Assembly: GCF_964355755.1 (NCBI RefSeq)
Contig: NC_092672.1
Location: forward strand, 12,152,001-12,216,000
Origin: Antedon mediterranea
Taxonomy: Eukaryota; Animalia; Echinodermata
Reading direction: 5' to 3'
DNA length: 64,000 nt
The position numbers were made by a program, and so were the translations under genes. Under the pieces are notes generated by a model that searched no databases, was not told the origin of the DNA, and saw nothing but the letters and a program-made list of their open reading frames with translations. Positions 1 to 64,000 of this stretch are shown piece by piece (positions within the stretch are counted from its first letter, which is position 1; every line of letters starts with the position of its first letter).

Positions 1-1244
1 TCTATAAATATCGACCTTTAGGTGGCCAAGTCAAAAAAATAGATTTTCTTTCAAATTTACACAATGAAAGAGGTTTGGTTGAAACATGCAGATAACATTA
101 TTTTTGAAACCTGTATCTTGTTGCCATAGTAACGGCCATTTTAAAAATGACAGCATTTTCTTGCAATTTTTCCTATTATTTCTCTGTCATATAAACGTTG
201 ATTTCATTTGAACGTTGACCTCTTACACGGTTTGTTGAAATTTAATTTAATTTTTAATAAAAAATGATGACTTATAAACAAACTGAAAGCAAAAAAAATG
301 TTGGTTGGGCATGGGAATGGATCGTACCATTTATTTTCAATAGAGGTGTTTTTACTTGTGCTAAAAATCCAATTTTGGCCAAAGTTTGGAGCTTCACAAC
401 ATCTATAGTAACAGTTGAATTGCGAAACCGAAATTTAGAGTAGACATTACTCTTTACATTGACATAATATAAATAATTAAAGGTTTGTACAAGAAAAACT
501 GTATTTATAGCTATTTTTGATCATACCCAAAATTGTTTAATAATCTAGAACTCAGTGTTTTGTTAACTTGTGTTTATATATATTAATGAATATATTCATA
601 GCTATAAACATGTGCATAACGATGCTTAAATGAATCAGAGTATAGACCTATCATATACAGTATTATATATACTAGATGGTACCTAGGTGTCCACAGATGG
701 TTCTCGAATACACAGTAGTTTCAGCGTAAAAAACTGTCGATTTCAAATGTACGAACCGCAGGACTATTCAATTCAATTCAAAATTCTTTAATCATCCCAC
801 ACGGGGCAATTCATATAAAAAGGTCTGGATAAATAAATACACATAAATACATTGTCGTTTTCAGAAACGAATAAATAGACACGATGATTAGTGTAGTCAA
901 CTAAAATTAGCACCTGAGAATTAGGCCTGCTTCCGAAGGAGAAACTTGTCTTAAAAATGAGTCAACATTTTTTATTTGAACTCATTTAAACAAACCCAAT
1001 TTGTGTTTTGTATATAACATTAGAGTTGAGGGATGGGGAAGAGGATGGGAAGAACAATTGTTAAATATATATTCTTTATCCACTCAGTAACGAAATATTG
1101 TTTTAAATGTTTTATAGACCTATCAATAATATACCACTAAACACAGTAAAACATTTACGATTTTATAGTTTTTAAAACTGTCCCTGTTATAGTCGATTGA
1201 AATAGTAAAGTACATGTATACGATACACCACTACGACGTTTATA

Positions 1245-1358
1245 TTTTTAGTCGCGTGGACGCGACTCTATAGTTCACTATGTCGGTCGGTCGGTCTGTC
1301 TGTCGGTCCGGTATCACTATGCGTTTTAGCACGCGACTTATGGCTGTTGACCTTGTTT
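1245..1358 (+). mobile_element. Short HINE/DINE-1-like (Helentron-associated) element
   Basis: T-rich insertion site, subterminal inverted repeat tagtcgcgtg/cacgcgactta, hairpin gtcgcgtggacgcgac, (GTCG/GTCT)n microsatellite. Confidence 0.7.
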
Positions 1359-1369
1359 ATAATTATTAA

Positions 1370-1991
1370 AGCCCCCTTCCCTACGTTTTTTAGATCTAAT
1401 TTAAGATCACAAACTATATTTAATGTAAAAATAATACTATATTTATTACGATAACTTTTTTCGTCTTTAAACGGTTAAAAATGTGAAAAATATTTCGATT
1501 CTAATAATTATAGCGGCCCGCTATAAATCCCAAAATGCATTGCGCGCGGATTGATATTTTTGTTTTTCACCTGTAATTCGCCCACTTTTCGATCGATCGT
1601 GAGGCCAAAACAAATGGAAGATTCCTAACTTTTCAGCGAAAAAACCGGGTTTTCCCCAATTTGTATCAACGGAGTCTGGCAAAAATAGAAAGACAATTAA
1701 TGCAGCAACTATACAACGTCAGGCTAGGTATATAGCTAGCGTATGATGTTCGTACGTTACCGATGTTTACCAGCTAGGCCTACAAAACTAAGCCTAGCTA
1801 GGCTAGGCCTAAGACCGTCCACGAGAGGTCGATCGCCGCGAGCTACTTAGGTAGTGCATTGTTTCTCACTTTTTATCATAATTTACCATAAAACGTACAT
1901 TTAAGACAAGGAATGACATGGTTTAATGTTTTTAAAGTGATATATATGTATTATTTTCCAAAAAACGTCCAACATTGCAGGGAAGGGGTCT
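1370..1991. mobile_element. Kolobok-like MITE
   Basis: Imperfect TIR agcccccttccctac / gcagggaaggggtct, flanked by TTAA on both sides. Confidence 0.65.
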
Positions 1992-2625
1992 TTAATTAAT
2001 ACAAACGTTGAGAAGCAACTGTCAGTAATAAAGTTTTTATTTGTATATTATGTGTGTATACATCCAGCAGTAGGCCTACCCACAGTCACAGTAATAAATG
2101 TTTGTTGTATATGTGTTTAATGGCGACCAAATGGTTAATACCTATTTACAACATTGTCAAAGTATTGCAATGTTTATTCTTCAAGGGCCCATAAATGTAC
2201 CTACAGTACTTGTGTTAAACCAAGGGCTCATAAATTTACCTACAAACTGGGAGTCTGAGAGATTGGAATGTTCCATTCATCGCAAATCAACACATTGTAT
2301 AAACGTATATTAAATCTATCAAAATAGTATTTTTTTCAGAAAATCGGCCTGTCTTCAACATTATGATACTGTACTCGAGCTGTTCAACCGGTTTTCAGGT
2401 ATTAAAATAAATTATTGTAGGAGGAGATAGGAAAATGCGAAGCATCCTTGTATTATTGTTCTAACCAACTTTATATACCATCGAGTAAACATTCTAGAAA
2501 TAACGCGCGATTTACCGAATTTTGCCTTTACGTACATTTATATATAGATATGAGAATTTTAGATATTAATCATATCTTAAAGATAATATTTACATGTTTT
2601 AGATACGGAAATGGTCATTATTTAA

Positions 2626-2949
2626 AGATGTATTGTACCCCTGAAAACATATTTTTTTACATTTTTTTGTTGATTATGCTATTTTAATATCATATAATAG
2701 TTATCCACTTTTACCAAACTTGGATCGAAAAAAAAATTATTTACCTGAAAAAAACTCTAATTTAAAGCAAACAAGTCAAATTGGCTGCCAGCCAATGGAT
2801 TTTTCGTTTGGTGTCGTTTTAGTGAAAACATGATTTTTTCTTCCTTTTTTTTCTACGCAATTGATTAACTTGATTAAAACTACAAATAACCTATCAAAGT
2901 CTGATGAAAGTACTCTTCATTTTTTATGTTTTTAGGGGACAATACATCT
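2626..2949. mobile_element. Kolobok-like MITE
   Basis: TIR agatgtattgtacccctgaaaacata / tatgtttttaggggacaatacatct, with TTAA TSD. Confidence 0.65.
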
Positions 2950-3599
2950 TTAAAAAAACTTAACCTTAGTCCTTATGTGACGTCATTAATTATCTAATTA
3001 CAATCAACTTACATCAACATATAGAGACATTGCTTTATACATTGATACCAAAAATTATGAGCAAGGAAAACTGAACTTACAGATATTTGTGTTCCCTACC
3101 CCAAAATTGTCCAAAACTGTGGAACTGATTATGGTATAATTAGAAATGCGTTAAAATCCCACCTTATGGATGAGAATATTTAATGTTAACATCGATTTTG
3201 GTCTTCACTGGATATAGGTAGGCATACAAAAAGATACCAAAAAATGTACGTAGTGTAGACCTCTCATTTACTATGTACTGTATTTTGTTGCCTGTAACCC
3301 GTTTTTTCTTTCACTTCTTCAATGCTCAAAGTTGTGGCCATGTCAAGAACTTTGCTTTCAATATATTTATTTGTAAATATGGTCAAATTAATACATTAAT
3401 GTATAACAATACAGATGTAAACAAAATACATACAATATAATCAATTAATGATAAACAAAAGACCATAAAAAGGGAATCAAGATTAGAAGTAAAAATACTT
3501 GTCTCATAATGACCCCAAATAAAAAACAAACAAAAAGAAACAACAACAAAAAAGAAAAAATACCACTATAAAATGCTAAAAAACTAAAGATTGCGCAAA

Positions 3600-4108
3600 T
3601 AATTATCAGTCATCTGACTGATACTTTGATAAACATTGCATTTTCATATTTCTTCTAAGAAGTTTAATTGATTTAACGTTAATAGTGGCTGTATCTGGTT
3701 ATTCCATTGTGTGGGACCTGAAAAAGTAATGAAAAATTGGCTTTTCCTCAGTCTTACGAAAGGGACAAATAATAAATTAGGTTTCCTTATGTTATATGTA
3801 TGGAGTAATAAACGATTAGAAAAAAACATTGAAATCGATATAGGTAACAAATTATTGACATACTGAAACATAAACGAAGTAACTTGAATTGTGTGAAGGT
3901 CATTAATTTTTACGATGTTTAACTTCTTAAAAAGAGGTTCAGAGGGCGTTCTAAATGGCGAAAAAGTTATTAAGCGAACGACACGTTTTTGTAATATAAG
4001 AATTTTGTGTAGATTTGAAGGGTAATCGGCTGCCCAAATAATGTTGCAATATAATAAATATGGTAGAAAAAACAAATTATATACAAATTGCAACATCTTC
4101 AATGGCAT
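3600..4108 (-). mobile_element. CR1/L2-group LINE ORF2 C-terminal fragment
   Basis: PYLLYCNIIW...LQKRVVRLI...SEPLFKKLNI...HTYNIR...GPTQWN motifs. Confidence 0.85.
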
Positions 4109-4549
4109 TTCGAATGAGAAACGATCTGTACTTGCAAAGAAACAAAGGGGTGAATTATGAATGAGTTCAAAACATGCATCTTCTGTTCAGTCCAAAATTA
4201 ACAAGAATCAGAAATGCCAGTGAAGTAGATTTGCTGTGCCTTATGGTGAAACTAGCTTCGCTTCCTGGCAAAGAAAGACATTTTAGCTTTGAAAGTTTCC
4301 ATAATTATTTTGACGGCGCCAATGATTACAATTTTTATCCATGTATGTTGTAATTTGGATGTACCGTTAAGGAGATGCGGAGCTTCAAAATGGTAGAGTA
4401 AATAGCAGCAATTTTGAATTTATGCTAATTAACCCCCTTCATGATGTCCGATTAAACTTTGGATATGATGTTAAGTTGGACCATACCAACCAGACAAAAC
4501 AAAAAGAAGTCTTGTTGCAATTTGTTCTAGGTGCAACCATACTTATACT

Positions 4550-5130
4550 AGACTATGGTATAAAAAACATTTTTAACTTGCTATGTTAACTAAAAGTCAA
4601 GTTATGAACTAAAATACGTTTAAAATGGCGGCCATCTTGGATTTCAACATGGCGGCTCAAATTGAATATTTACAAATTTAATAACAATATATTTGGAATC
4701 CTCAATATCAAAAACATAGGTATAGAAACCATTTTTAACTTGCTATGATAATTAAAAGTCAAGTCATAAGCAAAAATATGTTTAAAATGGCGGCCATCTT
4801 AAATTTCAACATGGCGGCTGAAATAGAATATTTGCAACTTTAATAACAATATATTTGGAATCTTCAGTATCACAAACATGCATGGGTATAGAAACCATTT
4901 TTAACTTGCTATGTCACTTAAAAATCAAGTTATAAGCAAATATACTTTTAAAATGGCGGCCATCTTGGATTTCAACATGGCGGCTGAAATTGAATATTTA
5001 CAACTTTAATAACAACATATTTGGAATCCTTAGTATCACAAACATGGGTATAGACACCATTTTTAACTTGCTACGTCACTTAAAAGTCAAGTTATAAGCC
5101 AAAATAAGTCTGAAATGGCGGCCATTGTGT
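4550..5130. repeat. Tandem repeat, ~165-170 bp unit x ~3.5, inside an unclassified interspersed repeat
   Basis: Recurring aaaatggcggccatcttggatttcaacatggcggct at ~4622, 4785, 4950 and a partial copy at 5113. Confidence 0.8.
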
Positions 5131-5289
5131 TTTTCACATTTTAAGGGTGAAGATCTAAAAATTGAGCCGGGTAAACAGCAGATTTGAATTCAGCACCCCA
5201 AAATTACCCTAAAACACATGTTTTTTAGCTTTTAACACAAAATGCCTACAGCATCTTATTAAAGTGGAAATAAGACTATCTGGACTAGT

Positions 5290-6648
5290 CTATAAAGAAA
5301 GTAGAATATGTTGAGAAAAAAAATATCTCAGTTTGCTTATAATACCTATTTAGAGATTTTATTAGAAATACGTTTTTGATGCCCAGTCCAATTTAAATTT
5401 TCATGAATTAATACTCCAAGAAATAAAGTTTCGCTCCGTCTTTCTAGCCTTTCACCATTTAGAAAAACATCAACATTTTTGTTTTGCAACTTATGCTTAA
5501 TATGGCGATTATGAAATATAATAAAATTTGTTTTTGAGGTATTAATTAATAGCTTATTTGTTTTGAACCAGTCACTAATCTTGCACAACTCATAATAAAA
5601 TGTATTAAATAACAAATCAATATTATTATTGGAGTAAAATAAAGTAGAGAATTTGTTGCGAACTTCTTTAATTGTGCGAGGTACTTTCGAATTTGCTGCG
5701 GACTTCTTTAATTGTGCGAGGAGCTTTTGATTTTGTTTCAAACTTCTTTAATTGTGCGAGGAGCTTTCGAATTTGTTGCGGACTTCTTTAATTGTGCTTA
5801 GCTCTTCTTTAATTGCGCGTTTCTTCTTTATTTGTGCATTTCGTTTTATATTTTCATGCTTTCTTTTGTTTATATGCGATTCCTTCTTTAATTGTTTGAT
5901 TTCTTCTTTAATTGTGTGATTCCTTCTTTATTTGTGTGATTCCTTCTTTATTTGTGTGAATATGATTTATATAGTGTGCGTGACAGTTGTGGGTCACCGT
6001 AGGTGACTATGTGGTTTTGATGAACAGAAGCAAATATTTCAATAAATGTATCAAAAGAGGATTTAGTATTACAATCATATACATGGGACCAATCAGTTTC
6101 TGAGAGATCAGAACTAAATGAATTTTAATCACGAATGAAATATGAATAATCAATAGTATTAGTGTTGGTTTGTAAATCATAATCAATTATTTAAAAAATT
6201 GCTAAATGATCGGAAATATCGGAAATTATAATACCAGAAACGATTTCAGAATTCATATGATTTGAATAAAAATGATCAATAAGGGTTGCGCTATCTTTTG
6301 TAATTCTTGTTGGTATGGAAATAGGGAAAAAAGAGTTAGATAAGATAACGTTAAGATAATTATTAATTAGATCTTTATTATGAAATTTAATAAGGTCAAT
6401 ATTAAAGTCACCCATTATATTGCAGAATTTATTTTCAGAGCTTATATTGGAAAGCAGTTCATTTATTAATTTTGAGAAATTTTCAATATTTGATTCAGGT
6501 GATTTATAAATAACGCCAATTATAGAATTTTTTTTATTTTTATGAACAATTTCTATAAAGAGGGAATCGCATATTTCATTAGGTAATACTAGAGCATTTC
6601 TTATTTTAAAATTAATTAAGTTATTAACAAAAATGCCGACACCACCTT
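5290..6648 (-). mobile_element. Degraded CR1/L2-group LINE ORF2 fragments (AP endonuclease and post-RT region), interrupted at ~5650-6005
   Basis: GDFNIDL...PTRITKDSATLIDH (endonuclease) and WFKTNKLLINTSKT...FLGVLIHENLNW (RT C-terminus). Confidence 0.82.
5650..5960. repeat. Degenerate minisatellite (ttcttctttaattgtg core)
   Basis: Recurring ~20-40 bp units. Confidence 0.7.
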
Positions 6649-7257
6649 ATTCACAAGATGTTGAAGTGTCTCCTGATTTTTGTTAATCTTCTCCTGGCCA
6701 ACAGAATAGACCACTTTCATTCTAGTGTGCAAGGCTATCAAACAACTTGACATTATCAGACAACTCTGTCCTTTCTTTGTTTTTGCATTTTTAATTAGTT
6801 TAAGGGATTGCCTGTTATATTGTTTGTTTTAACTTAAATACAAAACTCTTCAGTTTGATGCTAAAGGAGTCGCATATATTGCTAGACATGCATTTATAGG
6901 TCGTTGTTATGTTTTGTTTTGTTCACATTCAAGAAACAGAAATAAAGGAGCACCTCGAGTTTTGGACTTGAATAACAAATATCACTCGCATTATTTTTAG
7001 GACAGTCACATTATACATGATCATCAAAATTAAACATGAAGATAACAGTTTCGGAAGATTATTGTTTTAGCAACAACATATTAAAATGTTGAAGAGATTC
7101 TCTGATGCATCGAATCGAGATGCGCGTTCTTAATATGCGCTGAACTATGACGCAAAAGATGAAAATCAAACCTTTTTTATTTAACTGATCATATATGATG
7201 ACGTCACAACATCCGATTGGCAAAATGTTTACATGAATTCGTATTACTCTAGTAGCT

Positions 7258-8463
7258 AGATCAACTTTCGTATGCACTTTGAGGTCCAGAGAATTTGACT
7301 TCGGAAATTGGTTTAGGGTGGTCAAACAATCATTTTTGGCTTGGTTATACATTTTGAAAATGTGGCGAAATGTCAAAAGGTCAGGTGAAAGGTCATAAGA
7401 CCAAACACCAATATGTCTTTAAATCTCAACAACCACTGGTCACAGCGAAGTAATTTTGGTCTTAAATTGATCAGAAGGTATACATTTATATTCAGTCTAA
7501 TGGGACATTTTACTTTAAAATGACCGGAAATGCTATTTCTGACCTTTGACCCACAACCCAGGGCATGTATGTATGTATCTCCGTAACTACTTGTCGTAGA
7601 CACTTGAATTTGGTTTTAAATTGTTCGAAATATATATTTTGTTATTTGTTACACATTTTGAAAAATGTTACAAAAGGTCAAAGGGTCAGGGTCAAGGTTA
7701 TATGAACAAATAAATAAAGGTACAAGTAAATTTTGGTCTCAAAATGTTTAGAAGGCATGCATTTATATTACGTCTAATGGGGCATTTTAGTAAACAATGA
7801 TCAGAAATGCAATTTGTGACCTTTGACCCACATACCAGGGCATCTTCATATCTCTGTAAGTACTGGTCGTAGAAACTTAAATTTGGTATCAAATTGTTCG
7901 AAATATACATATTTACATTCATTGTAATAGAAAATGTGGTTAAAAGATGAACAGAAAAACATATCTCTACACAACTTATCCTTTGACAGTAATGTTATGC
8001 AATAACTGATACTTTTAATTGTTTCAATTTCAAGTACTAGTTATTGCTGTCCACGAGAACATTTTGATATAAACGTCAAGCTCAACAGTTCTTTTCAGAA
8101 TGCTAGAAGTAACTTGCCATGTGTATCCGATTAAAAGCCCCGGGTATTTATTGTTGAAAAGGGTTTTTAGGGGGAGGGGAAGCATCTTTATTTGGGGTAT
8201 AATATGGTAACATGTATAATCAAATAAATACCACCTAGATGTAAAAAAATACAGCACAATTAATACCAAAAAATGATAAAATTATGTCAAAATGCTTGGT
8301 AAATTGTAGATTATGGTAGTTAATGAAATGTGTTGTGATACAATTATTTTGTAAATGCATGTGGCGGAGCGTTTATTCCACATGATGTTCTATTGGAGGG
8401 AATGGTGGTGTTTATTTGAGGGAGGCTTTTATTCAAAGCGGGTGTAAATTCGAATAAATACTC
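7258..8463 (+). repeat. Left arm of an inverted duplication (partner 11455-15765)
   Basis: Reverse complement is colinear with 11455-11489, 13387-13551, 13964-14455 and 15210-15765. Confidence 0.8.
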
Positions 8464-8800
8464 GAGCTCAACAATTAAGAATGCTAGATGTAACTTACCA
8501 TAGTTACCCGAATAAAAGGCTCGGGCATTTATTTATTCAGGGAAGGCGTTTATTTTGTTTGGGTGTAATAATGGTAACATGTATAATCAAATAAATACAA
8601 CCCAGATAAAAAAAAAATTGATTAATATAATAAGAATAATAACTGGATTAAATCTCATTCTATCCTGGTACAAGTACAATCATGTAATAAAATGTATCAG
8701 AGACAACTATAATAGACCAATTCATTGTCATTATTCCGTAACACTGTTGCATAATATTTTTGAATGTTACCGACAAAACTTATACATAATAACTGGTTCT

Positions 8801-10922
8801 AGGACACCTACTGTACCCCCTAGACAGTTACCCCCTAGACAATTACCCCCCGGATGTTTACCACCCGGACAACTACCCCCTTAGGACAACTACCCCCGGA
8901 CAACCACCCCCTTAGGACAACTACCCCCTTAGGATAACTACCCCCCGGGTAACTACCCCCGGGTAACTACCCCCGGTCAACTACCCCCCGGTCAACTATC
9001 CCCCGGTCAACTATCCCCCGGTCAACTACCACCCCCCCCCCCCCCAATTCAAAAGTAGACAAATATATAGGACCGGTTTCTGTAAAAATGAAATCATCTG
9101 TTTTTAACGGGTGTTTCGAAACTAGAGACCCGAGACCAGAGACCTGACACGAGACCCAATATGAAAAGGGAGACCTATATTTGGGTCTCCCTTTTCGTAT
9201 ATTAGGGTCTCCCTTTTCGTATAGTGTGGTCTTTCTTTTCGTATAGTGGGGTCTCCCTTTTCTTATAGTGGGTCTCCCTTTTCGTATATTTGGGTCTCCC
9301 ATTTTGTATATTTAGGTCTCTCTTTTCGTATATTTGGGTCTCCCTTTTCTTATATTTAGGTCTCCCTTTTCGTATATTAGGGTCTCCCTTTTCGTATATT
9401 GGGGTCTCCCTTTTCGTATAGTGGGGTCTCCCTTTTCGTACGTGGGTCTCCCTTTTCGTATATTTAGGTCTCTCTTTTCGTATTGGATCTCGGGTCTCTG
9501 GTCTCGGGTCTCTAGTTTCGAAACACCCGTTTTTAACCGATTATTCTGTTTAACAGCACGCTAGACCCTAGATGTGCTAGATTTAAAGTACCGTATTTAT
9601 TGAAAAAAACGGCCTGGGCTGTTTATTGTTTAGGTGGTTTTTAGGTGTACATTTATTGGAAGAAAGTTGTTTATTCAATGGGAGGGGGTATAATCTAATG
9701 GAAATAGACGCCGATTATTCCATATGATGTTTCATGGGAGTGACATGGTCACCGTTTATTTGAGGGGAATTTATTTAAAGATCGCCGTTTATTCGGTGAG
9801 TGAACATTGAGGTCAAATATCAAAAGTGATATTATTCTTCAAGTGTACAAAAATACATATATGACAAATTTGAGACAAAAATTAATTCTTTTAAGACCAG
9901 TGGTTATCGAAGCAGCATTGTCCTGACGCAACAATTATTATTATTATTAGCGAACCCAGTCTTTACAGTAAATACAGGGATAATACGTTCGACTATCCTA
10001 TGATCATGTGTGACAATCTTCAGTTTATACCAGGCTATATTTATGTTCAATCTTTTACTTTTGTTTACAATAATGAATAGTAATTCGTCAAAGTAACGAA
10101 TTAAAATATAGTTATTAATTCCTATTATACACTGTTGCAGAGTCAGGTTGTTGAATGGTCTGGGTGGTAGTTGTCCGTCCGGGGGGTAGTTGTTCTAAAG
10201 GGATAGTTTTCTGGGTGGTAGTTGTCCAGGGGTTTGTTGTCCTACGAAGGTAGTTGTCCTAAAAAATTATTTGCCCTCGGAGTATTGTCCAGGAGGTAGT
10301 TGTCCTACGGGGAGTATTGTGTCAGAGGTAGTGGTCCGCAGGGTAATTACCCGGGAGGGGGAGGGGTAATTGTCCGGGGGATAGTTGTCCAGGGGTTAGT
10401 TGTCCTACGGAGGTAGTTGTCCTAAAAGATTATTTTCTCTCGGAGTATTGTCCAGGAAGTAGTTGTCCTACGGGGAGTATTGTGTCAGAGGTAGTTGTCC
10501 GCGGGGTAATTACCCGAGGGGGGGGGGGGTAATTCTCCGGGGGTAATTGTTCCTAGGGGTAATTGTTCCTAGGGGTAATTGTCCAGGGGTTAGTTGTCCT
10601 ACGGAGGTAGTTGTCCTAAAAGATTATTTGCCCTCGGAGTATTGTCCAGGAAGTAGTTGTCCTACGGGGAGTATTGTGTCAGAGGTAGTTGGGGGGGGGG
10701 GGAGGTAATTGTCCGGGGGTAATTGTTCATAGGGGGTAATTGTTCCTAGGGGTAATTGTCCGGGGGGTAGTTGTCCAGAGGGTAGTTGTCCTAAGGGGGT
10801 AGTTGTCCTAAGGGGGTAGTTGTCCTAAAGGGGTAGTTGTCCTAAGGGGGTAGTGGTCCAGGTGGTGGTTGTCCGGGGGGTAGTTTTCCGGGGGGTATAT
10901 GTCCAGGGGGTGAATATCCGGA
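8801..10922. repeat. Foldback-like structure: C-rich (ggacaactaccccc)n arm at 8801-9046 and inverted G-rich (ggggtagttgtcc)n arm at ~10160-10922
   Basis: The same 15-17 bp unit in opposite orientations. Confidence 0.7.
9109..9528. mobile_element. MULE-like MITE with an internal ~22-bp tandem array
   Basis: TIR gggtgtttcgaaactagagacccgagaccagagacc; 9-bp TSD gtttttaac (9100-9108, 9529-9537). Confidence 0.75.
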
Positions 10923-11489
10923 TGCGATAATAACTATATGTATAAGTTTTGTTGGTGTATATTATACACGTCTGTTCCCAGTGTAGATAATAAAACAATA
11001 TATGTTTCTGGAGATTTATTATCAATACCACTAGAAACTTTGACATGTTTTAGGTACTGAATGCATTGACAATAAAAGCATCAGAAGTTATCATGATAAA
11101 ATCATACTAAAACACTGTACTACAGTACACAGGGGTGTTTACAGGAAAGCTGCACATATTGTACAATTAGTAATGAAACTATGTATTGGCATTTAAAAAT
11201 ATGCAAAAGATTGTTGTCAAATTGTAGTCACAAACAAACAGATGATAGAATGAAGATCCATTATGAGTGCAATCGTGTCAGGATAATGATATGTCATTGT
11301 TTTATATCATTATACTGGCACCTGGAAGAGAAGATCCATTTACAGTAATATTATCTATGACAGTGTCAATTTCGTTAAAAAGCATAAAGAAGAAAACGAA
11401 TCATGTAAAGTACCTTTTATCAGTTGAGAAACGAATTATAATTATTAAAATTAGAGTATTTATTCGAATTAACACCCGCTTTGAATAAA

Positions 11490-13386
11490 CTAGATGGTAC
11501 GCTCGCTTCGCTCGCGTGTACCATCTAGGTCGTGCCAACAGATGGTTCTCAATACATAATAATGTCAGCGTTAAAAAACTGGCGACTTCAAATGTACGTA
11601 CCGCAGGACAATAATACGTGTCGTTTACAGGAACGAATAAATAGACACTGTGATGTATGTACTCAACTAAAATTAGCACCCTGGGAATTACTTCTGAAAG
11701 AGAAACTTGTCACAAAATGAGACCAATTGTTTAAGTCGAATGTAAACAAACTTAATTTGTGTTTTGTATGTAACATTAGGGTTGAGGGATGAGAAAGAGG
11801 ATGGGTGCAATGAGGAACAATTTTTAAATATATTCTTTATCCATTTAGTAACGAAATATTAATTGAACTTATTCAACCTTATGTTCCTAAGCGGTCTCTG
11901 AGATCTAGATCTGAGTCTCTTCTTCTTGCCCATATATTAATTCATCCTTCCACTAAGTTTTATGGAAATTGTTCATTTTCTTCGGCATCCGTTTCTGTAT
12001 GGAATGCGTTGCCTATTGAAATCCGTCCGGCCACTTCCACCAGTGTCTTCAAATCTCTCCTCAAAACCCACCTTTTTAATTTGTAATTTTCTAAATTGTT
12101 CTGTCTTTGTAAAGCGCATTGAGGCTTTCAGCATAATGCGCTATATCAAGTACCAGTTTTTTATTTTTTATTTATTTTTTTATTTTATATATTTAGGCAA
12201 ATTGCCAAAGATAAACATAAGCAAGTTCAATCACTATCCTTCTTAAAGGTGGCAATCCGTTCACGAGACAAACATATACACACAATGCTCTACATAAACA
12301 AAGTCTTTATTACAAGTCTTTGGGAGTGGAGTTGTAAATTGTCATTAGAAAAAATCCTGAAATATGACAGGACTTGAACCCAGGACCATTGGATTGGTTT
12401 ATATGTGCCTTGAGCACTCTTGAGTGGTATGTGCGCTATAAAAATCATATTATTATTATTATAATTTAAAACAATTTGTGAAAACCACCTCTATTCGGGA
12501 AAAATCATAACTTCGATTTAATCGTCAATAAATATTAAATTATCTAACTCAACTTAAGTAGTAGGCCTAGTGGTTTTCAATTGTTTCTTAGAGCCAATTC
12601 ATACTTAAGTTGGTTCCTACCCTACCCACCAAAGTTGTTCTGCGTTTAGGGGCATGCGATGTACCGTAGGCCTATCCTCTACTGGTTTTACAACGCTACT
12701 CATGCCAGTGAGGGAAGGGTGATGATGTGGGTGGTTTAACTGCAATAATAACGATTTGTACATAATATACAGCGAGTGAATACGCTAGCTCATTATCTGT
12801 TTAAAAAACAATTTATATCCAACCTCTGCAGCACAGATTGAAAAAAAAATGGATCAAATTTCTGTTATGAGTATACAGTACTTGCCTTTACGACGTCTGA
12901 GGGAATAGACACTTGTGGAACAGAGATTGGAATGTTCCATTCATCGCAAATCAATACATTTGTATATTAAATCTATCAAAAAAGTATTTTTTTAAAGAAA
13001 ATCGTCTTCAATATTATGATGCTGTACTCGAGCTGTTCAACCGGTTTTCAGCCATTAAAAACAATTATCGTAGGAGGAGATAGGAAAATGCGAAGCATCC
13101 TCGTATTATCGTCTGCGGTATTTTTCAAGACGGACATCCATTAGACAGTGTATACCACGATCGAAAAACACCCATATTTGGGGCAAATCGTTGAACCTAA
13201 ATTCGTTTTAATCGTCAATAACTAATTATCGAACTCAATTTAATTAGTAAACAGGGAAACAGGGTTACATCAGGTGGTTAAAATCAGTACCGAAAGTACG
13301 AACCAACTTTATATACCATCGAGTAAACATTCTAGAAATAACGCGCGATTTACCGAATTTTGCCCTTACGTAAATTTATATATAGA
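11490..13386 (-). mobile_element. Non-autonomous Helitron, family H copy 2
   Basis: TC...CTAG termini, subterminal hairpin; the empty site is visible in the other inverted arm (~8420-8440). Confidence 0.8.
11865..12160 (+). mobile_element. L2/CR1 LINE 3' end nested in a Helitron
   Basis: YVPKRSLRS...SVWNALPIEIR...FKSLLKTHLF* followed by a tgtaaagcgc...gcgctata stem-loop; a shorter tail of the same family lies at ~35130-35260. Confidence 0.8.
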
Positions 13387-14455
13387 AGCCTCCCTAAAAT
13401 AAACGCCACCATTCCCTCCAATAGAATACGCTCCCCACATGCATTTACACAATAATTGTATCACAACACATTACATTAACTACCATAATCTACAATTTAC
13501 CAAGCATTTTTTTCACTTTTTGATATTAATTGTGCTGTATTTTTTTTTACAACGTATGCAACAACTAGTTCTCTAGTCTAACGGTATTTTTGCCCTGTTA
13601 GATTAACAAAAACAGGGCAACGGTTTCCAACGTATCAATAATACAATGTATAATAGATATAAATAGTATATCAATAGATCAACTTAGCCTCGGCTAGCTT
13701 CTCAAGTTTAGATAAGGTTGGTATTTCTCCCTCGTTTGTGACGTATTGCAACGCTCTCAAACTTTGTGACTTGTCTTCGTGACAGTACGAAAAGAATTGA
13801 TGACGATAACACGTGGGAGTGGTCCCACGAGAGGGCGCTAGAGCGGACTGTACCATTCTTAATGAGGTGAATTCGGGTAGAATTCTTCTTTTCGTAATTG
13901 TTTCGCACTTCGTGGAAAAGGGCTATTGTGGGGTTTATCCAGGTAAGCAGGCACGTAATAGACTGTGCTGTATTTTTTTTTTACATCTAGGTGGTATTTA
14001 TTTGATTATACATATTACCATATTATACCCAAATAAAGATGCCTCCCCTCCCCCTAAAAACCCGTTTTAACAATAAATGCCCGGGGCGTTTAATCGGATA
14101 CACATGGAAAGTTACTTCTAGCATTCTGAAAAGAACTGTTGAACTTGACGTTTCTATCAAAATGTTCTTGGGGACAGCAATAACTAGTACTTGAAATTGA
14201 AACAATTTAAAGTATCAGTTATTGCATAACATTACTGTCTAAGGATAAGTTATGTAGAGATATGTTTTTTGTTTGAAACATTAATAGTAATAGTATTTCT
14301 GTTCATCTTTTAACCACATTTTCTATTACAATGAATGTAAATATGTATATTTCGAACAATTTGATACCAAATTTAAGTTTCTACGACCAGTACTTACAGA
14401 GATATGAAGATGCCATGATATGTGGGTCAAAGGTCAGAAATGGCATTTCTGATAA

Positions 14456-15210
14456 TTTTTAGTCGCGTGGACGCGACTCTATAGTTCACTATGTCGGTCG
14501 GTCTGTCGGTCTGTCTGTCGGTCCGGTATCACTATGCGTTTTATTGCTTTTCTGTACTTTTTGAACTGTTTTGATGTCAACATGTGGGCATTTACGTGAA
14601 ATTGTGCACCTCCTATTGTGAATGACGTTAGAGTTGCGCAACGTGATTTACGCGCGATTTAACGATTTTCTCGTATTTAAGATAGGTCAAAAACCAAATA
14701 ACATTTTAAATTGAAACTTTGCAAAAGTTTAATTTATATCAGGCGCTAACTTTCTGTTGAAAAAAAATGTGTTTTACACAAAGTTACGCGCGCACGCACA
14801 TTTAAAATTTTAAAATGCGCAAAATTAATTTTTAATAAACTTTCTACGCGTTTCTTGTCATTTTGAACATGTCAAAAATTCCCATACGCGCGCAAATTTT
14901 TACGCGCGAGGTGCGCACGTAGCGTTAAATACATACTTTTTTCGCGTGATTTATGTTTTTGCAGCCTTTTATAATAATTTTACCAACTTTTAAACAATTT
15001 TGACTTAAAATTACGTCATACGAGCACGTCGAATTGGATAATTTGCGCACGTTTTTGATGAAAAAGTTAAAAAAATTGTTAAAATTATGCCTTTTTAGTC
15101 GCGTGGACGCGATAGTTCACTATGTCGGTCGGTATGTCTGTCGGTCTGTCTGTCGGGTATCACTATGCATTGTAGCACGCGACTTAATGGCTGTTGAGGT
15201 GGCCTTGTTT
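14456..15210 (+). mobile_element. Long HINE/DINE-1-like element
   Basis: Same termini as 1245-1358, microsatellite block present twice; absent from the left inverted arm. Confidence 0.75.
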
Positions 15211-16662
15211 ACTAAAATGTCCCATTAGATTGAATATGAAAGCATGCCTTCTGAACATTTTGAGACTAAAATTGACTTGCTGCGACGAGTGGTTGCCGAG
15301 ATACAAGTATCTATATATATTTTTTCGTGTAACCCTTGACCTTGACCCTTTGACCTTTTGTAACATTTTTTAAAATGTGCAACAAATAACAACATGTTTA
15401 TTTCAAACAATTTAAGACCAAATTCAAGTGTCTAGGATCAGTAGTTACGGAGATACATACATTCCCTGGGGTGTAGGTCAAAGGTCAGAAATGGCATTTC
15501 CGGTAATTTTTTACTAAAATGTCCCATTAGACTTAATATAAATGTATACCTTCTGATCAATTTGAGACCAAAATTGCTGTGACCAGTGGTTGTCGAGATT
15601 TAAGGACCTATTGGTGTTTAGTTTGATAACCTTTCACCCTGACCTTTTGACCTTTCGCCACATTTTCAAAATGTGTAACCAAGCCAATAATGATTTTTTG
15701 ACCATCCTAATCCAATTTCTGAAGTCAAATTCTCTGGACCTCAAAGTGCATACGAAAGTTGATCTTTCAACAGCTTCCAGAAAACATTTAATCATGAGTA
15801 TTACTTTTATTCTGAGAACTTATAACTTATGAAATTTACTGTAACGTTATTCTAATTTTTTAACGTGAGGACGTTATCAAAATTAAAATAGGCCTAGTTG
15901 TAACTCATGCGAAAGATAATTGATTACCGGTAACCTAGACAATATAATAATATCCGTTTTCGTTATCGTATTCGTAAGATTGCGAAACCTCTCTATTAAA
16001 TACTGGGTGAAATGGAATACGAATAAGTGAGATGCATTCTATTAAATGCGATGAGCTATGACGAAAGAGACAAAAATCCATTTTTTTTTCATTCGAGTGG
16101 CCCTATGATGACGTCAGACAACATTAATTCATATCTACAACTCATTGTGGGTCAACTGTCTATCTGAAGCGCTATAATAGATTTAAAGTTGAGATAATCC
16201 AGTTTCAACATTCTAATGTGAATGAATACAATGAATAATAACATTTATTTTATTTCGTCCATAAACATTTTGTACTAAAAATATTGGATTCAGACCAAGA
16301 ACCTGGATCATCTTCATTATTTTTGGCCACAGTTAAATTTTCAAACAGGTTGTCTGAATGCCTTTTTAGGAAACCAGTCAGAAATACACATGCTCTTTTT
16401 CTTTTTTCCTCCGTATTGTGCAGTGGATTCGAATACTTTTTTCTGGTGTGGCGTCTGTATTAACCCAAGTGATGCTCATATGACAAACAAAATATCAGCG
16501 AATTAGAAAGCTGTATTTTACAGTATTGAGGGAGTATTTGGGGAAATACGTAATAAAAAAATAAATATACATACAAAAAAGTTAATTTTCTACAATTTAT
16601 TTGACAAATTTGCGCATAGCAAGATACGATACCTACCCACCCCTACAGCATAGCATTACCAA

Positions 16663-19600
16663 TAAAATACATTTAACAATTCAATATTCAATAACAATAT
16701 TCAGCAATTTTAAGCTATGGATACGAAACTGCATTACAGAATATTTAGATTATTTTTTTATAAAAAAATAATAAATATTTGGAAGTTTAATTTCGTAAGT
16801 AAGTAATTGTGTTTGTGTTACTGCATAAAAAAAGAGATTGTCATTCCCAGAGTGACAATTCCATTTGACTACATATCAACATCGTGCCTGTTTCTTTCAC
16901 TCCGTGTGGACGATAGGTATCTAGCTTACAACATAGATACTGTAGAGTTATTTTTAATTTCGAAAACATTTCAAAACATTTAGGGCAGCCTAAGAATTGG
17001 GCGTTGATGTAGGCCTAATGTAACCCAGTTTTTAATATGTTGCTAATCTATAGTAGATATGTTATGTTAACTGTTTATTGTAATTCATCATTACATTAAT
17101 TGTCAAAACAGTAATTATAATAATTATAAATCATAAATTTAAAATTGTAGGTAACTAAATTAATTATAACCAACCGTACCAATTGCTATTTTTAATGGAC
17201 TACATTATTTACAATCAATGTTATGTATTTTTAAAAACAATTTAATAATTATAATTTAACTCTAAACTATAACGAACATCCTGTGGGGTAATTTAAAGGT
17301 CATCTACTGTAAAATTGAATATATTGTGATTTATTTATAATTATAAAATTGTTTATAAAATATATTGATTTAGTGTTTTGAGAAATGTTTTCGTTTAACG
17401 GATCTGCTTACGAAAGGTAAGATACGAAAGCATTTCAAATTACACGGTCCGCTAGGGGACAGTTTAGGCTCACCAATCTATAAGAAACTGTAATTTTTAT
17501 TTTACTGTCCATTATCTGTTTGATAAGTTTCACCAATTAGGCCTACTTGTAAGTAATACAATATTTTGCTCTCTTTTCAATTAGTAGTCCTATTAGACAT
17601 TACGTCCAAAACAGGTGGAAATTCATTTAATAATGTTCCAGTATATTTTATAAACAATTAAATTACGTTTATTCTTTCTTTCAAAAACGAATGTATTGAT
17701 GTGTTCGTCGTCTACGCATCCTGTCTTTCTCTGCTTACAAAGGAATGCAAAACAAAATCGCTAGCGTATTCCTAAATTAGGTCAGCATTATTTACAGGAC
17801 TTGTTATCGTACATTTACAATAGAGTGTGTATTCTTACAGTCATCTCTCATGATTATATGTTTACGGTAATACAGTATTTCAATAAAAAAAATACTTACA
17901 ATTCATCTTATAAGTAAATAGTATTATTCCTTATTTCAAATCCTTTATTTCTCCATAAGTTGCCGTGTATGTGTACGACTTGCACAATATCAATAACAAT
18001 GTTTGTGACTAGATTGGTACAGTGAATACCGAGAATTTTCGTTCGCTCAAAAACATAAAAGGAGACTGGAAATGGCATGCTAAGTAAACACCACAGGTAG
18101 TAGATCTGAATAACAATAATTCCATATTAGGGGTCGAATAACAATATTAAGTACCGAACTATATTGTATTCAATGTATTGTTGATATTAAAAAGAAGTTT
18201 ATTGAAGCAGAAAGAGGTAGGTCTACTATGAGACGAATAGCTAGAATTCCATTAAAACAGCCTTTGCTTTTTAATTCTTACTCAATTTCCTGATAGAAAG
18301 TACGTTATTATTAGCATTGGTAATAGAGTGCTTGGTTCATTTATTTTAATGGAGAAAATGATGCAAAGGTAACTTTTTAAAACAAGTTTGATAATATTAT
18401 GAGTAGGCCTGATTTAAGGAAATTTTAGAATAATCATAATGTTATTTCTACTTTAAAGTTGAGATAACTCAGTGTCATTAATCTAAGTTTATAAAATCAA
18501 ATTAATCCATGTTTTCAGTAAAAAGAACTTTGGGAATAAGAAAATTTGTATAGAGAAATATGTTTAAGAAAAATAATTTAATAAAAAATTTTAAAGTATT
18601 TAAAAATAAGAAATCAAGCATAAAGTACGACTTTAAGAGTATTTAAATGGTTAATAAAACACTTTACAAATGAATCAGTAATTAGTCATCTTGTTAACTA
18701 AGGTAACCTATATTTATCCAATCATGTACACATGTACCTCTCATTTAATTTACAATTAAAAGAGAAAAACAGTTTTACTAACATTTGTTCTTGATCTGAA
18801 GAACAAGTTAATAGCATAACAAAATGTGTCCGTGGCCTTTAAACTCTACTCTTTATTTATTTAAACTCTAACTGTTCTTTATGCCCTAAAAAACACTCAA
18901 TTACATATGGGTCGTAACTGCATTACACTAGTATTCGCACTTTATAGAAACAGATCACAGATCAGCAAACAGGTATTTTGTACCAATACAAAAGGCAGCA
19001 AAACAAAAATAGGTGAAATCTCAGTGAATCGAAACACACTATTACTGTGGGTTTACAATGGGCTTAACAAATGACTAAGCTTATTTTGTAAAGACCAAAC
19101 GTATACAGGAAAAGAAACACATGTGTCGGGCGTTAACGTACTATAATCGATTATCATACGTTTTATGTGTCAAGTGGTTAAAATAAGAAATTGACATTTA
19201 GTTTAGGTTCAAGTTTAATTTTAATTTTCAAGTAAAAAGCAATTGTTCTTCAAAGTGATTCTTCATTTGTGTGAAAAGCATACCATATATTTTAAATATA
19301 ATATAATAATAAATAGATATGTGTATATTTATTGAACATAATTTTCAGACACATTTTAGTTAGGCCTGCATTGTTTTAAAAATGCTAACGTTTAATGAAT
19401 AGTTAGCCATAAACCTAGTAGGTGTGAGTTATGGTAAAGTTAATCTGTACATTGTAGTCACGAGTCAGAGAAAAGATGTTAGATAGAAATGGTCCGTTAA
19501 ATGGTTAAAATTAATCTGCTCTACAATGTATACATGTAGGAATTTACTAGTATTCATATGTCTCATTTTTAAACGTGTGTTGCACTACAATTTCTTCTAG

Positions 19601-21084
19601 AACCAGTAGACACGGTACAGTGGAAGACAAAAACAATTATAAAACGTAAAAATAATGTTATGTTTTATGTAAAAAATAATGTAATGTTATTTTTTTTAAA
19701 TTACGGTCTGTTAACAATTTTGAATTTCATTTCAAATAAGATTCAATTACTCATAAATCTTGTACCATTGATGCATTAATGTACGTACTGTCAGTAAGGC
19801 TGAGCTGTAATTAATTTCAGTCGCCATTGTTAAACCTTCCCATCATCTTTCGTCTTTTATTTCAAGCACAAGATGGCGCACTACGACTAATTTGAGTCGT
19901 TATAATAAGTAGGCGTGGCTTACTTATCCCTCTACGTTCAAATATATTCTGAACGATTCAGCCCGCCAGAGGGCTCTATATAAACTTGATATACCATTAT
20001 GTACTTCATTCAAAATTGTTTTTTTGTCGCATAGCGTCTTTTTGTCAAATTTTTGAAATCTTTTGATATTCTTTAAACGGATATTATTGCATAATATTCA
20101 ATAAGCTAGAGACAGCTTCGGCGAAGAGGTTAAGCAAACAAAGTGAAAGTAGATAATACAGTATCATACATACACATACATTCTTACATTGTATTTATTA
20201 CTGTAAGTTCCATTTTAAATAGGATTTCAGAAATAATCGGTAAATGAAACATCTTACTATTATGTTATGTGATATAATAATATGTACACTTTAATAAATA
20301 ATACAAATAATTGATTAGAATGATAACTAAAAGAAAACAGTTTGTCTCAATTCGAATTATTAAATAATCAATAAGTGTGAAACCGAAACTGTTATAAGTT
20401 CAATCAGTTCATTGCTAAATAAGCAAAACCAATTTATATCGTTACCCATTCCATGTTTGAATCAATTATTGTGACCGCTATTGTTTGCATATAGTATATT
20501 GACGATTTTTAAATTATCAAATAATGACATCACGCGTTATGTGGCAGATTTATTTTCAAATCTAACATTATGCACATTGAATTTCTATAAGATAATTTTA
20601 GAACAGTAGATAATGTATGTTTTGTACTGGTGGTACTGAGCTATTATTGTTTTTTTTTTAATTTTCTTTTATCATGTATATAAATATATTGTATAATCCG
20701 GGTTGTAAAATGTAAACAAACAAATGAAAATGTGTGAACTATTTTAAAACGGGATAGATGATAATGATGATCCTTTCAAGTGTATAGCAAAATATAAGAA
20801 AATTAATGAAAAAAGGAATAATACAGAATTCATAATGTAACAATGTTACTTATGAACTGTAACGACATTTACAAGTTAAATAATACGATTGTTTGTAATA
20901 TGAAATAATATGAATGTGAATAAAAGTGGTGTTGGCGCCACAAAAGAGACAAAAAAAATGTATGTTTTGTCATTAAAAACAAACAATTTATTTTACACAA
21001 TAAGAAAGTGATGCACTGTTGTCTAAATCTTCATTAAAAAAAAAGAAATAATTTATAAATAAGCTAGCCTCAGTTGCTTGTTAA
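16663..21084 (+). repeat. Left copy of a ~4.4 kb direct segmental duplication
   Basis: Colinear with 54318-63911 throughout, apart from indels and the satellite. Confidence 0.9.
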
Positions 21085-21144
21085 TGTTCATGCTTCAGAC
21101 AATTAATAAATAGATATTATTATAAAGTGAAGTGTTTTAATTAA

Positions 21145-21300
21145 TAAGAAAATGAAAATGGTATCAGACTTCTTTTAATTAAGAAAATGAAATTGGTATC
21201 GGACTTCTTTTAACTAAGAAAATGATATAGTATCAGACTTATTTTAACTAAGAAGAAAATGAAAATGAAATGGTATCAGAGACCTCTTTTAATTAAGATT
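21145..21300. repeat. Short tandem repeat, ~30-bp unit x ~4
   Basis: aagaaaatga...ggtatcagacttcttttaa units. Confidence 0.7.
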
Positions 21301-21918
21301 TTTTATATACATTATTAGTTAGGCCAATACGCATTCTTAAAAATTGCTTTTCCGCTGACATACAGTATACGAATTGTAGATACCATACCGATACTACTCC
21401 GTATGTCTGTATCTCATTAAACTTGGCCACAATTGGATGAATACTAAGTTTAATATTAAAGGGAATAGTGTTTCTTAATAATGTCATCAAACTTGGCTAA
21501 AATTGAATGAATACCAAGTGCAATATTAAAGGGAATAGTGTTTCTTAATAATTTCCACATAAAAACAACAGTATTCATCTGAATCTCGCCTAACTTACCA
21601 CAATTATCAATGATCTATAGGTACTTTCAAATGGAAGGATAAAACTGCTATTAACTATGTAGTGCAATTATAGAGAAAAACCTTTTCTTTTAGTTGGATA
21701 TTTTTATGTAAGAAAATAATACTGTAGGCAGGAGTATACACTCTCGGAGTACCCTCTAGTTTGCTTTACAATCAGCCCCGAAATGTTAGTTGAAAGTTAT
21801 TGAATAATATTTCCTTGCCTTTTATAACTGATTTTTTTATTTGGCGAATTTAAATCAATTAATATAACATTTACTGGCTTCAAAGCTCTGTCTACATTAT
21901 TAAACTTTGAAACAAATT

Positions 21919-21985
21919 TGATGTACCCATATATGGACGTGATGTACCCATATATGGACGTGATGTACCCATATATGGACGTGAT
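21919..21985. repeat. 21-bp tandem repeat x3 in the presumed ROCO 3' UTR
   Basis: (tgatgtacccatatatggacg)3. Confidence 0.85.
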
Positions 21986-22101
21986 GATGTCTGGGCATAT
22001 CACACCTTTTTTTGCTCAAAATACTTTGAGCTTTATATTGTTTACCCAAACACTTGATTGATTTACCGACATTGAGTTTGGTAATATACTCGGCATCAAT
22101 T

Positions 22102-22631
22102 CTAAGCATTATATTCTAACTTTTCAGCAGGAACAGTCATGTTATTCTCCTTTAAAAATGCAATAAATGATTGCAAGTTATCCTCCCTTAGAATCCCCCT
22201 ATGTTCAAGATCTAATATCACAGTCCATTGGTTGTTACTTTGTTTTTTTAGAACACTTTTCAAACGGATGAGATCTCTTGTATTTTCTTTCGAAAGTGCG
22301 TCACCAAACTGAATTAGGTGTTGTCGATATGTTGAGAAGGATGTGATACACTGGTTGGTTTTATCGAATGTCTCCTTTAACAGTTTGTTGACCTCCAAAA
22401 CACCATTGGTACTAGTGACATTAATTGCGTCAATAAGAACTTTCACGTTGGTAGTGGTAACATTGCCAGATCGTTTCAATAAGTTGAAGAAATCTATGCA
22501 GTCAGCATTCTGTAGATCATTGTAAGGTGTTATCAGATCTTTGCATAACACCTTCAGTTTATCAAGAGAGCCATGTTCATCATACCAGCTCGATACGTTT
22601 ACCACGATTTTTTCAAACTCTTCAGATGATT
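22102..22631 (-). CDS. ROCO terminal exon, tandem death effector domain-like
   Basis: tgcag acceptor, phase 1. Two helical units: F..IV.....LDKLKVLC..LI...FFNLLKRSG...NVKVL and YRQHLIQFGDALSKEN...ILDLEHRGIL.EDNL, resembling DED signatures. Confidence 0.78.
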
Positions 22632-25600
22632 CTGCAGTAAGGCATTGTAGAAAGAAAAGAATATTGAATAACATTGTACTAGTATCATTATAAACAAATA
22701 CACTTTTGTTATAAACGAAGGTATAGTCAAAGAAACACACATTTTTACTTATTCCCGTCTTTTAAATAGCTTAGACAATATGTCAGTAGGCCAAGTGCGT
22801 TTACTATTAGGCCTACTGTATACGGTTTTTCTGTATTTATTTTGCGAACCTAAAGTGAATGACTCAATGAACCAATTGAATAAATCTGTGATTAGGATAC
22901 ATTTATCACAGTTTCTAAAGTGCTAACACATTTTCAAAATGTTTTCAAATATAAAAGTTTTAGTGAGCTTCCACCAGTAGGGATTACTGATACGGACTCT
23001 ATATGATAAAAATACATTTTCAGCGCAATATGTTCAACTTTAATTCTTTATGAAATGATATGCCACAAATCATGATGAGAATCCTACACAAGTGTTTGTG
23101 TGACGCAGATTTTTGGGGCAGGCTTCCATTGAACTACCCAAAAGTGGGAATCATTAAAGATAAAGATAACTTCACATCACATTTAAAGAGGGTAAATTAT
23201 ATGGTATTCAAACGTGAAAACAGGGCTGCAAATTAACTTTTTTACTTGGTAGCACTATCAAATTTGTATGATGGCTCATAATAATTTTTGGTAGCACCAC
23301 CAATTTTTTTAGTAGCACCTTTTCATCGACAACTAACCCCCCTTCCCTCAAACAAACCCCATCCGCGCAGATCCGTTTTTAGTTTAGTGGTGGGGGGGGG
23401 GGGGGGGGTGTATAAAAATGAAATACAGTACAACCTTAGGCTAGGGGTCAGGGGGGCCGCCAATGGCCCCGCTTTGGGGGGGGGGGGATTTTTGAGTAAT
23501 TATAGGTTGTTTCAATCGATTTCTGAGCACATAAAAATTCAGCACTGAAGAATTCAATTAATTTGGGTTATGCACGTTTAGGCACTGGTCCTGATGCGCC
23601 ACTTATATTCACGCAAGATCTATTCTTTTTACGGTACAGAAAGAAATTACTGCTTTGTATATACGCGTAATCTTTCGTAGCCTACGCGTAAATAGATCGT
23701 AGGTCATTGTTCGCTAAACATATCCTGTAATTTCCAAAGTATTGTTCGTTGCCATGCCTACGATGTATTGTTTATGATAATATCTACCCGTCGATCGTAT
23801 GGTGGTTCGTAGGGTTAGTAATTTGTAAACACCAATGTCATCGCCTTTAGGAGCATGAACAATGGAAACAAACATGTATTGTTGGCTAATTAAAATCCTA
23901 GACGTTAATTTTTGTAGCCGCCCTACACATCGGTTGTCCTAATTTGGCAGGACATCCGCCGACGAGACGACATCGGGCCCGAGGCCCTCAGCTCACGCAG
24001 AGAGAGTTTTCGGCGGCCTACCTACATGATTCAATCCTACCTTGGTTTAGCGAATTATAAAAACAACACCTTGGCTAGGACACCAACAAAATATATGCAA
24101 AATAAATATATATTCCATGTTAAGATTTAACATAGGCCTTTGTAAATTATTATTACGACAAAAGACCCGACCAGAATTTAACATAGGCCTTTGTAAATTA
24201 TTCTTACGACAAAAGACCCGACCAGAATTTGGAGGGGAAACACGTGCGAACCGTGGGAACAGTTTAGAGCTGTATTACGTTTCATGTGACGCAAAATTCA
24301 GGTACACTGTTTTGTAGCCATCATCACCCCCCCCCCCCCCCTCGTACCGAGTAAAAAAAAACATGCGAGAGGTTTGCGGTGGTAAAACAGAGTATCGCGT
24401 TTCATGACATGTGACCAAAAAACTAGGTCTGTATTAATTACGATCTTCTGTCGGCAGTCTTTTTGGGCAACCGATTGAACGTTCTGATACTATATTTAGA
24501 ATGAATTGTTTACGATCCTTTTGTTTGCATGTTTCTGGATTGACTGGACGTTCGCTATATTATTTTTATTAGTTGGCATAGTTCATTGTGTTGGATCGTG
24601 TCTCTACGTTTACATTGTGGGAAATTTATATTCGCCGTTGAGAGTAAAGAAAAACACACGAATGAAACATTTACGAATAAAAACTATTAGCCTATATTAT
24701 ATATTTCTTAGTAATGTACAAATTGGTCCTCCTCCGCCAGTCAAAAATAACACATTAAATAATAATTTTCACACCTTGTTACTTCACATCGTGGGGTTGT
24801 TTATTGAGGTTACTAATGAAGCCAAACAACGTAACCTACAAAGCCAACAACGTAGCCTGTTTTATCTACGAAGCTAATTCGTAGGAAAAGTTGCGGTATT
24901 CTGGATATATAATTTTCGATAATCAGAATCTGGAATAAAGTATTAAATCTACTGATAAACAATACTGCTGTTTAATCTATATAATGAATAGATATTATTA
25001 TATATATCATTAATTACATTATTTAGTAATCATGATATATAACCGTTAAACCTAAAAATACTGATGGCTGCGCGGCGACAATCCTTTGTATCTGCCGCGC
25101 CCGCCCTGGCTAACTTCTGTGTACGGCGGTACAATTGTTTTTATATTTTCTTCCTTCTTTAATAACGGAGGTGATTTTCCACGAGGTTTGTGTCGTCCGC
25201 GCGTCACACTGTGCTGTGTGTTTGGTGTCCTTTTGTGTGATTGGGTAAGGCAGCATGCAATAAATGGACGAATTTCCAATCACAACGAGTGTAAAATGTT
25301 TAGGGGCTTTGTACGCTTGAATGAACCTGACTCCTTTGCGGCGGCGGTGACTTGTGGAAACTCCTGAGCCTTCCGTAGTAGAGAGATTAAATTAAAACAC
25401 AGTGTTTGAAATAGGGAAAACACACCTGACTTCAATTTGAAACAACTCGCACAAGCAGACGATCTTGTCGCGCTATGCGCGACCTATTCTGTTTCTTTAG
25501 TCGCAAAGAGAAAAATTAGGTCGCAAATGCGACCAAATACCCCTTAATTTGCAGCCCTGGAAAATGGCCTTGTGGCAATACCATTATTACAAATATAAAG

Positions 25601-28600
25601 CTACCTCTATAGTGCAGTGTTGCTGGCTCTACACAACTTCTTTCTGAAAATGAAAAAGATAATTACGATAATGATTGATAGACTGTTTTACTGCTCTTAT
25701 TTGTTTGGGTTTTCCTACTTCTAACAGTTTCAAAAGTTGTGTTGGCATCACTATTGATAATCTAGTTTTTAGTCGCGTGGAAGCGACTCTATAGTTCACT
25801 ATGTCGGTCGGTCGGTCTGTCTGTCGGTCTGTCTGTCTGTCTGTCGGTTCGGTATCACTATGCGTTTTATCGCTTTCTGACCTTATCTTGATATCAGTTT
25901 AATCTAGCTAGGTCAATTTTTCACAGTATATTCCTTATGGCCAGGAATCAATGTGGTTATGTTTTCACGGTGCGCAATAAAAAATTACGCGGTCTACGCA
26001 CGATTTAACGAAATCACGTTTGTAATCATATCTTCACAACCATGAATCACAATTAAATAAAATTTGGTACTCATAAATTTCAGGGCATAAATCATCATAT
26101 GGCAATACAATTACGTGCGTAGCGCATGTAACGCATGCGTACGCGCGCTTAAAATTTTCCAAATTTATTTTCGATGAAATAAGAGTACATTTCAGGCAAT
26201 TTTAAGCGTTTACAAAATTGCCATGAGTGCGATATTTTTGCGCGCGTACTGCGCGTTAAATGTTATTGCGCACTCTTTTTGCCCGATTTCTGTTTTCTTG
26301 ACTTACTTTTTAACTCGAAATTACGTTATGCGAGCACGTCGAAAGTGACAGGCTACGCACGTGTAAATTAAAAAAATATAAATGTTTTTAAACATTTCAA
26401 CATTTTTAAACATGTTCAGTAATTTCGGTCAGTATAGTTCACTATGTCGGTCGGTCTGTCGGTCTATCGGTCTGTATGTCGGTCCGGTATCACTATGCAT
26501 TGTAGCACGCGACTTAATGGCTGTTGGCCTTGTTAAATTGTAGGGTACAGTAATGGTATTTCTAGGGCTGGTATATGTAATGCATTTTAACAGATGGTTA
26601 ATTTATCAAGACTTTACTCAAATCTTGGAAGAAAGAAGAAAACATACAATAACATTGTTCTTCATAACTTTCGAAAACAAGTTATGTTTTAAAAACACTC
26701 ATTCATTTTTAAAAGACTTATGTATGGTCAGATGATAACGTATAGTTCAATATTTCTAATACTTGTATTTAATAATAGTGGTTGGTACAGTATGTCAGAT
26801 AGTACAATATGTGTATAATAATGATCATAGTAAGTAATTATTAGGTTTCATGAATAGATTGCACGTAAAAGTTGAATAATGTTTTCATTATTTATACAGA
26901 TATCATTCCAATAGTAAAAGTGTGAAACTGTAAAATCAACCTACTTACTTGTTTTTTCTGATGTTGAAGACATACGTGTTTCAAATGTCTTTTCTCTTTC
27001 TCCTTCAGTGGCATTTTGTTCAGCTGTAAAAAACAATTCATTTTGTAAAAAAGCAACATAAAAATTGGAAAAGTTATTGTTTTGAATTCCTTTCCAATCG
27101 TGTAGAATTCTTATAAATAAATTCAATAAATAAGTGTAAACAATACCATTCAGTTACTTTAGAGAACATAAAATAAAAGTAAATAAATGTTCAGACAAAC
27201 GTACCGGGCAAAAACAGACGCTTGATATGAGCAGTATCCATAGCGTCATTCTTTCCACATTCAACCGAATTCTCGTTTAAACACCTTTTGAGATTGTGTA
27301 AGTGATGTTTATTTGGATCACAAACAGTGCATAATACACGAAGTTTGTAACCGATACCCTCGTATATAGTACAGACAGTTTGTAGTTGTTTCTTCAAGTA
27401 GCTTAGTACCTAAAATGAGACGGACATTTTATCTCAAGATATAATTTATTATTACATGTCATAGTATGTTAATTTGTTAATTTCGTGTTCATTACCTCCA
27501 TGCAGACACTTGGTTGTAGTTCTGGTTTAACTTTCAACTCTATGTTAGTGTCATCAATAGCTGTAGTAGGACTCCAGATTCTTAGGCGATATATTTCAAG
27601 CTGTTAAAAAAACGAAGAGAAACATGTATACATGGGACCATTACTAATTTCAGAATCACCTTTTGTTAAATTGAATACAAAATACATCATTAAGTTTACA
27701 ACTTTAAGTAGGGCTAATATAAACGGACATATTCGATGAGGTAGGTGATTATTAAAGTAATCCAGATTTTATGATATTTCCTTTTGCATATATCTTAATT
27801 GAAAATGTAAATGAAAGTAAAAGAGCATGTCAATAGATATACTGAATGTATATACCTTCAATGCATATGGCTTTTCTTGTGTATTGTTAATTTTGACGAC
27901 ACCTAGACTGACTCTATGTTCTTTAAAGTTGAAGTCACTACGATTCCGATATACTAGTGGATCATCACTGTCGGCTTTCGTCGTCAATTCAAGAAATGCA
28001 ACAACTAAAGTGTGGTACACAGCATCAGGGAGAAAGTCGGTCGGAGTAAGGTAAATTGATACCATTTGCACATTATCATCTTTGGTGACTTCCAGACGCT
28101 CGTTGTCCACTTTCATCCGACACGGAACCAAGAACACTCGGTTACTATCTTCAACCCCCTGTTATGAACATAGTTACATAATTTAAAAGACAAACTTATT
28201 TTTTTATTATTCTTAAAATATTAAAATAATGTACTAGTTTTACTATCTACAGTTTTTTCTTCTTACATCACATTTATGTTTATTTTCATACAATAATGAT
28301 GTTCATAATGATACTATTATTTTTATTCCTAAAAATAGAAAAAAACTAATTTAAACATAAAATGATATCAGTCTAGTGAACGTAAAATACGGAACAACTT
28401 CCTAAAAACATCACAGATTCATCTACAAAAAAACATGCGGTTCTTTCTTAAAAGATTTTTCATTTAACTCTAAACTGTTATATTAAAAAATGAAAAAACA
28501 GTCAGTTAATGTTTAGCTTTGTTTTTTTCTGTCGCTAATTTGTATTTCCATATACAATTATAACTTGGTTTAATTTGTGTTAGAATTAAACTGTTAATTA

Positions 28601-31600
28601 ATAATTGTGAATCAAAAGCCGAATTATAAATTTATCTATACCATTATCACATTTGTTTTATTATTAATTTGTTTGATAATCATTATTTTAAACATGTATT
28701 GTTAACTTTGTTTAGATTGCATTTATAATTTAGACCATACATGCATACATAATAATTGTTAATAAACCTTAGTTTAGGAGTGTGTACTTACCGCCATTTC
28801 AAAAAGTAACCGAAACTCCTTCATTACTTCTATAAACACTTCAATGTGGCCTTCTTCCTGTTGCCATAGATAACGTAGTAACTTCTCCTCGAGAATCCCT
28901 TTCTCACTTAGCTTATTCCATAACTGCATCAGTTGCTTCTGTGTAAAAATCGTCTTAACTGTATCACTAAACACACGGTAATAATTATGTTTGACGAATC
29001 AATGAAATTAAGTCAAGAACAACAATGCAATTCCTGCCTACCTTTTTAATAGTCGGTTTAACTACTGTGATCACCTTTGTCAACATCTGAATCATTATGT
29101 GAATATTTGTTATCACTGTGTTTTCTAATTTCTTGTTAGTATTTGAATACATGATTGCTCCAATGTCATTTAGGTACGTTAATGCATGTAATAGCCCATC
29201 TGTTGAAATTCCACATTCAGTGCAAATCACAGAAGCCTAATAACAAATTGAGATTATTTAAAGAATTTGCGTACACTCTATTAAATCATAGATGATTATT
29301 ATAGATCTTACTATAGTTTATTATAATATCTCTATGATTGAATGTAGACGATGGTTTTTAGAAATTAGAATAATATATTGGGTAAACTCTCAAATTGTTG
29401 TAAAAAAGAGACGTTTTGACCAAATTAAAAATATTTGAATTGATGTAAAATATATAAAGAAACCTAAAATTTTATCAGTGTCTTTAAACTTACTCTATTC
29501 TGTCTGATGTCAACTTATTTTATTAGCTGCATTATGGGAGTATGTTTGAATAGGTGTAAAACATGACCGAAGTAATAATATGTACCGCGTTTAGAGCGTT
29601 CAAAACAATTGGCTCTTTATAAATCTAGGATCATCATTATCATTTTGGCTCTTTATAAATCCAGGATCATCATTATCAGTGTTATTACCGTTGTCGTCGT
29701 CGTCATCGTAATTTTTAATAACGTTCTACCATTTTTGCAGAATTATAAAATTCTGCTAAAATGGGCAAGCCAGAATGATATACATTGTCCCAAGACCTAC
29801 AGTATATTTTATAACCAACAAAAGTCAATACATGATTATTATCTTTAAAAAATAAAAAACATACCTCAATGAAGGTAATGCATAGTCTGGTTTTTCCCAT
29901 TCCTTGCAACCTTTCTTGCAAATCAAGCCACTTGAATGGAACGGTTCTCACCATGTCCTTCATGTAACGACCAACGTTTCTCCTTAGTTGTTTTATACCT
30001 TCATGTGATTTTACAGTGTTATCGACCATGTACATCTCACGATCTACATGATCGGCATATGGCATTCCTTCCATTGTTCTAAACATTAACTGAAACTTAT
30101 CCTCCACTTCCTTTAATAAAAATATTGTTTTCATTACAAGCGTAAACAAAACAACACAAATTTATCTTTTATTACAAAATGTTCATCCACATTCTGATTT
30201 GAATACATCTAGACCGTATACTATTAATTACCGATTATTTAATATAAATGCAGAACCAATATTACCTCCATCCAAATTTTTGATTTTGACTTTTTCAATT
30301 TGTCCATATGTGTAGCAACCAAACAGATAGGAGGTGACTGGATAATCTTGCCAACAACGTCAATGGGACTTCCTGGACCATGTCGTTTCACAGTATGTTC
30401 ATAAATGGACCTTATCCAGAACATATTCATTTCCAAATTGGTCATTCCTAGTGTACTCTAATATCACAAATAAAATGCAATCTTACAAAGTAAGCTAAAA
30501 TATTCTCAATAACAAAGATATGCATATTTAATAAAGTGTATTCGAGCGAAATAAGTAGGTAGTCAACTTACTGTGGTTGAATCTCGCGGATTAGCTGGTT
30601 CATCCAAGTTATCACACGCATTAAATGCTACACAGTAGGATACTCTATTTGTGAGGAAAAACTAAACAAAATACAATTGATAATAATAACTTTTTTTTAT
30701 ACTCCACGACATTTATTAGGGATGTGTTAATTGATACATGCAATCATACTTTGGTGAACATGTTATACCACAACACAATGTCGTACTGTCACTATGAGCA
30801 AATCTCTTTTTTTTTAATAATCATTTAACATATAAAACAAAAACTATGAACAAAAGAAAAAATACATAAATCAAATAAAATTGTAAAATATAATTTAAAG
30901 GTCTGTATAATAGAATAGATACGTAAACAAGCAAATCAATGCCCTTTTTTTAAACATGCACCAATAAATTTACTTTTTAATTTTTAAGACATTTTTAAGT
31001 AATAGCAAATAACAAAATAGGAACATACCCTATGCGTTATGTAGTAGTCCAGTTGACCTGCGTAGTCCCATATAGTAGTTACGTCACTTGGAATACTTTC
31101 TGAATCATCACTTCTTTTTACAAATTTCCTAATCAGTTTCATCGCCCAACTATCTTTCTGTCTTCGCTTTTTTATTTTAGCAACAACTTTTCTTTGAATG
31201 GAGTCGGGAATTGTCAGATTTTCTTTTAGTTGACTCTCTAAATTCAAATAATGACTACAAATCAATGGGGTGTGTGTACATTAGATATGGATATGGATAG
31301 ATGGACTGGTCTGATATGTTGTGAGTAGACATAATGAATGTTAATTTGGATAAAAAAGTGTATACAATAAATAAATACATCAGTCAGGATGATTAAAGAA
31401 TTGAACGAGCAGTGAATGAACACATTTATTTGTTTGCAACAAGAAAAGAAATCTCACTCTTCCCTGGTTGGACAAACTTTTTGAGAACATAATTTTCCAG
31501 AATGTTTCATACTAATGGTACAATGCCATACATATTATTTTATCAAATATAAAGAAAACCAAATAATGAGTCCAACCCTTTCTTGCTGATTCCACTGCCA

Positions 31601-34600
31601 ATGACGTGTAATCAGACTCTCTGGAATCAGATGTAGAAGCCTCACATAAAGGAAGTTCGTTGAAAGATGTTCTTTCTTTCATCTTTGATGTAATTTCTTC
31701 CACTACAGCCTCTTCAAATATTCTCTGGGTTTGCTTGAATCTGGAGTTTTCTGTCGGCGAAAATGTATAACTAAAAATGATTATTTGTGTCGTGTTGCAC
31801 TCATAACGAATAAAATGGTTATATTATTATATACTAGAGCAGTGAAATATCACTTATATGCCTGTATAAACTCCCCAGTTTAACAAGTACTACTTTATAT
31901 TAATAATAGTAAAACAATAATATAAACAACACTCCTATGAAGTTATAGTGTGATAATTTTGTGTTTCTTTCAGTATCAGCATGTATAATACACTACATTA
32001 ATTTATTATTTACATTAAGTTGGTTTATTTACTTTTTTTAAGAAAAGAAATTACTATTTTAGATCTTGTCATGCAATTAATTTGTTGTTTATTAATTCGT
32101 GCGAGGACTTGTTAGGCCTATTACTATTAGTAAAGTGATTATATACAAAACGACCACACTTTACTTATGCAAAATGATCGTCAAAAATATTTAAAAATTA
32201 ATCAAACCTTCCACTGAAGACACAGAGTCAGAAGATATAGAACATTCGAAATCAGATATTGGATATGTTGAAACTGCACCTTGTAAATGGAATTTGGTTT
32301 CAGTTGACGTTTGTTTTTTCATATTTGCTGTGATGTGTTCAGGCGTTTTCGGGGATGTTCCTGCAATTCATTATAATATATTTTTGATACAATATAATAG
32401 ACTGTATAACATTTCACTTTTATGTATGTTTCTATACTGTATGAGTGCATCTTAACTTGATTATGATCACATAGACAGTTTGTTTAGAATATTAAAAATA
32501 CCCTTGTAATAGAAATTGTAGTAGATATTCATCATACCTATTTTTACTGGATCCACAGAAGAGATTGCTGATGATTCCAGTTGGGAATCAGATTTAGATG
32601 TTGACATATCTGAACTTCCTTCACCATCATCCATTTCTTCCTTTATTAACTGTGTTGCAAGTTTTTCTGCAAGTGCATCTTCTCGTATTTTCTTGTTGAG
32701 CTCCATAACTGTTAAAAAAAAAGGTGAAATAAGATTGTACGATAAACATCATAGAGATAAATAAAAATACTAAAATTACAGAAATGAGATACATCATCAT
32801 ATCATCATCATCACCTGTAAAATACAATAAATATGTAGGTAATTTATGTAATTATAGACCCAAATGCATTTTTAAGTATTTGATAAAAATATTATTTCCA
32901 GTGTACCTTACCGGTACGTTTTTACCTTTATTATGATACTAATTAATCTCTATACACAAATTGGCCAAAGCAGGCAATTATGCGTTTGTTGAAGGAAGAA
33001 GAAAGAGAGAGTTTCTCTCTTTTGTGGGGACAGCTCACTTTGAACGAACAGTTAATGGGTTATTTGGTATGGTTGAATTCTTCTTTTCAAACTTACCGTC
33101 GATATCTTCCTTCTTCCACCTGTCACACTCTTTTCCAATTGCTTGAAACAATGTCGTTGTGATAGCAATACCATCAGTAGATGGTTCGTTGGATTTAAAT
33201 CTATAATAATGAATAATGAACTCTAAAAGGTCGGATTTAATGAAAGGAGAATGTATCCAATAGTTCATCTTAAAATATTAATATATTTAAAATAAAAACG
33301 AAGTGAAGATCACAAGTAAATAAGCATATGCTTCACACTTCTTGGGGATATTTAAAACAAACTGAAACTTTCAGCAACAGAATTTGCATAAACATCGTCG
33401 TCACCATCACCGTCTATGTCACCATCATCGTCATTATCATCATAATTGCCATTATAATCATCATCATTATTATTATTCGAAAAAGAATGAAAACCCGTTA
33501 CTCAAAGACGAAACTTCAGGTATCAACTATTTAAAATAAGAACCTCACTAATACCAATTTTTGTATTTTATTGAATAATTTACATATTAAAATACTCAGG
33601 ACCAAACTTATTATAAACAAGAAATCCAAACAACTCGTTAAATGTTGTCAATTGCATTAGAGATACTTATGAAAAAAGATAAAGTTTTTTAAATGGTTCA
33701 AAGAACAAAAGATTGATTTTAATATATTTTTTGATAAGGAATGTTATGCCATGACTATTATAGAGAACATGAATACACGATTTTAAATAAATGAGCACTT
33801 CATATATTGTAATGGTAAAAACACCATTCAACTTGTATCATAATTGCTGTTTATTGAGGAAGATCATGTATTTTTTATTAGTGCATCTCATAAAATAACT
33901 TTTTTCTTTTGTTACCTTTGTCCAAGCATGGCCTTTACACAGCTTGTTTTTCCAGCACCTTCTTTTCCGAGAAACATACATCTTGAATTTACAACTGCAA
34001 TTTCACCATTTTCAAGTTCATTTTGAAATGATCTAATGGCGCTCTCACCTCTAGCTAATATTTCAACTGGAACTAAATTGCAATTAAAATAAATGCAAAA
34101 TATACAAAAGGAAGTGTACAAATACAAATATTTTTCACTTAAGAATCAATTCAAAGCCAGAGTTTTAAAAATGTCATGAGAGCTCATCTTCGTCACATTC
34201 ATACAGTTCAAATGTTCAGTACAATGTTAAATATGTGTCATTAGTAATACACAGTTTAATATTCATGATGCAAAACTCAAGAAAAGTGTATTAATACAAA
34301 CTTACTGTCAAGTAACTCCAATATCGTATTTTTCTTTTCTTTGGAGATATGACTATCCTTCAAAGCAGATGCTGGTGTTTGTCCTCGCTATACAAAAAAT
34401 TGTATTAAAGTATTATCCACTGTTACTTTACTAATCTATATATAAATTTACGTAAGGAAAAAAATCGGTAAATCACCCCTTACTTCTAGAATTTTTATTT
34501 GATGGTATATATAGTTGGTTCGTACTTTTGGTACTGATTTTAACCACCTTATGTAACTCTGTTTACTAATTAAATTGAGTTAGATAATTATTTATTGACG

Positions 34601-37600
34601 ATTAAAGCGAATTTACGATTTGCCACGAATAGAGGTGTTTTTCACAAATTGTTTTACATTATATAAACACATATACAAATAATCTTTATTACTGACAGTT
34701 GCTTCTCAACGTTTGTATTAATTAATAGTGTCATTACAAAAATATATATATATATTGCACCCATCCTCTTTTCCATCCCTCAACCCTAATGTTACATACA
34801 AAACACAAATTAAGTTTGTTTAAATTTGACTCAAACAATTGGTTCAGAGGGTGCTAATTTTAGTTGAGTACATAAATCACCGTTTTTATTTATTCGTCAT
34901 TGTAAATGACATTTATTGTCCTGTGGTACGTACATTTGAAATCGCCAGTTTTTTAACGCTGAAATTACTATGTATTCAAGAAGACTCTGTGGATGACCTA
35001 GATGCGAGCGAAGCTTAATGTGTGCATATTAAGTGCACACATTAATATGACACAATCTGAGTACCTTTGCACTAACAAACAACAATACTAACTGCTCTAC
35101 CATTTAATGTTTATTGTGATTGAATACACTTAGTCTTTAAAAATCTCTCAAAACCTATATTTTGAATTTTTAATTGTCTAAATTGTTCTGTCTATGTAAA
35201 GCGCATTAAGGCTTTCAGCATAATGCGCTAATTGAAGTACCAGTTATTATTATTATTATTAAAAATGCTATTGAAAAAAATATTATAAAAGAATAGTCGA
35301 TACTGATTAAATGTACATGTTAATTATCGCATCTATGAGAATTTACCACCACTAGCAGCAACCCGTGCTCCGCATTGTCTTTGTCGGCTTTAATATATGA
35401 TTATATAATAATTCGCATGGGATGAGTAAGTATCATATAAGCGCACTCTTCCCTCATAAAACGCCATGGATTTTGTTATACACCAAGTATTCCTTCACTT
35501 TTAAGTAACTATGAGCTACAAAATAAAAGCAATACTGGATATGGGACTTTACGAAAATGGAAAAAATTGTGCTGTGTGAATACGATGATGCGCGCAATAA
35601 CATAACGAAAGTATAAAATGGCAAACTATATTATTTTGGGTGTTTTTCGTGGTGTATTAAGTATTATTTTGATACATTGAAATAAAAAGTGAACAAAAAT
35701 CGAACGGAATAGAAAGTGCAGGAGATTAAAATATTTTAATAAAGTATTGGAATAAATCAACACAAAAAATAGTCGAAATTTGACGATGCGCTCGGACACA
35801 AACTATTACTTTTTGGGTGTATTTTTTTTTGAGACGTCAAATTACTGCTATTGTTTGCCTTTTTTAGTGTTTATCCTTAAAATTCAGGAAAGTGACATAG
35901 CCTATCGTGTGCGGCCCATCAATAAACATCAGTGTGCCAAATGTGAGCACGTACCGTTCGGTGGCTTTGGAAGAGATACATAAAATTAAAAAAATTTAGT
36001 AGCATTAATATTTAGTTGCTAACATAATGTCTTTAAACAATTGGCGCCCTTTCTGATATTGTTTGGCTCCATCAAGATAATGATTACTGTGTATTAGTTA
36101 ACACAAGATTTGTAATATTTTAAGTTGATAGATACTCCTAATCAAAATAAGAGTATACCTTGGATATAAGGGTAATGGTTTGCTTAATAAGCACAATTTA
36201 AAAATGCAAATGCAATGTTGCTGCATTAATTGACGGTACCTTGTTTCTTGCTTTAAGTGATGCTCCGTGGGCTATGAGACTGTTCACTATTTCTATTTTA
36301 CCACTCGTGCCAGTCCCAACGTGTTCATGTAGCGGTGTGTTTCCCTCCTGGAAAGCAGAAAGTTGTATGTATAATAATATACATTTTACACTTTAGATAC
36401 TAGAACTAAGGTTTAAACAAATTTAATATTGTATTCGTTCTACTCCTACAATTATAACAAGCAATTAACTACTACATCCAATTATTATATATTTTGCTTT
36501 TCGTGGGCTACTCGTCTTTCAGTAGGTAACTTCGATGATCATCCCTGCCAAATCGCCATGACTTGCGATTATACAAGTACAATTATTTAAACTCTGGTGG
36601 CAACTGGAAATGCGTCTGGCACGTGTACAGTCGGGAATGCGTCCAACGGATGTGAAGCATATATGTCTATCGATTATAGATTGAAAGTTAGATGATAAAT
36701 CTGAATTGGGGTAAAAAATTGACTTCAGTAATGTAAACGGGGTCCCATCGTTTTATTACTTTTTATGAAATCATACACATAAGCGCCATTATTGGTTCGG
36801 CATCATAGTCCGCAAGGTCTATGGTCAAGAAATTGTTAAGTAAATGGAGTATTTTGTTAATTGTCTACGATATACCACATTATAACAGTACTGTAGATAA
36901 TACAACTAGTGGATTTCAATTGGGACGTGGAGAGGTGTTAGCAATGAACATACTTTTGAAAGTACTGGTATTACCGTCTTTGATAAATAAATAACTTTTT
37001 ACACAATGAAAATAAAGTAAACAAACACAAGGTTTGTTTTATACGGGAGCTCATTCGAAATAATAACATTAATTATTAATTTTTTTAATCATTGTAAGAG
37101 CAATTTACATTGTTTGTTGCTGTGATTGATGCTCCGTGAGCTATGAGACTGTTCACTATCTCTACATTACCCTCGCCATACCAAACGTGTTTATGTAGCG
37201 GTGTGTCTCCATCCTGGAAAGAAGAAATTAGATTAAACTTGACGCATTTTTTTAAGAATACAGGTAGTATTTTTTTTTTCAGGTAGTATTATATTACATA
37301 TTTATCCTTTTCTACATTCATTTTGTAATTATTTAATAGTGACTGTAAATTATAATAAGTTATTAAGAAAATAAGAAGAAAATAATACAATTTGCTGAGT
37401 TTAATTATTATAATACAGATGGGTTAGCATTGAACACATGTTAAGAAAATAATAATACAACTTGTACCCTGGAAAGAAGAAAGTTAGATTAAACTTTACG
37501 CATTTTTTTAAAAGAATACAGGTAGTATTATATTACATATTTATCCTTTTCTATATTTCATTTTGTAGTTTATTGAGAGTGACTGTAAATTATATAGAAA

Positions 37601-40600
37601 GACCTATTTTAAGAAAATAATACAACTTGCTGATTTTAATTATTATAATACAGAGGGGTTAGCAATGAACACATTTTAAAAGTATTGATTTAGCGTCTTT
37701 TTCGATCTAAAACGCTACAGCTACACGATTTTCAATATATTTTAAATTGTATTTTTGCTTTGATAATAACTATACATTGTTTCTACTAAAGAAAATCACA
37801 ATAAACGAATCTAGAGTTTGCTTATAACGGGGGACAATTTAAATTCACTTGTAATGTTAACTAATACGAATAATTACGTTACGATTTTTAAATCATTGTA
37901 AAAGAGTAATTTACATTGTTTGTTGCTGTGATTGATGCTCCGTGGGCTATGAGACTGTTCACTATCTCTACATTACCATCGGCAAACCTAAAGTGTACAT
38001 GTAGCGGTGTGTTTCCCTTCTGAAAAGAAGAAAGTTAGATTAAACTTGACGCATTTTTTTAAGAATACAGGTATTATTATATTACATATTTATCCTTTTC
38101 TATATTTCATTTTGTAATTCATTAAGAGTGAATGTAAATTATATAGAAAAATCTAGTATTAAGAAAATAATAAAACTTGTTTAAAAAGTATTGATTTAGC
38201 GTCTTTTTCGATCTAAAACTCTACAGCTACACGATTTTCGATATATTTTAAATTGTATTTTTGCTTTGATAATAACTAAACATTTTTCCAATGAAAAACA
38301 CAATAAACGAATCTAGAGTTTGCTTATAACGGGAGATAATGTAAATTCACTTGTAGTGTTAACTAATACGAATAATTACGTTAAGGATTTTTAAATCATT
38401 GTATAAGAGTAATTTACATTGTTTGCTGCTTTGATTAGTGCTCCGTGAGCTATAAGACTGTTCACTATCTCTATATTACCACGGCCCAACTCAACGTGTG
38501 CATGTAGCGGTGTGTTTCCATTCTGGAAAGAAGAAAGTTAGTATTATTATATTTCATTTTTATCCTTTTCTACATTCATTTTCTAATTTTCTAAACCCTA
38601 CAGCTACACGATTTTCAATATATTTTAAATTGTATTTTTGCTTTGATAATAACTAAACATTTTTCCAATGAAAAACACAATAAACGAATCTAGAGTTTGC
38701 TTATAACGGGAGATAATGTAAATTCACTTGTAGTGTTAACTAATACGAATAATTACGTTAAGGATTTTTAAATCATTGTATAAGAGTAATTTACATTGTT
38801 TGCTGCTTTGATTAGTGCTCCGTGAGCTATAAGACTGTTCACTATCTCTATATTACCACGGCCCAACTCAACGTGTGCATGTAGCGGTGTGTTTCCATTC
38901 TGGAAAGAAGAAAGTTAGTATTATTATATTTCATTTTTATCCTTTTCTACATTCATTTTCTAATTCATTAAGAGTGAATGTAAATTATATGGAAATACCT
39001 GGTATTAAAAAAATAATGACTAACTGATTTCAATTAAGACATGCAGAGGATTTAACAATGAACATCATTTTGAATGTATTGATTTTAGCGTCTTGTTTAA
39101 TCTAAAATTCGACAGCTGTACATGATGTTTAAATATCGTAAATTATATGGTGATGGTTAATAACTATAAATAATATAATTTATTAAATGAATAAACATAT
39201 TCCTACGCCTAGACATTTCGTTTAGATTCAAGTAAACTTTCATGAATACTGAATTAGTAGATATGTATGTATTTTATCAAACCGCCTTCAAAACATAATT
39301 GCAAATTCCAACAATACACACTACGGTGAATTCAATAAATATTTTGTTATATTATTAATCTACTATCCATCCCACCTTCATCCTACAATAAAAAAAAATA
39401 TTACGTAATTTTGAATGCAAGCTATGTGTATGTATCGTGTTATATGACATTTGCCTTTTTGTTATATTTGTTGCATTTGTATTTTATCCTATAGGTGACG
39501 TACTGTCTGTAGTTTACCATTTTTTTTTTCTACTACGAATAATAACGTTAATGATTTAAATTATAGTAAATCTCTGTCAACGCTACCAAACTGTATCAAT
39601 AAAGTTTCGTAATGTCTGTATTTTACCAATTTTATCATATCTTTACTATATTTATTTAATATGTGACAAGCAGGACAATTTGTTTTACATTTCTCAGAGC
39701 TTGATGATCTCAAAATCACAATAAATGCGTTAAAATTGAATCAAACAACAATAATAACAAACTACTATTTATCAACTGTGAGATTTAACAACAATGTATC
39801 TCGTCTCTTTCCCTCAACCTTGCCGTTAAATAATTATAGAGGAGGTAGTTTCAATAAACTTTGGCAGACGGCAAACATACAATGTATAGAGTGCGTTTAA
39901 ATATTTTCTGAGCTTACTAATGAGATCAGTATTTGTAGTAGACATAAGGACAATATATTTTAATTTAGATGGATTATTTGTGTAAGAGGATCGAAAACAT
40001 ATACTTAGTTCTACTATCTGAATAAACTAAAAGGAATTCATCTTCAATTGATTGTAGAGAGCATAATTTGCATAGTCTATCATTTCTATTAAGCCTAATA
40101 CGATTCCATCTTCCTTTTTCTAGTTATAATATTCCTAGTCTTAGTTAAGTCACACTGTGTCTATGTTTTTAATTTTAATTAAGTATTCTTCCATAATTCC
40201 AACATAATTTACATTGAATGCGTGTGAAATATTGGAGCTTATAGAGAGTGTAACCTATTATCTCATAGAATTATGTCGTTCAATGAGCCTCGCCTTTGTT
40301 TAAATTTTGAAATAAAAAATATTGTTGACCTGTTGAGCATGCCATGTTGCCAAATCCATTTATACATACTAAGTTTTACATCATTGACCCAAATCGCTCA
40401 TTTTGTTGCGTTTTTCTATGTTGAAAATCATAAAATTGTTTAATGAATTTTTCATAATCTATTTGGCTTACTCTCAGCCACTAACGAATTCAATTAATGA
40501 TACTTAGATTTTGGATAGGAAATCCTCGACATTCTCCTCTCATTACATTACTTAGAGCAGAATTTTCTATTCCTAAAAGATATTTTTATTTTAAAATCAA

Positions 40601-43600
40601 AATATAATCCAAGTGGTATGAATAAATTGTTCATCTGCTTGAAAAACTACAAGTCAGTCGATGCTACAAACCACAAGGAAATTCATTATATCTCAGATGC
40701 TAGTGAAGTAGTATCTACTATTAGCTAACCCCAAAGTTACCCCAGCTAAAAAAAACAAGGTATCAAGTGTATGTAGCTAACCGGGTACAACAAATCAACT
40801 ATGCAACTTCCATAGAAAACATCTTCTAATCCGAGTGATATAGTCAGTGGAGCCGTGCGTGCTAACATTAAGCAATTGAGTTCAGATACCGGATGGGTGA
40901 GTAGTTCTACACTTTTTCACCAGGTAGTTCTTAACAAACAAAGGCGGTTGGCCGAAACCGATGACGAATAGCGTATGGTTGTTGCTTCAGAACTAAAATA
41001 TATTCGCTCATTCCACACTAATGTTGACAAAGTTGCTTCAGAATGGTTTTATAACAGACAGATAAAATTAACTATAAATCACATTAAATGTATTGAATGT
41101 TCATTCCCCTTAAAGGAGCCAACACGTAGTAAGGCATATTTTTTAGATATGCCTATCAATTATAATACAGACGGGTTAGCAATGAACACATTTTAAGAAA
41201 ATAATACAACTTGCTGATTTTAATTATTATAATACAAACGGGTTAGCATTGAAAACATTTTAGAAGTATTGATTTAGCGTCTTGTTCAATCTAAAACGCT
41301 ACAGCTACACGATGTTTAATATATTTTAAATTGTATTTTTGCTTTGATAATAGGCATAACTATACATTTTTCCAATGAGATACACATTAAACGAATCTAG
41401 GGTTTGTTTATAACGGGAGATAATGTAAATTAACTTGTAGTGTTAACTAATACAAATAATTACATTAATCCTTTTTAATTCATTGTAAAAGAGTAATTTA
41501 CATTGTTTGTTGCTGTGATTGATGCTCCATGGGCTATGAGACTGTTCACTATCTCTATATTACCACGGCCAAAATGAACGTGTTCATGTAGCGGTGTGTT
41601 TCCATCCTGGAAAGAAGAAAGTTAGCATTATTATATTTCATATTTATCCTTTTCTACATTCATTTTTCATTAAGAGTGAATGTAAATTATATAGAAATAC
41701 CTGGTATTAAGAAAATAATGACTAACTGATTTCAATTAAGACATTCAGAGGATTTAGCAATGAACATCATTTTGAAAGTATTGATTTTAGCGTCTTGTAT
41801 AATCTAAAATTCGACAGCTGTACATGATTTTCAAATATCGTAAATTATATGGTGATGGTTAATAACTATAAATAATATAATTTATTAAATTAATAAACAT
41901 ATTCCTACGCCTAGACATTTCGTTTAGATTCAAGTAAACTTTCATGAATACTGAATTAGTAGATATGTATGTATTTACCAAACCGCCTTCAAAACATAAT
42001 TGCAAATTCCAACAATACACTCTACGGTGAATTCAATAAATATTTTGTTATATTAATAATCTATTATTCATCCCACCTTCATCCTACAATGAAACAAAAA
42101 TGTTACGTAATTCGTTTCTCCCATTTGCTATGAGGCTTTTGAATGCAAGCTATGTGTATGTATCGTGTTATATGACATTTGCCTTTTTGTTATATTTGAT
42201 GCATTTGTATTTTATCCTATAGGTGTCGTACTGTCTGTATTTTACCAATTTTGTTTTAACTAGTACGATTAATAACGTTAATGATTTTAAATAATAGTAA
42301 ATCTCTGTCAACGCTACCAAACTGTATCAATAAAGTGTCGTACTGTCTGTATTTTACCAATTTTATCATATCTTTACTGTATTTATTTATTATATATTTA
42401 TTATATATAATAAAGTTGTTTCAGAATGGTTTATAACTGACAGATACAATGAACTATAAATCGCATTAAACGTATTGAATGTTCATTCCCCCCTTTAAGG
42501 TAGCAACGCAAACAGATTGATCAATTAGAAGCAATACAAAAGAGGGTATAAATTATATAATATTATAAAATAAAAACTATATACAGTATATGAAAATGCT
42601 CTCAGTGTATGTAATTTAGAAACCCTCGCTACTAGAAGAAAACACCTATGTCTAAGGTTTGCTAGAGACCTCGAAAAGTCGGCATATTTTCAATAATGTG
42701 TGTTGCTCCTATTTTAGCTGCATCGTTCCTTTCCGAGAGAGGGCGTATGTAAATAGAATCCATGTTATAAGTTTCGCATTGACTACATGTGTTCTAGAGT
42801 TCGGCTTCTAAATGTCTTATTGTGCCGAGATAGTGTGTAATTTACTAAACTATTAGGCCGCACATTGCTTGTAAGTTGTTAGAGTATTATATTACAATAA
42901 TTATAATTACTAGATGGTACGCTCGCTTCGCTCGCGTACCATCTGGGTCTTGCCCACAGATGGTTCTCGAATACATAATAATTTCAGCGTTAAAAAACTG
43001 GCGATTTCAAATGTACGTACCGCAGGACAATAATACATGTCGTTTACGGGAACGAATAAATAGACACTGTGATTTATGTACTGAACTAAAATTAGCACCC
43101 TGGGAATTACTTCCGAAAGAGAAACTTGTCACAAAATGAGACCAATTGTTTAAGTCAAATTTAAACAAACTTAATTTGTGTTTTGTATGTAACATTAGGG
43201 TTGAGGGATGGGAAAGAGGATGGGTGCAAAGAGGAACAATTTTTAAATATATTCTTTATCCATGTAGTAACGAAATATTAATTGTTTTCATGTTTTACAA
43301 ATAATATACCACTAAACACAGTAAAACATTGCGATGTAATACTTTATTGAAACTATCACCGTCCTAGTCGATTGAAATAGTACAGTACATGTAACGATAC
43401 ATCACTACGACGTGTATAATATGTTTATATAATGTAAAACAATTTGTGAAAACCACCCCTGTTCGTGGCAAATCATAAATTCGATTTAATCGTCAATAAA
43501 TATTAAATTATCTAACTCAACTTAATTAGTAGGCCTAATGGTTTTCAATTGTTTCTTAGAGCCAATTCATACTTAAGTTGGTTCCTAACCCTACCCACCA

Positions 43601-46600
43601 AAGTTGTTCTGCGTTTAGGGCATGTGATGCACCGTAGGCCTATCCTCTACTGGCTTTACAACGCTACTCATGCCAGTGAGGGAAGGGTGATGATGTCACT
43701 CGTGGCTGGTTTAACTGCAATAATAAAGATTTGTACATAATATACGGCGACTGAAAACGCTAGTTCATTATCCGTTAAAAAAAATCTATATCCAACCTCT
43801 GCAGCACAGATTGAAAAAAAAATGGATCGAATTTCTGTTATGAGTATACAGTACTTGCCTTTACGACGCCTGAGGGAATAGACACTTGTGGAACAGAGAA
43901 TGTTCCATTCATTTCAAATCAATACATTTGCATAAACGTTTATTAAATCTATCAAAATAGTATTTTTTTAAGAAAATCGGCCTGTCTTCAACATTATGAT
44001 ACTGTACTCGAGCTGTTCAACCGGTTTTCAGCTATTAAAAACAATTATCGTAGGAGGAGATAGGAAAATGCGAAGCCTCCTCGCATTTTTGTGGTGGGTA
44101 TTTTTCAAGATGGACATCCATTAGACAGTGTATACCACGATCGGAAAACACCCCTATTTGGGGCAAATCGTTGAACCTAAATTCGTTTTAATCGTCAATA
44201 ACTAATTATCTAACTTAATTTAATTAGTAAACAGGGTTACATCAGGTGGTTAAAATCAGTACCGAAAGTACGAACCAACTTTATATATGGGTGAGTGGCC
44301 GAGCGGTTAAGACAGTGGAACCGTAATCACGTAGCCATAACATCGGCAGGGGTTCGAGGCTCACTCACTCCATGGTTCTGGTGGTAGAACGAGTCTTCTC
44401 GGATAAGGACTATAAAACGTAGGTCCAGTGTACACAACTTGCTCGTGTGCACTTTAAAGAACCTAGTACATCTTTCGAGACGAGTAGGGGGTTACCCCGG
44501 TGTATTAGTACATCACAGCCACTGATCACCAACTGGGCCCTCTGGGAGACCAGTCTTTGACTGAAGAGGTTACCCAGTATAAATATATATTTCAATTTCA
44601 ATTCCATACCATCGAGTAAAAATTGTAAAAGTAAGGCGCGATTTACCGAATTTTGCCCTTACGTAAATTTATATATAGATATGAACCACAGTAGTGGCCT
44701 AGATTATTAATGCTATACTACATTGTGGTCGTAGGCCTGTGTAGATTGAATCGTATACGATCCCTTGAACAGCATGGCGATAAACACGAGTCTCCGTGTA
44801 GAGGGCGGTGTTCTATTTTGTATGCCGTATCTATAGAAGTAGTACGTCCGTATGAGGGCGCTGTTGATTTTTTGATGACTTTGTTTAATATGTTCTTTAG
44901 GCATGTACACCTCCGTAAGAGGGCGCTACGTTTGATCTGTTTTGCAGATAGTTTTATATTTATGTTATGTATATTATTACTATTTGGAGCTGGATTTAAG
45001 TATGCTTAATTTCAGTTAGTTCACCCTGTTTATGGCTGAATTTGCTGTATTAAAGAGTCAGTCAACAAGTGATTGTGTTGCAGTATTTTTTGTCGTGGAT
45101 TGGGTTTACCTACTGAATAGCGAGTTTGACGGTTCAAGCTCGTGAGGTCAACACAGTGAAAAGCAATGTCGACTTCTAGTAGAAGACGTGATGGTGGGAG
45201 AGATGATGCAAGGTCAATAGGGTCAAGAAGCCATAGATCGAAGGCATCATCGCAGTCAGTGTCATCATTAGAAGTATCTGCTGCACAAGATCGTGCTGAT
45301 GCTGCTGTAGCGAATGCTCGTGTTACATTTGCGAAGAAGAAGTTAGAGGCGTTGAAGGCTGAAATGGAAGCAGCTAAAGCTATGTTAGACATAGTCGAAG
45401 TAGAGAAAGAAGAAGAAATGGCTGCATCACAGGCTAGAGCCAATGTCCTTCAAGCAGAATTGCAACATATGTCTTTTGAAGATATTGAGGAAGAACTTTC
45501 ACAGTTAGAAAGCAATAATCAGATGGAAGAGGTGCAAGGCGCACCCCAAGATGCAGTACCCAGTCAAAGAATGGCAGAGGTGCTTAACGAACTTCCAAAG
45601 ATGGAACCCAGTCAGCGGGTAGAAAATTATCTAAACAATGCTGTAGAGGTACCAACGTCTACTCTTAATCCTGGAGCTAGATCTTACGAACCAAATCATA
45701 TGCAGGAGTACATTCGAATACTGGCACGTCAGCGATTACCCTTGCAAGAACCGGATATTTATTCTTGAGATCCAATAATGTTTCTTCCGTGGAAAAGATC
45801 CTTTAAAGCTATGGTGAAAACAGCCTGTGTGGACACTGTTGAAAAGCTGTCATTCCTGTGTAAATATACTACTGGCGAAGCAAAAGTTTTTGTTGATCGA
45901 TTCAGACTAAGGCATGTTGAAGATGTTGACAAGGCCTATCATGAGGCCTGGACGCGATTTTTTTTTTCGTACATAAGTTGGGGACCCCTTCATGAAACGT
46001 CACAAAATAAACATGAATAATTCATCAGTTAAATTTGTTGTTCCGTGTGCACCCAAGCGTATAGCAACAAGAAGTGATTACACAACTGCGATACGATACT
46101 TTCTACAGTAGGCCTAGGATTATAAGTCAATTCACGTGATTGCCTTCGCGCACTCTTCTTCACACAAAATGTGTCGTCGAGTCGAGGCTAATCGACAGCT
46201 AGGCAAGTACGGCAAGACATTAAACTAAGTAGTAATTCATTGGACATAGCCCAAAGAAAGCTTAGACCCACAAGAATAAAGAATGTGTATAATTTGTGTA
46301 CTGTATTTTTTTAATTCTGCTATTTTATTATCAAACAATATGCATGTACTCAAAGGAACTTTAAAAATGCGCGTATATTAACACATGAAATGGGAAGATT
46401 TGACCCACGAGAATGAAAATGTATTTTTGTGTAATGTTTATTGTTTAATTTTGCTGACTTATTACTCGGATTGTGTCATACCAAAGATAGTGTAAATATC
46501 TTTGGTCATACCTAACACACACACACCCACACAGCTACTACAGTACTACTACTAGAATAGACATGGGTTTAGAGACTAATAATTAGGCCTAATAGTATTA

Positions 46601-49600
46601 ATAGAAACTATAGTTTTAACACGTAATTCTTTAGTAAAAAATTATATTAAAAACACCATAAACTAAAGGCTGATTATTTCGACAATCCACACAAAACGCC
46701 GCTATTTTTCTATGAAATCGCACGCCGCAACAACAGCGGAGATAGGCCTAGAATCGTACCGCACTTGTGTAATCACTTCTTGTTGCTATACGCTTGGGTG
46801 CACACGGAACAAGAAAATTTAACTGATGAATTATTCATGTTTATTTTGTGACGTTTCATGAGGGGGTCCCCAACTTATGTACGAAAAAAAAAATCGCGGC
46901 CTGAACTGAGCTAGAAGACAGGTTCGGGAACCAAACCTTAATATCAGCTGAAATCATCCTGAGACTTACCAAATACAGAAGATTCAAAGAAGGTGATTTG
47001 ACCGCACTCCAAGAACTGGCTGATTTGTGTGGAGACGCAGTTGCTCAAATGCAGGAGCTACCCCATCTGATTACGTTAAACACTCCTCATGGTATTAAAC
47101 CAATTGTAGAGAAGTTACCACACTTCATAATTAATAAATGGAGAGAAAAGGTCGCAAAACATAAAAGGAAAATAAAAACGTTCCCGAATTTCAGCATGTT
47201 CACAGAGTTTCTAAGTGAGATGGCTCACATCCAACGTGATCCTGATGTCCCAAGAGGAATTGTTGATGAGGTCAAAACTGATACACCGGGAAACTACCGT
47301 ACACAGACAGGTTACCGTCCTAAGACCACGCAACGTTCAACTGTAAATGTGAGAATAACTGAGGTGAATAAATCTGAAGAGATGTGTCCGCTACACAATG
47401 GTCAGCATCCGTTGGTAGACTGTAGAAACTTTCTGGCCAAGACTTATGCTGCCAAGAAGTCATTCCTTAAGGAAAACCAAGTATGTTTCCGATGTCTCTC
47501 ATCTACATCACACATGGCTAGGAATTGTGATATAAATGTCAGGTGTGGAGAATGCGGTAGTGATCGTCACCCGACTGCATTCCATGGTGACCGTCCGCAG
47601 AAGGCGAATGGCGGAGAACATGTAAAAGCGGAGCAAAAAGCAAATGGCGGAGAGCAAGTAAAAATGGATCAAAAAAGGAAAAAGGTGAGAAGGAAAATGG
47701 CGGGGAGCAGGGGACAGAGTCACAGAAGACGAAGGAAAGAGACAAAGTAGTAAGTACTACATGTACGGATGTCTACCGTGGAATTGGGCTGAGCCGATCG
47801 TGTGCTAAAATCTGTTTAGCAAAATATATTTAGAAGACCATCCTAACACTTTCATAAAAACCTACATTATACTAAACGACCAAAGCAATCGCTCGTTGGC
47901 CAAGAGTGAGGTATTCGACCTTTTTAACATCAATGCAAGACTTACGTCTTATACTTTGAAGACCTGTTCGGGAGCGGCTGAAGTTCAAGGCCGAAAACTG
48001 GAGAAGCTGATAATTGAGTCCATGGATGGTAAAACAAGAATAGCAGCCCCATCGCTACTTGAATGTAATGACATACATGGGAACAAGGCAAAAATTCCCA
48101 CTCCAGAGACAGCCAGCAATTTTCCTCACTTGAAGGATATTGCGGACAAGATACCACCCTTGGATGAGAATGCAAATATTACCATACTGCTCGGCCGAGA
48201 TGCTGCTCAAGCTCATAAAGTCCGAGAAGTACGCAATGGACCAAATCACTCTCCATGGGGCCAACGACTTGATCTAGGCTTGATGGTTATTGGCGACGTC
48301 TGCTTAGGGGGAGCCCACCAAAAGAATGTTGTCACCGCCAACAGAAACCATATAAAGGTTTTGAGAAATGGTAGGCCATCCGCCATGTTTACAACTTGTA
48401 AAAGAATGATCAGTGCGAAGGAAATAACCCTGCAACGCAGCTGTGACGTACTCGGTGGTAATGTATTCTAACAGAAAGAAGATGACGTGAAGTATGGAAT
48501 GTCCAGAGAAGATGTGGAGTTCGTGAAACTTATGGGAAAAGAGATGAATCGTATGCAGTCTCTTATTCGCACACTGGATAAGAAGCTAGAGATGAAAGTT
48601 CACTACTTAGCGTTCATGGAGAAAGTATTCTCAAAGCAACATGCTGAGCTCGTCGAAGATGACAATCATGATGAAGAGTGCTGGTATATACCACACTTTG
48701 GTGTGTACCATCCACAAAAGCCAGGGAAGATCCGGGTGGTTTTTGATTCCAGTGCGCAATTCCAAGATACATCACTTAACAACGTGTTAATGAGTGGACC
48801 AGATCTGGTAAATGGGTTGCTTGGTGTATTGATACGGTTCAGGCAGGATCCTGTGGCGTTTGTAGCAGACATTGAGCAAATGTTATACTCATTTCAAGTC
48901 GTGGAAGAACACAGAGATTATCTTCGGTTCCTGTGGTTCGAAGACAACGACCCAAGCAAAGTATTGAGAACGTATCGGATGAAAGTTCACATCTTCGGAA
49001 ACAAGCCTTCTCCAGCTGTTGCTACGCTAGGACTGAGAAAGACTGCACAAGAAGGAGAGAGCAAGTTTGGCGCAGATGCAAGAGAGTTCGTGGAGAAGAA
49101 TTGTTATGTCGATGATGGGCTGAAGTCTTTAGCTACTTCAGATGAGGCGATCGACCTGCTCAAGCGCACACAAGCCATGTTAGCCACAGCTAATTTACGA
49201 TTACACAAGATCGTCTCAAACGATGCAAAAGTGATAGCAGCTTTCTCACCTCAAGATGTAGCAAGTAACATGTGCAACCTCGATCTCGGATCTGACACCC
49301 CTCTTATGCAAAGGTCATTAGGGGTACTGTGGGATGTCAAGTCAGATGCTTTTACTTTCTCTATTACGGAGGTTAGCAGCAAGGCATTCACTAAGCGAGG
49401 AGTGCTGTCAGAAATCAACAGCATATATGACCCAATTGGCTTTGCGTCACCCGTCATTATAGAGGGAAGAAGGCTGTTAAGGGAAATGACAAGAGATCAA
49501 TGCATAGATTGGGATGAGCCATTACCGAAACAGCTATATGATTCATGGCAGAAGTGGCAAAGCTCCATAGTTCAACTTTCAGAGGTTCTGATCCCTCGTC

Positions 49601-52600
49601 CTTATACATCATTTCCATCAAACCAGTCCATCCAGAGAGAACTCCACACATTCTCTGATGCTTCTAACACAGCCATTGGCGCTGTGTCTTACCTCAGAAT
49701 TACTGATAAAGTGGGAGAAGTTCACCTGAGTTTTGTTGTTGGAAAGGCAAAGCTAGCACCTAAAGCTGCGACATCAATACCACGCTTAGAGTTGTGCGGA
49801 GCAGTACTTGCCGCAGAAGTCGCAAAATGTGTTAAAACTGAATTGGATTTTAACTTGGATGCCACACATTTTTACACCGATAGCAAGGTCGTTCTCGGTT
49901 ATATCAGAAATAAAACCCGTAGGTTCTACATGTACGTGGGGAACAGAGTGGATCAGATTCTTCAGTCGACCAAACCCCCAGAACAATGGAAATATGTTAA
50001 AACAGATATAAACCCAGCCGATCAAGCTACAAGATCCATCAAGGCTAAAGACTTACAGAACTCGGCATGGATTCAAGGACCAAGATTCCTACTTAATAAG
50101 AACTCGTGTGAGAGAAACACAACGGTCTGTGACATCAGTGAAATTGAAGAGGATCCCGAAGTAAGACCTGTCGTAGCTACCAGTGCTACAGAAGTTCAGT
50201 CAGCCAAATCACTGGGATCCGAGCGATTTAGCAGATTTTCGAATTGGGGAAATCTTGTGCGAGCAATTGGAAGTCTTGTGCATATTGCTTGTACGTTCAC
50301 AGAAACCAAGAAAAAAGACTGTAGTGGGTGGCATGTATGCATGATTCCACCACCTGTATTGATTAAGGCAAAACAGATTGTAGTGAAATGTGCTCAACTT
50401 GATGAATTCACAGCTGAAATCAATCACATGAAGAATGGAAAACATCTTCCCAAGACAAGTACGCTAGTAAAGCTTACACCTTATTTGGATAACAAGGGAG
50501 TCATGCGAGTTGGAGGACGTTTAGAAATGGGACTAGCCGAAGAAGGAGGGCATCCTATGATTCTTCCCAAACATCACCATGTTACAACATTAATCATCCG
50601 CCACTACCACCAACAAGTTCAACACCAAGGCAGACACCTAACACATGGAAGAATACGTAGTGAAGGCTTCTGGATAATAGGTGGCAAGAGGTCAATCTCA
50701 AAGGAGCTTGAAAAGTATGTAGTTTGCAAGAAGCAGAGAGGAAAGCAAGAGACACAGAAAATGGCTGATTTACCTAAGGAATGCTTAACATCAGCTCCCT
50801 CATTCACATATGTAGGGTTTGACGTATTCGGTCCTTGGATGGTACGAACACGGCGCACAAGAGGTGGACAAGCAAACGGAAAACGATGGGCCATTTGTTT
50901 ACTTGCATGTGTAGTCGGGCTGTCCATATAGAGGTGATAGAGGGTATGGATACCTCAAGCTGCTTGAACGCCCTTAGAAGATTCTTTGCGATAAGAGGTC
51001 CTGCGAAACAACTACGGTCAGATTGTGGGACGAATTTTGTTGGTGCGTGCAATATCTTGGGTGAAAGTATTCAGAAAGAAGGACAAGATAAAATTAAACG
51101 CTATCTATTGACCCGTGAATGTGAGTGGGTGTTCAACCCGCCTCATGCATCCCATATGGGAGGAAGTTGGGAACGTATGATTGGAGTAGCAAGGAAGATT
51201 ATAGATGGTATGTTTAGAGATCTTGGAGAAACCAAGTTAACCCACGAAGTCCTGGTAACACTAATGGCAGAAGTATCAGAAACTATTAATGCACGACCCT
51301 TAGTAGAAGTCTCTACTGATCCTGAATCACCACAAATAATATCACCAAACACTCTACTTACTCAAAAGTCTCAACCATTCGCAGCACTTCCTGGAGCGTT
51401 TTGTAATGCTGATTTGTATGGTAAGCGGTGGCGAACGGTACAGCACTTGGCTAAAAAATTTTGGTCAAAATGGAAAAGAGACTATATCCCTACACTTCAG
51501 AACAGAAGCAAGTGGCAACATGAAAAGAGGAATATAAAGGAAGGAGATATTGTTCTTCTAAAGGAGAAAGACACCGTCAGAAATGATTGGCCTTTGGGAC
51601 GAATCGTTAAAGCAATTGAAGGATCAGACGGACGAGTTAGGAGAGTGGAAGTGACTGTTTATAGAGGTGGAGAACTGAAAACCTTTGCAAGACCGATTAG
51701 TGAATTGGTACTGATAATGCCGACTCCTTAAGAGTTACATTGAACATTATTATAATGAATATTATGTCATATTATTTTGTATTGTTTATGTTTTAACTTT
51801 TTGATATGAATGGTATCCTTTAGATACCAGACGGGGAGTGTGTTGCTCCTATTTTAGCTGCATCGTTCCTTTCCGAGAGAGGGCGTATGTAAATAGGATC
51901 CATGTTATAAGTTTCGCATTGACTACATGTGTTCTAGAGTTCGGGTTCTAAATGTCTTATTGTGCCTAGTAGGCCGCACATTGCTTGTAAGTTGTTAGAG
52001 TATTATATTACAATAATTATAATCTATATATAAATTTACGTAAGGGCAAAATTCGGTAAATCGCCCCTTACTTCTAGAATTTTTACTCGATGGTATATAA
52101 AGTTGGTTCGTACTTTCGGTACTGATTTTAACCACCTGATGTAACCCTGTTTACTAATTAAATTAAGTTAGATAATTAGTTATTGACGATTAAAACGAAT
52201 TTAGGTTCAATCAACGATTTGCCCCAAATAGGGGTGTTTTCCGATCGTGGTATACACTGTCTAATGGATGTCCATCTTGAAAAATACCTGCCACAAAAAT
52301 GCGAGGAGGCTTTGCATTTTCCTATCTCCTCCTACGATAATTGTTTTTAATGGCTGAAAACCGGTTGAACAGCTCGAGTACAGCATCATAATGTTGAAGA
52401 CTGGCCGTGCTATTTTGTAAAATTTTACACATTTTAGCCTTTGGCTACAATATAAATGTCATTGTATTGAACAAAAATGAAAGCATTGTTAGATAGGTCT
52501 ATCAATGGAAACTTAACAGTGATATAATACAACAAAACAGATAAAATAATGTAATGATTGTTTCAACATTGCATGGAGCCATGTAACGGCAATATGTGTA

Positions 52601-53105
52601 ACCGAGTTAATGATTATGTAATTGTCGTTGAAGGTATCATATTTCTTCATTATAAAAACTTTGGAAAGATTTAGTATCTTTTTGACGGGTGTTTTGTTTC
52701 ATAAATAATTTAAAGTCATCTGACAAGCTAGTATAACTGACCGCAAAGTCAGTTTACTGTATGTCTATTAATCCGCTGGATTCAGTGTTCAGTGTAAATA
52801 ATATATTTTAAAATTTGGATTGTATAATTATATAAATATAGTTTCTATACCTTATCGACGACGTTCACAAGATGTGGATATTTCTTGCATATTTCTTCAA
52901 TTTCTTTCAAGCCTTGTTTATATCTTACAGCTCTTAGCAATACGTATCTGAAAAAAAGAAGATAAAAATGCATTTCTGGCAAGAATACTCGAACGATGAT
53001 GTTGATATCTATTTATAACATTAAAAGTTTGTAGGATATAAAATGTAAAGCTTTAAAATGCAGTCCTCCACAATTTGAAGATATAACTTACCGGTACTCA
53101 TCCAT
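22102..53105 (-). CDS. Multi-exon ROCO-family gene: ankyrin repeats - Roc GTPase - COR - tandem DED-like; no kinase domain; 26 coding exons, ~1306 aa
   Basis: Manual splicing gives GT-AG introns with consistent phases and a 3921-nt stop-free CDS. Motifs: GxTPLH ankyrin repeats, P-loop GKEGAGKTS, G2 STDG, G3 WDYAGQ, G4 ATHMD, COR-type VPFKWL / YLNDIGAIMY / FLVPC, and a C-terminal helical death-fold pair. Confidence 0.88.
23221..25559. mobile_element. Non-autonomous hAT (hAT5-like) DNA transposon in the last ROCO intron
   Basis: Perfect 16-bp TIR cagggctgcaaattaa/ttaatttgcagccctg; 5-bp TSD gaaaa; no transposase ORF recognised. Confidence 0.78.
25605..25643 (-). CDS. Possible 39-nt ROCO linker mini-exon (RSCVEPATLHYR)
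   Basis: ttttcag/gtag, phase 1-1, open; not required to keep the frame. Confidence 0.5.
25766..26534 (+). mobile_element. Long HINE/DINE-1-like element
   Basis: Same termini and microsatellite blocks as 14456-15210. Confidence 0.75.
26949..27023 (-). CDS. ROCO linker exon
   Basis: tttttacag/gtaagt, 75 nt, phase 1-1. Confidence 0.72.
27205..27409 (-). CDS. ROCO exon, Cys/His-rich COR C-terminus (LCTVCDPNKHHLHNLKRC)
   Basis: tag/gtacg, phase 0-1. Confidence 0.82.
27496..27600 (-). CDS. ROCO exon, COR-B
   Basis: cag/gtaat, 105 nt, phase 0-0, open frame. Confidence 0.8.
27856..28158 (-). CDS. ROCO exon, COR (FLVPC...FLPDAVYHTLV)
   Basis: cag/gtata, COR-B start motif. Confidence 0.87.
28792..28938 (-). 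CDS. ROCO exon, COR (KGILEEKLLRYLW...MKEFRLL)
   Basis: cag/gtaag, COR GIL...W motif. Confidence 0.87.
29042..29236 (-). CDS. ROCO exon, COR-A (ALTYLNDIGAIMY)
   Basis: COR LxYLxDxGxIxY motif. Confidence 0.9.
29865..30110 (-). CDS. ROCO exon, Roc end / COR start (YMVDN...VPFKWL)
   Basis: Open frame, phase 0-0, COR VPxxW motif. Confidence 0.88.
30266..30457 (-). CDS. ROCO exon, Roc G4 (FWIRSI...PPICLVATHMD)
   Basis: Roc-type WxxSI and VxTHxD motifs. Confidence 0.9.
30572..30661 (-). CDS. ROCO exon, Roc (FFLTNRVSYCVAFN)
   Basis: FFLT motif directly follows G3; phase 0-0. Confidence 0.88.
31029..31237 (-). CDS. ROCO exon, Roc G3 (TTIWDYAGQLDYYITHR)
   Basis: Canonical Roc WDxAGQxxYYxTH motif. 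Confidence 0.92.
31577..31750 (-). CDS. ROCO exon, Ser/Glu-rich Roc insertion
   Basis: cag/gttgg, 174 nt, phase 1-1, open frame. Confidence 0.72.
32208..32360 (-). CDS. ROCO exon, Ser/Thr-rich Roc insertion
   Basis: cag/gtttg, 153 nt, phase 1-1, open frame. Confidence 0.72.
32538..32708 (-). CDS. ROCO exon, Roc insertion (helical, then Ser-rich)
   Basis: cag/gtatg, phase 1-1, open frame. Confidence 0.8.
33097..33200 (-). CDS. ROCO exon, Roc switch I (FKSNEPSTDGIAI)
   Basis: STDG G2 motif; tag/gtaag, phase 2-1. Confidence 0.9.
33916..34072 (-). CDS. ROCO exon, Roc N-terminus with P-loop (PVEILARG...CMFLGKEGAGKTS)
   Basis: PxEI pre-Roc motif and Walker A motif; phase 1-2. Confidence 0.92.
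34306..34387 (-). CDS. ROCO exon, ankyrin C-cap (RGQTPASALKDSHISKEKKNTILELLD)
   Basis: tag/gtaag, phase 0-1, GQTP motif. Confidence 0.8.
34435..35015 (+). mobile_element. Helitron family H, internally deleted copy
   Basis: Starts A|TCTATATATAAATTTACG; reverse complement of blocks in the other copies; 3' CTAG end degraded. Confidence 0.7.
35351..36010 (-). mobile_element. Possible second non-autonomous Helitron-like family, degraded
   Basis: actagcagcaacccgtgctccgca terminus resembles a Helitron 3' end; the other end is unclear. Confidence 0.35.
36240..36347 (-). CDS. Ankyrin repeat exon A6 (EGNTPLHEHVGTGTSGKIEIVNSLIAHGASLKARNK)
   Basis: 108 nt, phase 0-0, cag/gtac. Confidence 0.88.
37109..37213 (-). 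CDS. Ankyrin repeat exon A5 (DGDTPLHKHVWYGEGNVEIVNSLIAHGASITATNN)
   Basis: 105 nt, phase 0-0, cag/gtaa. Confidence 0.88.
37915..38019 (-). CDS. Ankyrin repeat exon A4 (KGNTPLHVHFRFADGNVEIVNSLIAHGASITATNN)
   Basis: 105 nt, phase 0-0, cag/gtaa. Confidence 0.88.
38418..38522 (-). CDS. Ankyrin repeat exon A3 (identical to A2)
   Basis: 105 nt, phase 0-0; part of a 377-bp tandem duplication. Confidence 0.8.
38795..38899 (-). CDS. Ankyrin repeat exon A2 (NGNTPLHAHVELGRGNIEIVNSLIAHGALIKAANN)
   Basis: 105 nt, phase 0-0, cag/gtaa. Confidence 0.85.
41502..41606 (-). CDS. Ankyrin repeat exon A1 (DGNTPLHEHVHFGRGNIEIVNSLIAHGASITATNN)
   Basis: 105 nt, phase 0-0, cag/gtaa, ankyrin consensus. Confidence 0.88.
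42910..44679 (-). mobile_element. Non-autonomous Helitron, family H near-complete copy, inside the 5' LTR
   Basis: A|TC...CTAG|T termini; hairpin agatggtacgc...gcgtaccatct. Confidence 0.83.
44289..44604 (+). mobile_element. tRNA-derived SINE nested in a Helitron
   Basis: A box tggccgagcgg, B box ggttcgaggc, non-tRNA body, (atttca)n tail; absent from the other Helitron copies. Confidence 0.8.
45166..51731 (+). pseudogene. BEL/Pao gag-pol polyprotein, disrupted
   Basis: Three Cys/His knuckles (CPLH..HPLVDC, CFRC..HMARNC, CGEC..HPTAFH); protease site ILNDQS (catalytic Asp apparently replaced by Asn); RT KIRVVFD/YVDD; RNase H FSDAS/IPRLELC; integrase SDCGTNF/GGSWERM. Stops at 45766 and ~48470, frameshifts near 47.7-47.9 kb and ~50900, and a MITE insertion. 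Confidence 0.92.
45954..46897. mobile_element. MULE-like MITE inserted in BEL gag
   Basis: ~140-bp TIR; 9-bp TSD ggcctggac/ggcctgaac; removing it restores the gag frame HEAW-TELEDRFG. Confidence 0.85.
52023..52407 (+). mobile_element. Helitron family H 5' fragment truncating the 3' LTR
   Basis: A|TCTATATATAAATTTACG start; reverse complement of ~43975-44679 without the SINE. Confidence 0.8.
52851..52947 (-). CDS. ROCO exon 2, ankyrin N-cap (YVLLRAVRYKQGLKEIEEICKKYPHLVNVVDK)
   Basis: Polypyrimidine-cag acceptor, gtat donor, ends in phase 0 with VNVVDK, typical of the linker before a GxTPLH repeat. Confidence 0.75.
53092..53105 (-). CDS. ROCO coding exon 1 (MDEYR, start codon); exon extends as 5' UTR to ~53149
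   Basis: tttttcag acceptor at 53150, ATG GAT GAG TAC CG|gtaag; phase 2 matches the next exon. Confidence 0.65.
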
Positions 53106-54045
53106 TGAAAAAAATGCACTCTATGTAGTTGCCAATCATTCAGTGGTTGCTGAAAAATGAATCGTAAAATTTAAGAATATAATTTCTAATATTGAAAAAT
53201 GAATAGAAAACATATATTAATTTTGTATATTATTATTATATTTTTAGTGGGCCTACCAGAAAAACGGCTTTGCTGTAGTACAGTATATCATGTCATTTAC
53301 AATAATAGTATTATATTTGTAAAAACATGGTACCAACTATTTAATGGAACCATGTAAGTATATATACATTTTTCAAGTTTGTATTTGAGCACAAAATGAT
53401 TTTAATTCTCGGTTGGAGATAAACAGTATAATTTATATTAAATCTTAAAAACGTTGTGGTTTTTAGCGAATGTGTATTGCACTTTGTTTGTAGTAATATT
53501 TTCTTAATTTACAAACGTACAGACAAGTTTTCAAAAATGCATCAAAGCAGGAATATTCGGTTGATGTTGTTAAGTATGAACTTTACGAAACACGACGGAA
53601 GCCACAGGAGCGGTGCTCATGAATAGTTTATTTATGAGCTCTAACAAAGTAAAATTCTGTCGTCTTAACCTTTTGAAGACGAAAAAGTTGCCATTTTCCC
53701 GTTTACGGAGAACGACTAGAAATAATGTGCATATAACATTAAATGTACAGTTCAAATTACACTTAAACGTGGAAATTTGAAAATTCTAAATAATCTTTGA
53801 ACTTCTAATTTAATTGTTAAATAAAAAAAATAACATTTTTATTGGGTTAAAATGTCTGTATTAAAAGCATTCTGCGCGGCGTTTGAATGCAAGGCTCAGC
53901 ATATGCTGTTCCATTAGAGCCAAGCGATTTGGAAGGGTTCACGCCACGAGAAAGGCGAGGGAGAGAGATTTTGCCGGTTGTCGTCTTTGCGCGCGCAATA
54001 AATAATAAAACGGCTACTGTAAGTTGACTGTGCTTTTAAACTTTA

Positions 54046-54249
54046 AACCTGTTTTCCTGTCGACGTTATTCGACGCTATCGTCGTTGATCGTTAACAGTT
54101 CAACGACGATCGTTTGAAAACGATGAAGTTGAAATTATGACAATAGCGAGTACCTTTTCCTGTAAATCGTTAACATTTCAATGTTTACGTAGATGATTGC
54201 CGATTGTTGTTAACGATAGCGTCGACTAACGTCGACAGGAAAGCAGGTT
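54046..54249. mobile_element. PIF/Harbinger (Tourist)-like MITE upstream of the ROCO gene
   Basis: ~35-bp imperfect TIR aacctgttttcctgtcgacgttattcgacgctatcgt; TTA on both flanks. Confidence 0.7.
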
Positions 54250-54317
54250 TTAGCAAACACATGATATATTTAAATAACACATTTGATCATATCAATAACA
54301 ATAAAATAAATTTAACT

Positions 54318-57300
54318 TAAAATAAATTTAACAATTCAATATTCAATAACAATATTCAGCAATTTTAAGCTATAGATACGAAATTGCATTACAGAATATT
54401 TAGATTATTGTTTTATACCAAAATAATAATATTTGGAAGTTTGATTTCGTATTATTTACATTGTGTTTAGGTCTACTTATTTACTACATAAAAAAGTTGG
54501 TCGGAGATTTTTTGGGGGGTTTTTTCCCCTCTAAATCTCATTTCCTTGTCTCTTAAGTTATTCTGCATTTGAACTTATTTTTTGGGTTTTCATAATCTTT
54601 TTCCATCGTATTTATTTATATTTAGTTTTATTATTTACTCCTTGTGTTTTATTTGACTGCACCACAGTTTTTTGTAATTCGCTATCGTTCTAAACGGTAG
54701 TATCCTAAATGCATGCATAAATAAATAAATCAAGAGGATTCATACACATCTATTTCTGTTATATTTTTGGATCTTGTGATCTGAATGTATAGACTGATAA
54801 GACAACAGCACGGTCAGTACCAGGCACTAGTATTACGTACGGTAGTGGTATTATTATTCACGAAAAACGTGGCACAAGCATCGACATGACAGAAAACTTA
54901 ATTGTTTTATTGTATAAGTTTGAATGTTGAATGTTAGAATATGTTCCATTGTTTCCAACTGATCGAAACGTGTATTTATTAATAAACCCATGATCGGTTA
55001 TTTGATACGAATGTTATATTTGTGAAGGTACCATTCCGAATTCATTAAGTGTCAAGACAAGAAATCGGTGAGCACCATGTTGCAATAAGCAGAATTAGTT
55101 CTTTTTTCGAATTCAATATTTGGATTCAATTCTTTCGATATGTCATTGCCAGAGTGACAATTATATTTGACTACATGTCAACATTGTGCCTGTATCTGTC
55201 ACTCCGTGTGGACGATATGTATCTAGCTTACAACATTTATTTTCAAAGTTATGAGTACATCTGTGGGCAATTATAAAAGTTATTTTTTATTTCGTAAACA
55301 TTTCAAAACATTTAGGACAGCCTAAGAATTGGGCGATGATGTAATATACCCCAGTTTTCAATATGTTGCTAATCTATAGTAGATAATATGTTATGTTAAC
55401 TGTTTATTGTAATTCATCATTACATTTTCAAAACAGTAATTATAAATCACAAATTTAAAATTGTCGGTAACTAAATTATATAACCAACCGTACCAATTGC
55501 TATTTTTAATAGACTATGTCATTTACAATCAATTGTATTTGTTTTTAGAAACAATTTAAACATTATAATTTAACTCTAAACTATAACGAACATCCTGTGG
55601 AATAATTTAAAGTTCATCTACTGTAAAATTAAATATATTGTGATTTATTTATCATTATAAAATTGTTTATAAAATATATTGATTTAGTGTTTTGAGAAAT
55701 GTTTTCGTCTAACGAATCTGTAAAAATTACACGGTCCGCTAAGAGACCTTTTAGGCTTACCAATCTATAATAGAAAATGTAATTTTTATTTTACTGTCCG
55801 TTATCTGTTTATGAGAAGTTTCACCAATTAGGCCTACTTGTCTACTAAGTAATACATTGTTTTGCTCTATTTTGAATTTAGTAGGCCTATAACATTATGT
55901 TCAAAACAGGTGGAAATTCACTTTTTATATATTTTATAAACATTTAAATTACGTTTATTCATTCTTTCAAAACGTAATATATAATGTATTGATGTGTTCG
56001 TCGTCTACGCATCCTGTCTTTATCTGCTTACAAAGGAATGCAAAATGGCTACCGTATTCCTAATTTAGGTCAACATTAAGACTTGTTATCGTACATAATA
56101 GAGTGTGTAATCTTACAGTAATCTCTCATGATTATATGTTTACGGTAATACAGTATTTCAATAAAATAAATACTTACAATTCATCTTATAAGTAAATATG
56201 ATTATTCCTTATTTCAAATCCTTTATTTCTCCATAAGTTGCCGTGTATGTGTACGACTTGCACAATACCAATAACACTGACTGTGACTAGATTTGTACAG
56301 AGAATACCGAGTATATTTGTTCGCTCAAAAACATAAAAGAAATGGAAATTGGAAATGGAATGCTGAATAAACACAACAGGTAGTAGATCTGAATAACAAT
56401 ACAATCCTATAGCTAGAATTCCATTAAAACAGCCTTTGATTTTTAATTCTTACTCAATTTACTGATAAAGAGTACGTTATTATTAGCATTGGTAATAGAG
56501 TGCTTGGTTCATTTATTTTAATGGAGAAAATGATGCAAAGGTAACATTTCAAACAAGTTTGATAATATTATGACTAGGCCTGACTTAAAGAACCTTTAGA
56601 ATAATCATAATTATATTTCTATTTTAAAGTTGAGATAACTCAGTGTCAATAATCTACGTTTTTTTTTTAATACTTATAAAATCAAATTAATCCATGTTTT
56701 TAGTAAAAAGAACTTTGCGAATAAGAAAATTTTTATAGAGAAATATTTTTAAGAAAAATAATTTAATAAAAATAAAGTATATAAAAATAAGAAATCAAGT
56801 AAAGTACGACTTTAAGAGTATTTAAATGGTTATTAAAACACTTTACAAATGAATCAGTAATTAGTCATCTTGTTAACTAAGGTAACCTATTATGTATCCA
56901 ATCATGCACACATGTACCTCCCAGTCTATTCTAGTAACAAAATGTGTACATGACCTTTAAACTCTAACTGTTCTTTATGCCCTAAAACACTCAATTACAT
57001 ATGGGTCGTAACTGCATTGCATTAGCATTCGCACTTTATAGAAACAGATCACAGATCAGCAAACAGGTATTTTGTGCCAATACAAAAGGCAGCAAAACAA
57101 ATAATATAGGTGAAATCTCAGTGAATCGAAACACACTATTACTGTGGAATATATTAATTTCAACTCAATGGGTTTAACAAATGACTTAGCTGATATTGTA
57201 AAGACCAAACATATACAGGAAAAGAAACACAACTGTTTTGTATAGTTATATATAAGCACCGTTAAATTAAATGTTTGATAAATTTTCTAAGAACATCTAT

Positions 57301-60300
57301 GCCGGGATCTATGCAAAACAAAACAATTACTGTGTGTCGGGCGTTAACGTACTGTAATCGATTATCATACGTTTTATGTGTCAAGTGGTTAAAATAAGAA
57401 ATTGACATTTAGTTTAGGTTCAAGTTTAATTTTAATTTTTAAGTAAAAAGCAATTGTTCTTCAAAATGATTCTTCATTTGTTTGAAATACATACCATATA
57501 TTTTAAATATAATATAATAATAAATAGATATGTGTATATTTATTGAACATAATTTCCAGACAAATTTTAGTTAGGCCTGCATTGTTTTAAAAATGCTAAC
57601 GTTAGCTAATAGTTAGCCATAAACCTAGTAGGTGTGAGTTATGGTAAAGTTAATCTGTACATTGTAGTCACGTGTCAGAGAAAAGATGTTAGATAGAAAT
57701 GGTCCGTTAAATGGTTAAAGTTATTCTGCTCTACAATGTATACATGTAGGAATCTACTAGTATTCATATGTCTCATTTTTAAACCTGTGTCGCACTACAA
57801 TTTCTTCTAGAACCAGTAGACACGGTGCAGTGGAAGACAAAAACAATTATGAAACGTAAAAATAATGTTATGTTTGTTATTAAAATGTGGTGACAAAGGT
57901 GACAAGAATGAGGAAAAAGAGAGCTCGATATCATCATGTGCATTCTTCTTTTTAAAATTACGGTCTGTTAAAAATTTTGAATTTCATTTCAAAGAAGATT
58001 CAATTACTCATACATGTTGTGCCATTGATTCATTAATGTACGTACTGTCAGTAAGGCTGCGCTGTAATTAATTACTCATATATACATGTTGTACCATTGA
58101 TTCATTAATGTACGTACTGCTGTCAGTAAGGCTGAGCTGTAATTAATTACTCATACATCTTGTACCATTGATTCATTAATGTACGTACTGCTGTCAGTAA
58201 GGCTGAGCTGTAATTAATTACTCATACATGTTGTACCATTGATTCATTAATGTACGTACTGCTGTCAGTAAGGCTGAGCTGTAATTAATTACTCATACAT
58301 CTTGTACCATTGATTCATTAATGTACGTACTGCTGTCAGTAAGGCTGAGCTGTAATTAATTACTCATACATCTTGTACCATTGATTCATTAATGTACGTA
58401 CTGTCAGTAATGCTGAGCTGTAATTAATTACTCATACATCTTGTACCATTGATTCATTAATGTACGTACTGCTGTCAGTAAGGCTGAGCTGTAATTAATT
58501 ACTCATACATGTTGTACCATTGATTCATTAATGTACGTACGTACTTTCAGTAAGGCTGAGCTGTAATTAATTACTCGTACATCTTGTACCATTGATTCAT
58601 TAATGTACGTACTGCTGTCAGTAAGGCTGAGCTGTAATTAATTACTCATACATCTTGTACCATTGATTCATTAATGTACGTACTGCTGTCAGTGAGGCTG
58701 AGCTGTAATTAATTACTCATACATCTTGTACCATTGATTCATTAATGTACGTAGGCCCTACTGCTGTCAGTAAGGCTGAGCTGTAATTAATTACTCATAC
58801 ATCTTGTACCATTGATTCATTAATGTACGTACTGCTGTCAGTAAGGCTGAGCTGTAATTAATTACTCATACATCTTGTACCATTGATTCATTAATGTACG
58901 TACTGCTGTCAGTAAGGCTGAGCTGTAATTAATTACTCATACATGTTGTACCATTGATTCATTAATGTACGTACTGCTGTCAGTAAGGCTGAGCTGTAAT
59001 TAATTACTCATACATCTTGTACCATTGATTCATTAATGTACGTACTGCTGTCAGTAAGGCTGAGCTGTAATTAATTACTCATACATCTTGTACCATTGAT
59101 TCATTAATGTACGTACTGTCAGTAATGCTGAGCTGTAATTAATTACTCATACATCTTGTACCATTGATTCATTAATGTACGTACTGCTGTCAGTAAGGCT
59201 GAGCTGTAATTAATTACTCATACATGTTGTACCATTGATTCATTAATGTACGTACGTACTTTCAGTAAGGCTGAGCTGTAATTAATTACTCGTACATCTT
59301 GTACCATTGATTCATTAATGTACGTACTGCTGTCAGTAAGGCTGAGCTGTAATTAATTACTCATACATCTTGTACCATTGATTCATTAATGTACGTACTG
59401 CTGTCAGTGAGGCTGAGCTGTAATTAATTACTCATACATCTTGTACCATTGATTCATTAATGTACGTAGGCCCTACTGCTGTCAGTAAGGCTGAGCTGTA
59501 ATTAATTACTCATACATCTTGTACCATTGATTCATTAATGTACGTACTGCTGTCAGTAAGGCTGAGCTGTAATTAATTACTCATACATCTTGTACCATTG
59601 ATTCATTAATGTACGTACTGCTGTCAGTAAGGCTGAGCTGTACTTAAATACTCATACATCTTGTACCATTGATTCATTAATGTACGTACTGCTGTCAGTA
59701 AGGCTGCGCTGTAATTAAATACTCGTACATCTATGTACCATTGATTCATTAATGAACTTACTGCTGTCAGTAAGGCTGCGCTGTAATTAAATACTCATAC
59801 ATCTTGTACCATTGATTCATTAATGTACGTACTACTGTCAGTAAGGCTGAGCTGTAATTAATTACTCATACATCTTGTACCATTGATTCATTAATGTACG
59901 TACTACTGTCAGTAAGGCTGAGCTGTAATTAATTACTCATACATCTTGTACCATTGATTCATTAATGTACGTACTGCTGTCAGTAAGGCTGAGCTGTAAT
60001 TAATTACTCATACATCTTGTACCATTGATTCATTAATGTACGTACTGCTGTCAGTAAGGCTGAGCTGTAAAATAATTACTCATACATCTTGTACCATTGA
60101 TTCATTAATGTACGTACTGCTGTCAGTAAGGCTGCGCTGTAATTAATTACTCATACATCTTGTACCATTGATTCATTAATGTACGTACTGCTGTCAGTAA
60201 GGCTGAGTTGTAATTAATTACTCATACATCTTGTACTATTGATTCATTAATGTACGTACTGCTGTCAGTAAGGCTGAGCTGTAATTAATTACTCATACAT

Positions 60301-63300
60301 CTTGTACTATTGATTCATTAATGTACGTACTGCTGTCAGTAAGGCTGAGCTGTAATTAATTACTCATACATCTTGTACCATTGATTCATTAATGTACGTA
60401 CTGTCAGTAAGGCTGAGCTGTAATTAATTACTCGTACATCTTGTACCATTGATTCATTAATGTACGTACTGTCAGTAAGGCTGAGCTGTAATTAATTACT
60501 CATACATCTTGTACCATTGATTCATTAATGTACGTACTGTCAGTAAGGCTGAGCTGTAATTAATTACTCGTACATCTTGTACCATTGATTCATTAATGTA
60601 CGTACTCCTGTCAGTAAGGCTGAGCTGTAATTAATTACTCATACATCTTGTACCATTGATTCATTAATGTACGTACTGCTGTCAGTAAGGCTGAGTTGTA
60701 ATTAATTACTCATACATATTGTACCATTGATTCATTAATGTACGTACTACTGTCAGTAAGGCTGAGCTGTAATTAATTACTCATACATCTTGTACCATTG
60801 ATTCATTAATGTACGTACTACTGTCAGTAAGGCTGAGCTGTAATTAATTACTCATACATCTTGTACCATTGATTCATTAATGTACGTACTGCTGTCAGTA
60901 AGACTGAGCTGTAATTAATTACTCATACATCTTGTACCATTGATTCATTAATGTACGTTCTACTGTCAGTAAGGCTGAGCTGTAATTAATTACTCATACA
61001 TCTTGTACCATTGATTCATTAATGTACGTACTGCTGTCAGTAAGGCTGAGCCGTAATTAATTACTCATACATCTTGTACCATTGATTCATTAATGTACGT
61101 ACTACTGTCAGTAAGGCTGAGCTGTAATTAATTACTCATACATCTTGTACCATTGATTCATTAATGTATGTACTGTCAGTAAGGCTGAGCTGTAATTAAT
61201 TACTCATACATCTTGTACCATTGATTCATTAATGTACGTACTGTCAGTAAGGCTGAGCTGTAATTAATTACTCATACATCTTGTACCATTGATTCATTAA
61301 TGTACGTACTGCTGTCAGTAAGGCTGAGCTGTAATTAATTACTAATACATCTTGTACCATTGATTCATTAATGTACGTACTGCTGTCAGTAAGGCTGAGC
61401 TATAATTAATTACTCATACATCTTGTAACATTGATTCATTAATGTACGTACTGCTGTCAGTAAGGCTGAGCTGTGATTAATTACTCATACATCTTGTACC
61501 ATTGATTCATTAATGTACGTACTGCTGTCAGTAAGGCTGAGCTATAATTAATTACTCATACATCTTGTACCATTGATTCAATAATGTACGTACTGCTGTC
61601 AGTAAGGCTGAGCTGTAATTAATTACTCATACATCTTGTACCATTGATTCATTAATGTACGTACTGCTGTCAGTAAGGCTGAGCTGTAATTAATTACTCA
61701 TACATCTTGTACCATTGATTCATTAATGTACGTACTGTCAGTAAGGCTGAGCTGTAATTAATTACTCATGCATCTAGTACCATTGATTCATTAATGTACG
61801 TACTGTCAGTAAGGCTGAGTTGTAATTAATTACTCATACATATTGTACCATTGATTCATTAATGTACGTACTACTGTCAGTAAGGCTGAGCTGTAATTAA
61901 TTACTCATACATCTTATACCATTGATTCATTAATGTACGTACTGTCAGTAAGGCTGAGCTGTAATTAATTACTCATACATCTTGTACCATTGATTCATTA
62001 ATATACGTACTGTCAGTAAGGCTGAGCTGTAATTAATTACTCATACATCTTGTACCATTGATTCATTAATGTACGTACTGCTGTCAGTAAAGCTGAGCTG
62101 TAATTAATTACTCATACATGTTGTACCATTGATTCATTAATGTACGTACTGCTGTCAGTAAGGCTGAGCTGTAATTAATTACTCATACATCTTGTACCAT
62201 TGATTCATTAATGTACGTACTGCTGTCAGTAAGGCTGAGCTGTAATTAATTACTCATACATGTTGTACCATTGATTCATTAATGTACGTACTGCTGTCAG
62301 TAAGGCTGAGCTGTAATTAATTACTCGTACATCTTGTACCATTGATTCATTAATGTACGTACTGCTGTCAGTAAGGCTGCGCTGTAATTAATTACTCATA
62401 CATCTTGTACCATTGATTCATTAATGTACGTACTGCTGTCAGTAAGGCTGAGCTGTAATTAATTACTCATACATCTTGTACCATTGATTCATTAATGTAC
62501 GTACTGCTGTCAGTAAGGCTGAGCTGTAATTAATTACTCATACATGTTGTACCATTGATTCATTAATGTACGTACTGCTGTCAGTAAGGCTGCGCTGTAA
62601 TTAATTACTCATACATCTTGTACCATTGATTCATTAATGTACGTACTGCTGTCAGTAAGGCTGAGCTGTAATTAATTACTCATACATCTTGTACCATTGA
62701 TTCATTAATGTACGTACTGCTGTCAGTAAGGCTGAGCTGTAATTAATTACTCATACATGTTGTACCATTGATTCATTAATGTACGTACTGCTGTCAGTAA
62801 GGCTGCGCTGTAATTAATTACTCATACATCTTGTACCATTGATTCATTAATGTACGTACTGCTGTCAGTAAGGCTGAGCTGTAATTAATTACTCATACAT
62901 CTTGTACCATTGATTCATTAATGTACGTACTGCTGTCAGTAAGGCTAAGCTGTAATTAATTACTCATACATGTTGTACCATTGATTCATTAATGTACGTA
63001 CTGCTGTCAGTAAGGCTAAGCTGTAATTAATTTCAGTCGCCATTGTTAAACCTTCCCATCATCTTCGTTTTTCATTTCAAGCACAAGATGGCGCACTACG
63101 ACTAATTAGAATAGTTATAATATAAGTAGGCGTCACTTACTTATCCCTCTACGTTCAAATATCTTCTGAACGATTCAGCCCGCAAGAGGGCTCTATATAA
63201 ATTTGATATACCATATGTACTTTATTCAAAATGGGTTTTTTGTCGCATAGCGTCTTTTTGTCGAATTCTTGAAATCTTTTGATATTCTTTAAACGGATAT

Positions 63301-63911
63301 TATTGCAACCTATTCAATAAGCTGGTGATAGCGTCGACAAAGAGGTTAAGCAAACAATGTGAAAGTAAATAATACAGTATCATACATACACATAAATTCT
63401 TACATTGTATTTTTATTACTGTAAGTTCCATTCTATATAGGATTTCAGAAATAATCGGTAAATGACATATCTTACTATTATGTTATGTGATATATTTTGT
63501 CGCAATCCGTATTAATAAACAATGAATAAGTGTGAAACCAAACCTGTTATAAGTTCAATCAGTTCATGGCTAAATAAGCAAAACCAGTTAATACTGTCAC
63601 CCATTCCATGTTTGAATCAATTATTGTGACCGCTATTATGATACAGATAGTATATTGACGCTTTTTAAATTATCAAATAAATAATGACATCACACTTTAT
63701 GTGGCATATTTATTTTCAAATCTAACATTATGCACATTTCTCGACAACATTGAATTTATATAACATAATTTTAGAACAACTGTAGATAATGTATGTCCTG
63801 TCATTAAACAAACATTTACATTTTACACAAAAAGAAGGTGATGCACTGTTGTCTAAATCTTCATTAAAAAAATAATAATTTTTATACAAGCTAGCCTTAG
63901 TTGCTTGTTAA
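54318..63911 (+). repeat. Right copy of the direct segmental duplication, expanded by the satellite
   Basis: Colinear with 16663-21084. Confidence 0.9.
58002..63028. repeat. Tandem satellite, 68/71-bp unit, ~71 copies
   Basis: Unit ctcatacatcttgtaccattgattcattaatgtacgtact(gct)gtcagtaaggctgagctgtaattaatta; no spacers. Confidence 0.97.
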
Positions 63912-64000
63912 CATACTATACTATATATTAAACTATTTTACTACAATAAATCTAGTATTATAACATTACACTATGCAGACATGATATTAATTATATAGTA

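Follow-up and report, generated by a model that had tools for sequence, protein, structure and literature searches.

A kinase-less ankyrin-Roc-COR protein with a predicted tandem DED tail encoded in the crinoid Antedon mediterranea

Does one locus of the crinoid Antedon mediterranea encode ankyrin repeats, a Roc-COR GTPase and a tandem DED module in a single chain and, if so, is the product a receptor that works in the manner of an NLR? Both had been proposed in an earlier note, and we have addressed them using the whole stretch of DNA that was analyzed, a 64,000 nt window (GCF_964355755.1, NC_092672.1, 12,152,001-12,216,000) to which all coordinates below refer. The stop-free spliced reading frame of ~1306 amino acids claimed there is recovered: 26 exons on the minus strand, running from 53105 to 22102, give a protein of 1306 residues with a single terminal stop, GT-AG borders at all 25 introns and consistent phases, which opens with an N-cap and six ankyrin repeats, continues through Roc (G1-G4) and COR, and closes with a DED module on the last exon (Table 1). 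The ATG at 53105 is directly preceded by two in-frame stops and its position is shared with the paralogues P0206, P0006 and P0156; the stop codon ends at 22102. The one weak donor, that of exon 14 (GTTGGA), belongs to a junction that recurs in P0004 and P0216, and the 39-nt exon 25 was located through the RefSeq homologue P0001, near-identical to the window protein. In this copy the joins of exon 2 to exon 3 and of COR to the DED exon are predicted from sequence. No exon-exon joint occurs among the 15 of 160 joints listed for the aligned sequencing-run contigs, and in one contig of run X1 the alignment ends at the border of exon 26, with 66 letters beyond. Intron 2 spans 11.2 kb and hosts a Bel/Pao-type retrotransposon on the opposite strand, a passenger that lies outside the protein. 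Sequence of the upstream flank (54318-63911) recurs at 16663-21084. A second, downstream paralogue was considered and rejected, as protein searches of the window reveal no second exon set.

Table 1. Features of the locus, in window coordinates.
Feature	Position	Strand	Basis
Exon 1, start codon	53092..53105	-	exon model; upstream in-frame stops; paralogue starts
Exon 2, N-terminal capping repeat	52851..52947	-	exon model; 27/35 identical to P0206 N-terminus
Exon 3, ankyrin repeat 1, 105 nt, phase 0-0	41502..41606	-	exon model; Pfam
Exon 4, ankyrin repeat 2, 105 nt, phase 0-0	38795..38899	-	exon model
Exon 5, ankyrin repeat 3, identical to exon 4	38418..38522	-	exon model; tandem duplication
Exon 6, ankyrin repeat 4, 105 nt, phase 0-0	37915..38019	-	exon model
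Exon 7, ankyrin repeat 5, 105 nt, phase 0-0	37109..37213	-	exon model; Pfam
Exon 8, ankyrin repeat 6, 108 nt, phase 0-0	36240..36347	-	Pfam; X1 contig
Exon 9, C-terminal capping repeat	34306..34387	-	exon model; X1 contig
Exon 10, linker helix and Roc G1 (P-loop)	33916..34072	-	exon model; structure comparison
Exon 11, Roc G2	33097..33200	-	exon model
Exon 12, Ser/Glu/Lys-rich insertion between G2 and G3	32538..32708	-	exon model
Exon 13, insertion	32208..32360	-	exon model
Exon 14, insertion, weak donor	31577..31750	-	exon model; junction in P0004, P0216
Exon 15, Roc G3	31029..31237	-	exon model; Pfam
Exon 16, Roc	30572..30661	-	exon model
Exon 17, Roc G4	30266..30457	-	exon model
Exon 18, Roc end and COR-A start	29865..30110	-	exon model; Pfam on P0001
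Exon 19, COR-A	29042..29236	-	Pfam E 7.3e-6
Exon 20, COR-A	28792..28938	-	Pfam E 2.5e-4
Exon 21, COR	27856..28158	-	exon model; structure comparison
Exon 22, COR	27496..27600	-	exon model
Exon 23, COR end, conserved Cys/His cluster	27205..27409	-	Pfam COR-B weak, E 0.19
Exon 24, linker	26949..27023	-	exon model
Exon 25, 39-nt linker	25605..25643	-	exon model; RefSeq homologues
Exon 26, predicted tandem DED pair and stop codon	22102..22631	-	Pfam, AlphaFold2, Foldseek, VIA-align
Broken Bel/Pao-type LTR retrotransposon, intron 2	45160..51728	+	Pfam Peptidase_A17 E 6e-47, DUF5641, rve

The chain had been described as kinase-free with intact G1-G4 motifs, and this description stands. None of 58 upstream minus-strand stop-free stretches (at least 28 codons, 10.9 kb upstream) matches a kinase family, a crinoid kinase domain searched against the window gives nothing below E 3, and a kinase family is listed in 0 of 61 Roc-COR matches; an upstream kinase exon is rejected within the 10.9 kb that can be read, given the lack of a kinase match and the in-frame stops before the ATG. 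G1 is found at residue 311, the G2 threonine near 336, G3 at 585 and G4, of the Roco type TH-x-D, at 676, and G1-G4 have been aligned to prokaryotic Roco structures via the paralogue P0158; the G1-G3 spacing is 266 residues, as against 99 in P0006 and P0011. Pfam run on single exons returns Ank, Roc (weak on fragments) and COR-A, and on P0001 returns COR-A (7e-15) and Roc (2e-10), both past the Pfam cut-offs, with COR placed directly after Roc in the window protein by Pfam and by structure comparison, a GTPase module of the LRRK2 type. In a comparison set that leaves DAPK1 Roc-COR outside, prokaryotic Roco structures give the highest scores for the linker helix and Roc. A bacterial (Chlorobium) Roco forms a dimer with GDP and separates into monomers on GTP (PMC5714945), and by analogy the window protein may bind and hydrolyse GTP and pass through a nucleotide-dependent dimer cycle.

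The last exon had been assigned to DEDs by eye, and predicted fold and structural matches now agree with that assignment. Pfam DED is returned at E 1.3e-7 but with 32.2 bits, below the 35.9 cut-off. A search of PDB sequences with the exon alone gives one match, unrelated, at E 0.46, and a profile search reaches cFLIP/FADD at E 0.2-0.8 only. The AlphaFold2 model, built on a 52-sequence alignment, has pLDDT 93.9 and pTM 0.89 (the single-sequence fold, pLDDT 45.5, is useless), and all 24 Foldseek rows listed are caspase-8, cFLIP or vFLIP DED structures. VIA-align superimposes the model on 8ym5_A with Z 17.3 and rmsd 2.6 over 165 aligned residues; FLIPs, at Z 14-16, come close to caspase-8 in their match, the best non-DED row has Z 7.2 and death domains reach only Z 6-7. 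The last exon is thus predicted to form a tandem DED of the caspase-8/cFLIP type, two DEDs packed as one unit. In vertebrate DEDs the FL patch of DED2 and the RxDL motifs are the filament motifs. Alignments show that the window pair keeps neither the RxDL motifs nor, in its second DED, the hydrophobic FL patch, so that a filament of the vertebrate type is not a given, although the crinoid caspase DED pair has neither of them as well. The window pair is ~18% identical to caspase-8, 26-31% to caspase DED pairs and up to 34% to NLR ones, and falls in its own clade of 13. A complex prediction pairing it with its DED-pair counterpart from a caspase-8-like protein of Anneissia (score 0.24, mark 0.34) is counted neither way.

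Crinoids have an expanded family of Roc-COR genes, the window gene among them, whose tails have been exchanged between a DED pair, HEPN and a death domain. Its nearest proteins are Antedon RefSeq models, 50 of the 61 Roc-COR matches are crinoid models, and many models of the family are fragments. XP_071964214.1 (P0006) and XP_071964198.1 (P0011) carry the full ankyrin-Roc-COR-DED pair chain under the name 'uncharacterized protein'. XP_071944617.1 (P0215) equals window residues 691-1306 and begins at residue 691, so that the RefSeq annotation of the locus or of a twin is not full length; XP_071944626.1 (P0206) matches the N-terminal half, and P0216 has 707 of 708 C-terminal residues in common with the window protein and a different N-half. 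These A. mediterranea entries (P0006, P0011, P0215, P0206) resemble the window protein but are unnamed and undescribed, and those at locus level are partial. Among 83 COR-bearing proteins, a set that includes fragments, isoforms and the window model, the DED pair follows COR in 42 and precedes it in 6, one protein having both arrangements. Other crinoid Roc-COR proteins end in HEPN or death domains, and in a quick COR tree these nest among DED-tailed members. The 81 DED-pair matches scanned include 24 with NACHT, 16 with Roc and/or COR, 3 with TIR, 2 with a caspase domain, both from another crinoid, and one each with RIG-I and Rel. Since crinoid NLRs and caspases, a RIG-I-like protein and a Rel protein all bear this DED-pair subfamily, NLR-like working, as the earlier note had it, is well motivated; the idea itself is already in print for Roc-COR proteins.

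Each of the six ankyrin repeats is its own phase-0 exon cassette, and the identical exons 4 and 5 lie in a 377-bp tandem duplication (38216-38965, 99%). Over the five distinct window exons, repeat codons 1-14 hold 22 non-silent and 0 silent changes and codons 15-28 hold 2 and 4, a contrast with Fisher p 0.0007 for a split chosen post hoc on five exons, with gene conversion possible. The window protein and its close paralogue P0206 are identical at 18 of 47 variable repeat positions, at 142 of the remaining 162 and at 167 of 171 in the Roc stretch after the repeats, and contigs from all four of four runs carry several alternative letters at codons 8 and 11-14. Evidence of splicing comes from contigs of run X1, which break at exon borders and continue into ankyrin, exon-2-like or exon-9 letters; one joins an exon-8-type exon to exon 9, with exon 9 letters matching the window at 29 of 29, and repeat-to-repeat joins are also present, their copy of origin being ambiguous. 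Judged from sequence, the variation sits mainly on the likely binding face, and the variable sensor proposed previously is now backed by the amino-acid change in codons 1-14 and by the variation among paralogues and contigs. What is new is that every repeat forms an exon cassette of its own and that amino-acid change clusters in its codons 1-14.

What, then, might such a protein do? It is probably a sensor of variable ligands that signals through DED contacts, and we lean, if only slightly, toward the window gene, a kinase-less ankyrin-Roc-COR-DED gene, being one of many variable intracellular receptors that serve immunity or cell death in crinoids. A changing ligand would dock on the ankyrin face, and Roc-COR, as the GTPase, would switch the protein on or off; by analogy with the Chlorobium Roco, a resting GDP dimer would open on GTP and free the DED pair on its linker. 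The freed pair could recruit crinoid proteins bearing the same pair, most likely caspase-8-like proteases, and homotypic DED assembly would then lead to caspase activation. GTP-driven monomerisation of the bacterial Roco (PMC5714945) is opposite to NLR clustering and speaks against this scheme. A caspase as direct partner is possible but somewhat doubtful: the window pair resembles caspase pairs no more than it resembles NLR pairs, and caspases make up 2 of the 81 matches.

Most carriers of the DED pair are not caspases, Rel and TIR proteins are among them, FLIPs fit the model nearly as well as caspase-8 and the filament motifs are missing, all of which would suit an immune-type sensor whose DED pair signals through NLR, Rel, TIR or RIG-I-like partners or dampens signaling by capping DED assemblies, like cFLIP and viral FLIPs. 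We think this unlikely, as a diversifying ankyrin face would be of little use to a pure inhibitor, the DED pair occupies the effector position on NLRs and crinoid caspases do have it. It is improbable that the variable repeats serve non-pathogen functions (recognition of self/non-self or of gametes, a scaffold in regeneration/autotomy) or drift by repeat turnover, the protein being a DAPK1-like GTP-regulated scaffold that has no kinase: the domain order is that of DAPK1 minus the kinase (PMC6337361) and tandem exon duplication alone creates variation, as the identical exons 4 and 5 illustrate, but 22 non-silent changes and no silent ones in one repeat half are unexpected under drift, the linker helix and Roc are closest to prokaryotic Roco proteins (DAPK1 being outside the comparison) and copy expansion with tail swapping is typical of conflict systems (PMC8195603).

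The window copy might instead belong to a tandem array as a member that is split or in decay, the full chain being made by paralogues. P0215 covers only residues 691-1306, P0216 shares the C-terminal half with another N-half, intron 2 holds a broken retrotransposon and many family models are fragmentary; against this, 26 exons stay in frame with GT-AG borders and no stop, G1-G4 are intact, the exon 9 letters of the X1 join match the window throughout and full-length paralogues P0006 and P0011 exist, so that we regard it as quite improbable. A wider version of the preferred receptor reading, held tentatively and itself doubtful, is that crinoids possess beside NLRs a second, GTPase-based receptor repertoire in which a DARPin-like library of phase-0 ankyrin cassettes is connected via Roc-COR to a common DED plug, the Roco directly nucleating a death-effector filament. 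Here the cassettes would be duplicated, diversified and perhaps alternatively spliced, and the plug would be the lineage-specific DED pair common to NLRs, a RIG-I-like receptor, Rel and caspase-8.

The window protein is not an NLR. It resembles animal NLRs in its three-part logic, in carrying a DED-pair subfamily found on crinoid NLRs and in a death-fold effector common to downstream signaling proteins (24 NACHT and 2 caspase proteins of 81); unlike them it has Roc-COR in place of NACHT/NB-ARC and the reverse order, sensor first and effector last. Its predicted tandem DED fold is like that of caspase-8 and cFLIP prodomains, but the filament motifs are not kept. In DAPK1 the ankyrin repeats precede Roc-COR. 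The window protein shares this order and a death-fold domain at its end, but DAPK1 begins with a kinase and has a single death domain whereas the window protein has no kinase, a DED pair, many copies and variable repeats; DAPK1 belongs to Roco group 3 (PMC6337361). Brown-algal LRR-ROCO candidate receptors are kinase-less repeat-Roc-COR proteins, expanded, with a proposed immune role and reported alternative splicing (PMC3341825, PMC11378527); they likewise have one repeat per exon and a diversifying binding face, but with LRRs instead of ankyrin repeats and a described LRR-Roc-COR layout that has no DED tail. Prokaryotic LRR-AP-GTPase(Roc)-COR proteins are predicted (PMC8195603) to be counter-invader systems with a variable repeat sensor, a GTPase switch and a variable C-terminal effector; they too have several paralogues with differing tails, although their sensor is LRR and the tails named there are TIR, caspase, trypsin, GT4 and others. 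Animal Roc-COR joined to death-fold or immune adaptor domains is known from Trichoplax, where ROCO underwent lineage-specific expansion (PMC4104024), and from Aplysia, with TIR and death domains (PMC9334734); the partners named are CARD, death domain, TPR, LRR and TIR, and ankyrin and DED are absent from the main text of the Trichoplax paper (PMC4104024). The sensor-Roc-COR-effector logic has already been published for bacteria and brown algae, as has Roc-COR with a death fold for Trichoplax; the combination of ankyrin repeats, Roc-COR and tandem DED appears undescribed.

If our reading is correct, the protein would be a kinase-free animal Roco with a simple input, the variable ankyrin face, and a simple output, DED assembly, so that the role of the Roc-COR switch in proteins of the LRRK2/DAPK1 type would become directly testable. 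The brown-algal and bacterial idea of the Roco as immune receptor would then reach a deuterostome, and the finding points to a crinoid signaling network around one shuffled DED pair.

Reading the minus strand and testing splice sites yields a model of 26 exons encoding 1306 aa, with 25 GT-AG introns, consistent phases and no internal stops, so that the 1306-aa stop-free spliced frame proposed in the earlier note is upheld. The layout is that of a real Roco gene lying in AT-rich animal DNA (see table below), including one very short exon, of 13 residues, that was located through RefSeq homologues. G1 and G3 are separated by 266 residues vs 96-99 in five other Antedon paralogues, because of a Ser/Glu/Lys-rich insertion. 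COR closes with a CxxC...H...C...C cluster, a possible zinc site, and a pattern match recovers the cluster in 5 of the 10 relatives compared. Intron 2 (11.2 kb) contains a broken Bel/Pao retrotransposon on the opposite strand, disrupted by stops and frame changes and interrupted by a 952-bp insertion with inverted ends of ~150 bp; a clear LTR pair was not found for this element. Elsewhere in the window there are LINE-type element fragments (endonuclease match E 3.6e-5) and a tandem array in which a 71-bp unit occurs 71 times (95% match); the segment around the array is repeated at 84-96%, and since this copy holds one 71-bp unit the array has expanded from a single unit.

Features of the gene and its surroundings, in window coordinates
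Feature	Exons	Coordinates (strand)	Detail
N-cap	1-2
Six ankyrin repeats	3-8
C-cap	9
Roc	10-18		G1 aa 311, G2 near 336, G3 585, G4 676
COR	18-23
Cys/His cluster	23	27205-27409
Linker	24-25		39 residues
Short exon		25605-25643	39 nt
DED module	26 (last)
Orphan ankyrin-exon acceptor copy		37465-37471	no exon following
Bel/Pao-type element	intron 2	45160-51728 (+)
Insertion in Bel/Pao element		45950-46901
71-bp array		58002-63032
Repeated segment		54318-63911
Copy of repeated segment		16663-21084
Single 71-bp unit		19745-19816
LINE-type fragments		3647-6646 (-)

The last exon has a Pfam DED score of 32.2 bits, below the cut-off for that family. For it we obtained an AlphaFold2 model from a 52-sequence alignment, its rows picked from the exon and the shorter ones of 150 matches (pLDDT 93.9, pTM 0.89). 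Foldseek ranks a caspase-8/cFLIP DED assembly first (E 5.8e-4, TM about 0.65), the 24 matches listed are all structures of caspase-8, cFLIP or viral FLIP, and VIA-align returns Z 17.3 with an rmsd of 2.6 across 165 residues, vs Z 11.5 for a single FADD DED and Z 6-7 for death domains. The DED assignment, originally made by eye, was right. Two signatures of vertebrate DEDs, the FL patch in DED2 and the RxDL motifs, are replaced in the alignments, both in the window's pair and in that of the crinoid caspase. The earlier note had also claimed that a kinase domain is missing, and several observations support this: of the 58 stop-free stretches upstream that run to at least 28 codons, none matches a kinase family, a crinoid kinase domain searched against the window gave nothing better than E 3, two in-frame stops lie upstream of the ATG, and the paralogues P0206, P0006 and P0156 start at the same N-cap. 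Nor is a kinase family listed for any of the 61 Roc-COR matches.

All eight matches of the last exon to longer proteins are Antedon mediterranea models, and all 30 proteins looked up are from Antedon or Anneissia, which makes the locus a crinoid one. P0215 (XP_071944617.1), identical to residues 691-1306, may derive either from the window locus or from a twin; P0216 has 707 of 708 C-terminal residues in common with the gene product but 304 of 322 in the N-terminal half of Roc, and the RefSeq homologue P0001 is 95% identical across residues 214-1306. Because P0006 (XP_071964214.1) and P0011 (XP_071964198.1) combine ankyrin, Roc, COR and DED in a single chain, the architecture is already in databases, unnamed, while the models closest to the window locus are partial. 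In the linkers of these two proteins and the tail of P0159 the COR-to-DED linker has grown into long proline/glutamate-rich tandem repeats, reaching about 420 residues in paralogues, so that the tether carrying the effector differs greatly in length. Two Roc-COR units are joined in the single model P0156, and a second, divergent DED-pair type occurs in P0158 and at the end of P0005.

Every ankyrin repeat is encoded by a single exon of phase 0-0. Two of them, exons 4 and 5, do not differ at all, the product of a 377-bp duplication (99%) that may be an assembly artefact. Among the five distinct ankyrin exons, minimal changes number 22 non-silent and 0 silent at codons 1-14, and 2 non-silent and 4 silent at codons 15-28 (Fisher p 0.0007; p 0.003 against the neutral share), with pairwise pN/pS of 0.262/0.030 and 0.031/0.184, respectively, for a test with few exons, halves split post hoc and gene conversion likely. 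Across 13 repeats from the window, P0206 and P0001, positions 1, 8 and 11 each take 7 residues, position 12 takes 5 and position 14 takes 6; the TPLH motif is invariant and helix 2 mostly near-invariant. Contigs from all four sequencing runs carry several alternative letters at the same repeat codons. The variable positions correspond to the hairpin and first helix, the part of the repeat that makes up the binding surface diversified in DARPins. In such proteins the paratope consists of randomised surface positions (PMC8683736). The orphan ankyrin-exon acceptor copy is likely a remnant of cassette turnover.

Splicing was evaluated from X1, the sole candidate RNA run, whose RNA nature is a guess and which covers introns too. 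Its depth on exon 3 drops ~8-fold at the donor and 4- to 7-fold at the acceptor, and the loose ends listed there correspond to either end of another ankyrin exon, to the beginning of exon 9 (29/29 letters identical to the window) or to an exon-2-like end (25/30) of the type of paralogue P0206; in the three DNA-like runs the listed loose ends resemble intron sequence. From the X1 loose ends it follows that in this gene family ankyrin exons are spliced to one another and to exons 2 and 9, although these joins cannot be assigned to the window's copy. RefSeq models are the basis for the predicted COR-to-DED join.

A Roc-COR profile, with 14 of 15 query rows from crinoids and a match list that is no survey of animals, recovers at least 61 proteins, 50 of them crinoid; the others among the 61 listed are two scallop Roc-COR-death-domain proteins and bacterial-type or unnamed ones. 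In 83 COR-bearing proteins, a count that takes in fragments, isoforms and the gene model, the DED pair follows COR in 42 and precedes it in 6, one protein being counted in both groups; others carry HEPN or death-domain tails. A quick COR tree was drawn for 51 rows, excluding short matches, the two scallop proteins and three near-duplicates. It requires 4 changes of the DED label, 3 forced by strong branches, and nests HEPN- and death-tailed members within DED-tailed ones; tails have thus been repeatedly swapped or lost.

The DED pair, too, is promiscuous. The 81 of 150 DED-pair matches that were scanned include NACHT (24), Roc and/or COR (16), TIR (3), caspase (2), RIG-I (1), Rel (1) and false matches (2). 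In crinoid proteins P0072, P0078, P0030, P0096, P0107, P0150 and P0126 the fusions involve a RIG-I-like helicase, a Rel homology domain, a kinase, ubiquitin proteases, a TAZ/KIX-Roc-COR protein and an NTPase-TPR protein, and P0009 places five or six DED pairs ahead of NACHT. A FastTree phylogeny of 212 DED-pair segments intermingles Roc-linked and NLR-linked pairs. Because the window's pair sits in a clade of 13 from which caspases are absent, and is no more like caspase pairs (26-31% identity) than NLR pairs (up to 34%), its direct partner may or may not be a caspase.

Beyond the anatomy we infer every step of the mechanism. In the likeliest scheme the DED pair is held, at rest, by a Roc-COR dimer; ligand binding to the ankyrin face would shift the nucleotide state of Roc-COR and would free or cluster the DED pair, which would then recruit DED-pair proteins, probably caspase-8-like ones. 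The crinoid Roc-COR profile scores highest against prokaryotic Roco structures, linker helix before G1 included. As Chlorobium Roco is a dimer with GDP or nucleotide-free and monomerises on GTP (PMC5714945), activation by dimerisation cannot be assumed.

Judged by the features that define an NLR or a DAPK1, the gene is neither, and none of the three Roco groups, as set out in the available text of PMC6337361, fits its layout. Comparable assemblies are described in several reports: at least 17 ROCO genes in Trichoplax, with CARD, death, TPR and LRR (PMC4104024, where ankyrin and DED are absent from the main text); bacterial LRR-AP-GTPase-COR proteins whose tails are of at least 24 kinds, predicted to be counter-invader systems (PMC8195603); brown-algal ROCOs in which each LRR has an exon of its own and which show shuffling and positive selection, put forward as immune receptors (PMC3341825, PMC11378527); TLR- and MyD88-like Aplysia proteins bearing Roc-COR (PMC9334734); and DED grafting in invertebrate RIG-I-like receptors (PMC8998645). 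Roc and COR are not mentioned in the available portion of PMC6321704, and searches pairing Roc-COR with death effector domain, or Antedon with Roco, gave no open-access paper, and further searches listed no closer case, although older Roco surveys and supplements may list such proteins. The protein likely works like an NLR, a receptor logic that is already known; the joining of a tandem DED tail to an ankyrin-cassette sensor, and the sharing of this DED pair across crinoids, appear to be undescribed so far.

Follow-up and report, generated by a model that had tools for sequence, protein, structure and literature searches.

The window analysed here, a stretch of 64,000 nucleotides from the feather star Antedon mediterranea, contains a minus-strand gene for which a 26-exon model could be built (3936 nt, 1311 codons, no internal stop codons), with GT-AG boundaries at every intron (Table 1). 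The modelled protein starts with an N-terminal capping repeat, followed by six ankyrin repeats, a C-terminal cap, a Roc GTPase domain, a COR domain and tandem death effector domains (DEDs), and its final 616 residues are shared at 100% with A. mediterranea RefSeq models. No signal peptide or membrane segment was found in it by hydropathy (maximum 1.62). Within the intron that separates the N-terminal cap from ankyrin exon A1 lies a degenerate BEL/Pao element with LTR-like copies near 42698–42907 and 51838–52023 (97–100% alike), which is an antisense passenger of approximately 9 kb outside the protein.

Table 1. Coding exons, domains and the intronic element of the modelled gene (positions within the window).
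Feature	Position	Strand	Evidence or remark
First coding exon (start codon, 14 nt)	53092..53105	-	In frame within 26-exon model
N-terminal capping repeat exon, phase 0 end	52851..52947	-	77% identity to P0018 residues 5-35
Degenerate BEL/Pao LTR retrotransposon	42698..52023	+	Pfam Peptidase_A17, rve, DUF5641, DUF1759
Ankyrin exon A1 (35 codons, phase 0-0)	41502..41606	-	Splice signals, Pfam Ank
Ankyrin exon A2 (105 nt, phase 0-0)	38795..38899	-	Splice signals, Pfam Ank
Ankyrin exon A3 (105 nt, phase 0-0), identical to A2	38418..38522	-	Inside 377-bp tandem duplication
Ankyrin exon A4 (105 nt, phase 0-0)	37915..38019	-	Splice signals, Pfam Ank
Ankyrin exon A5 (105 nt, phase 0-0)	37109..37213	-	Splice signals, Pfam Ank
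Ankyrin exon A6 (108 nt, 36 codons, phase 0-0)	36240..36347	-	Splice signals, Pfam Ank
C-terminal capping repeat exon, phase 0-1	34306..34387	-	89% identity to P0018 residues 245-272
Roc GTPase exons	29865..34072	-	Motifs; Pfam Roc above cut-off in near-identical P0137
COR exons	27205..29236	-	Pfam COR-A E 7e-6, one exon
Last coding exon, tandem DEDs	22102..22631	-	Pfam DED E 1.4e-7, under curated cut-off

The first-pass annotation had placed the repeats in a ROCO gene, and the domain evidence agrees. In the modelled protein, the P-loop of Roc lies at residue 311, its DxxG motif is WDYAG at 585 and its G4 motif is THMD at 677. A long low-complexity stretch is inserted after the G2-like motif, ahead of G3, and the COR domain sits directly after Roc, which is the ROCO layout. 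The RefSeq protein P0137, which is 95–96% identical to the window over Roc, scored 39.7 bits with Pfam Roc (cut-off 27), and over COR, where the two are identical, it reached 57.2 bits with COR-A (cut-off 35.3), COR-B being weak. We assigned the last exon to tandem DEDs because a fold search with its model (pLDDT 88.6) returned the tandem DEDs of caspase-8 and cFLIP as best matches (TM 0.71–0.73); by sequence, the exon gave a single weak and unrelated match to solved structures (E 0.46).

Six one-repeat ankyrin exons

Six exons encoding one ankyrin repeat each had been described at this locus, and all six stand, 6/6 being phase 0-0 and bounded by an AG acceptor and a GT donor. The Pfam Ank cut-off was passed by all five distinct exons scanned. 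Their splicing is predicted from splice signals, reading frame and the predicted model of a relative. On its two sides the array has an N-terminal cap exon (11 kb upstream) and a C-terminal cap exon, both of which had been omitted. When the entire window was searched with a profile, these six copies came up, all in sense orientation and in frame, and no other credible one (one more match had E 7.3). The distinct exons are 83–91% alike at the DNA level. The framework, previously called almost invariant, is indeed near-identical, but its second half is not fully so, given that A2/A3 and A6 each differ from A1 there at 3.5–5 non-synonymous sites. The introns flanking A6 do not align with those of A1–A5, and A6 ends in residues that match the terminal repeat in three relatives.

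A2 and A3 are identical and lie in two tandem 377-bp units (38216–38965) that are 99% alike. As 2 of 200 flanking bases differ between the units, a real and recent duplication is favoured over an assembly artefact. The earlier suggestion that such exons can be gained is supported by this duplication, and repeat number varies across family models. We also examined contigs of four runs on positions 33800–41750 (80% likeness), in which dispersed intron repeats prevailed; among the rows listed, a minority of the 112 joints and 732 differences, there was no exon-to-exon joint and no readable exon allele. One contig joint in run X6 skipped the A4 unit but, with just 23 letters on its short side, was set aside.

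A positive-selection signal at five codons of the repeat exons

The residues at exon codons 1, 8, 11, 12 and 14, where variation had been said to concentrate, match the earlier listing, codon 14 of A6 hinging on the placement of its extra codon. Likewise, we recovered the contrast reported between A4 and A5, with 10 non-synonymous and 0 synonymous differences (8 residues changed) in codons 1–15 and one synonymous difference in codons 16–35. The diversifying selection that this pattern had suggested was then evaluated with our own GY94 code (not PAML) on the 35 codons of the five distinct exons of the window, on which all DNA-level tests rest. M2a was preferred over M1a (LRT 18.7, P 9e-5) with omega ~11 at 15% of sites, and naive posteriors singled out codon 11 (1.0), codon 14 (1.0), codon 12 (0.97), codon 1 (0.89) and, weakly, codon 8 (0.63, rising to 0.99 when A6 was dropped). 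The LRT was 18.7–27.3 across 5 of 15 trees; masking the A6 loop gave 13.6, dropping A6 gave 13.9, and permitting double-nucleotide changes gave 12.5–16.5. Under a recombining null with three breakpoints, 5/90 simulations exceeded 5.99 and 0/90 exceeded 12.5, none reaching the observed statistic.

At the five codons, 5–8 of 15 bases differ in pairs among A1–A4 (A2/A3 excepted), against a neutral yardstick of 5.6–9.9% differences in the 200-nt downstream intron flanks of these exons; in the upstream intron, A1 and A2 differ at 28/720 bases. Beside the variable codons, the third bases of codons 10, 13 and 15 are invariant in 5/5 exons; this speaks against a local hotspot of mutation, an explanation that we rejected. 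The five codons of the one-repeat exons carry a signal of positive selection.

The same sites stand out independently in closely related proteins. In eight repeats of P0018, P0001 and P0137, codons 1, 8, 11, 12 and 14 rank 1–5 of 35 by entropy (P 9e-5), and 14 repeats hold 13 distinct variable-site signatures, with exposed helix 2 positions nearly invariant across the 13 distinct repeats. Between the window and P0018, identical residues amount to 4/29 at variable sites, 156/180 in the framework and 142/145 in the N-terminal part of Roc; five repeats of P0018, whose model strings all six repeats in series, have a mean protein identity of 0.77. Several repeats of P0008, P0141 and P0019 copy one another exactly or nearly so, and the sites of variation are less clearly delimited there.

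A family search yielded 20 candidates, 17 of which were matches, all from A. mediterranea, and a single 39-Mb contig carries 11 of these; six family models have about 2, 4, 5, 6, 8 and 13 repeats. The array of the window copy itself was found in no protein among the best 120 of 334 matches, and of the RefSeq models sharing its last 616 residues, P0136 has no repeat and P0137 has one different repeat. A profile search against 1.84 billion representatives returned new family members, and a crude motif scan of its best 150 matches found none outside Antedon with near-identical arrays of this subfamily.

The structure predicted for P0018 is a stack of ankyrin repeats with caps (pLDDT mostly >90), and its nearest solved structures are DARPins. 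By ankyrin numbering and the secondary structure of this model, the five sites fall on the hairpin, on helix 1, at its end and in the following loop, and they would thus share one ligand-binding surface. Set against the standard randomised DARPin positions, codon 8 varies here, and little variation is seen at codons 3, 33 and 35. The feather-star repeats are natural and 34–36 residues long, and behind helix 1 they have a variable insertion (at codon 14) that the 33-residue DARPin design does not have. What they share with DARPin libraries (PMC8229355, PMC6077149) is an N-cap, near-consensus internal repeats, a C-cap and variation that is predicted, in the feather star, to lie on the concave face. 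Selection would fall on much of the surface that engineers randomise, plus an extra loop.

Precedents and a candidate non-self sensor

In animals, DAPK1 is one conserved gene with a kinase, ankyrin repeats, Roc-COR and a single death domain. The feather-star gene likewise runs from ankyrin repeats through Roc-COR to a death-fold domain, but it has tandem DEDs instead of the single death domain and belongs to an expanded family with hypervariable repeats; its model opens with an ankyrin cap, and P0018 and P0137 gave no kinase match. The Mytilus edulis database record CAG2210870.1 (P0023), an ankyrin-COR-death protein, is similar: ahead of COR and a death-fold domain lie numerous ankyrin repeats that are near-identical (up to 97%) and vary after helix 1. 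It is probably a separate expansion, because its repeats are 33 residues long and of two alternating types, it ends in a death domain and not in DEDs, and its repeat framework is different. Our literature searches found no description of an animal ankyrin-ROCO gene, but this protein looks similar; the passages of PMC1266365 consulted hold nothing on ankyrin exon phase. The first-pass annotation knew of no animal description of the ankyrin version, and the evolutionary pattern itself has been published for ankyrin repeats of fungal NLRs (PMC4986451).

These fungal ankyrin NLRs, such as Podospora Pa_3_8560, have near-identical repeats of 34–36 residues in varying number, a linked cell-death domain and five positively selected positions on inner helices and hairpin, according to excerpts of PMC4986451 and PMC13449251. 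On that basis, near-identity, five selected positions, repeat length, repeat-number variation (among family models in the feather star) and death-domain linkage are common to both. The feather-star gene differs in carrying a Roc-COR GTPase and not a NACHT/NB-ARC ATPase (neither gave a Pfam match in P0137), in its reversed order with the sensor first and the effector last, and in the introns that separate its repeats. The brown-algal LRR-ROCO genes of Ectocarpus and Saccharina, in turn, encode candidate receptors with one LRR per symmetric phase 2 exon of 72 nt, near-identical paralogues whose differences lie in the repeat domain, and a few selected sites per repeat (excerpts of PMC3341825 and PMC11378527). 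Compared with these sources, the feather-star gene has the same Roc-COR core, N-terminal repeats on one symmetric exon each, diversifying selection at a few sites per repeat and near-identical paralogues unlike in the repeat domain. It differs in having ankyrin repeats and not LRRs, phase 0 and not 2, exons of 105–108 and not 72 nt, C-terminal tandem DEDs and an animal host. The parallel drawn earlier with exon shuffling in Ectocarpus consequently holds for the one-repeat symmetric exons and for selection, and fails for the LRRs and for the orphan or inverted repeat exons that the excerpted PMC3341825 reports within introns of the shuffling genes, the window holding its six copies only. By this comparison, the feather-star gene combines features of both systems.

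We consider it probable that this intact Antedon ankyrin–Roc–COR–tandem DED gene under positive selection encodes a germline-diversified intracellular sensor of non-self, and the gene likely belongs to a family of inherited immune sensors that diversify fast, similar to the ones proposed for brown algae and fungi. Intron-exon units may be copied and their repeats mixed by unequal crossing-over and gene conversion, the frame being kept because all units are phase 0-0, and selection would then favour new residues on the hairpin, the first helix and the lengthened loop lining the ankyrin groove. Binding of a ligand is predicted to switch the Roc-COR GTPase and cluster the C-terminal tandem DEDs; these would in turn bring in caspase-8-type or FADD-type partners with DEDs and set off cell death or immune signalling.

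Positive selection by itself cannot tell binding from escape, and with its tandem DEDs the protein could plausibly be targeted by antagonists, so that the variable surface might evade pathogen or symbiont inhibitors while the protein keeps a fixed role in host death signalling. We regard this as rather improbable, given that change is limited to the usual partner-binding positions of ankyrin repeats while other exposed helix 2 positions are nearly invariant, and that a repertoire suits family expansion and repeat-number variation better than a single target. Receptors of polymorphic self (in allorecognition, or against transmissible or altered cells) are about as doubtful: no co-evolving polymorphic partner gene was found within the window, and the family expansion spans multiple chromosomes, as is more typical of pathogen-facing families. 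In favour of such a role, the closest evolutionary pattern, in which near-identical repeats with a few hypervariable sites are joined to a death domain, is functionally known from fungal allorecognition by HET-type NLRs, according to parts of PMC13449251 and PMC4986451.

Most of the diversity could also arise inside the individual animal, through somatic rearrangement or through splicing that skips or combines symmetric exons, since with six phase 0-0 exons and similar splice signals any subset stays in frame; part of PMC11378527 reports alternative splicing of brown-algal ROCO LRR exons. This is very unlikely, as the acceptors, with 14–16/20 pyrimidines and CAG, are typical of constitutive exons, orphan or inverted exons are absent from the window, the P0018 model uses its six repeats in series, six exons including a duplicate make a small repertoire, and germline differences between copies already explain the observed variation. 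Least probable of all is that recent duplication and gene conversion homogenise a relaxed or dead array in which chance or local mutation makes a few sites look variable. The null fit, which places ~55% of sites at omega 1, would suit this, as would the retrotransposon in the intron before A1 and the RefSeq models that lack the window array at the same C-terminus; these last two points also count against the sensor reading, as does the Pfam DED score under the cut-off. Against it stand the intact frame across 1311 codons, the five sites being most variable in independent repeats as well, the invariant neighbouring silent positions and the 0/90 recombining neutral simulations that matched the data. 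A natural DARPin library is unlikely. In it, the one-repeat exons of cytoplasmic ankyrin-ROCO-DED receptors would be swapped between genes and also combined within an individual, by splicing or somatic rearrangement, in anticipation of ligands and with direct output to death of the caspase-8 type; if true, a deuterostome would have a system of diversified immune receptors that has gone unrecognised.

Known diversified receptors of invertebrate deuterostomes mostly belong to large TLR, NLR and scavenger-receptor families. As a probable germline-diversified sensor, a ROCO GTPase that couples hypervariable ankyrin sensing to a tandem DED output would add a different receptor design. The feather-star gene would bring into animals a logic of repeat shuffling argued so far for brown algae and fungi, and it would provide a testable case for ROCO GTPases as possible NLR-like immune switches.

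Anatomy of the ankyrin exon array and its gene

The first-pass annotation had described six exons in a ROCO gene, each encoding a single ankyrin repeat, and these exons proved to be genuine and exactly where it had placed them (see table). All five distinct exons passed the Pfam ankyrin cut-off; A2 and A3 are identical in sequence, both lying inside a 377-bp tandem duplication whose units are 99% alike. A profile search of the whole window revealed no seventh, orphan or inverted ankyrin copy. Ordinary ankyrin genes also carry one repeat per phase-0 exon, and the exon layout alone is therefore not the novelty. Separately, one contig in run X6 links two framework pieces (window 37148–38501) across 31 letters of other sequence that read as a different ankyrin-like segment; the contig probably comes from another gene.

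Coordinates of the ankyrin exons and of the retrotransposon within the gene
Feature	Position	Strand	Remarks
Ankyrin exon A1	41502–41606	minus	AG-GT bounded, phase 0-0
Ankyrin exon A2	38795–38899	minus	AG-GT bounded, phase 0-0
Ankyrin exon A3	38418–38522	minus	AG-GT bounded, phase 0-0
Ankyrin exon A4	37915–38019	minus	AG-GT bounded, phase 0-0
Ankyrin exon A5	37109–37213	minus	AG-GT bounded, phase 0-0
Ankyrin exon A6	36240–36347	minus	AG-GT bounded, phase 0-0
Degenerate BEL/Pao LTR retrotransposon	42698–52023	plus, antisense to gene	in 11-kb intron before A1

Using relatives as a guide, we assembled a gene model of 26 exons (53105 to 22102; 3936 nt, 1311 residues) with no internal stops and with GT-AG boundaries at every intron, its splicing being deduced from sequence rather than from transcripts. 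The model encodes, in order, an N-terminal capping repeat (N-cap), the six repeats, a C-cap, Roc with a long insertion, COR, a linker and tandem death effector domains (DEDs). The product is a ROCO protein, as had been claimed: the GTPase motifs of Roc are intact, and both Roc and COR-A score above Pfam cut-offs in P0137, a near-identical Antedon relative. The last exon is predicted to fold with a pLDDT of 88.6, and its top fold matches are the tandem DEDs of caspase-8/cFLIP (TM 0.71–0.73; two matches at E up to 0.001). Since hydropathy revealed neither a signal peptide nor a membrane segment, a cytoplasmic location is predicted for the protein.

Diversifying selection at the variable codons

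On re-reading the exons, the residues previously listed at exon codons 1, 8, 11, 12 and 14 were correct, as was the A4 versus A5 count (10 non-synonymous differences in codons 1–15, one synonymous difference thereafter). The proposed diversifying selection at these codons was likewise borne out. Codon models were fitted with our own GY94 code (F3x4) to five exons, with A3 excluded as a duplicate and one A6 codon removed for alignment, and yielded a one-ratio omega of 1.45–1.69 across the five best trees. M2a was favored over M1a (LRT 18.7, P 9e-5), with 15% of sites at an omega of about 11, and it picked out codons 11, 14, 12 and 1 and, weakly, codon 8. The LRT was 18.7–27.3 on the five trees tried of 15, 13.6 with the A6 loop masked, 13.9 without A6 and 12.5–16.5 when double-nucleotide changes were permitted; among 90 simulations of the fitted null model that included three recombination breakpoints, five exceeded 5.99 and none 12.5. 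In comparisons within A1–A4 other than A2 against A3, 5–8 of the 15 bases in the five codons differ and 4–9 of the 90 in the remaining exon, and the 200-nt downstream intron flanks, our yardstick, differ by 5.6–9.9%. Upstream flanks are less even (4–23%), the flanks of A5 diverge more (10–24%), and silent positions adjoining the variable codons show no variation.

The five sites had been picked from the window alone, before relatives were compared, and they occupy entropy ranks 1–5 of 35 (P 9e-5) in eight repeats of the close relatives P0018, P0001 and P0137; these repeats are related to one another, and residue 1 of the P0001 repeat may stem from an error in its gene model. Between matched repeats of the window and P0018, only 4 of 29 variable residues are identical, versus 156 of 180 framework residues. 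Thirteen distinct signatures occur across 14 repeats of the window and its relatives, which are 34–36 residues long with a loop of variable length after helix 1.

As a stand-in for the spliced window protein we folded P0018, a single database sequence, whose ankyrin part reached pLDDT values mostly above 90 and retrieved DARPins as top-ranking folds. Going by its secondary structure, helix 1 begins after codon 1, contains codon 8 and ends at codons 11–12, and codon 14 falls in the loop leading to helix 2, a loop some two residues longer than the one in ordinary ankyrins. Judged by ankyrin numbering and by the secondary structure of this relative, the variable sites would probably share one surface, as had been expected earlier. 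Mean entropy was 1.69 at codons 1, 3, 11, 12, 33 and 35, which we take to be the standard randomized DARPin positions, versus 0.41 elsewhere (P 0.001 for these presumed positions). Randomized DARPin positions are placed on the concave face in a passage of PMC8229355.

A crinoid gene family and its surroundings

A search with one COR-side exon gave 17 matches among 20 candidates, all Antedon mediterranea models and 11 of them on one 39-Mb contig, and a search with Roc-COR retrieved 28 matches (11 from Antedon, 16 from Anneissia japonica and one from a coral). Antedon models carry about 2, 4, 5, 6, 8 or 13 related repeats of 33–51 residues each, counts that rest on predicted models, some clearly partial; Anneissia members showed few, dissimilar repeats in a crude motif scan. 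The 13-repeat Antedon protein P0019 (XP_071943401.1), in which variable-loop insertions lengthen some repeats to 45–51 residues, has no Roc P-loop, so the ankyrin module occurs with other C-terminal parts too.

The window protein shares its last 616 residues exactly with XP_071944617.1 and XP_071944625.1, and in its N-terminal half it more closely resembles XP_071943867.1 and XP_071944626.1 (143/145 and 142/145 in the first Roc part, versus 138 for the C-terminus-matching models). This mosaic similarity suggests exchange between neighboring gene copies. Downstream of the gene, 16663–21084 repeats its upstream region 54318–63911 at 85–96% identity, as expected of a tandem cluster. It probably represents what is left, or the margin, of a tandem copy; no second N-cap exon or further family exon was found in the window. 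A 71-bp satellite (58002–63032; 71 copies, 95% matches) has one related unit near 19741–19816, inside the duplicated region.

The BEL/Pao element has gag and pol broken across several frames, and its LTR-like ends are 97–100% alike, so its insertion is probably recent. A tRNA-like, SINE-type stretch was judged by eye at about 44285–44370 (ARAGORN calls no tRNAs in the window), and non-LTR retrotransposon-like fragments with endonuclease- and reverse-transcriptase-like open frames were seen, by eye only, at 3644–7418 (minus).

Known systems and a candidate sensor

The gene resembles two known systems in the way it would work. Brown-algal LRR-ROCO genes (PMC3341825, PMC11378527) form a class to which it does not belong, as it has ankyrin repeats and no orphan exons. 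Fungal ankyrin NLRs likewise have near-identical repeats with selection at five sites (PMC4986451); they differ in using a STAND ATPase where this gene has a GTPase, and in having their domains the other way round. Excerpts of further papers report conserved-repeat NLRs in animals as well (PMC13449251), TIR-ROCO proteins in Aplysia (PMC9334734), bacterial Roc-COR proteins regarded as conflict systems (PMC8195603) and an annelid caspase carrying Roc (PMC11463336); those of the last three do not describe an ankyrin-ROCO-DED family. The main text of mostly open-access articles yielded no description of hypervariable ankyrin-ROCO genes in animals and nothing on crinoid ROCO genes; animal ankyrin-ROCO architectures may be listed in the domain tables that accompany PMC11378527 and PMC13449251. 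Near-identical repeats, with best pairs 85–100% alike, also occur in the Mytilus edulis ankyrin-COR-death protein P0023 (CAG2210870.1) and several ankyrin-Roc proteins (P0024, P0025, P0075, P0115). The design is therefore not unique to crinoids, which suggests that it arose repeatedly.

Counting against a sensor are the absence of this copy's own array from the database proteins among the 120 matches listed of 334, its absence from both models matching the C-terminus, and the retrotransposon within the gene. The product is most likely a cytoplasmic sensor with a binding face that is diversified in the germline. Unequal crossing-over and conversion, a recombination that we infer, would add, drop and mix repeats, with symmetric exons keeping the frame; selection would fix new contact residues, and different arrays would build up in different paralogues. 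Binding of a putative ligand would operate the Roc-COR switch and make the tandem DEDs cluster, and these may recruit caspase-8-type partners. For the modular ankyrin domain of this animal ROCO-DED family, a putative sensor, diversifying selection is real and well supported.
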